Assembly (NCBI GenBank): GCA_905178155.1
Contig: CAJINV010000002.1
Location: 12,595,621-12,659,620, forward strand
From: Amoebophrya sp. A120
Lineage: Eukaryota > Protista > Dinoflagellata
Length of the DNA: 64,000 nucleotides
Direction of reading: 5' to 3'
Made by a program: the position numbers and the translations under genes. Below, in pieces: positions 1-64,000 of this stretch. Under the pieces are notes generated by a model that saw only the letters and a list, made by a program, of their open reading frames with translations, made no database searches and was not told the origin of the DNA. The first letter of the stretch is position 1, and each line of letters begins with the position of its first letter.

Positions 1-621
1 ACTAATTCGAATGGTTCTTATCTGAAATAACGATCTTGGATCTTGCTCCTGTGCAGATCCCACCAAACAAAAGATAAAACGCTAAATTTTCGAAAAGCAT
101 ATCGACGGCGGTTTTTCGCAACGTTCATGTTTGGGCTCGTTTCATGTCTCGGAGAGCAAGTAAATTCCGGTCGACTTTAATTTTTCAAAATTGAAAATTC
201 AAATTCTAAATCTAAACGTAAAAAAATACTCCCAGTATTATTGGTACGCTTCGATAATTGCAATCTTTACGATAACCCACAGCGTCAGCTCTTCACGAAC
301 GATATGTACGAAAACAAATAAGCAGGAGTCTACCCCTCTTCCGATCTGCCATTTTCTTCTGCCCAGTCCAGAATTCATCCCCAGCAGTGACTACGAAACG
401 AGAAATCCAGGGGGCCTTCTTCTACGTAACCGCATCAGAACAACTCATACACAGCGAAATGTTTTCAAACGACGGACCGCGACTCGTCCAGCAGAAGCAG
501 TTAAACTTAAGTAATGCCTTTCGCATATAAATCGCGAGCAAGTGCGGTAGTGGCATCTTTTTCGTGCCATTGCTCGTCGCCGGGCTGGCGATCTACTTGA
601 ACGGCTCGTCAACAGCATCTG

Positions 622-3600
622 TCAATCCCAAGAGTCAAAGGAGAAAAACTCTAGTTCTTCGATCACGAACTCTTCCTGCGTCGACAGTGTCGTGGAATTG
701 AAAGTTGCGCAGTTCGGCGAGCTCGTGCCCCGCAAAAAGTCGGACTCGATCACAATGGCCGCTCGTCCCCCGCCACCCACCGCAAGCATGGTCTCGTCAG
801 AGTACTGGATGGAGGAGTTCGCCGCACTCCAGGGATACACGCGGAGAAACTTTTGCCCATTTTCCGCTCCCTTCTCCGCACTCGTCCGTACGGCGAACAC
901 GAAGCTTTCTCCGCTGCCGTAGTAGGTTCCCTTGCACTCCCAGCTTTGCGCCAGAAACGCGCCGAACCGCGCCCCAAACTGGTCCTTGACGAACAACACC
1001 GACGGGCCCTTGTCGTGCAAATTCCTGTGAAACGTCTGCAGCGACACGCCGTGCCTCGACGGGGAATAGGCCAACTGCCAGTTGCTGAAACGGACAGAGA
1101 GTGGCAGGAAAGCAACTAGTTCAGCGAACAAATCCTGGTCTTCGAGCGTCGCCGCCTCCCAGATCCGGCTGTTGGTCGGCGGCTTGGGCAGCGCGAGGAG
1201 ACTTTCTTCCTCCGTGTTCGAAGAGCCAGAGGAGGTCTGGAGACCGGTTGGCTGCGCGGCTGCACTCGTGGCGGTCGGAGCTTGACTCCCAACTGGCCGT
1301 CGATTTGCAGGGTTGATGGAACCCGTGCTGACGTTGTTGTGCTCAAATGCTTGCAGTTTCTCTGTCCCCGCGGTTTTGTCACTCCACAAGTTGTCATCTT
1401 CCTGCACCAATTTCCGCCGGTAGCTTCCCCCGATCCGTCCCTGCTCCTGCTGCTGCGCAAATGGAACTGCTGCAGCCGGATTCGTCGACGTGGCCCTGAC
1501 ATTCTTGTCGGCAACGCCAGAAGCCGCTGCCGCTAGTACGCCACCGCCACTTGTGTCCACCGTTGATCCAGGCTGTAGTACCTCCTCCTCTGCACTTCTA
1601 CCACCCGCACTACTAAATCGGTCTTCGCCGCCGCGGCGTCTCCGGTCCTGCGTTCCGCTACCACCGCTTCTGGCCGATGAGGACGCCGATCCGGAAGAGC
1701 CGGAATAAGACGACGACTGCTGCCCTCCTAACTTCACTGCGTGCTCGTCCGACGGCCCGAAAAAAGTTTCCCAGACCGATGAGATGAGCGATGGCGGCTC
1801 CGGCGGCAAGTAGTGTTCACGCAGTTCTTGCCCGCGTTGGTCGTAGTTTCTCGCCCTGTTTTGTTCCCGTCGTGGGGCTCTGGATGACGAGGAGCTCGCT
1901 GCATCCTTATGGATTGTAAAAATGTCTGGGTCTGGAAACTTGTGATGCTGGGTGGCGTCTCATGATGAGGCTACAAATGCTGGCTCAGCATGACAAGTTT
2001 CTGAGCACCTAGGTCTTGCCTATTCTGCATGACCAACTGCGCTCCTGCATCACAGAAAAACGGAGCTCTTGGGTATCGTGCATGACAGATTTAAGAGTCA
2101 TGCCAGACAAGCAAGACAAACGTGCTTTTTTTCCAGACCCAGACATTTTTACATTTGATAATCCTGTTCCTTCGACGACGTCCTGGAGGAAGCGCTCACC
2201 GGACCGCCAAAGAGCAGTCGCTTGCTCCGCTTCTTCTCTTTGTAGAGCTCGTTGACAGGAGGTTGTACTTGTGGCTCGACCGGCCTCGTCGCTCCGGTTC
2301 CGCGAGCACCGGTTTCCTGGAATTCCAGCTGCGCCAAGGGGGCACGAGAAGAACTCGAGCTAGTGTGCAGCTGCTCCTTGGCCCGTGGCGGGGCACCGTA
2401 GGTGTAGGTAGCAGAGGACGCTGCTTGCTTCTTGTCACTCCTGGCTCGCACGACCTTCCCCAGCCCCGCGCCGACAGACTTCGACAGAATCGACCCGAAA
2501 ACGCCCTGCTTTTGGCGGCTCTCCTCCGCTTTGCGCAGCCACTCGTCGCGCTCCGCCTGATCCTGATTCGCGGTTACCAAATCTTCAAGCGAATCGACGG
2601 AGCCGAAAGCCACGGTCGTCAGGGTCTTCTGCGGCTTCTGCCAGTCAAGCATGTTCTGATAGGTGTCGAGGAGGTCCAGACAGAAGCGGGTCAAATCATA
2701 CAACGTGTCGCGGGTGTCAACTTGAAACACCACAGATTTATGTGGGTCGCCGGTCAGCTCGCGACTCAAATTGCGCTGCTTCAACAGCACACTCTCATCG
2801 GCGCTGTTGTCCCGGGAAACTGGCGGTGGACTCGTGTTCGGTAATTCAAGCGGCGCGGTGGAGAGTAGGTTTTTGGGCTGTTCTTGGGAGTTTCGACCTT
2901 TGGTCTTGTCCTTGCCTCCTTTCTTGTTCTCACTATCCGAGCCCGAAGTAGAGCTTTCCGTGCTGGACCTCGTTGACTGGCGGATGAAATTCTCCAATCT
3001 CACGACCTGTTGCGGAAGCTGCTCCTCCTGTAGTTCCTTCGGAGTGCTAGAGCCGGTCGTCGTCGTGGCGGTTTTATTCATCAAGTTGCCTCTGCTACTG
3101 GCTCCGGAGTTGAAGTCCGTCTGTGTGATCGGCGAAGAGGGAAACAGCTGCTTTGAAGGCTGAGAATTATGCTGATAAAAACCACTTGTCACACTAACCG
3201 CAGCACCACCAAGTGACGTCGAGCTCGCGGCGCCTTTGCTGTGGCCGGAGGCCGACCGACTCAGCAAGGGGGAACCGGAAACGTTTCGCACCTCGCGCCG
3301 GCCGTCGAAGGTGCGCAGGTGCAGCTGCAGGTAGAACAGGTACTCGTTGCTGTTCACTCCTTCCTTTGGTAAACTGATGCTGCCGCACTGCAAAACATCG
3401 GAGAAGTCGATAAAAATTTGGAATTTCCCGATCCCCTGCGTCCGCACTAGTTCGAACCTCGGGTCTGGTTCGAAAGTGATGCAGCTGCCAGACACGGTCA
3501 AGCACCCCGGTATCGGCTCCAGTTCCTTCGGAATGAAAAGCGCAGAGCGTTTCAAGTAGCTCGTGACCACGTGGTCCTCGGCTGGTGGGGGGTCGGCCAA

Positions 3601-3843
3601 AGGCTTAGACATTTTGATCTTCTGCACAGTGCTTTCAGTAACAGACGCAGAAGAAAGCGCACCACTTCCAGCCGGATTCCCAAGATGCGTTTGCGAGGGT
3701 AACTGCTGCCGGTCCTGCCAGTACGAATAGAACGCCCAGGACTTCGCCCCAATGTGCGGATGCGGCAGGTGTCTCGACGAAGCTAGCTCCAGGTCCTGGC
3801 CCGTCGGTGGTACTGGTATGGGTTTCTTATTTCTGCCGCTCAT
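622..3843 (-). CDS. OXR1/NCOA7-like TLDc-domain protein (~987 aa; 2 exons split by the element at 1908-2160)
   Basis: C-terminal TLDc motifs (WQLAYSPSRHGVSLQTF, FGAF, YYGSGESFVF, LAVGGG, CATFNSTTL). The N-terminal block GCLTVSGSCITFEPD resembles the OXR1 GRAM-like region. ORFs 2149-3843 and 622-1809 join in frame (SSKEQD/AASSSSR...LPPEP) after removing 258 nt. Confidence 0.85.
1908..2160. mobile_element. Non-autonomous TIR introner-like element, family A (253 bp)
   Basis: TIRs TATGGATTGTAAAAATGTCTGGGTCTGGAA / TTCCAGACCCAGACATTTTTACATTTGATA; TSD ATCCT at 1903-1907 and 2161-2165. Confidence 0.92.
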
Positions 3844-4835
3844 GCACTAAGCGGGAATGTAGCGCGAAAACTCTTTCAGAGGAGGGTGGTAGACGAGACT
3901 CGAAAAAATTCGTTAAAAGCGACAAAGAAGCCCAGAACGTCAACCGTGCCCCTGTCGTTTCCCAATTCACATGGTGTCGACGCGGCACAGTTCATTCTTC
4001 GCCATCTTGTTGGGAACTCTGCGGTGATAGATCGAGCAACAAGAGATCTTTTTCGCATGCTCCATAGAGAGCATGACGCAACTATACATTGATTTGTTCA
4101 CGTGCGACGTACCAGTAAAAAAGCGATCGGACAGAGATCCATTTGCGTTTTCCTTTTCGGAGAGCAGGAGGTGACCGAGAACATAACGTGAAGATGTCTA
4201 CCTCGACATCGACATCGAAGCACGTATTTGATTTTTTTTGTTCATCTTGCAAAAGCAATTCAGCAGTCGCCAAAAAATTATACAGTCTGTCCTGAAGGGT
4301 TCCAACGTTCTGATATTTGATTTTTGTTGAAAGGATGCAATGCAAATGCTTACCCGAAGCCTTGCCGCAGATAAAACAAAAACGCAAACCACTATTGGTA
4401 TTGACACAATCCTAGAATACAAATCGACGCGGTCCCGTCTGGCGGCCACACGATAGAACTATTAGTAACATGCATCAGAGAAGGGTTTTACTACTCCACG
4501 CAAAAAAGAAAAGTTCAAGCCAGAATCTGAATCTTCCGGTCCCGACTCCCTTGTACTTACTTCAGGAGCGTCGCTGCCACGAGCAGCGGTCGCCGCCAAT
4601 GAATGAAACAAAAAATCCTACAACTTTTGGTACAAATGACGGAAGGTGACAAACAAAGCCTGCTAAAGTGTGTCCCACACTACAAAAAAAATATCGAAAC
4701 AGTTTCATATTTTGAGGTTATTTTCTACACTGTACATTTCGAGGCGCGACCCTTTGTTTTTATGACAAAAAGCAATAAATCCGAAAGTGATTTTTGTTCA
4801 AAAAAATCTACAACCAGAACCACATTCCAAATTTT

Positions 4836-6533
4836 TTACAATCCTTTGTTACAAAAGATTTTTTCCACCGGTTGCCCGTTTTTGAGTTTCAAGTTGTGAA
4901 ACTCCGGCTCCAAAGATTTCGGGTCCAGCTCCAAAGTTTGCTGACTCAACGCGAGGGTGAACGGCAAGGAGTAGTACATCGCAGCACCGACCACCGCGAT
5001 CTCCGTGGCGATCATCATGGGGCCAGCCGGGATGAAGGGACGCAAACCTGCGAGCACCACTGGCGGAACCGCGAGAAACGGCAGCGGGGTAATCCACCCG
5101 CGGTTCACCAAGGTCTGCCACACGCCCTCCCACCCCGCTTTTGCCGAAATCCCGAGCCGCCGGCCGTCCTGGTCAAAAACCGGGACACCTGTCTGCCACT
5201 CCTCCATCCGCGTCGAGATCATATTCGCAGCGTTAGCCGCACACACGGCAAGGTATGGCGTTAAGAGCCCGAGACGCTGGAGAAGGACGACGCTGTGTTG
5301 AATGTTTGCGATGAAAATCAGGCAGCTATTGTAAGCGTTCTAGTCACACCATACTTCGCTGGCTTTTCCTTTTCCACAAGGATACGAGCGCAGAAAAAAA
5401 AGAAAACGCAACTGAAAAAACACCTTTTTATACTCAGTACCTCTTGGATAATCTGTTTAACCCGACCGCGATTCCGACGGCCGAAGAGCACGCAAGCACG
5501 TAGCTGAAGAGAAGCTTGTTATCGTCGATCGCCGCGCCGGAGCGGTTGACGTAGTTGCACGCGACGTTGATCGTCTGATTCAACCACTGCCAAAAAACCG
5601 TTTGTCCCAATGAGCGCTGACTGAGAATCACCATACCTGTGGTTTTCAGAGTAGATTGATTGAAGGTCATGCGTAGCAAAAGCACTGCTCAACACAGACA
5701 TTCAGAGAACAAGCTGGAAAAATTTTATATTCATCTTCATCGAAGATCGCTCTCGTCTTTGACCAGAATGAAGCAAAGGCATGTAGTATACCACTGGTGA
5801 CCGGCAAGTTTGCAGGTACGTAGGCGGACATGCGGCCGGGCAGGAACATGACTTCCCCGGTGACCGGGTGGATGGTGGCGTCGACGACCTTTTTCGCTTC
5901 CCAGAACTTCAAATTTTCCTCCTCGGAGTACTTCTTGCGCGCCGACCAGGACTTCAAAAGGTTCTGGTACGCGACCAGTTCTTCCTCGGTGCAGAGCAAC
6001 GAACTCGGGTCCGTCATGTCGCGCATCAGCTTCACGCGGCCCCAGTAGGTGCTGACGTCGTACCTGGTTTTTTTCGGATCAAACGCCGGCACGGGTTCAT
6101 CCGCGTCCATCTCGTCGAACAGTAAATAGTTTCCGACAAAAACGCCACCCAGGAGGACGGACACGCTGGCTGCTGCGGTTTTGTTACTGCCCGAAGAAGA
6201 TTTCTGCTCGTTCTGGTGCTCTGTTTTCTGGCTGGCGGCCGCGGCTTCTTTTGCGCACTGCAGTGTCGGAGCTTGTTCCACAGTCGCGGAATTATGCACT
6301 TTTTCCGCAGCGCTCCCCGTCAGAGCCGCGTACTGGCGTTGGAAGGCATCGCGCAGTCGGTGCGTTTGCTCATGTCCTCGGACGATCTGCTCGAGTTTTG
6401 AAGAAAGCAGCGCATTAGCCCGGTGCACGCGGGTCGTGATGTTTGCGCTGGTTTGCCGTAGCAAGTTAGAGGACGAGGAAGTACTTGCACTGCGGTTGTT
6501 GGCATTCAGCCTCCTCGCTGTGAGGCGCAACAT
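4836..6533 (-). CDS. SFXN: Sideroflexin (mitochondrial tricarboxylate/amino-acid carrier family), 3 exons
   Basis: RYDVSTYWGRV, IHPVTGEVMFLPGRMSAYVPAN, FWQWLNQTINVACNYVNRS and C-terminal FCNKGL motifs. GT-AG introns at 5637-5791 and 5293-5440 join the ORFs in frame. Confidence 0.9.
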
Positions 6534-6937
6534 GATTATGGGATTCAAAAAAAGTCCAATGTGTAAATTTCCCGGGGGAGCCTACAACTTTCTTACAAAA
6601 AAAAACTGGGTCTGTGCCGTTCCTTGTGGGCTGAAAACTTTCACAAGTGATCTCGTTGTGCGATGGGATTGGACGGCAAAAACGAGCAATTTCATCGATC
6701 AATTCTACGGGATGAACGAAAGCGGAACGTACGAAGCTCTTTCATCTTTTCCGGAAGTTCACCTTCTTTCTTTCTTTCACACAAACAAAAAACGAAACCG
6801 ACGGAGGATGTTGTCTTTTTCGTACGTTTGGTTTCACAAATGTAAAAATTTGTGGAAGGACGCCTTCCAGGTACACAAAGGTAGAAGTGCCAGAGTACGA
6901 AGAGAAAAAATGAATTGCGTGTGCGCTTCTTAAGGTG

Positions 6938-6993
6938 AGCGGGAAGAGAAAAAATGAAACTCGTCAGCGGGAAGAGAAAAAATGAAACTCGTC
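6938..6993. repeat. Perfect 28-bp tandem duplication
   Basis: AGCGGGAAGAGAAAAAATGAAACTCGTC twice, at 6938-6965 and 6966-6993. Confidence 0.9.
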
Positions 6994-7394
6994 GACAAAA
7001 TAGGAACGCAAGCCGTTCTGTGTCTCGGAATCGGGCTCGGCATACGACCTCACCTGTTCTTCTTACAAACAGTGTTCAAGAGCGTGGAGATCATTTCCAA
7101 AGCTTTTCTATCAAAGGATGACGAACCCCTGCTCAAAACTGTTAGATTAGTCGTCTCGTTTCGCTTGTGTCAATCTGCGCGATCACAGCGACAGCGGACG
7201 TAGATCATAAGCACCATCGATTATATGCTTGTCTGTAACATTTTTGTTTCTCGGACTCGGTGTGCTCGGCGGATGAATCAATTATCAGGTCAGATTCAGT
7301 CATTAGCGCCGGAGGGCAGTAGTAATTGCAATCTTTGAAAGGCGGTATTGTGAATGCGTTTTTCGGACGAGGAAGATTGCCACTGTGAAGCACC

Positions 7395-7543
7395 TATGAA
7401 CTGCAAAAGTATCGTACTCGTATAAATGCATTACAAATTTTCTCAGCATGAGAAATAAAATTTGTAATGCTGATTTGCCTTAAAAGAAAGATTTGTAATG
7501 CAAGACTTGCATTTATACGAATACAATGCTTTTGCACAGGATA
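7395..7543. mobile_element. Short TIR introner-like element, family F (149 bp), in 3' UTR
   Basis: Imperfect ~36-bp TIRs TATGAACTGCAAAAGTATCGTACTCGTATAAATGCA / TGCATTTATACGAATACAATGCTTTTGCACAGGATA; TSD GCACC at 7390-7394 and 7544-7548. Confidence 0.85.
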
Positions 7544-7548
7544 GCACC

Positions 7549-8318
7549 CTACAACCACCCGCGCTCGTAGTTTGTCCATTCCGGTGGAAAGTTTCTATCA
7601 AATGCAAAAGTGTCTGGGTCTGGAAGAATGCAACTTGTCATGCCAAATCTGAAGCATGCAAAAATCTGTGTTGCATGATTGCCAAAAGTCTCCCAGTTTT
7701 GACCAAGTCGGGAGGCAGTTTCTCATGCAGGATAGGCATGAGAAAGATCGTACAGAATCTGTCATGCTAGGTCCTGCATTCCAGACCTCATCGGTCATGC
7801 AAAAGCTGCATGATATGATAAGTCTCGAATTCTTCCAGACCCAGACATTTTTACATTTGATAGTTTCCTGGGTGGTGCCATTTCAAACACCAAAATCCAT
7901 AGTACAAGCTCGTAATCCAGAGACCCAGTAGGCCCCAACCTAGCGCGGAATCCGGTTCTGTGATTTGGTTTTCGTGATTTCGTACGTTAAGACTCGTTGC
8001 TGTGACTTTACAAATAAAAAACTTTCCTCGCATTTCGCTTCTTCTTCTGTCCCTGAACCAAAGAAGTCTGAAACCGACAAACATGACAAGAACCTAGTAC
8101 TTGAAACCATGCTTACTGATCATCCTCTGCCCGTTGCCAAATGAGGGGTGGTTCAAGCCCGAAGCGTCCAGATTTGCCACTTTGAAGTTGGTTACCTTCA
8201 TTGCGTTGTTCTTTGGAATCGTTGCGGGCACCACACCCCACGAGAAAGCCCGAAACTGGTGCTGCTGCTGAACACCCACAGCCCGCCCGAATCCACGTCG
8301 GGCGGCTAGGGATAACAT
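7549..8318 (-). CDS. Small (~115 aa) predicted mitochondrial single-pass membrane protein, 3 exons
   Basis: Presequence-like start MLSLAARRGFGRAVG; GT-AG intron 7958-8107; hydrophobic segment ALGWGLLGLWITSLYYGFWCL. Removing element 7596-7862 plus one TSD gives ...HHPGNFPPEWTNYERGWL*. Confidence 0.7.
7596..7862. mobile_element. TIR introner-like element, family A (267 bp)
   Basis: TATCAAATGCAAAAGTGTCTGGGTCTGGAA ... TTCCAGACCCAGACATTTTTACATTTGATA; TSD GTTTC; closely similar to 30120-30383. Confidence 0.92.
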
Positions 8319-8819
8319 TTTCTTGCTGTTTCTATCCGCTCCGTCCTCTCACCATCAAACAACTTTTTTTTTTAAAGGCAAGCGACCACGCGAGGACAGA
8401 AACACAACAATGCAGAAAACAACAAGGGCGGATACCGTGTGTCGCACGTTCTATCTTGCGCACTCTCCTTTGTAAGATGTACAAGCAATGATCTCGTCGT
8501 GCTCACTTCTCGCAACGCTCAAATTGCAGGCCCTCGTTCTCAGAGGTCCGTCTTAGCAGGAACATCCTCGAAGATTCGCCACGACCACGTAGCACAAACA
8601 TTCATTGTGCCTGTGCCAGTTCGGCTCATCCTGCTTTCATGAATTCGTTCTTTTCCAGGCGCTGTTATCTCAGCAACGCGCTTCCGCGCTGTGTAGTGTA
8701 CGAGTCGTTGTATTAAACGAGTTCAACTATAATTGAACGCGTTCGGATGCATGCAGGCCTCCCTCCCTCTTTATCAATCTTGGATTTTTTCCAAATTCCG
8801 GTTTTCCGACGCGACGTGC

Positions 8820-11800
8820 TCAGACTGGGCTGTTCCTCTGGGACGACGAAAGCACGGGTGAATTCCCAGGCGACTTAACAATCGTGGTACTGCGTTTCAT
8901 CTCGATTTCCCGCAGTCGCTTCGCGTGCTCCCGGTGCTCGTCGCGGATGGCGTTCTTGTAGAACGCCGTGGTCTCCAAAGCAGACACTGCGACCGGGTGT
9001 CGCAGCACCACACGGCAGCCGAGACATCCCGCACCCGTCGGCATCTCCTCCTCGGGTTCGTCGTAGTCTGAGATCTTTTTTGTCATATCCGCAATGATCT
9101 CCCGGACCAGTTTATTCGTTGATTTCCGCGCAGCGACGTGACTGTGCGCGTGCCGCAGGTTCTTTAAACTGTTGTCCAGGTACTCCGTGAGGTACTTGTT
9201 CTCCTGCTCGTAGTTTAGTTGCTGCTCGAAGATCTTCTTACTTGCTTCTTTCTGGCCATTTTCTGCAGTTTCAGGGCCTTCCTGCTGGTCATGGAGATTT
9301 TCCGCATCATCTTCTGCCACGACGTCCTCGTCCAAGATATTAAGACCGTGCTGCTCTTCCGCTTTCGGGGTGGCCTCCTGGACAATCAGGTCGCGGAAGA
9401 AACACCCGTGCACCGACACGTAGTCGGCTGCCTTCACCTTGCTGGCCAGGTAGTTCTGCGCGAGCGAAAACACCAAGTTCGGCAGAGTGTCGACACAGCA
9501 ACAGTAGATGAAGCGGACGGGGTCGAATAAATGGACGAGGATCTCGGCGGACAGAGTGACAACCATCATATATCCTGAGTAAAAACGTACCCACGCCAGA
9601 GTTGTAATGCAGATTTGCAAAGACAGGAAGACTTGTAACGCGCATCCGCATGAGAGCCATTTCTAATCGTGTTTTGGGATTTGTGATGCTGTGAACAGGA
9701 TGAGCAGATGAATCTGTGATGCGGCTGCACTTGCTAACCTGCACTACACTGCAGAGTGCAACTTGTCACGCGTGACTCACAAAACTCCTAGGTTTGTGTT
9801 GCAAAATCCCCATCCTGACTCTGGTGTGGGTACGTTTTTACTCAGGATATCATATCCAGCGTCCGCAGCCGGAACTCGAAGCTGAGCACACGCTGCGTCC
9901 TCTGCAAGAGGAAAATGGAGCGCTGCGGGCTCAATTTCTCCATGGCCTCGATCGACGCGAGCGTGCCAGATCTTGACAATTTACTCGGCGACGAAGGGGA
10001 ATTTGGCAGGGTCGCCGGCATGAAATCGTCCTCCTCCGTTTTGTCCAAGGCTGTCATGGTGGACGCAGATTTTTTCTGCGGTACATCATCCCCGGAAACG
10101 GATAAATCGCCACCAAAAATAATGTACGCGAGCTTGATCCTGTGGAAAAACTGTCGGCGGATCACGCGCTTTTTGCTGAACAAACTCTCGTACTTCCCGC
10201 GGTAGTTCTCTGCAGTCGTCGTTTCGTCCATCAGAAAAGACAAATCCGCCCGCTTCGTCCGCTCCGCCCGCCCCTGCATGATCTGCTGCACGTTCAGCTT
10301 CCAGCTGGACAAGTCGACCGCGCCGGTGAGCACGCCCGCACTGGAAACCGCACGGTAGAACACCGATTTGTCGTTTTCAAAGACTACGGTGAACAGCCGG
10401 GAGTCCGCAATCAGTCGCGTCAGCATCTTCAGCGTGTCATCGATGACGACAGCAGTGGTGGGACCGGGCTGCATCCATTGAAGCACTAGTGGGCACTGCT
10501 TCACCGGGAGCTCTGTGATGATTTGTCGTTCTGCTTCAGGTACTAACTTTATGTATGCCAAGCAAGGAAGCAACCAGTACGCCCTTGGTGTCAAAAAATC
10601 ACATCAAATAGAAAACAAACAATGCACTACCTTGAAAAGAATGTATGTCCATGAGCGGCTTGCTGATTTTTCCCTCGACTACTCCGTAGGCGGTGCTGCC
10701 GCCCATAAAGAAATCCGACGTGGACACCGGCACCGAGCCGGTGGCGCGGGTCGCACCCAAAACGCGCTTGTCCACATTGGTGTTGTAGATCGCGTAGATG
10801 CCCACCTCCGTGTCCTCATCCTCCGCTTCGTGATTGCCGAACGCTGCTCCTGGATCGAAGGTCAGTTTCTGGTTGACCCCCTGGTATTCCTGCAGTCGTG
10901 CCTTTTCCCGAATCTGCTCGTACTCCACGCACACCCGGAGCAAGAGCCGCACGTTCGCCGCACTGTCCTGCACCTGCTTTTGCGTCATCTCGCGCAGATA
11001 CTCGATGGGCGAGCCCGCGGGCCGTCCGCCTTGCTTCCACGATTCCGTCGCGCCCATGAGGCCAAACGACGACTCCAACTCTGCTTCCTTTTGCCAATGC
11101 CGGCAAACCAGGTCCTCGTACTTCCGCTGCAGCAGTTCCGCGCGCTGCTCGAACAGCTTCGTTTGTCTCCCTTCGTCGTCAATCAGCTTGTTGCGCAAGT
11201 TCGGAACCACGACCTGCAACTCGCGGTTCGGAATCTGCGGCGGCGGCTTGGTGTCGCTGCCCGTGCTGTTGCCTCCGCCGGACGAACCCGAGTCCTTCCG
11301 CTTGATCTTCTTTCCCGGTTGAATCGGACTGGTGCCCAAGCCGGTCTTCAGGTCCTGCTCCAGTTTTTCCAGATTTACCTCGTGATCTTCAGCGAAATAC
11401 TCGTAGGTCTTGAGACTCTCCACCTTCGACCCCTGTTGCTTCTCCGGCGACACGGGGGACACGCGCGTGATGTTTTTGTGGTCTCCGGCGACGGCGGCAG
11501 AGGTGGCGTTATGGGAGGAAGAGGTAGCCGCGATGGCCTGTGCGGCGGTACCGACTTTTTCCTTCAAAAACGAATCGGACAGCAGGGGCTGATCGAAGTC
11601 GAAGTCCTCCATGAGCGAGGCTGTGAGAAGCGTCAGGCCGAGAGGCCGGAACACGTCAATGTTCAGGATCGCAACGGTCTTGCCGTCTAACGGTTCCACT
11701 CCTCGAGGCAATGTCGAGGAAGTGGACGAGGATCTCCCACCAATGCCTCCCTCGCCGTCACTGGACTCACCTCCTTCGCCATTGTCCGCAGACGCGAGGA

Positions 11801-13184
11801 CCCCGACGACGCCATTGCGCACGTCTTTCCACAGTAGGCGCACGGGGTCTACGTGCACGGACTTTTTCATGTTCCCGACCGGCTTGTCCTCTTCGCCGTA
11901 GCGCGATGTTTTGCCCTCGAGTTCCTTCCGTTTCTCCTCCTCCCAATAGTCGCAGGCGTTGCGGAAAATGGTGCGCGCAACGAACTGTACTGTGTCGGCC
12001 ACGGCAAAATAGCACGTGAAAAACAGCGTGTGGTCTTTGCGCCGCTTGCACGGAATGCGGAACTTCATAGGGTAAAGGCGCATCGACACGAACGACATCT
12101 GCAGCCCGTGGTTCTCCGGCGTGCGGCCGAAGCGCAAGCATCCGGTCGTGCAGTGCGGATCCATGGCACCGTAGTGGTGCTTCAGAAGTGGCCGCGCTAC
12201 GCCGAGGGAGGGACCCCAACTGCAGAATTGGGGCATCAGCTTCTGGATGTACTCCAACGCAGACAGATCGCTGATGTCCGCATCCGAAAGATCGAGTCCC
12301 TCGATGTTCTGAATTGAAACGAAAAAATTTGGTACGTCGTCGCAAGCGCATCGATCGTCATTATTAATCATCAAAGTACACAGATACTAACCACTAGCAA
12401 GAGAAAATACATATAGATGCATTTCAACATCAATCTCTCTGTAGTGGTTTGAACTCCGGATGCTATCGTACCACGATTCGTGAACGAAAACATCAGGAAT
12501 TCTGCAGCAAAATTATGTCTATACCGTTGTCTTCATCTTGTACAGCCATGGACGGTTGGTTTTGTCGTCGGCCAGCCTTTTGGCGGCCCCGTCCTTCAAT
12601 TTGTGGAAAAAAGCGAACAAATGCGGCGGGTATGCGATGCCCTGAAAACCCTGTGGCGCCTCCAGCACCCCGAGATGCCACGTGTCAAGCCAGCCCTCCC
12701 GTTGCATGATGTCCGGCGCGAGCGCTTTCCGTGTGGGCGTAAAGATGATGGGTCGCAACACCGGTGCGGTAGTGCCTCCCGTGGTTGTACCAGTCGCGGA
12801 TGACGAGGATGTCCCAGCTGCCAATATTCCTGTCCCAGATCTCGTCGGCGATTTTGTACCGGGTGATATTGCCCTTCTTGCGGTGGAGCTCGAGGATCCG
12901 CCCTTCTGCATGTTCGGTGGCGGCACAAAGTCTAGCCCGCTCTTCACCGTAAACTTCTTGCCCTGGGTCGTGGCGAAAAATCGGCCGCACACATCGTGAT
13001 TGCCCCGTAGAAATGGTAGACTGTGCACCAACACCTGCATGTCACTTGAGCTCTCCACCCGTACCTCGCTGGCGAGCGGTTCGGCGTCGTGGCCGTACTC
13101 GACGCGGCTCTGCATGTTGGCCTGGGCCGTGTTGCCCGTACCCATCCGGTCGAGAGGGACCGGGGACGGCCGTTGCGGAGACAT
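8820..13184 (-). CDS. Uncharacterised ~1250-aa protein with coiled-coil-like segments, 4 exons
   Basis: Four consecutive minus-strand ORFs join in frame through GT-AG introns 12309-12524 and 10513-10630 and element 9571-9849. No recognisable domain. Start codon uncertain. Confidence 0.65.
9571..9849. mobile_element. TIR introner-like element, family B (279 bp)
   Basis: Near-perfect 32-bp TIR TATCCTGAGTAAAAACGTACCCAC(G/A)CCAGAGT; TSD TCATA; removal gives LDM/MVVTL in frame. Confidence 0.92.
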
Positions 13185-13662
13185 CGGAGCCTTCCAACGC
13201 AAAAGGAAGTTATTTGCCTCAGAACTTTATACACATGTACATGTTGGGACTCGTATATAGAGTTCTAGGTCCGATATAAAACTCGCAGGCATTGATGCAG
13301 TCGCGTAAATGAACTTGGTACGGTTCCTGTTACTTTATTTTTTCACGGTCGAGGTGATTCATCGCGGTGTCGAAAACACTCTGAAGGAGTTCTATGACTA
13401 CGCATGTATCAATCTCGTTGTACCACGAGTCTCCACTACGCGCTTCGCTCCAACAACTCACTCGTCGCTCTTTGCTGTCCGAACTCACACCTCTGCTGGA
13501 CGAGAAACACCAAGAGCGACAACGAACATCTTTCATAGAGAGCTTCAATTAAATCGGGCAGAAAAAGTGAACGCTTGCTGATGTTCTTGTATCGCGCTTG
13601 TAGAAATCATGTATTTGGTATTCGAATGCGTCAATGCTGCAAATGCAATGCTAGTTTCGCTC

Positions 13663-15752
13663 TCACAAGTCCGGGTCGTCGGACAGCTCATCTCCTTCTT
13701 CGTCATCGTTCGCTGCCCCACCGCCGGTGACGCACAAGGCTCCCATCAGTTCGTTGAGCTCGTCTATTGGCACGTCCGGCAGCTCGTCGTCCTCGTCGCT
13801 GTCTGCCGCGGTCTGTTTCTCCGTATCGTCGTTCTCCTCTCCTGTCTCGCCCGAATTCGCTTGTTCCCCAAGGGCATCAAATTTGTTCCTCCCACTGTCC
13901 TGCTGGTTTTTCAGTAATTTGCCCCGGCGGTAGAGTTTCACGTCTTTTCTCAAATCTTCGTCTTCCTCGATGTCTTGCTGGAACTGCTCGAAGTCCCGTT
14001 CTTCGGTTGCCATCTTCGCAGCCCGGGCCCCTCTTGCCATGTCCTGGTCCTGCACGGCAAGACGACGCAGCTGAAATTTTCGCTTCGCGGTCCGACGGGC
14101 CGTGGAGGCGAGGTACTTTTTCTTGACGAGAATAACATCCGGGAGGTTCTCGGGCTTGACACTGCCGATCTTGTCGTCGTCCTCGCCACTCACGTTCACA
14201 GTGCGCATGTCATACCCGAGCACGTGGTCGCCGGCCTCCACCAAGTGACCCAAATGCGACCTGACCCGGATTCGTTCGTCATTCACGCCGAGGTCGCAGA
14301 CGCGGGCAACCTCGATGTCGGCAAGTTGCATGTGTGCCCGCGGGCCCCGGTTCTTCACGGACACATTTCTTTGCGAGTAATCCAGCGGCTCCTTGTCCAG
14401 CACAACGAACTCCGTCAAATGCTTTCTCGTCATCACCGTCTCGCAGGGGTTTTCCCAGTACTTCACGCCCGCAACATCACAACCCAGGAGAGAGGTCGGA
14501 TCCACCAGAGAAATTTGGGTGCCGACCTGGTAGTTGTGATAGAGTAGTGAGCGATTCATTTGTCTCCCTGGTGTGAGAAAAACACAAAGAGCCTCATAAT
14601 TCAAAAGTCTTGCTCACTAGACAGACACTCTACAACTTCTATTTATGCGAAGCGCAATGACCCAGAGCAGAATTGTTATACCTTGTGCACGAGCAGAAGC
14701 TGACCAGCGAGTCCGTAATTCGCTGCCAATTTCTTCGGCAAAAACACTAAGTCGTCCTTGCAGATGGGCGCCAAGTACACCATAATGGTGTACTTGTAGT
14801 TGTACTTGTTATTTTTCGTGTCGTGGGAAACCAGCGTCCGACTGTTCTCGTGTCTGCAGGGGGCCCACTGCCGCACAAAGTCCGCAAACCGGTGCGCGTG
14901 AGACTGACTAAGAAAGTGAAAATCCAGCCCCTCGGGCGATTGCTGAAGAAAGAGAAGCTTCTCATGGGCGTCGTGCTTTAAAATCAGCTGTTCCAGGTGC
15001 ATCAAGGTGCGCCGGTGGTCCACTCGTTGTCGCACCTGAAGTTTATTTTCAAAGTAAGTTCAGTGGTGATCAAACCAGGTCCAGCGAGGCACACCGAAGT
15101 AGCGGCACATTCATCGCCCCCGCTACGGGCGCAAATCCAATGCAACAATAGGAATAGTGGATAAGTAGATACCAACAGAAAAAAACGTACTAAAAGTCAT
15201 CTACATGATCAGTACCTGCACTGCCGCCTTCCACGTGTGTGGCGTGTAACTTCGCTTACAGTCCTCGCACTGATGATTGTGAATCACGAACTCGATCACT
15301 AGCTCCTGTTGCAACGCCGCGCCGTTGCATCCGTCGATTTCTTTCTGCAAAGTCAGCTTCACCTTCAACCGCTTGCTGTGCTCTTCGGTCCAGATGAAGG
15401 CCGCGTCTGTCAGCTTGACCTTCTTCAAGCCCTTGATCTTCTTCAAGCACAGTGCGAGCAGCTCCTTGGACTCCCGATCGCATGTCATCCACCGGGAATC
15501 GCCGAGGTACCGGTTGCACTCGCGACAGTGGGGGAGCACGATAGACCGGGACAGGTGGTCGGTGATGTCCATCGTACTCTGCATGCAGTTCAGACACATC
15601 CCCGTGCTGTTGCTCTCCATCTGCATACCGCAGTTGCAACAGAGAATGCGAGACCGCTTCAACGCCGGCTCGACGGAAGCAGCGATGTTGTTGGCCATTG
15701 TGTGGTCCGAAGTCGTGGAACACAGTAGGGCTTGCTCTTCGGTTCGCTTCAT
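13663..15752 (-). CDS. NMD3: 60S ribosomal subunit export adaptor NMD3, 3 exons
   Basis: Four CxxC pairs (CCNC, CLNC, CREC, CEDC), SKELLALCLKKIKGL, DAAFIWTEEHSKRLKVKL, AAVQVRQRV. GT-AG introns at 15036-15215 and 14527-14681. Confidence 0.95.
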
Positions 15753-17267
15753 TCTGATGGACTTTCTTCGGTGATGAGGGCGAATATTTTTTGTCTACGA
15801 AAGTCGTGGTAGTAGTTTTTACTCTTGTTTTTTTTTTCGGATTTTTACTCTACTTCTCTTCAACGTGATTCATCGGAAACTTGACTCTAATTGTAACTGT
15901 GACCACTACAACCTCCTTCTCCGGAAAATCGGACGCCGCACGTCCAAACCTGTGTTTAGTTTCAGAAACGGAAAACATCTTTCTGAAGAGCGATCCTAGC
16001 TACTTAAACGGAATCAGAATGTCTTGCAGATCTTCTGAGTTGTTCGGATAGCGTGGTTCCGGATTATGATCCAAAAGTATTCTACACCGTTCCTCTTTTT
16101 TTCTTTGCGATGGATCATTTGTAGGCATTCACTTCGAGTGAAATTTTCACTTTGGAACGCCGTGTGATCATCAAGAAACGCTACCTTACAAAATGAACCT
16201 GTGTCTGCTCCTGTTGTGGATCTTCCAGTCAAAATTTTCCTTGCTGTGCTTCCACTGATAAAAGTTTCTAATTGGCCGATCGATTTGCATTTAGGAGATC
16301 TTCGCAAGCGACGTGTCAGACAGCTTTCGTCCTCTATCGTTCTGCGACACGGTTTGACGCTGCAACTCGCCAGCGCTGTACTGGCGAATCGCGTCGATAC
16401 GGAAAAATTTGCATCAAATTCAATCCCGTCAGTCATTTCGTGCGTTTTTTTTGTCATGTAAGTTCCTCTTGGGCACAGAGTTTTGTCAAAAGCATGTAAA
16501 CATGTAAGTAACTTTTCAACAGTACAGCAATAAAATATGCAAGCTTAACGCGTTTTGCAGCTTCGGTCGGTGTAAAGAGCCAAAAAACGAACATCTATAT
16601 TAGCCTTGTCTAGCACATGCAGAGAAAGTAGAATGGAAATAAATTGGCGGAAAAGTGCTAGCGCTCAAACACGCCAAGTGGATTCCGCACCAAATGGATT
16701 CCGCAACTTAATTTTAGACGCACGTACAGCGACGGAATGCTTGCTCTGTAAGTAATTCTGAAAATCAAAATCTTCAATCTTTTTCACTTAATCAAATGAA
16801 TACTACAGCTCAGCCGGAGATTCGCAGAAACAAATCTCCACCACACTGAGAAGAGAAAAAACCGATATGTCACGGAAAGAACATCGATGAAATTCGTCTA
16901 CATTACTGCACAAATGTATGTACCAACAGCACGACCCTCGTTGCGCCGTCATTTAATGAGAGCATTGACGAAAACTACATGATCGCGCATCTGCATCTCT
17001 GCTTGTGCTTCCAACTATCGATTGCATAACTTCTAGGTAGTGCAGCACATCCCGCAAAATACATCTTCGGAACCACCTTAACACAATACAGGAATTTTCA
17101 AGAGCAGCATCTTTGCAATTTAGACAATCAGAAGCTTATCAAAATGTCGTCTAGGCTGTGGTACTATACATACCTGACCTCTTTCCTGCAATCAAAAATC
17201 ACAGTACTGCGAAACGAAAAGCGATCTCGATCTTGTAAGCGGTGCCTTTCTTAAATGGATCATGACC

Positions 17268-20200
17268 CTAAAATAGCGGCGCAACACTTTGAGACACATA
17301 CTTCCTGTACATCTCAAGTCGCAGGCGGTTGGTGAGTTCCCGCATGCGATCGGTCCACTCGGGGCATGGCATCTCATTTGCAAGAACCTGCATGATATCA
17401 ATAAAGCCGTCGACAATTTCCAATTTTTCTGGGACTATTGACGAATACCGATGTTCTTGCCCAGTGCGCAGTCCCTCCTGCTGCTCCTGGTCAAGATGAG
17501 ATTCACTTGCACCACATGCCGAGCTTCCAGCTGCCTCAGGTGTTCGAAATGCAACTGCGCGGTCGATTCGTAAGCGCGTTGTGCCGGTGCATGGGCAACT
17601 ACTCTTGCGGTCATGATGCTCATCAGGTCCTGAATTTGATGCGCGAGCCGTTACTGGTTCGTGCTTCATTAGATTCATGATGCCTTTGCGCCGGGTGCCA
17701 TTTTCCGACCACACAACCGAGCCGCTTCTGTCTCGTCCCCCACTTGTGCTTGTTTTTCCAGTCGTCACTCCAGCCGAATTCGCACCGTCGACGAAGCCCG
17801 GGTCGGATGGAACTGAATCACTTGTGCTCCGGCCGAAGAAAAAGGCATTCCAACGCTCCTCCGTCCCCGTCAGAGGGCGTAATATGCGGGGCGCGCGGAA
17901 AAGGGTGTCATCCGTCGATGAAATGTCGTCTTTATTACTGCCAGCCTTGTTCCGAAACAGTTGAGACGGCACTGCACTCTTGCCGCCATGATCCTCCCGA
18001 ACAGACCGATCGGGGCGGCTCCTTCCGGCGCTAGGAGAGAGCACCTCGTCTTCTCCGCCTGTCAACGTGTCGTCACCGCCATCAAGTTCCCCGTCGGTGA
18101 GGTGCGAAACATCGTCAGCAAAATCTTCCGGATGCTGAAACAGACTGATTTGCACGTCCTGTCTCGCCGGCTGGACGTAAATTTCGAAATTCCCCCGGAC
18201 AACAGCCGACCGGGCGGCGCACCCTCGCCCATGCGTGTACACGAGCGCTCGGGGGCGGTACTGCACATAGCGCACTACGAACCGCGCAAGCATCGTCACG
18301 GCCTGCGAAAAAGCCTCCCATAGCGCCACTGCCTCCAGCTGACCGCCAAAAGGTGCACTATACAAACTGGACGCCGAAGCTGATGAAGTCGTGGACTCCG
18401 GCTGCGTTCCACCCCCGGATGGCTTCGTTTCGGGAGCTTCGCGCCCGCAAGGAAACAGCTCGCGCAGCCGCACTGCTCGCAGATGTACGTCCAAAATATC
18501 GCGACCGCCGAATACGCGTTGCCAGTCATCCGACGCGGGGAACTTCGTAGCGCAATCCTCTTCAATGGTGACTTGTCCGAACGGCTTGTCTTCTTGTGCA
18601 AAAAAGCGCACGAACGGCGCGTCGGCGGGGGGAAAGACAAAGACGTCGTTGTACAGAAGGATAACGTCCGGCACACACAGCGGAATTTTTCCGTTACGGT
18701 TCAGAGCAAAATCCTGAAGGTGAGAGGGGGCAGAGTCCTGTTTCTGGTGCTGCGGTTGCTGCAATGCGTTGGCACTTACGGAGCCGCGGTGCTGCGCCGC
18801 CAGAAGCAAGTTGTGCCGATCGCTCGATGCGCCTGTTCCAGGGGGAATGTTGGTGGACACCGACAAAGTAGTCGGCAAGTACGGAGGAGATGGCCAGGAC
18901 CGCTGTCTAACTTGATCTCGCTGTTGCACTTCCGGCCTTCGCCAGCTGCTGTGGGAAGAGAAAAGTCCTGACGAGGATGATACCACGGCGCCTGCGACAT
19001 ACGACGATGTTTGAATTGCTCCCGGAGGAGGAATGCCGCTCCTGTGGCTACTTTGGGCCAATGACTGCATCGGCCTTGCACCCGTCGCGATCGGCGCCCA
19101 TCCCTCTAACGCACTGCGCAAACCAACGCCTGACAGTGGTTGCTCCTGCGATGCATCCTTCTTTATTGCTCTGACAGATTCTCCTGAAGACCGCCCCACG
19201 TCCGACGCGCCCGTCGAATGGGGAACACTAAAGCCGGTATCGCTACCGCTTCGGGAAACCGGAAAGACAGACTGCTGAAGTGGCGAATAGCGAACTTGCA
19301 GTGCGCCGCGTTGCAGCGCAGCTAAGACGCGCCAAGCGCGTTTCTGTCTGCGGTATAGGCCGATAGCCAGTCGCTCCCTTGTCTTAGCGTAGAATCGGAC
19401 CAAATTGCTAAAAAGCAAAGAAGAAAAGCCTGTCGCTTGCATCACGCCCTTGAAACGCAGGGTAATCCAGCTCGGCATGGTAATTCCGGCGACGCGGTGA
19501 TCCTCCCCTGCGCATCCGCGATCCGCGGACCTTGCACGCGACGAGACCGTACCGACGGAGGCTGTGTCAGGATGATCCGCGGACGACACTGAAATATTTC
19601 TCCGCACTCCATGTTCCCCTACGGACAGTAAAACTTCGCGCGTCGAGCCGCTACCTGCGTCGCTACCTGTGGAGCTAGCTCCCTCGGAACGTTCCTTGTT
19701 TATTCTCGACTGGCCTCTCCGGCGCCATTCCAATTTTTCCAGATCTTGGGATGGGATCGGCGACAGTGGCTGAAATTTTCTACTTCTGGCTTGGTACAAT
19801 AGGTCCTTGCAAGAATAAGCGCTGCCTCTCTCGTGCAAATGCAGGTCTCTCCCTGAACAAGCGGTGCTTGCACTGGTGGAACCCGTCACGCAGGAGCTGT
19901 TACTTGTCGTACTGCTTTCTGTGTTGGCGGTAATCTGCCGGCTCGACGGGCGCTCGGACGACAAGCGCTCGAACGCCGTACTTTGGCTGTCGGCGGATCC
20001 ACCGTCGGACGATAAACGAGATGAATTCGTCGACTGCCCGGAGAGAGAGCGTCCGAAGCCGGCCGACACCGTTGCAAGTGCGGCGTCGGCGCAAAGGTGC
20101 GCACGAGTCATTCCAGTAGCCGCAGCTCCACCCGTACTTCTTGTTGCGCCGGACGAAGATGCCGAGGCTGCGACACTCGCCGTCGATCCCTGGTAAGGTG

Positions 20201-21842
20201 AAATGATGCGCGGAACTACTTGCGCTGCGCCCTCGCTAACACAGGAAGATGTTCGCTTTGCTGGAACAGGAACGGAGAGGGGTTGCGCTGGCAGAGCTTC
20301 TCTGGTAGCAGGCACCGCCGGACCAGCAGCTGACCACAGTCCGGCGGGTTTGGATTGAGGAAAATTACTACTCGCTGCACTCAGAAACTTTCTCGGAATG
20401 GGGCCGTCGCTGCCGGATGTGGTGTACCAGCACGACTGCATGGAATCTTCCGACCCCGAAGAGGATAAGCCCGAGGAGGCTGCTCCACCTCCGGTCGTTG
20501 TGCCGCCCGAGGCAAAGGGAACGCGACTTGTTTTGGCCGGAGAACGAGGCGACGCCGGAGCCGACGTTTCCGGAGTTGTGTCCCGCGTCCAGGGAATTGC
20601 GAGGCGGCTGTACGCTTCACCGAAAAATGAGAATCTCCGGCCCTGCTCCACAACAATATTTGCAGGGCGCGTTTTCGGCTGGTGTGCTAGAGCCGCAGAA
20701 GTAGTAGCGTTCTTGTTTTCCTCGTGTGTCGTGCTGTTAGAATCTACGAGGCGTGCTGGTTGAAACGGGGATGAGGATGAAGAACTTGAAGCAGGAACGC
20801 AGCTAGCAGAGCTGTTAAAACTACTTCCCTCCGGCGTCCTTCCCAGGCCCACAGGAAACACGTCCGACGGTGCAAGGCAGTACGGCGCTTGCTCCTCTAC
20901 CTTCATGTTGTCCAATTCTTCCTCCGAGGAATCTGATTCGCCGCCGCACGAAAGACGCGCCAAGGCAGCCTCATTCGCGCGCGACATAGATTCAACAAGC
21001 CCGACGGGCTGCTCCTCCTGCTGAGGCGGAGCACCACTGTGAAAAAGTGCTGTAGTTTCTGCCGTCTGGTCCCGGTCACCGTGCTCCGTATGTTGTTCCG
21101 GCTGGTGTGGGTGCTCTTCCTCCTTCTCCGCCGCCTGTTCGTACCGCCGGACGGAAGCACGCAGCGCGTCGAGGTGCGCGTCTTCGACGTTGCACGTCAC
21201 GCCCGTCAACGTAGCCAGCTGGTCAAGCTGGCACAAGTACCGCCGTGGAGCTGTCACTGTACTTGAAGGTGCTCCATAAAGCGCCCCGTTTTGCTTATTT
21301 TCTGTGGCGACATTAATATCTTGCGAGCGGTCAGGGATCCGTGTAGGGGAGGATCGCCCTCCGTTCTTTTGTTGTCGCTCCGGCTCTACCGCTTGTGGCA
21401 TCTGCTGCAACGGATCTTCCTCTGAAAAATCTCGTCGCGCCCTTGTTGCCACTACATCGTCCCCAACAACGCCGACGGGTTTAAAACTCAGACCAGTGTT
21501 GTCCGTGTACCACCTTGTAGGTGGCGCTTTTGTTTCTCTTCCCCGCGTAGCTCCTCCTGTCGCGCAGCTTTCCTGGTTGGCCGTGTCCCCGCCTCCATCC
21601 GCTTGCCGATTGACTTCGCTCGCGTCGCACGCTGCGATGCGATACGCCAGCAGCATCGTGGCGATCCAGGTAGGCGGCGGCTCGCCGTCAGGTTGTCCCC
21701 CAAAATACGGTGCCCACTGATCTTTTTGACGCTCTGCCACGTGCTGCACGCTGCGGTGAACTTTTGCCCCCGTCAACAGACCGGTCGCCTGCACAGCCAG
21801 AGTGCTGCAAAGCAGCCAGGCATTTTTTTCCCGCCGTCGCAT
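17268..21842 (-). CDS. Uncharacterised Ser/Ala/Gly-rich protein (~1520 aa), possible signal peptide
   Basis: Single 4.6-4.8 kb open frame. MRRREKNAWLLCSTLAVQATG resembles a signal peptide. The 5' end is uncertain because a GTAAGT donor-like site overlaps the start region. Confidence 0.6.
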   Translation of the reverse strand: MRRREKNAWLLCSTLAVQATGLLTGAKVHRSVQHVAERQKDQWAPYFGGQPDGEPPPTWIATMLLAYRIAACDASEVNRQADGGGDTANQESCATGGATRGRETKAPPTRWYTDNTGLSFKPVGVVGDDVVATRARRDFSEEDPLQQMPQAVEPERQQKNGGRSSPTRIPDRSQDINVATENKQNGALYGAPSSTVTAPRRYLCQLDQLATLTGVTCNVEDAHLDALRASVRRYEQAAEKEEEHPHQPEQHTEHGDRDQTAETTALFHSGAPPQQEEQPVGLVESMSRANEAALARLSCGGESDSSEEELDNMKVEEQAPYCLAPSDVFPVGLGRTPEGSSFNSSASCVPASSSSSSSPFQPARLVDSNSTTHEENKNATTSAALAHQPKTRPANIVVEQGRRFSFFGEAYSRLAIPWTRDTTPETSAPASPRSPAKTSRVPFASGGTTTGGGAASSGLSSSGSEDSMQSCWYTTSGSDGPIPRKFLSAASSNFPQSKPAGLWSAAGPAVPATREALPAQPLSVPVPAKRTSSCVSEGAAQVVPRIISPYQGSTASVAASASSSGATRSTGGAAATGMTRAHLCADAALATVSAGFGRSLSGQSTNSSRLSSDGGSADSQSTAFERLSSERPSSRQITANTESSTTSNSSCVTGSTSASTACSGRDLHLHERGSAYSCKDLLYQARSRKFQPLSPIPSQDLEKLEWRRRGQSRINKERSEGASSTGSDAGSGSTREVLLSVGEHGVRRNISVSSADHPDTASVGTVSSRARSADRGCAGEDHRVAGITMPSWITLRFKGVMQATGFSSLLFSNLVRFYAKTRERLAIGLYRRQKRAWRVLAALQRGALQVRYSPLQQSVFPVSRSGSDTGFSVPHSTGASDVGRSSGESVRAIKKDASQEQPLSGVGLRSALEGWAPIATGARPMQSLAQSSHRSGIPPPGAIQTSSYVAGAVVSSSSGLFSSHSSWRRPEVQQRDQVRQRSWPSPPYLPTTLSVSTNIPPGTGASSDRHNLLLAAQHRGSVSANALQQPQHQKQDSAPSHLQDFALNRNGKIPLCVPDVILLYNDVFVFPPADAPFVRFFAQEDKPFGQVTIEEDCATKFPASDDWQRVFGGRDILDVHLRAVRLRELFPCGREAPETKPSGGGTQPESTTSSASASSLYSAPFGGQLEAVALWEAFSQAVTMLARFVVRYVQYRPRALVYTHGRGCAARSAVVRGNFEIYVQPARQDVQISLFQHPEDFADDVSHLTDGELDGGDDTLTGGEDEVLSPSAGRSRPDRSVREDHGGKSAVPSQLFRNKAGSNKDDISSTDDTLFRAPRILRPLTGTEERWNAFFFGRSTSDSVPSDPGFVDGANSAGVTTGKTSTSGGRDRSGSVVWSENGTRRKGIMNLMKHEPVTARASNSGPDEHHDRKSSCPCTGTTRLRIDRAVAFRTPEAAGSSACGASESHLDQEQQEGLRTGQEHRYSSIVPEKLEIVDGFIDIMQVLANEMPCPEWTDRMRELTNRLRLEMYRKYVSQSVAPLF

Positions 21843-22561
21843 ACTTACCGGGCGGAAAAGAGAGAACGGTCGTATAAAAATTCTGCTTCGTAAGCATCTA
21901 GAGGTTAAGAATTCCCGGACACTGATTCTTTTTATCTCAACGGAAGTGTCAAACGACTCATTTGGTGCAGATGCCAACCGCTTGCTCACCCGAGTTGTTG
22001 TCGTATGCATCCATGTTTCAAGTTGAACTTCCCATTTTTTTTCGAGTGCCAAAATCAGCACTTGCCTACATAAAAAGTAAGTCTATCTTACATTGCTGTC
22101 ATTGCATCAAGTACCGAGAACGTCTACGTATTCAAACCATGATAGTAATTTCGACTTAATACTAATTCGTTTACCTAATGCGTCGGTTTGGAAAAATTGT
22201 ATCTTGTTAATTTCCTTGTTTTGTTCCTTAAGCTTCTGTCAAAAAACTGCTCCTGGCAAACAATCCAAAACCTACGCAAAAAACTTTGTGAATGATCTCC
22301 GATCTGTTCTTTGGGAGCCTATCGACGGACTTGAGACTCAAAGGTTCACGCGTTCCACATACGGGGATATTGCAACAACATGCTTCTTCATGATTCGCCA
22401 AGAACAGAAAAGGAAAAACTTTGCAGCTCTGTCAACATTTAGTCAACCGGTGTGCTATGCGTGGAAATTATGACGTACCTATGTATTGATACACCACGAG
22501 ATTCCGTTGATGCAGAGATTTTGAGCCTTCAGGCAAAAATGTTGAAAAGTTCCATCCAGAC

Positions 22562-25500
22562 TCAGCTCAGGATCTTCAAAATCTCGTTCCGAATCTCATC
22601 GCCGAGGCGGTCTGGCGCCCCCGAGGGCCGCATCACGGGCTGATTTGTGCACTCCTTTTGTGCCTCCGCGAGCGCGATTCTCGCAACATGATCGCCTCTT
22701 TTGCCAACGAAGTTTTTCTTATTTTTCCCGATCCACGAGGCGTCCTCACTGCTGTCAGCGGACTTCTCTTCCGAATCGCTGCTCTGACCAGGTGGAGGGG
22801 GTCCGCTTCTTCCGGGTTTGTCTTTTTGTTTGATCATACCCAACCTCGCCATATCAGCAACTGCGGCACGCTTCTGCGCAAAAAAACGCTGGATTTCCTT
22901 CCTCTTGGTCTGCATCTTCGCCCTCCTCCGCGCGGTCTGTGCAAATGTCGAAGGAGTGCCTGCCTGACTTAAGTTTGACGTGGCACCGTTCCAACTGTTA
23001 CCAGGGGCTACTTCTGTGGTCTTCAAGACGCTCTTGCCAGCAAGATCGTCTGCATCAGCACCATCTTCGGGCGATGACTTCCCACCTGGAGCTGCAACAT
23101 CCTGCTCCTGGCGTGACTGAGACTGCAACGTTGGTGGTACGCAATTCTTGCGATGCCACGCTGCAATTTCGGACCGCTCTTGCCCTGAAAATAAGAATCG
23201 CGTCCGCAACGCGCTGGCGGACTCACCGCCGACAGTATCGCTATCTGGATGTGCGGGCGGGGCAAGAACTTCCGCGACGATATCCAGATCGTCTTCACCG
23301 GGCGGGATCTGTTCCAGCAATACCGGAATCACTTCGTGCGGCTCAACACCCATGCTGCGTCCTCGCCTGTACTGCTTCCCAAACCAGGACACGAACTCTG
23401 GACTCAGCTTGCTGTCTAGGCTAATCAACGTCTTGCGGACCACAAGCGTTGGCTCCGCATCTGTCGACTCTACTGCTTCCGATGAGTTGTCTCCTTCACC
23501 GGCGTTCTTGCCGCTCCCGGTTTGAAGCTTTTTCTTCGTATATTTCTCTCCTTGACCGCGCGACTTCTTTTTCCGAGAAGTAGTCAGCTCTCCTATCACA
23601 CGGCCGATCTCTTTGTTGAACCGATCGGAAGCGGCGTGAGACGGCCCAACGCCGGGCTGATAGTATTTCTGCACCACCGCGGCGACATCTGGGGGGACAC
23701 ACCGGCCGCGGGGCTTCTGGAGACTCAGTGCCGTCTCGATCGTATCCCTGTCGCAGTCGGCAATTAGCTTCTCAGCTCTTGCTTGTCGGCTTCTAGGCGA
23801 CAACGCGGCCGGGTTGTGCTGATCAGCAGTGCTGCTGCGCTTTGTTGTACTTTGATTTCCAACCGCAAGTTCCGCGGGAGCAACTTTCTCCTGACACGAC
23901 CTGTCAACATCATTTTCCATTAATTCCGACTGCGGACGGTATCCGACCGACGTCGCCGGTAGCCAGACGCGGTTCCGCTTCCTGTCCAGATTCTTGTCGA
24001 AGTTCGCCACGTCGTCTTCTGCGTCGTTTTCTCTTTTTTCCTCCTCCACGACCCCCACGCGGTCCGTGAGCTTGATGAGACCCCGTCGCAGCGCGCACTT
24101 CCGCAGTTCCGCAAATTCCTCACGCCTACCCGCTTCCATGTGTAGCCGCTTCAACCGGGCTTGCGCCACCATCTCCGGCTTCCGGAAGACGCACGACGCG
24201 AGCACCTGCAAGATGCAAACCCCCATCACCGGCACGCTCATGGCGTTCCCGGCGAGCGACTGGATTTTCTGCCGGGTCAACCCGCCGAAGCAGATCTCGT
24301 GCACCGGGAAGCCCTGCAGCGCCATGAACTCCTCCGCAATCAGGTACCGCATTTTCTGCGACACCCACACCCGCCCCGTGGGCAGCACCGTCGGAGCGTA
24401 GTTGTGCAGAAACGTCCCTAAACGGAAATTCTGGCCCAAATCCTGCGTCCACAGCGAGTCCCACCACTGCTGGTTCACCGCTTTCCGCTTGGCGTTCTTG
24501 AGGGCCAGCGCGCGCAGGTTCAGCACTTCCACCTCCCGCATGTTCAGTTTAGTGATCCACGCCCGGCTTGGCAGCTCGTCCACCGGGGTTTCCGTCAAGG
24601 ACCAGCCCATCGCTTGCCGGTACTTGAAGGACTGGCACTCCCACAGGTTCCGGTGCCCGATGCGCGGGCCGCCGCTCCGCGTCAGATACCACTCCTTCTT
24701 GACCGGATGCGCGTCCTCGTCATACATGCAGTGCAGCACGGACAGCTTCTTTCGCATGTCCCGGTCCTGGTGCATCCGCATGAAATCCTCGTTCCACAAA
24801 TCCATGTCAATTTGGAGGGAAACTTTGTCCATGTGCACCCCGATGAAGTAGATCCGGCACCGGCACTGGGGTAGATAGTAGTTTTGCGTGGGCAACCGGT
24901 ACCACCGGACCTTGTAGGGCCCGATCGAACGCAAGTAAGCCATCACGTCGTTGATCGGCCTCTTCCCCCCGCTGCCCGCCGCCGTCTTGGTGATGCCGTC
25001 CACGTTTTCCAGGATGAAGACCGCTGGCTCTTTGTATTTGATGTAGCTGCACACGCCGTGAAACACCTTCGCATGCGGGCCGTCCAGGCAGGGGCGATTA
25101 TTGTTGAGGAAGGAAAAGTCTTTGCAAGGGAAGCCGGCGCAGTAGAAATCCAGATTGCCCGGGCAGGGGACCACCTTCTGCTGGCGATGACAGAATCCGG
25201 CCAAGGACGGAGGGAGTCGCGCGGTGAGGTCGCCGAAGAGCACCGGGCAGTCCGGGAAGTTCAGCTCGATGAACCTGCGGCTGTGCTTCTCGATGTCGCA
25301 GGCAAACTTGTGGTCGACAGAAACCTCCATGCTGCAGTGGTCTCGGAGCGACTTCTGGATTGCTTTCAGCGCAAACATGGGCGCTTCGGCACCGCTGCAG
25401 TCGGTGCCGATCGTGATTTTGGCAAGTGTGCAGAACCGCAGGATGCGGTCCTTCAAATAGTGCGTCATGATCCCCGCCCAGTCCGGGAGGTTGTGTGGAA

Positions 25501-27870
25501 TGCGCGGACGAAAACCCATCGGATGGATCCACCATTTCCGCAAGTCAATCACGGACTTCGCAAACGAACAACTCCACTCGTCAGCAAGGCGCAGGATTTC
25601 CGCGAAGAAAAAAAGCGGAAAAGGGTCCATGAGCGGCCCGGGAATGGGTTGCTGTTTCTGTCTGTAGCTGGCGATCAGACGGAGGTAGTCGTCGATCGGC
25701 AGCCGGTCGTGGATCCAATCCTCGACTTTCGGCGGGAACTCGGGATCGTGCTCTACATTCTGCGATTTGGGCGCCCCGTCGGATTCGTCTTGCGAGGAAT
25801 CTGTAGTTCCTCCCGTGGCAGAATTTTCATCCTTCGTGCTAGACTTGCTGGCGGTGGATTTTGACGTCGACATCATGGGGCTTCTAGTACTGGCTCGTAT
25901 TTTATTTCTACCTCGTCCCTTCGGTGCAAAGTGCTGGAAAAACCGTCCTGCCAGCCCGTCCTCGTCGTTCCAGTATGTCTCCAAGTGTTTTGCGTAATCT
26001 AAGCCGATCTGGCCGATGCTCCGGATCGGCTTGCGGTGGAAGTTGCGCGGGTGGTGAAGATATTCGTGCACCAGCTCGGCAAAGTCCGCATCCAATTGCT
26101 GATTCATCCGCATCGCGAATTTCTGGGGGGTCATGCCTGGTGGAAGTTTCCACTTTTTTGCTTTTGCCGGAGGGGAGGCGCGACTTGTTTTAGAGGAGTT
26201 TGGTGTTATACCAGCTCCTGTGCTTGATTCAACACTTCTCGCCTGCTGCTCCATGTTGGTGCTAGCCCGACGAGATGTCGATGAGGAGGACCCGCCCTCC
26301 TCATAATTTGAACCCATGGTCCCCGGGGCATTTGCAATCGATGCACTCTGAGTAGTTGTGCCCGTGTTGGTCGATTTCGTCGTGGTGGATTCCGATGTCG
26401 ATGCTGTTCTTTTAATTGGCGAGGAAGTGCTCTCCGTGCGGACCATACTCGGACTGCACACCGACACCGGCGGACTCTCACAGGTCACAAGCGAGTTCGG
26501 AACTTCTTGGCTGCTTTGCTCAGTGCTATTTGGAAGCGCAGGCGTCGAGAATAGGGAGCTGCAATCGCCGTCGCCACACTTTACGTTTGGCTTTGAATCC
26601 GCCGGCTCAGGCGAAGAAAGGTCAGTCAAAACGCTTGGGTTGCATGGCTCCTGCCGCCTCTCTGCTTCAACAGCGACAGCAGGGACGAGCGGCGGCGAAA
26701 CAATTGCGCTCATGGTTTTCGTTTTCTTCGACGAACGCGGCGCATTACAGGAGTTCTGAGGCTCGGCGATTCTCGACGTTTGCTCTACTGCACGAACCTT
26801 GGCCAAATCGATTTCCGACAGCTCGCATTTCTGTGCGTCCATAGCGTCCCGTAAAACCTGCGACATGTGCTGCACCAGCTTCTTCCCGTCTTCTTCGAAT
26901 TGGTAACGCAGGGGTACGTTCGTGTCGAGTGAAAAAAGCCACTTGTACATGGCAAGAATTGCTGGATTGTTCTTCCTGACGGCAGCATTATTCTGCACGT
27001 TCGGCACTGATCCGTCTTGCGATGGAGTGTGGCGGGCGGTCGCTATAGGCACGAAATGGGTCTGCGGCGCATCTGCTGAAGAACTAGAGGAAGCGGACGG
27101 TGGACTAGCGGCGATGCTTTCCGTACCGCAACTTTCATTGTCGTAAATCACCTTCAAATGATGCACGAGCCGGCTCTTCTCGGCACAGATCTGCATCTGT
27201 TCAATATCATTCGCGCGACAAAGCACGAGCACTTTCCAATTGAGATACCTGCGAATTCATTGCATTTGCTGCGTTGGCCGTCTGAAAAAAAAAAAGCACT
27301 GAGTTGTTTAGAAAAAAGTTTCATTCCTGACGGAAGTAGATGATCGGATGTGCAAACCAAACACTCCTGTAGAAAAAAAGCAAAAATGAGTTAAAAGTAC
27401 TCCTCCGCAAAAGCAGTTGGCCCGACAAACACGTCCAAGTAGCGAGTGATCAGGTTTCGCGATGCGAGCAGATTGTCGTTAGAAATCTGCAACAACTTTT
27501 CGCAGAGCTGCTCTCCGTGCCTCACTGTCCTCCAGGCGGCGTATCTATGTTCTGCGGCGCTTGTGCGGCTCCCGACGTCTGCTCCTACTGGCGGTAAACA
27601 CACCCGGTCAAAGTAACAGTATCGACTGGGGCTGCTGCACGGGGACGAATTCGCTTCCGAAACCCTGCTGCTGGCGCCGGTGCTGGGCGATGGCAGCACG
27701 AAATCTTTCTCGGAAAGATTCTCCCACCATGGCCTCGCTTTACGAGGAGCAACAGCGTGGTTGGAAACGTGCGCATTGGGTGTGCGCAGTACCGTGAGCC
27801 CGTGTCGGTCTGGTCCGGGCGCCTGGCCGGGTTGCACATTTCGCAACGCAGATTCGTGACGGTGCATCAT
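22562..27870 (-). CDS. C5 cytosine DNA methyltransferase, DNMT5-like catalytic domain, no recognisable SNF2 helicase (~1718 aa, 2 exons)
   Basis: Motif I IGTDCSGAEAP, II FACDIE, IV AGFPCKDFS, VI FILENV, VIII LPQCRCRIYF, X LAGNAMSVPV (~24215-25420). GT-AG intron 27249-27400 joins the upstream ORF in frame. Confidence 0.85.
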
Positions 27871-28851
27871 GATGCCACACCTAACGGAAAAATTTCAAAG
27901 CTAGGGGTGTGTTGCTAGTAGTTCCATCTTGTTGATACAGGTTGACGCAAACGCGCTCAGTCATCGATTTCGACGACGTGTTTTAGAGGTCACGAAGAAA
28001 TCGTCGAAAACTTCCCTATACTTCTGAATCTGGTCGATAACGAATTCTGTTGGTAAAGCTACCCATCCTGAAGAAGCCGCGGACCGACCTGGCGAAAACG
28101 CTGTTAGCGGCTCTGTGTTCTAGTTGATGTATCATGGGACAGCCTAAAGGCACTCTAATGGATTCCTGTTCATCCATGAGCGCGCGCTATGAACAGCACA
28201 AATCAGCAGCCAACAGACACACGTGGCTGTTTAATCTGTTTCCTCAGGCAAATGCAGGGCGATGGATCAATCATTTTGACCAACGTCAAGAAGCATGAAA
28301 CATAGGAAGTAGAGTTGTTTCGTGACAACTCACTAAATTCCTAAGTCCGATTCAATTCTTGAGTTTCCTCAACACTCGTATGCAGTTTATTTTTGTAATT
28401 TCTTTCTGGACGAAACGCGAACGAAATCCACATGGATAGATTCTACTGTGCATCCAACAAACTACTTTTGAATTCGGTTTTCTTCTTTTCCAGATGATAG
28501 ATACTTTTTTTCGCTAAAGTTCACGAACTATACTTTATGGTATTTGCCGATTTCTTTTCTATTGTTCCTGCTCAAGAAGCTAAACACCTTCCTTTGTTTA
28601 CCCTTTTCTGTGCTGGAAACGAAACGGAGAGAATCTTGATAGAACTGACTTGCATCATCATGCACTTGTTTCACTCTCGTGTAGCTTTCTTCTGTAATCC
28701 ACTAAAGATAAACGTGCCAACCCGATCATCTAAATACTCAACTAATTCTCATTTTTAGCAAACGGAAATAATCATGGGTAACGCGTTTATGAATGTCTAT
28801 GACCGTGCTCACGCTGAGCAGACCGGCACATCATCCTCATGTGATTCAGAT

Positions 28852-31800
28852 TTACTCAATCTGCGCCAAAAGGCACACGCCGCGCAGACGCCAGTGGGAG
28901 TTGTGTGTGTCCGTTTTTAACAACAAACGAAAGATCAGGTATTTGTCGTTTCGCCGTGGGTATTTGTAGACCGCACAATCATACGGGGTCTGGTGGCCGT
29001 AGTCACCCCGCTTTTGCTTCTGCTCCTTCGCGGTGACAGCGGTGACGTAAATGACAGGCATCTGGTATTGATCAAAAGTTTATTCCACTTGGACACGTTT
29101 CAGTAGAAACCAATCTGCACCAACTATGCCGCCGATGAGGGACAGGAGAGCGATGCAAAAAAGATTCATTATAGTAGCCGCACCAAAAGTAAACATAATA
29201 ATAATCCCTCGGTACCTGGATAAACAGCTTCTTCGGCTCCGATTCATCGATCTTGCCCTCCTGCCGGTTCCAGCGAGCGCCCTCCATGAAAAGACCGTGG
29301 ATGTTCTGACCCTCGTCGGGAACGTCTTTGACGCGTTCCACGTCGTACATCAAGATCTCCGTGTGCGTCATCACATCGTCCAACGCCCACTGGTCTTTTT
29401 TGTGTTGCCGCGTCACCTCTTGCCGGACGCCAGTCAGGAAACCTAGAAGCAGTTACAATAACGATGATGATCCAGAACGAAATAACAAGTATGCATTATG
29501 GGCTGCAGCATCACCGAGCGTAGACCACACAAGGAGTCTCGTCTCGATGTTGGGACACAAATAAGCAACACTTTCAAAGCAAGCGGCCACATAGTACCTT
29601 GCGCGTTCGTGAATCCGGTCAACCAGTAGGCTTTCATGTACTGGCGGCCGTTCTCCAGCCAGGTGTTCAGCAAAATTTGTCGGTCCAATAGCCCCGTGAA
29701 CCAGCCACCGATGTTGGGCATCAACCACGAGATCTCGGCCCCGGACGTATCAAAAGGAAAAACCCCCCCTCCCCATATCAAAACGAAGTTTCTGATGCTG
29801 GATTTGGGTACACAAATCAGCTTTGTATTGCAGAGAGGCATTGCGGACAGATCTCCAGGCTAGATAGGGGCGGGCGTGTCTAGTTGTTTAGCATGGCAAA
29901 CGGCTCCCCTTTAGGCCCAACAGCATCACAAACCGCTTCCAGAATGGGGCTAAAGCTCCTGCCCTTGTCTTCTTGCAAGACAAAAAGGATTTGTGACCTC
30001 AAATCAGCAACACAAATTTTCGAAGTCGTGCCTTTTCAATGTGGGGAGGGGGGATTTTTCCTTTCAATAGGACGGATCGTGCGTCCAGCGACTCGGCACC
30101 TTGGCGTCGAACACGGAGTTATGGATTGCAAAAGTGTCTGGGTCTGGAACAAGATTGCAACTTGTCATACTAAATCCGAATCATGCAGAAATCTGTGTTG
30201 CATGAGTGCCAAAAGCTGTCCACTTTCGACCAAGTTTGGAGGGAGTTTCTCATGCAGGATAGGCATGGCAGAGACCTCGCAGACTCTGTCATGCTAGGTC
30301 CCGCATTCCAGACCTCACGGGTCATGAAAAACCTGCATGGCAAGTTTACACTTTTCCAGACCCAGACATTTTTGCATTTGATAGGAGTTCAGGTCCTGCA
30401 ACAGTTCCGGGGTCATGACCACCGTCCCGTCGATCGCCATGATCAGGGCCTGCAGATTCTGCCGCACGATCCCGATAATGTTCTGCAACCGTTGCAGCTC
30501 CTGGAACAGGAAGATGTTCAGCGGCGCCCCGAACCCCTTGTCCGCCACGCCCGGCGGGCCCTTCAGCTTCGTGATAGCCGCGCGGAAGATTTCCTCGACG
30601 AAGTCCGGCGGCATTTTCGCCAGGTAGTCGGCGCAGATGTCCTTCACAATCTCGTCGGTGGACTTCCCGGAACCGCCGCCGCTGTCTTTCGGCTGCGTTT
30701 CCAGAATGGTCGTCAGCATCTCGCTGGCTTCCTTCAGGCGGTAGGTCAGGTCCGCGTTCGTGTGCAGGCCGAAGATCATGGGCGAGTCGATCGCGGGCAC
30801 CTGGTCGATGTAGTCCTTGTAGGTGGAGATCTCCAACCCCTCCGGGACCTTGTAGTCGAACTCGGACACGTACTGGTTGAACTTGAAGCCCGGCTTGAAA
30901 ATCTCCTCGTATCCTGAGTAAAAACGTACCCACACGACCGGAGTCAACGTGGAAAATCTGCTAGACAAATCAGCCAAATTTGGTTGTCTCGCATGACAAA
31001 TTTGTCCTCGTAGTGTAATCCTGTTGAGCTAGTTCAGCAGCATCACAGATCTAGCATATCATGCTATTTCTAGCATCACAAATCCCAAAACACGACTAGA
31101 AAAAGCTTCTCATGGGGCTTCGCATGAGAAACTTTTTTGGCATGCAAATTTGCATGACAACTCTGGGGTGGGGATGTTTTTACTCGGAATACCTCGTTGA
31201 ACCACTTCAGTGTGTACGTCGCGAAGAGTTCGCGGTCCAGGTCGTCTATCAAGTGTAAAAATGTCTGGGTCTGGAAGATTTCTAGATTTGTCATGCGCAT
31301 TTTCCATGACGCATGATGTCTGTGATGCATGCCGTAGCATCACAGATTTTTAGAGCGCTTCCTCATGCCTATTCCGCATGACAAATGCCATCTCCGCGGA
31401 GCACAAAGTCTACTCCTCTTACTGGTCATGCAATACAAATCTTTTTCGAATCGTCCAGAGACCGCATCACAAGTTTAGATTCTTCCAGACCCAGACATTT
31501 TTACAGTTGATATCGTCCGTGATCCTGCCCCCGTACTGCACCTTATCGTACGAAAAAAGTGCTTCACGATGTTGCAAGTTTTGCATCACAAGTTTATTGT
31601 ACATCACAGAGAAAATTTGCCATGCGAGATTCCTCAGGGAAAACACAGCTAAAAATCCATTGTCTTGCATGTGTAGCAAGACAAACACTTCTCAGATACA
31701 TTTTCTGCATCACAAGTTTACAGTGAAACAGTTTTTTCGTTGCATACACCTCCGCCACCATGTACTGGATCGTGTTCCACGAAAGCGGCTGCCCGACGGT

Positions 31801-34800
31801 CACGGTGGAAGACAAGTGCTTCTCCAAAAAGTTCAGGCACGCTTTATGACAGTGAAAAATGCCCTCACCCCCAACGTTTGTGATGCGAAGTTTCCAAATG
31901 AAATCTTTTTGTCATGCATGAAAGGAGTACGAATCTTTGTGATGCAGGGTCGAGGCGTATATCGCATCGCTTGCATGACAAGCGCCGCTCTTGCTGGAGT
32001 CTCTTGCAATACAGATTTTTGCTCTTCACGGTTGTGAATCTGTGATGCAGATAGATGCAAGATGGCGAATGTTTCATTTGCAAAGGTTTGCAATACAAAT
32101 GCTCCCAAGTTCGGGGGTGGGGGCACTTTTCATGGTAATACGCTTCCAGATCACTGTTGTTGTACTCGTACGGGATGCACCACCCGATGTATCGCGAGGA
32201 AAATTGCCCCCACCCCCAAAGTTGCAAAAATGTGTGATGCGAAGTTTCCAAATGAAAACTTTTTGTTATGCATGACAGGAGTATGAATCTTTCTGATGCA
32301 GAGTGTAGGTATGTTTCTGTTTTGTATCGCTTGCATGACAAACGCCGCTCTTGCTGGGATCTTTTGCAATACAAGTTTTTGCTATTCACGGTCGCCAATC
32401 TGTGATGCTGATAGATGCAAAAGGGCGAATGTTTCATGTGGAAAGGTTTGCAATGCAAATGCTTTCAAGTTCGGGGGTGGGGGCATTTTTCATTGTAATA
32501 CGATGGCGCCGAACTTCCGCCGTTCCTGCACGGTGGAGTGCAGGAAGGCCTGGACGAACGTGATAATGCGCCACTTTTCGTGGTCGATCTTGTCTAGCGT
32601 CTCCTGGGACATGATCGTCGTGTACGTGCGATACAGACCGGCTTTCAGACCCGCTGGGGGTTCTAGCGTCACCTTGATCGCCATCTGGAGCAAACCGATC
32701 GGGAAGGCTTTCGTGATCTCGCACGTGATCCAGAGCCGGAAGTCCTCGCTGATCTCGGGGGTTTTGCCCAAAATATCTTCCTGCTGAGACATGAAGCCGA
32801 TACCAAGATGGCAGTTCTGCAAAATCACCCACGAGCCGTTCAGGAAGCTGTTGCAGGAGAAGAAAAATTTGAATTTCGCTTTTTCATGCAATTTTTGAGA
32901 TGTTGCAGGTATAACATTTCACTTTATCATTTTTCTCTGCAAAAATCCTTACGCAAAAGCAAAACTAGGTTACCCGTTCTTCATCTTTTCCATGGCGACG
33001 ATCTCCTGTCCTTCACCCATGGACACTTTGTCGGTCGGGAACCTCTTCCGCTTCTTCGCCAATTCGTCGATGCTGCTCGTGGGGTCGCTGCCCGCAGTCA
33101 GCAAGTACAGGATCGGCTTGCGCGGACCGGACTCCTCAAAGATTTCCGACACCGGATCCGTGACCGGGTCGGTGAAGCGCGAACCCAGCTGCGCGTTGAT
33201 GAACTGCGCACAGGCGACGGACGTGCGGTCCTCCCGCACGCACCGCACCAGGGTCAGGCGGAGGAAGTACCCCAGGGTCCGCTCCATCACGATGCGCTCC
33301 TCGAAGTCAGGCACGGGGCAGGTTTCCGGCTCGTTCTCGTCGAACCACCGCTTCCACGCGGTCTCGTTGCGGGAAATCAGATCAACAATTTCGCGGAAAA
33401 ACAGCAAATTCTCCGTGCCGAACTGGTGCCTGGACAACTGCAGAATATTCAGCCAGATCTTGTCGCTCAACCACCGGAAGGGGTTCGGCCGTTCCGCCTT
33501 CACGTCGAGCGCGGACCCCGCTTTCAAGAAGACCGAGACGTCCGCACTGGTTAAGACGCCCGCAATCACCAGGATCTTCAGCGTCACCATCAGCTTGAAC
33601 GTCATTTTATCGCGCTCGAACAGGCCGCGGTTCATGTACCGGTAGACCTGGTAGGTGAGGTAGTCGATGATTTTCTCCACGCGTTTCGACGTTGGCTGCA
33701 CCTTCTCCGACCGCTGCACGGAAATGTCGAACTGCTCGAGAAACTGCATCAGACTGCAGTTGTACATCCACCCAGTCGGCTGCATGGTGATCGGGTTCGA
33801 AACCAGCGTCATGTCCGTCATCTGGAAGTACATAATGGACCCGCGTGTGGCCACTGGTCGGAACTGCTCGCGTTTTTCGTTGATCTCGACCTCCTTCTCA
33901 GCCGCGTCTTTCAGCTTCTGCGACACCTCTGTCGCTTTCGCCTTCGTGTTCGCGAGAACCGCAATCAGCTCCGTGTCGTCGAGGAGATTCCCCGTGGAAT
34001 TCGACAGCCGCTCGAGCAGCTGCGCATCGAGAAGTTGCAGCGCCTTCGTGTTGGACGTGACTTCCTCTTTCAAAGCGGATAGCGATTCCTCCAGCGATTT
34101 CTGTTCCATCGACAGCACGCGGCCAAGCAACTGCTGCTCCAACCCCTTCAGCGTGACCGTGAAGTCGATCACCGTACACTTCGCGGACAACTCCGGCGAG
34201 AAGTGAGGGTTGGGCAGACGGGAGGTCATGAACAGGTAGAAGTTCACGTTGTAGTCCATATTCTGGTCCGAAATGTTGATGTAGAAGTTCTTTTATCAAC
34301 TGCAAAAATGTCTGGTCTGGAAGAATGCGAGGTCTGTCATGCGTGTCTGGCATGACTGAAAAGTTTGTGATGCGTGTCCAAGATGAGACCCGTTTACTTT
34401 TCATGCACAAACCCACTTTGTCATGCGGAAAGCGCAATACTAAGCAGCGCGGATATTTCTCATGCTTGGCTGTGAATTACAGAGCATTCACTCTTCCCAA
34501 CCCAGCATTACAAGTTTCCAGACCCAGACACTTTTGCATTTCATATCTTTCCCTTCTTGATGATCGCGCGATCAAGCAGGGGGTCCAACATCGGGTCAAT
34601 GTCGTATCAAAGTGAAAAATGCCCCCACCCCCGAACTTGGAAGCATTTGTACTGCAAACCTTTCCAAATGAAGCATTCGCCCTCTTGCATCTATCAGCAT
34701 CACAGATTTCCCATCGTGAATAGCAAAAATTTGTATTGCAAAAGACCCCAGCAAGAGTGGCGCTTTTCATGCAAGCGATGCGATACACACCCAGACTCTG

Positions 34801-37800
34801 CATCAGAAAGATTCGTACTTCTTTCTTTCATGCATGACAAAAAGTTTTCATTTGGAAACTTCGCATCACAAATTTTTGCGACTTTGGGGGTGGGGGCATT
34901 TTTCACTGTAATATGTCGTTCTCGACGTTCTCGATGAGCAGGACCAGCCCCTCGCCCATGGTGAACTCGATGAAGTCTTTCAGCCGCGGGTTCGCCAACG
35001 TGGTGATGCTCATGCCGTGGCTCATGGAGATGCGCTCCGCCTCCCGGCTCTTGATCCAGCGGTTAGCCTGGCCCTGCGGGTCGACCATCAAGGGGTAGCG
35101 GGAGGACCGGGTCACCATGATCCCGTTCTGAATGGAAAGATCATCCGCGGGCAATCCCTGCAGCGTCCACTCCCCAACCGTGCCCTGGTCGACCAGAAAC
35201 CCGACCAGGTCCATCTGCGTGCTGGCCGGCACCTGGCGCCGCACCGTTTCCGCGAAGAAGTACTCGGTGTTCAGCTTCTCCCTGAATTCCGCGTTGAAGG
35301 GTCCGCAAAACGTCACGAACGCGCAGGCGAGCGCAATGTCGCCGACGAGCCGAACCCGTCGGATCGCGAAGTTCTTGGAGTCCTCGGTCCACCGTGCGTT
35401 CTCGCCGGACAACCCGTTCAGCAGCGCGTTCGCGGCGTCCATCTTCTTCTTCATGGCGGTGGCGTTCTGCTCCAACACGTTCTTTTTGTCCATCGCCTCC
35501 TGCAGTTGCGCATCCAAGACGGCCACTTCGCCCATCACCTTCGCCAAAGACTCCTCCGCCTCGGCGAGCTCGGCCATAGCCTTGTCAAGTTTCGCTTCCT
35601 GGACCTTCAAAAAGTTCAGTTTTGGTGTGACGATCTTGGCCGCGCCGTGGTACATCACCATGGCGCCGACAAACTTGCACAAACCCTCCGCAGCGCCCGA
35701 CGCCTTCTTCGCGACCGCCGGGTCCAGAATCCGGTGCGCCGCCCACGGGCACCAGTTCTTCGCCGGATTGTCGGAATGCCGCAAGTAGGGCTCTAAAAGC
35801 TCACACGTTTCGTCGTTGATGTTGTTCTTCTCGTTCTCGGCGAAGTCGAGCAGCGACGGCAAAAACCGCATGTCGGACAGCGTGAACTTGGTGAACTCTT
35901 GGAAGGAGTCCGCGATGAAGGTTCCGTCCGTCTTCGCGATGTTGAACTGTTTTGGCGCGGGGTCGACCACTTTTTGCAACATCAAAATCGCAAGACCGTC
36001 GAACGTCAGCTTGATCACGTCCGTGGGGTTTTTGTTCGTCTTCAATTCCGTGATGTCCTTCGGGGTGATGGACTTGCAGGCCGCTTCTGCCTCGTGCAAA
36101 AACGGCATGGCCTTCTTCAATTCCTCCTCCGCCGACGCCTTCTCGACGGAAATCATGTCCGCCGACTCCTGGCACGCCGCCTTCTGCACGCCGACCTCCC
36201 CGGCCTTCTTCTCCGCCTTCGCCTTTTCCCGCTGCACCGTGGCAAGCAGCTTGTTGGTCTTCTCCTCCTCGACCGCCAGCACTTTCGACGCCTCTTTCAG
36301 TTCCGCCTTCATCTCCTCCACCTGCTTGGCCGCACCGGCGAGCTTTTCCAACCCCGTGTTCACGGACTTCTCCTGCGTGTTGACCTCGTCGTACTTCACC
36401 TTGTACAGCTTCTTGTAGAACTCGATGAGGCAAAGGAACGTTTTCGGCGTGACATACACGTGCTTCCGCATCCGCTGAAAATACAGACTGCACACGTCGT
36501 TCACCTGCGCTTGAAAACTCCCCAGAAGCGCGTACAAGCCCTGTTTGTGCTCTTTGGTCGCGTCGATGTCAAACTTGGACAAGAAAGAGGACGACACGGC
36601 GACCAGCGCCTCCGGCGGCCAGGGCAGGAACCAGTTGATGGACACCGCGGAGAACACGGCGGGGAACTTCTGCGCCCGGATGGGAAACTTCTCGTTCATC
36701 GGACTGAAGCAGAGGATGATGTGCAGGTTGTCGCGCAGCCGGTCGAGGAAGTACCGGTAGAGGTTGGGGACGGACTCCTCCATATCCTGTGTAAAAACAT
36801 CCCCACCCCAGAGTTGTCTTGCAGAAATGCCAGCACACGCGCACTTGTAATGCGCATCCCCATGATAGGCATTCCCGATCGTGTTTTGGAACTTGTAATG
36901 CGGTAAACAGGATAAGCAGATGGATTTGTGATGCGACTTCCCTTGCTAAACTGCATTACGATCATACAGCCTGCAATTTGTCATGCGTGGTTCCCAAAAC
37001 TTCAAGGTTTGTGTTGCAAAATCCCCATCTTGACTCTGGGTTCGGGACGTTTTTACATGTGATACTCTACCCCAGGGCAATCGCGGACGAAGTCGTTGCG
37101 GCAGTCTGCAGCCTATGGATTGTAAAAATGTCTGGGTCTGGAAGCAGGTTGCAACTTGTCATGCTATGTTTCGACTCCAAAAAGATTTGTATTGCATGAC
37201 CAGCAAGAGGAGTCCAGTTTTTGCTACGTGGGGAGGGCATTTGTCATGCGGAATAGGCATCAGGAGGCCTTCTAAAAATCTGTGATGCTAGGTCCCGCAT
37301 TCCAGACCTCATGGGTCATGGGAAACCTGCATGACAGACATGCACTTTTCCAGACCCAGACATTTTTACAGTTGATACAGCCATGCCGTCGCGCTCGTCC
37401 TTCTGGAACAGGCCGACCACCTCACCGGTGGCGAGGATGCTGTTCAAGTACTCCAAGAAACCCTCGTTCTTCACCTCCGCGTCCGTGAAGAGGAACGCCA
37501 CCGGCTCGTTCTTGGCCCCCGCCGCCACGTAGAGCGCCCGCAAGTCCTCGAAGAGCGCGTTGTCGTTGTAGGTTTTGGTGATGGTAATCTGAAAGGACTT
37601 CTGGCGGGAGATGTAGGAGGAGAGTCGGGTTAGCGACTGTTTGCCCGAACCACCGACACCGACCAGCATCGCGGACCCGCGCGGAAACTGGATGATCCGA
37701 TTGATCCGCATCATGTACTTCATGGCGTCATCGAACAAGACGAGATTCATCTGCTTCGCCGGAAACTGTTCGTTGAACTTGGTGAGGTACTCGTACGCCT

Positions 37801-40800
37801 TGTTCCGGACAAATTCCATGGACTTCATCGGTTCGTACACCTTCGGCGCGGGGATCTCCTCCCCCGTCTCCGGGTCCTCCCCGCCGTCGCGCTGGAAGTC
37901 GGCCCACCACATGGCGCTGTCCATCACGCGGTCGCTCATGTCCTCGCCGAAGTGCTGCTGCATGTTCTCGCCGACGACTTTGTCCACGAAGTCCTTGTCC
38001 TGCTGCCGCGCCAGTTTGTCCGCAAAAACGCGCGTGGTCTCGTGCCGCCAGAGCGAACCGAGCTTCACCTCGTCCGCCCCGACCGCGGAAGAGGGCGTTT
38101 CCAGGATGCCCTGAAACACCCGGCTCAGCTCGCGCATGTTGAAGATGTAGTGGAAGCGGGCGGGCGTCGGCAGCAAGTTCTTCCCCACCGTCTTCCACAC
38201 GTCGATCGTGATCGCAGTCAGCTTCTTCGATACCTCGATCACCCGCTCCCCGAACCCGTTCTTCGGCGTGAAGCGGGCGCGCATGATGGACCCATAGATG
38301 TTATCGACGGACACGACCGACGGGAGCACCATGTTGAAAGAGAAGAACTTGGACTTCAGCCGATTCGGGATGTCGTTCCGTCCCCCGCCCGGGTGGCCCA
38401 TGGCGCCGATAAAGGAAAGGCTCTCCACGACCTTGAAGTCCCCCCGCTTGTCTTTGTCTAAGAAGTAGAACCCGCCGAACTCCATCAGCTGCCGCGACAG
38501 CTCGTTGGTCACCTGATCGCCCCACTTGTTCACGATCGGCATGGACAGATCATCCAAAAACAAAGTCATCTGCTTCCCGCCTGGGGGGCAGAACGTCTTT
38601 CCGGTCTTCCGCTCCACTTCCGCTTCCACGGTGCGCTGGAAGTTCAGGGGCGTGGTCGCGGAGGAGAAGTTGATCCGCTTCGACAGCATCGTGTCCATCG
38701 AGAACCTGGCACAGTACATCAGCGCAGTGCTGGTCTTCGCCGTACCGGCCGCACCCACCAAGAGGGTGGATTTGTACACGGTCGGCGTGCGGACCTTGTC
38801 GTAGTTGGCGATCACGTCGATCAGATATTCCGCTCGGGTGCTGTCCAGTGTCGGAATCAGCAAGGAGGAAAACACCAATTTCTTCGGGGCTTTCCACTGC
38901 TCCGTCTGCCACCGCACTTATCCAAACGAACTGCATAAATCAACCCCTAGTAGTACCACAACCGTCTCTAATGATCTGTCCCGGTAGATTCATACATGCT
39001 TGACTGCAAGTACAACAACTGCAATACCGAGAGTGATTGGCTTCGGTGACACATCAGACATCACAAGAAGAGTTTCTGTATACGACCCTCTCAAGCCACG
39101 TTCTAACGATGAAAAAAGCTGAAGAGAGAATGGTCGATAAGTGGAACTTGGCTGTGATGTAGTTTTGGGGTCAATTTCTCCTTTTGATAGCATCCATTGC
39201 TTGGTCTTGGTACTGGGATCCGGCACGTAGTCGAAGATATTTTCGCCGTTCTCGCAGGGCGGGACTGCGTCTAAATGCTTGTGCATCTTCAACACCTCCA
39301 ACATCTTTTCATAGAACTTCTGCCGCTCCTCCGGCTCGCACAACCCGGCGAAGCCCCAGCAGAGGGAAAAGAAAAAGATGCGACGGTACGCATCGGGGGC
39401 CAGAACCTCGTTGGACTGGCAGTGCGGATGCAACATCGCGGAGAGCAAGTTGAGCACGTTGGTAATGATAATCGCGTCGTTCGCCGGCATCACAGTGACC
39501 GTGTTCCGGGTCTGGTAATCGAACAAGTCGTTCACCGGCCCGGCGTTGGGCGGCGGGGTGGAGAGCCACTTATCGAACAAATCTTTCATGATGGTTGCCT
39601 CCTCGGTGCGGTTTTGCCCGAGCTCCACCCGTTTGGCCAACCAGGAATCTGCCACCGGACGCCACCCGAGGTCAGAGGCCGAGATGTAGATAATCCCCGC
39701 TCGGGAGACTGTCGCGGGCGAGGCGTTCCGCAAGTTCTCCACCTCGAACACAATGCGGCAGTTGTCGGTCATCGGAATGCGATCGTTGTTGGCCAAAGTG
39801 AGAATCTTGTTGTCGTCCAACACCGTGTTCAAGTTCTCGATCCAGATCGCGTCGACCGGCCCGTCGCAGACGATCCAGGTCGTGTACTTCAACGTTCGAT
39901 TGTTATACTTTTGCCAAATCGAGGCAAACACGCCGGGCGTCCACTCCTCGGAGATCGGATCCTTGATCCCGTACATCTGAGAATCCGTGATCGCCTTGGG
40001 GTTCATCACCTGCACTCGGTGCGCGTTGTTGTTTTCTGTGTGGCACGTCGTCAGAGTGGTCATAATCTCGGTTTTCCCGCACAAAGTCGGCCCCACAAGC
40101 ATGAACCCGTGGCGGACAAGCGAGGTTTCGTACAGCTGGACGATCTTCAGCATCCAGGGACCGAAAAGAGAAAGCTTTTTCCGCTTCACAATCTTCTGCG
40201 AGCCGGACTCCACTTCGGGATAGACCTTCTTCGGTGGCTCCTGCGTCTTCGGGAACAAATCCTTTAGCAGGGCCAAAAACAGCGGCACGTCATCCGCGAC
40301 GAGCTTGGACAAGTTCATATCGCGAGCGGTGCGCATAAACAACATTTCCTCGTCGGCGTCGGCCGGCTCGGATCGCTTCACGGTACCGGAGGTTCGCAGC
40401 ACGGAGAGAATGTTCCGCAAACCGAAATCGTAGTGGCGCTGCTTGGACAGCTGCTGCTCGCACAGCGCGTACAAGATGCAGAACTTCTTCCCCAGAATGT
40501 CCATCAAACTGTACCCCACGGAGGCCAGTTTCACTTTCATGATCGTCTCGCGGTTCGGCATCATCATGGAAACGGAGCGGAACAGCACTTTCAAGTTTTC
40601 CGGTAGTTCCTGGCGCCCGGCGTAACCCGGGTTCATGGTGATGAAGTAACCCACCGCGGGGACAAGTTTGATCGGCTCCCGTTCGCCCGGGAACATGAAG
40701 GACTTCACGTTCTGGCGCTTCGCCTGGGTGATGGACTCGACCTGCATCGCCACAACGGACAGCACTTCCAGTTCAATGCGGTTGAACTCGTCGAAGCAGC

Positions 40801-43800
40801 CCCAGAGGCCGGACATGCACAAGCCCTTGAAGATCTTCGCCATGTCGCGAAACCGGTGCTGGTCGCTGCAGTTGGTCACGACGACAAAGACACCCAGCGT
40901 TCGGCCCATATCCTTCACCGTCTCCGTCTTCCCGGTCCCCGCCGGGCCGGCCGGCGCGCCACCAAGGAACATCCCGAGCGCCTGCGACAAAGTCACGTAG
41001 CACCTGTCCGTCAGCGCGGTGATGCACAACCGCTCTTTGCAGCCCAGGTACTCGTAGCTGTAGGTGAAGTCCACGTCGGCGATCGAGATGCGCACGTGCT
41101 CCATGTCCGCCTTCCAGTACAGCCGGGTCTGTTTCAGCCACTCGAAGTCGTTCTCGTCCTTCACCTTGTGCTCCTTGACCTTCTTCCACACTTCCTGGTA
41201 CAAGTCCTTCTGGTGGACGTGCACGGTAACCAAGGTTTCGAACTTCGTGCGGTTCATCGTCGATCCCAGGTCCGTCAAGCAAATCCCGACCAGATCCTGC
41301 ATCATCTGGCAAAATTTCTTGTTCGTCGTGGCCATGATGGTTTTGTCCCGCTCCTTGCTCATCTTCATCAGCGCCTCCTGGAAGTCGAAGGTCCAGATCA
41401 CCTGGATCCCGAGCAAAGCCACCTGCGCGATGTAGCGGTCGGAGAAGTCCTTCACGGAGAGCCCCTGCAGAATGTTGCCGCAGTCCACACAGGCGATCTT
41501 GCACTCCTTGCGGACGGACCGCTGCATTTCCGCCTCCAAGGCGTTCAACCAGTCCTCGATGTTGCCCACACATATGGTCGGCTGCACCAGTTTCACGGTC
41601 TCCTCGGCCATGCCGGCGACGGACTTGATCTGGATGATCTTCTTCTTGTCCTTCGGGTCGAACGTGACCTTCGAGATCGAATCGAACAACTTCTCGAAGT
41701 CGTCCTGGATCTGCTCCGGGTCGGACCCTTGGGATAAAATTTTTAGCAGCGCCGGGTCACTCGTGAAGTAGAACCGCGGGAACTTGTTCCGCTTCCCCTC
41801 CAGGTACGACTCCAGCGACTTTTGGCACGCTTCCAGTCCTTGGGAGAGAACCGGCAGCATCTGCTTCAGCATGTCGTTCTGGCAGCACTGGACCACGTTC
41901 CTCAACTCCGCGGATTTACCCATGATCTTCACCCAGTCCTTGTCGATTTGCTGAAACTTCTTCGCCTCCATCGGCATCTGCTTCATGATATCTCCGGCAA
42001 GAAACACACTCTCCAAACTGGTCCACAGCTGCTGCACCTTGAACCACTTCTCGATCGTGTCCGCGGTGTCGGACAAAGTCGTCGTGATCGCACCGAGCTC
42101 CTCCTTGAACGGCATGGAGTGCCTGATATGAGTCACGTTATTTTTGGGAAAGTTTTTTTCATTTATGCCGACAGAAATTTTCGTGAGCTGATAAGGCCGG
42201 CGCCTAGTAGTTGTACAATCAAAAACACAAATAGCTTCACGCACTAAAGGAACAAAAAATTCAGAGCGAAGGCTCGGAACAAGTTGTACCTTTGCGCGTT
42301 CATGGTGTTCAGGGCCATGATGGTCTCTTCCAGCAGTTCCTGGATCTCCACCACTTTCCCGCCCGCCAAGCAACAGGGGTAGTCCCGCGCTTTCCAGGTG
42401 GAGAACTCGAAGCAGTATTCGCTCCACTGCTGGCTGATTTCCGCGAGCTTCCGCTCGATCACCAGCTGCTTGTCGGCGCTTTCGCAGATGTCGTTCACCT
42501 CATCGGCGTACTCGTTCAAATTCGCGTCAATCAAGCTCTGAAGTTTAAAATTCTCGCTGTCAATCGGAAGGTCCTTGCCAGTCAGGTCCATTACCTGCTT
42601 CCAGTGTCGCGACATGATGGATTTCTTGGACAGCTCCAAAAACAGCGGAAGAACTTCACTGAAATCATCAATCTGCTTCTTCAGCTCGTGGTATGCCTCC
42701 CAGTCGCGGAGAACCTGATGTCACGTGAGTGTGAAAAAGAAATTCGAAATACGATTCCCGCTTAACAAAATATCTCGCTGTTCCTATTTCGATGCCACGC
42801 ACGACACGGAAACAACTGCATTTCTCTTGTTCTACGCCACAACTCTCTACCTTCGGCATGCGCTTGCAACGGGCCTGAAACTTTTCCGTCGTCGCGCTCA
42901 TTTTTTCCATGTGCTCCGGCACATCCTGCCACAGGAGCTCCTTCCAGTCACGGATTGTGTCCAGCACAACCACGTACAAGTCGTACAGCTGCGACAGGTA
43001 CGCTAATTCCGACTCGGTCTTCTCGAGTTGCGGGTACTGTTGGTGCGGCAACCCGAACAGGTCCTCGCCCAACCGGTAGATCTGCCGCTTCCGGTTGCGA
43101 ATATCAAATTCCTCCTGGAACCGGCGCAGCCGCTCCACGGCCTTGGCCGGCGGGATGCCGCGCACCATGGGCCCGTTGCGCTCGTAGTGCTCCCGGAAGA
43201 CACGCACATCCTTCTTAAACGTGTTCACGGTCGTGATCAGCATACGCTTGTGCTCGGCCTGCTGCTTGGACAAGTGTTCCTGCCGGGACTCGCTGTCCTG
43301 GAGCAACTTGTCCCAGTTGTTACGGAGCATGGAGCGCTGGTCCTGCTCGTCCTTGTCAATCATGTTGGGCACGTACTGGTCCAAAATCTGGTACATGTGG
43401 GTGATCGGCCCGAACTCCAGCTCGATCTCGGACTGCTTCGCCCGCACCTCTTGCAGGGTCTGCATCACGTACCCCAGCGCGTCGATGTCACCCTCGGCGA
43501 CCTCACGGTGCAACCGCTTTGTCGTGTGCTTCACCATCTCGCCGACGGTGTCTAGCCTCACTCGCGCGTTATGGTGCAGTTTTCTCGCAAACGAGGTCTT
43601 CCACTTCTCGGCGAGCTCCCCCAGGTTCTGCATCAGGTTCTCCGTCTTCAGCGACAACGCCCCGATTTGCGTCGCCTTCTCCACACTATTGGCGTCTTCC
43701 GCGTGGCGGAGGAATTCCTTCAGCTTGCCCTCGAACTCCTGCAGCGACGGGCTGCCCTTCTGGAACTCGTCGTAGTCTTCCTCGACGTTCTTCGTCCACA

Positions 43801-46800
43801 GAGAGCTAAACCGCGCAAACTTCGCCACAAACTTGTCGCACTCCTTCCTCGCGCCGTTAACGCTCCCGGTGAGGAGAAGGATGACCTTCAAAATTTCCTT
43901 GTCCTGCGCGATGCGGTCGTAGTAGGTGCCCTGCACGCCGCTGCCCACCACCGGGGGCAGATTCGGATTGATCACCAGCTGCACATTCTTCGGGATGGTC
44001 ACCGTGTCCCACGCGTCGATCATCTTGCTGCACTTCAGCACGGCAACCGCGCCCTGGTTCACCGCGTTCTGGATGTCCGCCACGGACGGCTTCAGTCGCA
44101 CGCCGATGCTATCAAATGTAAAAATGTCCGGGTCTGGAAGATTGTGAGATTTGTCATGCATATTTCGGATCACGCAAATGGCGTCTGATGCAGGCAAAAG
44201 CATCACAGGTTTTGAGCACGTCTCATGATGCCTGTCCCGCATGAGAAACTTCCTACTTGCGTGCCAAGAAATGGACAGCTTTTGGCGCTCATGCAACACA
44301 AATATTTGTATGTTCCAGAGTTTGCATCACAAGTTCCAACCCTTCCAGACCCAGACATTTTTACTCTTGATAGATGCCGTCCAGTTGCAACTCAACCTCG
44401 AAAAACGGCGGCAGCAGGCTGTGCTTGCCGTAACCGCCGAGACTACCGCCTTGAGTATTTTGATAGCATTTTCACAAAATTAAGAATCAAATTTGAACCG
44501 CAAAGTTGTCAAAAGATGAAGCAACGAACACGAAGACTAAAGCATGAAAAACAGCACATAGCAAAAACTGCAATAAAAATATGCTTCTTACCATAATCAC
44601 CTCCGTCACTGTCCGGAGAGTCGGCTTTCCCCCCCGCTGGCGTGATGGGACTCTCGATTGTGGTCGGACCGGCAAGGGCCATCAATTTCGACGCGGCGTT
44701 TCCCGCTGCGGAAGACGCGTGGTCGGCGACCCGCGCGACCGCCAACCGCGTTTTGATCGCGGACAAGCTTCTTCGCGTCGCGTTCAAGATTGCCTGGTAC
44801 ATGGACCAGTTGTAGTGCGCCTTCACCTTGATGATCTCGGATTCGCTGACCCCCCGGACGTGCGGGTCGATCGGGAACCCGACAATCTGGCCCAGCAAAT
44901 CGTCCACCGAAGCCTCGATCTCGATGCTCTTCGCCATGAGATAGTGTGTCATTTCCCGCACGTGCCTTTCTTGCGACTCGATGAAGTCGTCGAGATGGAT
45001 GGCCTCGCCCTCCTCCGGCATCTGGACCAGCAAAATTCTCGCGACGTGCTTCAGATTCGCGTCCACGCGGTTTTCCATGATGTCGTTTGCGGTCAAAACG
45101 AGTTATCCTGAGTAAAAACGTCCCCACACCAGAGTCAAGATGGGGACTTCGCAACACAAACCTAGAAGTTTTGGCTGTTTCGCATGACAAGTTTGGACTC
45201 GTAGTGTAGTCCTGTTAGAGGTAGTGCATACGCATCACAAATCGACTATCTCGTCGCGATTCCACCATCACAAACCTTCAGACAGCATTAGAAAATGGCT
45301 CTCATGCGGCTGCGCATGAGAAACATTTTAGGCATGCCACTTTGCATGACAACTCTGGGGTGGGGACGTTTTTGCACATGATACAAGTTGCTCCAGCTTC
45401 TTCAGTTCCCGCCACACGTTCGCCAAGTACGACTCGATGTTCATACTGGTCCAAGTCAGCGTCACCATGCCGGGTCGTAGCTGGAATTCCAAGTTGTCCA
45501 AATGCGGCTTCAGCAAGTTCGATGCGATCGGGCGCACCATCTGGACCACGCGTCGGTACTCGCGCAGGATGAAAGACAACTCGTTGTAGTAGCCCTTGAA
45601 CTTCGATTCTTGCAGCAGAACCATCTTCGCGGACTCCGGGATCTCGATCCCCATGCGGTCGAGGCACTTCGTCTCGCGGATCAATTGCAGAATCTCCCAG
45701 TCGAAGTTGACGTGGAGCTTCCCGTCGTCCGGGTGCCGGACGATCAGCGTGGCCTGCAGCCCGGACTTCGCAACCTCGACCGAGTGCACCCAGGCCTGGT
45801 ACCACAGGGTTTCGAACTCGACCAACGTTTTCGCCATCTTGTTGTACATCCGGATGATCTTCTTCGCGTCCTTGCCCGCCAAAACGGACGGGTTCGTCTG
45901 AAATTTCTTCATCGGCTCCTCGATGCGCTTCAGCAAGTGCCGCGACCAGGTGATGTTACCCGCAACCGGCGGCAGGTTGCGCACCAGCGGCGGCGCGCCT
46001 TTGTTGTCTTCGTACGTGGTCTGCACTTGCGTCAGCTCCAGGCCGTAATTGTGGAAGATCACGGTAAACTTGGAGTCCAGGTCCGCACGCAGGGTCTCTC
46101 GCTGCAGAATCGATTGGAACTTCTTCAGCAGGTTCAGCGATGTCGTGATCGAGGTAATGGACTCGAAGGAGTGGTTGATAAACTGCTGCAGCGCGGCCTC
46201 CAGATCCGCAATTCGGACGTTGAACTCGACGTAGTCGCGGTCAAATTTGTTGTTGTGAAAATCGAGTAAGTTGTGATTTTTGTTCTTAAACTCCTCGAGG
46301 ATCGTCTTGAACGATTCTACCAGTTGGTCCATGCCGTCGAATTTGTAGGCCCCTAGGGACTGGAACTGGTAAATCGTGGAAAACATGTCGATCAACTTCA
46401 CCACCCTGCGGCAGAACAGCTGCAACCGGCCGAAAATCAGCGTCTCGGAGAAGTCGAACTGCTTGCCCTTCGGCAGCGTTGCCAGTTTGTCCTTCACGCG
46501 GCGGAACTCTTCCATGTAGGAAATTTCCATCCGCAAACAGCACTCGAGATTGCGAATCAGCGTGATCGGATCTTGGTCCCACAGCGCCTCGGGGCCGGTG
46601 TTCTGCTCGCCGGTCTCTGGGTCGACGCCCAGAATGCAGGTTTTGCAGTTCAGAATCATCTGGTTGGTCACCTTCGTCAGCAAGTTCGTCATCCGCTCCG
46701 TCGTGTTGTAGTAGCGCGCGATCGTGTGGATCATCTTGCAAGCATTCATCAACGCGGGGAGGCAGTCAATCACGTTGTTCGGTGTACCGGTGTAGAGAGG

Positions 46801-48074
46801 TTCCAAGAACTTTTCCAGCGTGGTCAGATACTTGACATTGTCCTTCGCTTCGTTGTAGGACTCCGTGATCTGAATATCGATCGCCTTCCAGCGACGCAAC
46901 GTGTTGAAAACCGGCTGCCGCGCTTTCGATTCGGCGTTCATGCGCGTGACAGCGTGCAGAACTCCGAACACGTTTTTGCACTCCCTAGATTTCAGATGCT
47001 CCGTGATAGAGGTAATTTGCTGCATGCGGTAGCGCCAATACTCAAGCTCGGACCTAGGGCCGAGCCCGTCGCCACTGCCGCTCGTCAGCGTCATACCGCC
47101 CGCGCTGCCCCCCGGATCGTCCGAATCGAGGGTTTCTTCGAGGTACCTTTGTTGTTCAATAAACAAACCCCACAGTAATTTTACGATTTAACTCAATTCA
47201 ACAGAGCTGCATGAAAAGAAGAGGCAGAAACACATCCCAATCCCTTCGAGGAAGATCTGCTACCGCAAGATGATAATGCCTGCATCGGCAAATACCGCTC
47301 GATCTGCCGGCACCACTCCTCCAGCACCTGCTCGAAGTGCGTGACAATGTCGGGGTGCTCCTTGACAATGTCGTGGTAGGTGGTAACCCGGGGATCGATC
47401 TGGTACTGCGGATCCAGCTTTTTCAGCTCAATCCCGCCCGACAGACTCTTGATCGCTTCGGTGAGCTCGGAGGTAAATTTTGTGAACGTCGACGAAAACT
47501 CCGCCCGGTGCTCCGCGTCCACGGCCCCGAAGACCTGCTTCAGCACCTTCTCCTTGTTTTGCTCCGCGCTCGCATTACTTCCCGGCTGCGCGGCAGCGTC
47601 GGCGCCCCCGTAGTCCATGTACTTCTTCACGCAGGGCAAAAAGATGTTCTTCAAACTCGTGTGCAGCGATTCTAGCGGTTGCGCAGCGATCTCCCCAAAG
47701 AGCAAGTCGCCATCGGTGCTGACATCCACCTTGATGGGCTTGTCCACCGCACCGGCACCCCGCAGAAAGTAGCAGGCTTTCGATTTCAGCCGCTCCGTCT
47801 CACCGTGGGACAGCAGCACGCGGGCCTCGCCGGGCCCGTCCACGTACTCCCCGGCCTCGTTCAGCATGTCTGGTTTCTGGAAGTAGAGGAACAGGTGCTG
47901 GCGCTTGGACTTACCTTCCAAAAATTCCGTCAGTTTCTTGAAGTTCTGGGGCTCCCGGAACGACTCCTCCATTTTCCGCACCTTTTCATCGTACGTTTTT
48001 GGCCCATTGTTCCCCTGAAAGATGGACAGCGCCGCTGTCTCGGCCATCCAACGATGCCGACTATGCAGCGACAT
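28852..48074 (-). CDS. Axonemal outer-arm dynein heavy chain (DNAH5/8, gamma-type), paralog 1; 7 GT-AG introns plus 14 TIR elements
   Basis: DHC N1/N2 tail, P1 GPAGTGKTETVKD, CFDEFNR, P2 GPTLCGKT, P3 GAAGTAKT, P4 GVGGSGKQS, C-terminal HWRLRGVCLL. Canonical introns at 29062-29215, 29443-29597, 32848-32973, 42123-42289, 42715-42850, 44450-44591, 47147-47295. Confidence 0.93.
29748..30069. mobile_element. TIR introner-like element, family C (322 bp)
   Basis: TATCAAAAGGAAAAACCCCCCCTCCCCA ... TGGGGAGGGGGGATTTTTCCTTTCAATA; TSD GGACG; related in reverse orientation to 51575-51898. Confidence 0.9.
30120..30383. mobile_element. TIR introner-like element, family A (264 bp)
   Basis: Family A TIRs; TSD GGAGT. 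Confidence 0.92.
30910..31191. mobile_element. TIR introner-like element, family B (282 bp)
   Basis: TATCCTGAGTAAAAACGTACCCAC ... GTGGGGATGTTTTTACTCGGAATA; TSD CCTCG. Confidence 0.9.
31247..31512. mobile_element. TIR introner-like element, family A (266 bp)
   Basis: Family A TIRs; TSD TCGTC; removal restores GGRITDDLDRELF as in paralog 2. Confidence 0.92.
31544..31746. mobile_element. TIR introner-like element, family D (203 bp)
   Basis: TATCGTACGAAAAAAGTGCTTCAC ... GTGAAACAGTTTTTTCGTTGCATA; TSD CACCT. Confidence 0.88.
31845..32140. mobile_element. TIR introner-like element, family E (296 bp)
   Basis: TATGACAGTGAAAAATGCCCTCACCCCC ... GGGGGTGGGGGCACTTTTCATGGTAATA; TSD CGCTT. Confidence 0.9.
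32190..32500. mobile_element. TIR introner-like element, family E (311 bp)
   Basis: TATCGCGAGGAAAATTGCCCCCACCCCC ... GGGGGTGGGGGCATTTTTCATTGTAATA; TSD CGATG. Confidence 0.9.
34294..34545. mobile_element. TIR introner-like element, family A ends (252 bp)
   Basis: TATCAACTGCAAAAATGTCTGGTCTGGAA ... TTCCAGACCCAGACACTTTTGCATTTCATA; TSD TCTTT. Confidence 0.9.
34605..34913. mobile_element. TIR introner-like element, family E, opposite orientation to 31845/32190 (309 bp)
   Basis: TATCAAAGTGAAAAATGCCCCCACCCCC ... GGGGGTGGGGGCATTTTTCACTGTAATA; TSD TGTCG. Confidence 0.9.
36783..37064. mobile_element. TIR introner-like element, family B (282 bp)
   Basis: TATCCTGTGTAAAAACATCCCCACCCCAGAGT ... GGGACGTTTTTACATGTGATA; TSD CTCCA/CTCTA (1 mismatch). 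Confidence 0.88.
37114..37377. mobile_element. TIR introner-like element, family A (264 bp)
   Basis: Family A TIRs; TSD CAGCC. Confidence 0.92.
38919..39189. mobile_element. Degenerate introner-like element / non-canonical intron (271 bp)
   Basis: Begins TAT, ends TTTCTCCTTTTGATA; TIR eroded; flanks GCACT/GCATC; removing 276 nt restores TKQWMRWQTEQWK, colinear with paralog 2. Confidence 0.7.
44110..44372. mobile_element. TIR introner-like element, family A (263 bp)
   Basis: Family A TIRs; TSD GATGC; removal restores ELQLDGIGVRLKP. Confidence 0.92.
45104..45383. mobile_element. TIR introner-like element, family B (280 bp)
   Basis: TATCCTGAGTAAAAACGTCCCCACACCAGAGT ... GGGGACGTTTTTGCACATGATA; TSD CGAGT/CAAGT (1 mismatch). 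Confidence 0.88.
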
Positions 48075-49677
48075 GGTCGGCGACGCGGGCGGCGGTGCTG
48101 ATGAAACGCGGTTTCCCTTCAACGATCCAGCAGTTCACGTTGTTTTTTTAAGCTTTAGCTAGGATAGTTTACGAAACAACACACAGCAGCTCAGACTACT
48201 TCGTACTTCTACAGCTCCTTTGACCCTAACGGTTCGATGGAATTTCGTATCTTTGCTAGCGGAGTAGAACTAGAAACCTAAAGTACAAAGAGCGGACTAA
48301 AAACCGAAGGCCTGAATCGCTCACTGGAAAAAAAACGGAAGAAGAAAGCACCCCGACACCGACCACTGCTACCGAAACGAGAAAAAAATTACGCGATTGT
48401 ATTTTTCACCGAGGACGGGTTATCGCTGCTTTAAGCGGGGAAAAAACGCTTGATCTGAACAACAGTTGAAAATGTGGCAAAAACCTTCATAGGTGGCTAC
48501 GGCAGCGGCAATTTTTTTCACAAATCCACATTAGAGCGACTCCATTCAAGACTCCTGGAAAATTTGTGCGCGCTCCCAGATTCCTACTTTCCTATTCACA
48601 ATAAAGATTTTATTTGTATTTCTGGGAATCGAAACGATTAGAATCGAAACCATATTAACAACTATTGTAGGTGGTGCTCATCTTCTCGGATATTTATCCT
48701 CCTAGCACTTCCAGCAGTAGCGGCGATTGTTTTACCATGTGCGGTGCCAAGAATAGGGCGATAAATTCTTGCAAAGGAAGCTCGATATTCAAAAGTATTC
48801 AGAACTGGTGAAACAAGCTCTGGTAAACTGGTTGTTACAAGTTAGCAGATTTTTGTACTTCGTCTTCACATAAGCACTACTAAAAGCGTACTTTTTCTAG
48901 TGGCGGCGTTCCGTGTTTTCTCGTGCATCGTATCTGTAACTGTAGATATTTTTTTTCTTTGAAACTCAGTAGCTTTTCATTGCAACGTAACTCATCTTCC
49001 GATAATGTTTTCTCTAGTCATCGCGGCGGCTATCGGTGCAGATTCAATACAAATTCCTCGTGCGCTGGTGGTGGAGTTAGTTGTTTTCGCTGTTGTGAAA
49101 CAGGTCGAATTGTGAATTTTTTTTCCAGTCTGCGTGTTCTGAATACTTCGTCATTAGATCGTTGTAAAGGCAGTAGAAACTTATATTTTTTCGGAGGAAG
49201 AAATACAATTTCGAGTTTACCTTCTAATCTAGTTTAGAAAATTCTTGGAATCACTACTAGCGAACTCAGGGCAGATAGGAGTAGGCTAGAAGTGGTTAGC
49301 GTACCAAAATTCATAATTCAACCTACTGACTCTCCCCAGGAAAGTCAGGACCCGGTAGTGATGATTTATCATAATTCTGTGCAAGTTATTGTATTGATTC
49401 TGTCTTAACGAAATTTCAAGTACATAAAAGCACTTTTTTGTCTGATTCTGAACTATCAAGGAAACATTAACAAGAGAGTAACGAAACAATGAGAAAATAA
49501 TTTTATTTTGTCGCTGTAAACGCTTTGAACGAGTACAGCAGTCTGATTTTGTCTGACTAGAAATTCTGATTTCTTCGAAACTGATAACAAGATAATTTTT
49601 TTCCTAAACCCTCCTAAACCCCTATACTTGGTATAATAACTTCCTTTCTTTCCACTTTCGCCTGTATAATTTTCTGC

Positions 49678-52600
49678 TTACTCGGTCTGCGCCAGCAGAC
49701 AGGTTCCACGCAGCTTCCAGTGCGAGGCGTGAATATCGGTCTTCAGGAGCAGGCGGAAGATGAGGTACCTGTCGTTGCGCTTGGGGTATTTGTAGACGGC
49801 GCAGTTGTAGGGCGTGACCGACCCGTACATACCCGCTAACGCCTTCTTTTCCTTGATCGTGACCGCGGTGAGGTAGATCACCGGCATGTTGGTGAACAGT
49901 TTCTTGGGCTCGGACTCGTCGATCTTACCCTCCTGTCGATTCCACCGGCTGCCCTCCATGAAGAGCCCGTGGAAGTGCTGCCCCTCCTCCGGCACGTCCT
50001 TGGCCTTCTCCGGGTCGTAGGTTTGCACCTCGGTGTGATTCATCACGTCATCCAATGCCCACTGATCCTTCTTGTGCTGACGGGTCACCTCTTGACGCAC
50101 ACCGGTCAGAAAACCTGTGTAAAATTATTTGTGAAAAAGTGATTCAAATTTGCAGATCGTCTCACGAAACAAAATGCATACGCCGAGGTTCTACAAACAT
50201 CATCGTCACGCTCGCCCTCGCGCCAGTACTCTTTCTGTTTCTGTGCAAGAAGTGAAATGAATGAAACGCATGATGATCATTTCAATTTACCTTGCGCGTT
50301 CGTGAACCCGGTCAACCAGTAGGATTTCATGAAGCCGCGGCCGTTCTCGAGCCAGTTGTAGAGGAGGCTGTGGCGCTCGACCAAGCCCGTGTACCAGGTA
50401 CCGATGGACGGCGACAACCACGAGATCTCCGCGCCAGACGGGTCGTGGGTCCACCGCCCCGGCACCTTGGCGTCGAACACGGAGTTCAGGTCCTGCAGCA
50501 GTTCCGGCGTCATCACCACGGTACCGTCGATGGCCATCACCAAGTTCTCCAGGTTGGAGCGCACGATGGCGATGATGTTCTGCAGTCGCTGCAACTCCTG
50601 GAACAAGAAGATGTTCAGCGGGGCCCCAAATCCCTTATCGGGCGTGTTCGGCGGTCCCTTCAGCTTCGCGATCTGCGCACGGAACACCTCCTCGACGAAG
50701 TCCGGCGGGCACTTGGCCTTGTAGTCGTTGGCGATGTCCTTCACGATCTCATCCATGGACTTGCCGGCGCCACCGCCGCTGTCCTTCGGCTGCGTCTCCA
50801 TGATCGACTGCAGCATCTCCGCGGCCTCCTTCAGCCGGTAGGTCAAATCGGCGTTGGTGTGCAGCCCGAAGATCATCGGGGAGTCCACCGGCGGCATGGT
50901 GTCGATGTAGTCGCGGTAGTCCTGGATTTCCAGTCCGGACGGCAGCTTGTAGTTGAACTCCGAGGCGTAGTTGTTAAACAAAAAGCCCGGCTTGAACATG
51001 TCCTCGTTCATCCACTTCTCCGTGTAGGTAACTGTGTTTTGGTGTCGCGGGAAGGATTTGCTCACTTCTACCAGATTTTTGCATTTTCATGTGTCGAACT
51101 CGTTCACATCATTCTAGTAGTTCCACTTCTGAAAATTAGGCTGAATAAAGAGCAGAAAAGCGGCACAACACATAGTCAAGAAGATCATAAAAAAAGATTC
51201 ATTACTGAACAGCTCGCGATCCAAGTCGTCCGTGATCCTGCCACCGTACTGCACCTCGGCGACCATGTACTGGATGGTAACCCAGGACAGTGGCTGTCCG
51301 ACTGTGATCGTGGTCGACAAGTGCTTTTCGAGGAACATCAGGCAGGCCTCCAGGTCACTGTTGTTGTACTCGTACGGGACGCACCAGCCGATCGGTCCGA
51401 ACTTGCGGCGCTCCTGCACCACGGAGTGCAGGAAGGACTGCACGAAGGTGATCTGCCGCCACTTCTCGTGGTCGATCTTTTCGAGCGCCTCCTGCGACAT
51501 GATGGTCGTGTAGGTACGGAACAAACCGGCCTTCAGACCCGCCGGCGGCTCGGCAGTGACCTTGATGGACATCTTATCAAAGTGAAAAAAGCTCCCACCC
51601 CACATCGGAAACGGAAGATGCGCGAATTTGTGATGCTGTATTTGAGTACACAAATCGACTTGTATTGCTAGAAGGCCAAGAGACGAAGCTGCGGCCTAAA
51701 TTGCAGGTAATCTGTCATGCTGTTTCCCACTTCCAGTTGCCTCCTGTCATCTTGGAGCTGCAAGGCTTTCCCACGCTAGGCAGCAGCACTACAGTCCGCA
51801 TCTTTTGTCTTCTAGCATCACAAAGCTGATTTGTGACCACAAATCTGCATCACAGATTTCCGTTTTGATATGGGGAGGGGGCATTTTTCATTGTAATACA
51901 TCTGCAGCAGCCCGATCGGGAACGCGCGGGTGATCTCGACGGTCAGCCACAGACGGAAGTCCTCGTGGATTTCCGGCGTCTTCGTCAAAATATCCTCCTG
52001 CTGGTTCATGAAACCGATACCCAAGTGGCAGTTTTGGAGGATCACCCACGAACCGATCAGAAACCTGTTTGAACGAAAGTGAAATAATCGATGTAAGTAT
52101 GATGTTGTAAGTGGCTCAGCATTTTCAAGTACTTATTTCACTGCACTCAAAGTCAAAGCAGCAGTGCTGCTTTCTTAACCATTCACAAAAAGACTATACC
52201 CGTTTTTCATCTTTTCCCAGGCGACGACCTCCTGACCTTCGCCCATGGACACCTTGTCGGTCGGGAACTTCTTCTTTTTCTTGGCCAGCTCATCGATCGA
52301 TGCGGACGGATCGGAACCCGTGGTCAGCAAGTACAACACCGGCTTTCGGCACGCGGACTCATCGAAGATGTCGCTCACCGGGTCGGTCACCGGAGCGGTG
52401 AACCGGGCACCCAGGTGTGCATTCACGAACTGCGCGCACGCAACCGTGGTACGATCCTCACGCATCGAGCGCACCAGAACCATGCGCATGATGGGCCCTG
52501 TGATAGTGAATATGAGCAGGTCTTTATTTTCGTTTTAAGTACTTACTGCAGCGCTGCAGCAACATGCCCGTTAAGTTTTCGATCAGTATCCTACTATGTT

Positions 52601-55600
52601 TTAGTTTTATTATATACCCTTTCTCTACTAACTTTCGGACAAAAAATACGAGGCTCATTCAGAAAAAAAAACTGTCTAAAATACCGAGGGCGCGCTCCAT
52701 GGTCAACCGTTCCTCGTAGTCTGGCACCGGGCAGCCTTCCGGTTCGTTCTCGTCGAACCACCGCTTCCAGGCAGCTTCATTTTTCGAAATATTGTCCACG
52801 ATTTCCCGGTAGAAGATCACTCCCGATCCGAAGGGGTGGCGAGACAAGTTGAGCAGATTGAGCCAGATCTTGTCACTCAACCACCGGAAGGGGCAGGGGC
52901 GCTCGGATTTCACGTCTAGCGCGGAACCCGCCTTCAAGAAGCAGGACACGTCCGCTCCGGTGATGTCGCCGGCCACCGTCAAGACCTTCAGCGTGACCAT
53001 CAACTTGAAGGTCATTTTATCGCGCTCGAACAGGCCGCGGTTCATGTACCGGTACACCTGGTAGGTCAGGTAGTCAATGATCTTGTCGACACGCTTGGAC
53101 GTGGGCTGCACCTTCTCGGAGTTGGTGATGGACTTGTCGAACTGTTCCAGGAACTGGATCAGCGAACAATTGTACATCCAACCGGTGGGCTGCAGCGTGA
53201 TGGGGTTCATCACCAGGGTCATGTCCGTCATATTGAAGTACATCAGGGACCCGCGGGTCGCGACCGAACGGAACTGTTCGCGCTTCTCGTTGATATCGAT
53301 CTCCTTCTCCGCCGCGGTGGCCAGCTTCTCGGACACCTCGGTGGCCTTCGCCTTGGTGTTCGCCAGCACCTCAATCAGCTCGGTGTCGTCGAGTAAAGAA
53401 CCCGTGGAATTCGACAACTTGAACAGCAGCTGGTCGTTCAACAGAGCCAGCGCCTTCAAGTTGTTTGTCACCTCCTCCTTCAGCTGCGCGAGCGACTCCT
53501 CCAGCGATTTCTGTTCCATGCCCAACACACGACCGAGCAGCTGTTGTTCCAGACCCTTCAAGGTGACCGTGAAGTCGATCACCGTGCACTTCGCGGACAA
53601 CTCGGGCGAGAAGTGGGGGTTGGGCAGACGGGAGGTCATGAACAGGTAGAACTTCGGGTTGTAGTCCATGTTCTGATCGGAGATGTTGATGTACAGGTTC
53701 TTACCCTTCTTGATGATCGCCTTATCAAGCAGCGGATCCAACATCGGGTCCAGCTCGTTCTCCACGTTCTCGATCAGCATGACCAAGCCCTCGCCCATAG
53801 TGAACTCGATGAAATCTTTCAGACGCGAATTGTTCAGCGTGGTGATCGCCATGCCGTTGGACGCGGCAATGCGTTCCGCCTCGCGACTCTTGATCCAGCG
53901 GTTGGCCTGGCCCTGCGGGTCGACCATCAGTGGGTAGCGGGAGGATCGGGTCACCATGATACCGTTCTGCACGGACAGGTCATCAGACGGCAAGCCCTCG
54001 AGCGCCCACTCGGCGACGACGGCGCCCTCGACCAGAGACTCGACGAGGTTGACCTTCTGGCTGGCCGGCACGCCGCGCCGGTGCGTGTCCGCGAGGAAGT
54101 AGTCGATGTTGAGCTTCTCGCGGAACTCGCTGTTGAAGGGACCGCAGTACGTGACGAACGCGCAGCACAGCGCGATATCGCCGACTAGGGCTTTGCGGCG
54201 CAGCGCGAAGTTCTTACTGTCCTCCGTCCAACGGGCGTTCTCGCCGGCCAGACCAGACAACAGCGCGTTCGCGGCGTTCATCTTACGCTTCATCGCGTTG
54301 GCGTTGGCCTCCAGGGCCGCCTTCTTCTCGAGCGCTTCATTCAGAGCCTTGTCCAACTCGGCGACCTCCGACATCACCCGGGCCAGCTCCGCCTCCGCGG
54401 CGCCCAGTTCCTTCATGGCCTTGTCCAGTTTCGCCTCCTGGACCTTCAGAAAGTCCATCTTGGGCTTCACGATCTTGGCCGCTCCGTGGTACTGCACCAT
54501 CGCACCGACGAACTTACACAGACCCTCCGCGGCACCGGAGGCCTTCTTGGCGATGGCCGGGTCCAGAACCGGGAACTGCGCCCACGGTGACCAGTTCTTC
54601 GCCGGGTCCGCGTTGTATCGCAGGTAGGGCTCCAACAGTTCGCACGTCTCGTCGTTCATGTTATCCTTCTCGTTCGCCGCGAAGTCGAGCAGCGAGGGCA
54701 GGAAACGCATATCGGACAGCGTGAACTTCGTGTACTCTTGGAAGGAATCCGCGATGAAATCGGCGTCCACCTTCGAAATGTTGAAGGTCTTCTTGGCCGG
54801 CGGGATCACGGCTTGAATCATCAGAATCGCGAGCCCATCGAAGGTCAGCTTAATCACGTCCGTTGGGTTCTTGTTGGTCTTCAACTCCGTGATATCCTTG
54901 GGCGTGATGGACTTGCACGCTGCCTCGGCCTCGTGCAGGAAGGGCATCGCCTTCTGGAGCTCGATGTTGGCCTCCTCCTTGTCCTTCTGAATGGTGGCCG
55001 CGGTCTCCAGGCAGCCCGCCTTCTGCACACCGACCTCCTCGGCCTTCTTCTCAGCCTTACCCTTTTCGTACTGCACTTTGGTCAACAGCTTGTTGGTCTT
55101 TTCCTCCTCGATCTTCAGCACCTTCTCCTGTTCGCGGAGCTCGATCTTCATCTCCTCGACCTGGGCGGAGGCCTCGGCCAGCTTTTCCAGCCCCGTGTTC
55201 ACGGCCTTCTCCTGCTCGTTCACATTGTCGTACTTGACGCGGTACAGACCCTTGTAGAAGTCGATGAGGCACAAGAACGTCTTCGGGGTCACGTACACGT
55301 GCTTTCGCATGCGCGTGAAGTACTCCCCGCACACCTCGCCCACCATTGCCTGCATGGAACCCAGCAACTCGTACAAGAGCTGCTTCTTGTCCTTCGGGGT
55401 ATCGATCTCGTACGGCCCGAGGAAGGCGGAGGCCACAGCGACCAGCGCCTCTGCCGGCCAGGGCAGGAACCACGTGATGGCCACGGCGGAGAACAGGGCC
55501 GGGAACTTCTGCGCGCGCACCGGGAACTTCTCGTTCATCGGCGAGAAGCACAGGACCAAGTGCAGGTTGTCGCGCAGGCGGTCCATAAAATAGCGGTAGA

Positions 55601-58600
55601 AGTTGGCCATGGTCTCCTCGGCGCCCGGGTAATCGCGCACGAAGTCGTTGCGGCACTCCGCGGCCATGCCGTCACGCTCGTCCTTCTGGAACAGGCCGAC
55701 GACCTCACCCGTTGCGAGGATGCTGTTCAAGTACTCCAGAAAGCCCTCGTTCTTCACCTCCGCGTCGGTGAAGACGAAGGTCACCTTTTCGCCCTTCGCA
55801 CCCGCGGCGACGTACAGTCCGCGGAGGTCCTCGAACAGAGCGTTGTCGTTGTAGGTCTTCGTGATAGTGATCTGAAAGCACTTCTGGCGGGACGTGCTCG
55901 CGGACAGCCGGGTCAGGGACTGTTTCCCGGAACCACCGACACCGACCAGCATCGCGGACCCGCGCGGGAACTGGATCGTGCGGTTGATGCGCATCATGTA
56001 CCGCATGGCGTCGTCGAACAGCACCAGGTTCATGGCCGCCGCGGGGAACGTTTCGTTGAACCGCTTCAGGTACTCGTAGGCCTTCATGCGGACGAACTCC
56101 ATGCTCTGCATCGGCTCGTACACCTTCGGCGCCGGGACTTCCTCTCCCGTCTCCGGGTCCTCACCGCCCTCTCGCTGGAAGTCGCACCACCAGTCCTGCA
56201 TCTCCGCGACGCGCTCCGTCGCATCTTCGCCGAAGTGCTGGTTCATGTAATCGGTCACGGTCCGGGACACGAACTCCTTGTCCACCTGACGGGACAACTT
56301 GTCCGCGAAGACGCGGGTGGTCTCGTGCTTCCACAGGGAAGAAACCAGGTCCGCGGTCTTCAGGGACTCCGACGGCGCTTCCAGGATACCCTGGAAGACA
56401 CGCGACAACTCACGCATGTTGAAGATGTAGTGGAACCTGGCCGGGGTCGGCAGCAGGGAGTTCTTGATCTTGTTCCACACATCGATCGTTACCGAGGTCA
56501 ACTTCTTGGACTGGCCGATCGGCTCGTCCTTGAACCCGTTCTTGTTCGTGAAGCGCGCACGCAGGATGGAACCATAGATGTTGTCGACGGACACCGTCGC
56601 GGGCGCGACCATGTTGAAGCAGTAGAACTTGGACTTCAAGCGACTCGGCACATCGTTCCGACCGCCACCCGGGTGGCCCATAGCGCCGAGGAAGGAAAGC
56701 GCCTCGATGGTCTTGAAGTCCCCGCGCTTATCCTTGTCGAGGAAGTAGAAACCCTCCATCTCGATCAGCTGGCGCGTCAGCTCGTTCGTGACCTGATCGC
56801 CCCACTTGTTCACGACGGGCATGCTGATATCATCGAGGAACAAGGTCATCTCCTTGCCGCCCGGCGGGCAGAAGGTCTTACCGGTCTTACGCTCGACCTC
56901 CGCCTCGACGGTCTTCTGGAACCCGAGCGGTGTGGTCGCGGACGAAAAGTTGATGCGCTTGGCCAACATGGTCTCGACGTTGAAGCGGGCCATGTACATG
57001 AGGCACGTCGAGGTCTTCGCGGTCCCTGCGCCACCGCACAGCAGCGAGGATCGGTAGACCGCCGGCAAGCGCACGCGCTGGTAATTCTGGATCACACCCA
57101 TCAGGTACTCGGCACGGGTACTGTCCAGTGTGGGGATCAGCAGCGACGAGAAGATCAGCTTTTTCGGCGGCTTCCACTCTTCCGGCTTCCACTCGATGTA
57201 CGGGCGGTGCTTCTGTTCCATATCGGGAACGTAGTCGAACAGGGTCTGGCCCTCCTTGCACGGGGGGATGCAGTCCTTCAGCTTTGCCACGTTCACGCTC
57301 TCGCAGAACTTCTCGTAGAACTTCACGCGTTCCTCCGGTTCGCACAGGCCGGTGAAACCCCACACAATGCAGAAGAAGCACAGTCGCATGTAGGCCTCCT
57401 TGGGCAGGACCTCGTTCGCCTGCACGGCGGTGTGGAGAAGAGCGGAAAGCATGTTCAGCGTGTTCAAAATCACCAGCGAGTCGTTCAACGGCATCACGGT
57501 TTCGATGTTGCGGTTGAAGTAGTCGAACAGGTCCTCGCAGATACCCGTCCCCGGGGGCGGCGTGTACACGAGCTTGTTGAAGATGTCGCGGATGTGCTCC
57601 GCCTCGTCGAACCGGTTCGCGTTGATCTCGGTCCGCTTTGCCAACCAGGAGGTCAGCACCGGCTTCCACCCCAAGTCGGAGGGAGAGATGAAGATGATCC
57701 CCGCCCGGGACACCGTGGCCGGAGACGCGTTCCGCAAGTTCTCGACCTCGAACACGATCTTGCAGTTATCCGTCATCGGGAACCGATCGTTGTTCGCCAG
57801 GGTCAGAATCTTGTTGTCGTCCAACACCGTGTTCAGGTTCTCGATCCAGATCGCGTCGACCGGACCGTCGCACACGATCCACGTGGTGTACTTCAGATTA
57901 CGGTTGTTGTAGCGGGCCCAAATGGACGCGAACACACCCGGGGTCCACTCCTCGGAGACCGGATCCTTGACCCCGTACATCTGGGAGTCGGTGATCGCCT
58001 TCGGGTTCATAATCGCGGTGCGGTGGGGAAGCCCATTGTCGTTCAAGGTTCCGACCAAGGTCATCATGATTTCGGTCTTCCCGCACGCGGTCGGGCCGAC
58101 CAACATAAAGCCGTGGCGCACGAGGGAGGTCTCGTACAACTGAATGATCTTCAGCATCCAAGTGTCCCACTCGGTCAGCTTCTTGGCTTTCGCGATCTTG
58201 CGCGCGCCGCCGTCGATCTCCGGGTAAGTCTTCTTCGGCGGATCCGCCGTCTTCGGGAACAAATCCTTCAGCAAGGCGAGGAACAGCGGCACGTCATCGG
58301 CGACGAATTTGGACAAGTTCATATCGCGGGCGGTGCGCATAAACAGCATCTCTTCGTCCATGTCTGGGGGCTCCGCACGCTTCACGATACCGGAGGTACG
58401 CAGCACGGACAGAATGTTCCGCAGACCGAAGTCGTAGTGACGCTGCTTGGACAACTGCTGTTCGCACAGACCGTACAAAACGAAGAACTTCTTTCCCAAG
58501 ACGTCCATCATGCTGTAACCGACGGAGGCGAGCTTCACCTTCATGATCGTCTCACGGTTTGGCACCATCATGCACACGCCGCGGAACTGGACCTTCAGGT

Positions 58601-61600
58601 TCTCCGGCAGCTCCTGGCGCCCGGCGTAACCCGGGTTCATGGTGATGAAGTACCCGACCGAGGGGATCAGCCGGATCGGCGCGACCTCACCCGGGAAGGG
58701 CATCATCTTGGCGTTCTGACGCTTCCCCTGCGTGATCGCCTCCACCTGCATCGCGACCACGGAGAGCACCTCCACCTCAATCCGGTTGAACTCGTCGAAG
58801 CAGCCCCAGATACCGCTCATGCACAGACCCTTGAAGATCTTACCGCAATCGCGGAACCGCAGCTGATCGGAGCAGTTGGTGACCATCACGAAGATACCGA
58901 GCGTACGCCCCATATCCTTGGTCGTCTCCGTCTTGCCCGTCCCGGCGGGACCGGCCGGCGCCCCACCCAGGAACATACCGAGCGCTTGCGACAGCGTCAC
59001 GTAGCACCTGTCGGTCAGCGCGGTGATACACAGTCGCTCCTTGCAACCGAGGTACTCGTAGCTGTAGGTGAAATCCACGTCGGCGATCGAGATGATGCAG
59101 TGCTCGATGTCGGATTTCCAGTACAGACGCGTCTGACGCAGCCACTCGAAGTCGTTCTCGTCCTTCACCTTGTGCGCCTTCACCTTCTGCCACACCTCCT
59201 GGAACAAATCCTTCTGATGCACGTGCACCGTCACGAGCGTCTCGAACTTGGTTCGGTTCATCTTGCTCCCCAGGTCCATCAGACACGCCCCGACCAGGTC
59301 CTGCATGATCTGGACGAACTTCTTGTTGGTCAACGCCATGATGGTCTTGTCCTTTTCCTTGCTCATCTTGATCAGCGCGTCCTCAAAGTCCACGGTCCAC
59401 ACCACCTGGATTCCGAGCAGCGCGACCTGGGCGATGTACTTCTCCGCGAAGTCCTTCACCGACACGCCGTTCAGAATGTTCCCGGTCTCGCCGCACGCGA
59501 TCTTGCACTCGCGCCGCACGGACCGCGCCACCTCCGCCTCGAGCACGTTCAGCCAGTCCTCGATGTTGCCCACCGCCTGCTGCGGGGTCACGAAGTTCAC
59601 GTACTCCGCACCGGTACCGACCAGCGACAGGCACTGCGTCATCTTCCGCCGGTCCTTGGCGTCGAAGGTCACGCGCGAAATGGAATCGAACAACTTCTCG
59701 AAGTCCTCCTGGATGGCCTCGGGGTCGGAACCCTGGGACAAAATCTTCAGCAGCGCGGGATCGGACGTGAAGTAGAAACGGGGGAACTTGTTCCGCTTGC
59801 CCTCCAGGTACGACTCCAGCGACTTCTGGCACTGCTCCAGCCCGACCTGCAGGACGGGCAGCAGCTGCTTCAGCATGTCGTTCTGACAGCAGTTCACGAC
59901 GTTGCGCATCTCCGCGGACTTGCCCATGATCCGGATCCAGTCCTTGTCGATCTGTTGGAACTTCTTGGCCTCCATCGGCATCTGCTTGGCGATATCACCG
60001 CCCGTGAACACGGACTCCAGGGACGTCCACATCTGCTGCACCTTGAACCAGCGCTCGATGGTGTCGGCCGTGTCGGACAGGGTCATGATCATCGTGCCCA
60101 GCTCCTCCTTGAAGGGGATGGAGTGACGCTGCGCGTTCATGGTGTTCAGCGCCATCACGGTTTCCTCTAAAATCTCCTGCACCTCACCCACGCGACCGGG
60201 CGCCATGCAGCAGGGGTAGTCGCGGGACTTCCACGTGGTGAAGTCGAAGTTCATGCCCGACCACTGCTCGCTGATTTCGGCCAGCTTCTTCTCGATGATC
60301 AGCTGTTTGTCCGCGGACTCGCAGATGTCAGACACCTCGTCCGTGAACTCGTTCAGCTTGGCGTCGATCAGGTTCTGCAGCTTGAAGGTGTCGGACTCGA
60401 TCGGGAGCTCCTTGCCGGTCAGGTCCATCACCTGCTTCCAGTGCCGGGGCATGATGGACGGCTTGGCGAGCTCCGTCAGCAGGGGGAGCACTTCGCTGAA
60501 GTCGTCGATCTCCTTCTTCAACTCCAAGTACGCGGGCCACTCACGCAGCACCTTCGGCATGCGCTTACACCGACCGGCGAACTTTTCGGTTTCCGACTGC
60601 ATGACTTCCACGTGGTCCGGGGTTTCGGCCCACAAGTAGTCCTTCCACTCCTTGATGGTGTCCAAGACCACCACGTACAAGTCGTACAGCTGGCCCAAGT
60701 ACTCCAACTCGCCCTTGGTCTTGTCCAGCTTCGGGTACTGCTGGTGCGGCAACCCGAACAAGTCCTCGCCGAGGAAGTAGATTTGCTGTTTGCGCTCGCG
60801 GATCTGGTACTCCTCGCGGAACCGTTTCAGGCGCTCGACCGCCTGCTTCGGCGGGATGCCATCCACCATGGGACCGTTGGCCTCGTAGTTCTTGCGGAAG
60901 TCCTGCACGTCCTTCTTGAAGTTGTTCACCGTGGTGATCAAGGTCTTCTTGTGCTGCGCCTGCTGCGCGGAGAGCACGTCCTGGCGGGCCTCGCTGTCCT
61001 GCAGCAGCTTGTCCCAGGAGGTGCGCAACATGGACCGCATGTCCTGTTCGTCCTTGTCGATCAGCTGCGGCGTGTACGCGTCGAGGATCTGGTACATGTG
61101 GGTGATGGGCCCGAACTCCAGCTCGATCTCGGACTGCTTCGCCCGCACCTCCTGCAGGGTCTGCATCACAAACCCGAGCGCGTCGATGTCGCCATCGCCG
61201 ACCTCGCGGTTCAGTTTTTTCGACGTCTGCTTCACCATTTCGGACACGGAGTCCAGCTTGCCGCGGGCCTCGATGTGCAACTTCTTGGCAAAGGCCATCT
61301 TCCACATCTGCGCCAGCTCGACCAGAGACTTGGACAGGCCGTCGGACTTCAGCACCAGCGCGGAGATCTGCGCCTTGCCGCTGTACCGCGCGGCGTCCTC
61401 GGCCATGCGAATGAAGGACTTCACTTTCGACTCGAAGTCGGACAGGGTCGGGATCGAGTCCTGAAATTCCTTGTACTCGTCCTCCACGTTCTTCATCCAC
61501 AGCATGTTGAACTTGTCGAAGGTCTGCACGTAGTTGTCGCACTCGCGGCGCGCGGACTGGATGGAACCCGAGAGCAGGAGCACCACCTTGAGGATTTCCT

Positions 61601-64000
61601 TGTCCTGGGAAATGCGGTCGTAGAAGGTTCCCTGGGCGGCCGACCCCTTGATCGGGGGTAAATTAGGGTTGATGATCAGCTGCACCGCCTCCGGGATCGT
61701 GACCGTGTCCCACGCGTCGATCATCTTGCTGCACTTCAACACCGCGACGGCGCCGCCGTTCACCGCGGACTGGATGTCTTCGATCGTCGGCTTCAGCCGC
61801 ACGCCCACACCGTCCAACTCCAGATCCACGTCGAAGAACGGCGGGGACATCGGCGTCGCGGACGCGCCGCCCTCCTCGTCCTCCTTGCCCTCCTTGTCCT
61901 CGACGGACGCGGCGATGGAGATCTTTCCGGAGTCGCGCTTCGCGGTTAACCGGGTCTTGATCGCGTTCAACGACCGGCGCGTGGCGTTCAGCAGCGCCTG
62001 GTACATGGACCAGTTGTAGTGGGCCTTCACCTTGATGATCTCGGACTCCGACACCCCGCGCACGTGGCTGTCGATCGGGAATCCAACGATCTGCACCAGC
62101 AGGTCGTCCACGCTGTCCTCGATCTCCAGCGACTTGGCGTGCAAGAAAGTGGTGATCTCGCGCACGTGCTTCTCCTGGATGTCGATGAAGTCGTCCAGGG
62201 ACACGGTTTCGGACTCCTCGGGCAGCGAGACGAGCAGCAACCGCGCAACGGCCTTCAGGCTCGCGTCGACGCGGTTCTCCATGATGTCGTTGACCGTGAG
62301 GACCAACTGTTCCAGTTTCCGCAACTCCCGCCACACCGTGTCGATGTAGTTGGTGATGTTCATGGACGTCCAGGTCAGCGTCACCCGCCCGGGGCGCAAC
62401 TGGAACTCCAGGTTGTCCAAGTGCGGCTTGAGCAAGTTGGACGCGATCGGCTTCACGGTCTGCACGACCCGGCGGTACTCGCGGAGGACGAAGGAGAGCT
62501 CGTTGTAGTAGCCCTTGAACTTCGCTTCTTGCAGCAACACCATCTTGGCGGATTCCGGAATCTCGATGCCCATGCGGTCCAGGCACTTCGTCTCGCGAAT
62601 CAGCTGCAGAATCTCCCAGTCGAAGTTGACGTGCAACTTTCCGTCGTCCGGGTGCCGGACGATCAGCGTCGACTGCAAACCGGACTTCGCCTGCTCGATG
62701 CTGTGCACCCAGGCCTGGTACCAGAGCGTTTCAAACTCCACCAAAGTCTTCGCCATCTTGTTGTACATGCGGATGATCTTCTTCGCGTCTTTCCCGGCGA
62801 GCACCGACGGGGAGCGCTGGAACTTCTGCATCGGGCCCTCGATGCGCTTCAGCAGGTGCCGCGCCCACGTGATGTTCCCCGCCACCGGGGGCAGGTTGCG
62901 CACGAGCGGCGGCGCCGCTTTGTGCTTCTCGTACTGGTCCTGCACCGTGGTGAGCTCGAGCCCGTAGTTGTGGAAGATCACGGTGAACTTGGATTCCAAA
63001 TCCGACCGCAGCGTCTCGCGCTGCAGAATGGACTGAAACTTTTTCAACAAGTTCAAACTGCTGGTGATGCTGGTGATAGACTCAAACGACTGGTTGATGA
63101 ACTGCTGCAAGGCGGCTTCCAGGTCGCTGATGCGGACGTTGAAATCCACGTAATCCCGGTCGAACCGGTTGTGGTGGAAGTCCAGCAGATCGTGGCGCTT
63201 GTTGCGGAAGTCGTCCATGATGTACTTGAAGTTGTCGACCAAGACCTCCATGCCGTCGAAACGGTGCTGCGACAGCGACTGGAACTGGTAGATCGTGGAG
63301 AACATATCGATCAGCTTCACGACGCGGCGGCAGAACAGGTCGAAGCGACCGAAGATCAAGGTTTCCGAGAAGTCGAACTGCTTGCCCTTGGGCAGCGCCA
63401 TCAGCTTCTCCTTGGTCTTGCGGTACTCCTCCTGGTAGCACTCGTTCATTTTCAGGCAGAGCTCCAGATTCCGGATCAGTTCCGTCGGGTTGCGCTCCCA
63501 CAGCTGGTCGGACGACGCATCCTCATCGTCGCCGAGGATGCACATCTTGCAGTTCAGGATCATCTGGTTGGTCACCTTCGTCAGCAAGTTCGTCATGCGC
63601 TCCGTCGTGTTGTAGTACCGAGCGATGGTGTGAATCATCTTCACGCCGTTCAAAAGCGCCGGGATGTTATCCACGATGGACTGCGGCGTGCCGGTGTACA
63701 GAGGCTCGAGGAATTTGTCCAAAGAACCGAGGTACTTCACGTTGTCCTTGGCTTCGTTGAAGGACTCCGTGATCGACACGTCAATGCGCTTCCACCTGGG
63801 AAACGGTTGCATGAAAAAATAACAAACTGGGATGTGAGACTGCGAAAAACAACAAAAAAATGACGGAGCATATGCGTAGAAAAAGCCACAACAACTGTTT
63901 TACAGTTATTGTGGTCGGGAATGAAATGAGAATAATCGCAAGCAGAATTATACCTTCGCAAGACCGCGACGACGTTCGCGCGTTGCGCGGACTCGTTCGG
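49678..64000 (-). CDS. Axonemal outer-arm dynein heavy chain (DNAH5/8, gamma-type), paralog 2; 5' end lies outside the window
   Basis: 3717-aa ORF with all four P-loops. GT-AG introns at 50115-50290, 51032-51205, 52065-52199, 52498-52684, 63796-63953, plus one TIR element. C-terminal HWKLRGTCLL. Confidence 0.95.
51575..51898. mobile_element. TIR introner-like element, family C (324 bp)
   Basis: TATCAAAGTGAAAAAAGCTCCCACCCC ... GGGGAGGGGGCATTTTTCATTGTAATA; TSD CATCT; removal restores GLLQMSIKVT. Confidence 0.9.

Follow-up and report, generated by a model that had tools for sequence, protein, structure and literature searches.

Short transposon copies that interrupt genes of the dinoflagellate Amoebophrya sp. 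A120 stay in its DNA and are very probably removed from its RNA by a process guided by their own ends. These elements are MITE-like, that is, short, TIR-bounded, present in many copies and flanked by direct repeats (TSDs) of fixed length. As a class they are already known, being the introners that Farhat et al. 2021 described in Amoebophrya. Our whole reading, RNA-level and end-guided removal by a relaxed, U1-independent spliceosome, is given a probability of roughly 0.5.

The window, the whole stretch of 64,000 nucleotides that was analysed, was scanned for paired TAT...ATA ends. Twenty pairs were found, 18 of them elements and two cross-pairs, while ten local shuffles used as a control gave 0–2 pairs each and, summed over all shuffles, one perfect-TSD pair. 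A sequence-only reading of this DNA had counted 19 elements with 5-bp TSDs; the elements are real, their number is 18, and a looser scan of the window found no nineteenth. The TSD is a perfect 5 bp in 16 of the 18 and matches at four of five positions at 36783 and 45104. In the arm position table the element ends follow a TAT-S-R-A pattern. No Rfam family was found in the window, and neither the window nor 256 kb of loci contained a candidate autonomous partner, meaning a long copy in which a sizeable frame is open. The features are given below, the elements without strand; X1–X4 are assembled contigs rather than reads, from two samples of one study, and their run type as RNA is a guess.

1908..2160: family A element, TSD ATCCT, in a TLDc-domain gene (minus strand)
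7395..7543: 149-nt element, TSD GCACC, flanks non-coding by score
7596..7862: family A element, TSD GTTTC, flanks non-coding by score
9571..9849: family B element, TSD TCATA, in an ORF of the minus strand that has no Pfam match; AG end impossible
28852..48074, minus strand: dynein heavy chain paralog 1, ends approximate from sequence, hosting 13 elements
29443..29597, minus strand: conventional GT-AG intron, spliced out in X1–X4
29748..30069: element in dynein paralog 1, absent with 5 nt in X1–X4 contigs
30120..30383: family A element, neither GT nor AG possible; the only sign of a joint is a 13-nt loose end in one sample (X1 and X3)
30910..31191: family B element, GT-AG possible, absent with 5 nt in X1, X4
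31247..31512: family A element, absent with 5 nt in X1, X2, X4
31544..31746: 203-nt element, GT-AG possible, absent with 5 nt in X1, X2, X4
31845..32140: family C element, absent with 5 nt in X1, X2
32190..32500: family C element, absent with 5 nt in X1, X2
32848..32973, minus strand: conventional GT-AG intron, spliced out in RNA-type contigs and present in X5; control for run type
34294..34545: family A element, absent with 5 nt in X1, X4
34605..34913: family C element, AG end impossible, AT-AC allowed, absent with 5 nt in X1, X4
36783..37064: family B element, mismatched TSD, upstream copy's base retained in X1–X3 contigs
37114..37377: family A element, GC-AG possible, absent with 5 nt in X1, X3
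44110..44372: family A element, hosted by dynein paralog 1, from scan and paralog comparison
45104..45383: family B element, mismatched TSD (mismatch synonymous), from scan and paralog comparison
49678..63899, minus strand: dynein heavy chain paralog 2, approximate (the 5' end may lie beyond), hosting one element
51575..51898: element in dynein paralog 2, from scan and paralog comparison

The two dynein paralogs are 68–80% identical over matched stretches, and when nine deletion lengths were compared, loss of the element plus 5 nt was the best-scoring, gap-free fit to the other paralog for all 14 dynein elements. The colinearity with an 'intact' dynein paralog that had been read from the sequence thus stands at this deletion length, although the paralog called intact itself carries the element at 51575. 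That most lengths are not multiples of 3 was borne out (element plus TSD is a non-multiple in 15 of 18), as was the restoration of frame by deletion of the element and one TSD, after which long ORFs return. The placement of 18 elements in coding exons was overstated, because none of the six frames scores as coding around 7395 or 7596; the other 16 score as minus-strand coding. An NMD3 exon in the window is 100% identical to an A120 protein and 85% identical to that of A25, which marks the host as Amoebophrya.

A wider set of copies was drawn from a related assembly, in which one scan over 15 of 64 parts, seeded on the family-A arm, gave 151 loci. Among the 216 elements found in these loci 180 have a perfect 5-nt TSD, where the scan demanded at least 3 of 5. 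A strand was called with confidence (frame margin >5) for 117 and the remaining 99 were dropped; tested on 167 held-out stretches of 240 nt, the strand model was correct for 160. Together with the window copies this makes 133 strand-called copies, including one that is probably mis-stranded (L014_2308). They form nine repeat families of 2–82 members, counts that are biased because the locus scan was seeded on the family-A arm. Of 70 independent tests on flanks in the related assembly, 63 show an intact frame once element plus 5 nt is taken out.

Orientation is unbiased among the 133 copies, with 45:37 in the largest family and 7:5 and 4:6 in others. Within the window, the occurrence in both orientations that had been claimed for four families holds for A (3:3), B (2:2) and C (1:2) and is unconfirmed for E (29748, 51575), whose two members were not merged by clustering. 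A terminal stem of 25–30 bp is predicted to form equally on either strand. Stem positions 11–13 pair at a mean probability of 0.94–0.96 in the predicted fold, the sense fold is the more stable strand in 31 of 60, and the fold z values are -6.7 and -8.2. In the sense of transcription, G-U wobble pairs show no advantage over A-C (112 vs 103), which gives no hint that selection acts on the RNA stem as such. Around the two copies with inner insertions of 180–220 nt, the frames still score strongly.

Are the elements absent from transcripts? RNA joints were compared for the 11 elements within 29400–37700, and in 10 of them the X1–X4 contigs lack exactly the element plus 5 nt, the loss that had been predicted for transcripts, here seen in contigs and not in reads. 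The eleventh (30120) gives a 13-nt hint of the joined form in X1 and X3. Up to five successive elements and a GT-AG intron are missing from single RNA-type contigs. The contigs of X5, by contrast, retain the 32848 intron and, among the joints listed, run on from exon into element without a break at seven junction sides, at a unique depth of ~43; X5 is one DNA-like run with no kind or life stage on record, may be the window's own source, and its contigs drop rare variants. Because RNA-type contigs skip elements and GT-AG introns alike and the DNA-like run retains the elements, removal is placed at the RNA level. The raw RNA runs X9 and X10 add only five and three reads at the window, all partial.

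These observations bear on three other explanations. Ciliate IESs derive from transposons, interrupt exons and, on precise removal, leave a single copy of a repeat behind. Similar excision from the DNA at some life stage, with transcripts made from element-free templates, had been proposed for this window and would fit the symmetry, the lack of a G-U preference on the RNA strand and the exact loss of one direct repeat. It finds no support in the contigs, since those of X5 cross from exon into element at unique depth (in a single DNA-like run whose stage is not on record) and the RNA-type runs also contain contigs joining element ends to other flanks; we regard it as very unlikely. Slightly less likely still are reverse-transcriptase jumps across the hairpin, or 'falsitrons', by which the elements would persist in the transcripts and paralog 1 would be dead. 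Falsitron artefacts arise where short direct repeats accompany a strong hairpin, the geometry found here. Artefacts of this kind are known (PMC8240250), and the RNA evidence here consists of assembled contigs from runs guessed to be RNA. Against it, single contigs skip several successive elements together with a GT-AG intron, and retention would break the frame in 132 of the 133 copies, in many different genes. Moreover, the frames of paralog 1 run for 13.6 kb without a stop, and neutral decay, simulated around a level estimated from two TSD mismatches in 65 positions, rarely leaves such stop-free runs (0/300 at 1.5%, 4/300 at 1%, 23/300 at 0.5%). Conventional splicing that uses cryptic GT-AG sites beyond the TSDs, one of the outcomes that would have overturned the sequence-only reading, has next to no probability left and is contradicted for the junctions seen: the 10 listed joints all lie inside the TSD, and in all 14 comparisons with the paralog no deletion but that of element plus 5 nt aligns without a gap. 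A GT-AG pair can be placed within the TSD in 11 of the 133 copies, and these may be spliced normally.

The splice signals themselves are scarce. All eight clear conventional donors in the window start GTA (of 12 picks, four unclear ones were excluded, and the boundaries of two more were overruled by RNA joints), and the elements as a class show neither U2-type GT/GC...AG nor U12-type ends. When the junction is slid through the TSD on the minus strand, GT-AG is obtained for 30910, 31544 and 7395, GC-AG for 37114 and GA-AG for 1908, as had been claimed. The GT-AG at 7395 holds only if read on minus, and no gene is shown there. The remaining elements indeed offer none of these pairs, but they number 13 and not 14; 9571, 30120 and 34605 do lack any AG end, while 34605 allows AT-AC. 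Among the 133 copies, GT-AG is impossible in any register for 122, AG for 61, and GT-, GC- or GA-AG for 110; GC-AG is possible in 3 and AT-AC in 9 (5.8 expected). Copies without GT-AG or AG ends are hard to fit to standard spliceosome chemistry. Sense GT-AG is in excess, 11 of 133 against 5.6 expected phase-matched (p=0.026) or 4.7 unphased (p=0.008), with antisense GT-AG at 3 against 5.0; this bias and that of AG ends are weak and drawn from many cells tested. The arms are symmetric and show neither a branch signal nor a pyrimidine signal specific to one strand. The proposal that the symmetric TIR pair and not strand-specific sites forms the removal signal therefore holds in that removal is orientation-independent and needs no GT or AG, and is slightly too strong because of the weak sense-only excess of GT-AG and AG ends.

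Mismatched TSDs narrow down the position of the cut. At 36783 the contigs of X1–X3 carry the upstream TSD copy's base at the mismatch, and the 5' cut therefore lies at most 3 nt before TAT. Orthologs for two loci of the related assembly (L071 and L040) retain the upstream base at TSD position 3, and that for L149 retains the downstream base at position 4, which favours a cut 2 nt or more before TAT. The L149 evidence is a single conservative K/R site. At L030, mismatched at TSD position 1, the ortholog alignments begin past the site. The three ortholog points alone give the 2-nt offset a weight of 0.49–0.81 under assumed reliabilities. Taken together, the sequences suggest a 5' cut 0–2 nt before TAT, with 1 or 2 most likely. 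Polarising the mismatches by AT/GC direction was dropped, as it conflicted with two A120 ortholog checks (L149, L071).

End-guided removal is the most likely account because orientation is unbiased, GT-AG is closed to 122 copies and retention breaks 132 frames. In the relaxed-spliceosome reading, the predicted end-to-end hairpin would bring both exons together for a relaxed, U1-independent spliceosome, which would cut at a fixed short distance from the stem, 0–2 nt before TAT. With a 1-nt offset all introns would start N-T-A-T and so keep the +2 T and +3 A of host GTA donors, with the +1 G lost; the 3' end would be fixed by distance from the stem, AG exerting a weak pull only. One TSD would always be lost and the original mRNA restored after any insertion, which would explain the spread of the elements through exons. 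We lean to this machine because of the sense-only GT-AG excess and the N-T-A start resembling host donors. At the 1-nt offset AG ends number 17 (8.8 expected unphased, 10.5 phase-matched), introns ending in T number 13 against 25 expected, and phase 0 is commonest (66/133); a target-site matrix built from unframed copies fails to reproduce the phase bias. With an offset of 2 nt, GT-AG falls to 0 of 133, and the N-T-A argument fails. Parts of PMC7789003 report that U1 snRNA was undetected in A25 and A120, that minor snRNAs are absent, and that A25 repeats start with TTA and two purines, the main non-canonical types being TT-xx. The xT-yy intron types of its Table S4 may reflect aligner choice. 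In strain Kv, U1 is present and introns are canonical (PMC12005148, in part).

A spliceosome-independent cut-and-join, by a nuclease and ligase or a euglenid-like machine measuring from the hairpin base, is a serious but less probable competitor. Blind to the flanks, it would make its cuts 2 nt ahead of TAT and 3 nt past ATA and release a circle or a linear RNA. Only this 2-nt register fits the 36783 RNA point and all three ortholog points; it yields 97 different end pairs among the 133 copies, and the symmetry of orientation and of arms agrees with it. Euglenids offer precedents in fixed spacers from a paired motif (parts of PMC12501133) and circular release (parts of the review PMC11282704). 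This hypothetical mechanism leaves the sense-only GT-AG excess and the AG bias unexplained, unless canonical splicing serves as a back-up; its offset hangs on the one K/R site and shifts the commonest phase to 2. That a sequence-blind system of this kind, measuring 2 and 3 nt from the hairpin base, erases any insertion exactly from the mRNA, whatever its site or direction, is slightly less probable again.

More than 60% of the parasite's introns are removed without GT-AG, by a mechanism that PMC7789003 treats as an open question, which bears out the statement that the class is reported and its removal open; a literature search without most subscription papers found none resolving it in Amoebophrya. 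The window and the 117 related copies sharpen the question to the exact loss of a single 5-nt TSD, to removal that ignores orientation, and to a cut lying either 1 or 2 nt before TAT. Each offset suggests its own machine, a relaxed spliceosome at 1 nt and a hairpin-measuring nuclease plus ligase at 2 nt, and mismatched TSDs in existing RNA-seq can separate them genome-wide. Either machine would explain a near-harmless transposon in exons and could yield a portable, sequence-independent intron.

How do these elements compare with known systems? The A120 introners of PMC7789003, as its parts describe them, have repeats starting with TAT, 7 nt and AAA, a length of ~240–260 nt, RNA support and direct repeats of 3–5 nt across their boundaries, here 5 nt; our elements show the same TIR of TAT, seven variable nt and at least three A, repeated families and absence from transcripts. 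Added here are the constant TSD length of 5 bp, the exact removal of one TSD copy, the unbiased orientation, flanking dinucleotides near background and the bounds on the cut, none of which was found stated in sections 10–12 and 16 or the searched supplement text of that paper. Ciliate IESs leave the somatic DNA, whereas the Amoebophrya elements are present in the DNA-like contigs of one run. Introners of Polarella, Symbiodinium and Aureococcus, according to parts of bioRxiv 10.1101/2020.10.14.339549 and PMC9860276, likewise have TIRs and TSDs, create introns and leave mRNA length unchanged, some in both orientations and several registers, yet they carry or recruit GT/GC/GA and AG, an option lacking in 110 of our 133 copies; insertion in both orientations alone also occurs in Polarella and Aureococcus introners that recruit splice sites (same preprint, in part). 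The MITE-derived introns of Fritillaria borealis share TIRs, TSDs and non-canonical ends and are attributed to an adapted U2 spliceosome (via parts of the review PMC11282704); there AG-AC and AG-AT dominate, while the Amoebophrya copies have no dominant end pair. The nonconventional introns of euglenids and diplonemids share paired ends, a MITE-like origin, TSD-like repeats and the lack of GT-AG (parts of PMC12501133, PMC12621601 and PMC11282704), and circular release is reported for those of euglenids (PMC11282704, in part). Base-paired ends are found here too in predicted folds, and the CDG/CH'G motif at fixed spacers is absent by inspection: Euglena introns need 5'-N3CDG...CH'GN5-6|R in the accounts cited, whereas those of Amoebophrya end in TAT and ATA with a predicted stem of 25–30 bp.

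Removal at the RNA level, guided by the paired ends, is the well-supported reading of the elements in the window (probability about 0.9). A scan for TAT...ATA with paired ends recovered 18 of them, 149–324 nt long, with perfect 5-bp target-site duplications (TSDs) in 16 and 4/5 matching bases in the remaining two; ten shuffles yielded one perfect-TSD pair in total. The sequence-only reading had counted 19, and a looser scan of the window produced no 19th. Its placement of 18 in coding exons holds for 16: in the tandem dynein heavy chain genes (28852–63899) paralog 1 hosts 13 against one in paralog 2, and the TLDc gene and an unnamed ORF carry one each. Elements 7395 and 7596 (named by start coordinate) have surroundings that score non-coding. 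The paralog 1 elements cluster in the 3' half, seven of them in 2.8 kb, with some intervening exons of 29–93 nt. The long frames with Pfam matches lie on the minus strand, as do several long ORFs without one.

Genes of the window outside the dynein pair
within 625–27256, minus strand: TLDc protein, co-oriented (Pfam match)
5670–6581, minus strand: sideroflexin (Pfam match)
13666–15794, minus strand: NMD3 (Pfam match)
17271–22082, minus strand: example of a long ORF without Pfam match
22565–27256, minus strand: C-5 cytosine DNA methylase domain in a 1,564-codon frame (Pfam match)

Two smaller features were also observed. At 7300–7990 an element pair is separated by 47 nt within non-coding-scoring DNA; once the elements are taken out, a minus-strand frame of 50 codons that includes a hydrophobic stretch appears, but this frame scores below the non-coding model. 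A 29-nt tandem duplication was read from the sequence in intergenic DNA (6936–6993).

Deleting an element plus 5 nt, that is one TSD, makes long ORFs reappear in the window, and in 14/14 comparisons with the other dynein paralog this was the sole deletion length of nine that was both gap-free and best-scoring, which bears out the frame and colinearity restoration claimed earlier. A larger sample came from one scan of metagenome contigs with the family-A arm, which gave 151 loci whose contig names belong to one assembly project. Judged by sequence, this assembly is a close relative of A120 rather than A120 itself; A120 proteins match two of its exons at 95% and 92% identity. Of the 216 elements in the loci, 180 have perfect TSDs, and separately called flank frames are continuous under the same deletion in 63 of 70 testable cases. 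Strand could be assigned confidently for 117 of these elements, which together with 16 window copies gives n = 133. Retention would shift or stop the frame in 132 of the 133.

Both orientations occur in the three largest families (45:37, 7:5 and 4:6), in agreement with the orientation independence proposed from the window. The arms are symmetric, the predicted fold is equally good on either strand, and no G-U preference was seen on the RNA strand (112 vs 103). GT-AG ends are attainable in 11/133 copies and GT/GC/GA-AG ends in 23/133; in the window the earlier junction classes stand as assigned, with the remainder lacking all three being 13, not 14. TAT occurs in 333 of 354 family-A arms that were found without requiring it, and a single terminal substitution occurs in 9 of 144 paired copies. 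About five of these nine still sit in frames modelled best under the one-TSD deletion, so that TAT may not be a strict requirement. Inner insertions of ~180–700 nt with intact ends were also seen (L025:1804–2260, L047:571–1051, L048:1805–2435, L075:1491–2462), those in L025 and L047 within strongly scoring frames.

Where the cut falls is visible only where the two TSD copies differ, since matching copies hide it. At 36783 the base that the RNA-side contigs carry at TSD position 2 is that of the upstream copy, which leaves the intron no more than three TSD bases before TAT. Homologues were obtained for three of the ten non-synonymous mismatches. At position 3 an A120 ortholog with N (L071) and P0125 with E (L040) speak for the upstream copy, hence at most two bases; at position 4 an ortholog with K (L149) speaks for the downstream copy, hence at least two. 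Given a fixed register and assumed reliabilities of 0.7–0.9, a 2-nt offset would range from an even chance to rather probable. Sequence biases point instead to 1 nt: against an unphased background AG ends number 17 vs 8.8 expected and T-ending ones 13 vs 25, an AG excess missing from the antisense strand and weaker when phase-matched (17 vs 10.5). The p-values of the end biases are uncorrected, dozens of cells having been compared. With a 1-nt offset every intron would start N-T-A-T; GTA starts all eight clear conventional donors of the window, and A25 repeats start with TTA and two purines. We conclude that the cut lies 0–2 nt before TAT, 1 or 2 being most likely.

The TSD starts at codon position 1 in 27 of the 133 copies, at position 2 in 40 and at position 3 in 66 (p = 1.4e-4), a bias not predicted by a target matrix from unframed copies. 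With a cut 1 nt before TAT it equals a phase-0 excess, phase 0 then being commonest (66/133), a further pointer to that offset. The TSD copies of 22 elements differ at 26 positions, of which 16 are synonymous and 16 are third codon positions; this exceeds the expectation were one copy always free and could reflect a floating cut or merely GC-rich, mutable third positions.

The RNA evidence is a set of contigs over 29400–37700 from four runs that are RNA by guess and come from two samples of a single study. Joints omitting exactly the element plus 5 nt, as had been predicted, occur at 10 of 11 elements, several without any canonical option (including 29748, 32190 and 34605); 30120 shows, in one sample, a 13-nt loose end matching the next exon. 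Two GT-AG introns are likewise absent, so these contigs behave as mRNA. One further joint falls within 29748; one of its sides is 20 nt long, and it probably belongs to a different element copy. Two raw RNA runs hardly match the stretch (5 and 3 reads); in the first, otherwise unmatched to the window, five reads join a family-A arm (31481–31515) to other flanks, and family A thus exists there in retained form. Excision from DNA, an option of the sequence-only reading, is opposed by one run, DNA-like by behaviour: it retains the conventional intron 32848, and at seven junction sides it passes between exon and element with unique depth, and so behaves as DNA with elements in place. Such excision is very improbable, with the caveats that this run may be the window's own source and that contigs drop rare variants. 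RT jumping over elements kept in the RNA of a dead gene (available text of PMC8240250) is, if anything, less probable still: paralog 1 is stop-free over 13.6 kb, and under simulated decay stop-free runs survived in 0/300 at 1.5% and 23/300 at 0.5%.

As to the machine, a relaxed, U1-independent spliceosome, guided by the paired ends, would remove the elements; we favour it overall, at about even odds, because the GT-AG excess is sense-only (11 vs 4.7–5.6 expected; antisense 3) and the start would be N-T-A, because U1 snRNA went undetected in A25/A120 (PMC7789003) when strain Kv has U1 and canonical introns (PMC12005148), as far as the sections available go, and because Fritillaria offers a precedent (excerpts of review PMC11282704). 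Somewhat less probable is a separate cut-and-join system measuring from the hairpin, which a 2-nt offset and the 97 different end pairs at that offset would fit, with a precedent in euglenids (PMC12501133 and PMC12621601, in part).

The window's NMD3 exon is 100% identical to an Amoebophrya sp. A120 protein, and the elements are the A120 introners of Farhat et al. 2021 (PMC7789003, available sections), whose repeats start with TAT followed by seven variable bases and then at least three A, and are accompanied by 3–5 nt direct repeats. Class, organism and motif having been published, the elements are already known. A120 TIR introners are diverse and one carries an integrase-like ORF (Gozashti et al. 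2025, PMC12130899, in part); our guess links it to the 5-bp TSD. An orientation test in Amoebophrya, the exact one-TSD rule and the cut position were not found in the literature searched, including accessible parts of PMC11453091 and PMC13326754 (which leaves Amoebophrya unmentioned), though figures or paywalled papers could contain them. Specialists would be unsurprised, but the open removal mechanism becomes directly testable. The introners of Polarella and Aureococcus also occur in both orientations, but there, according to the portions available, splice sites are recruited (bioRxiv 10.1101/2020.10.14.339549; PMC9860276).
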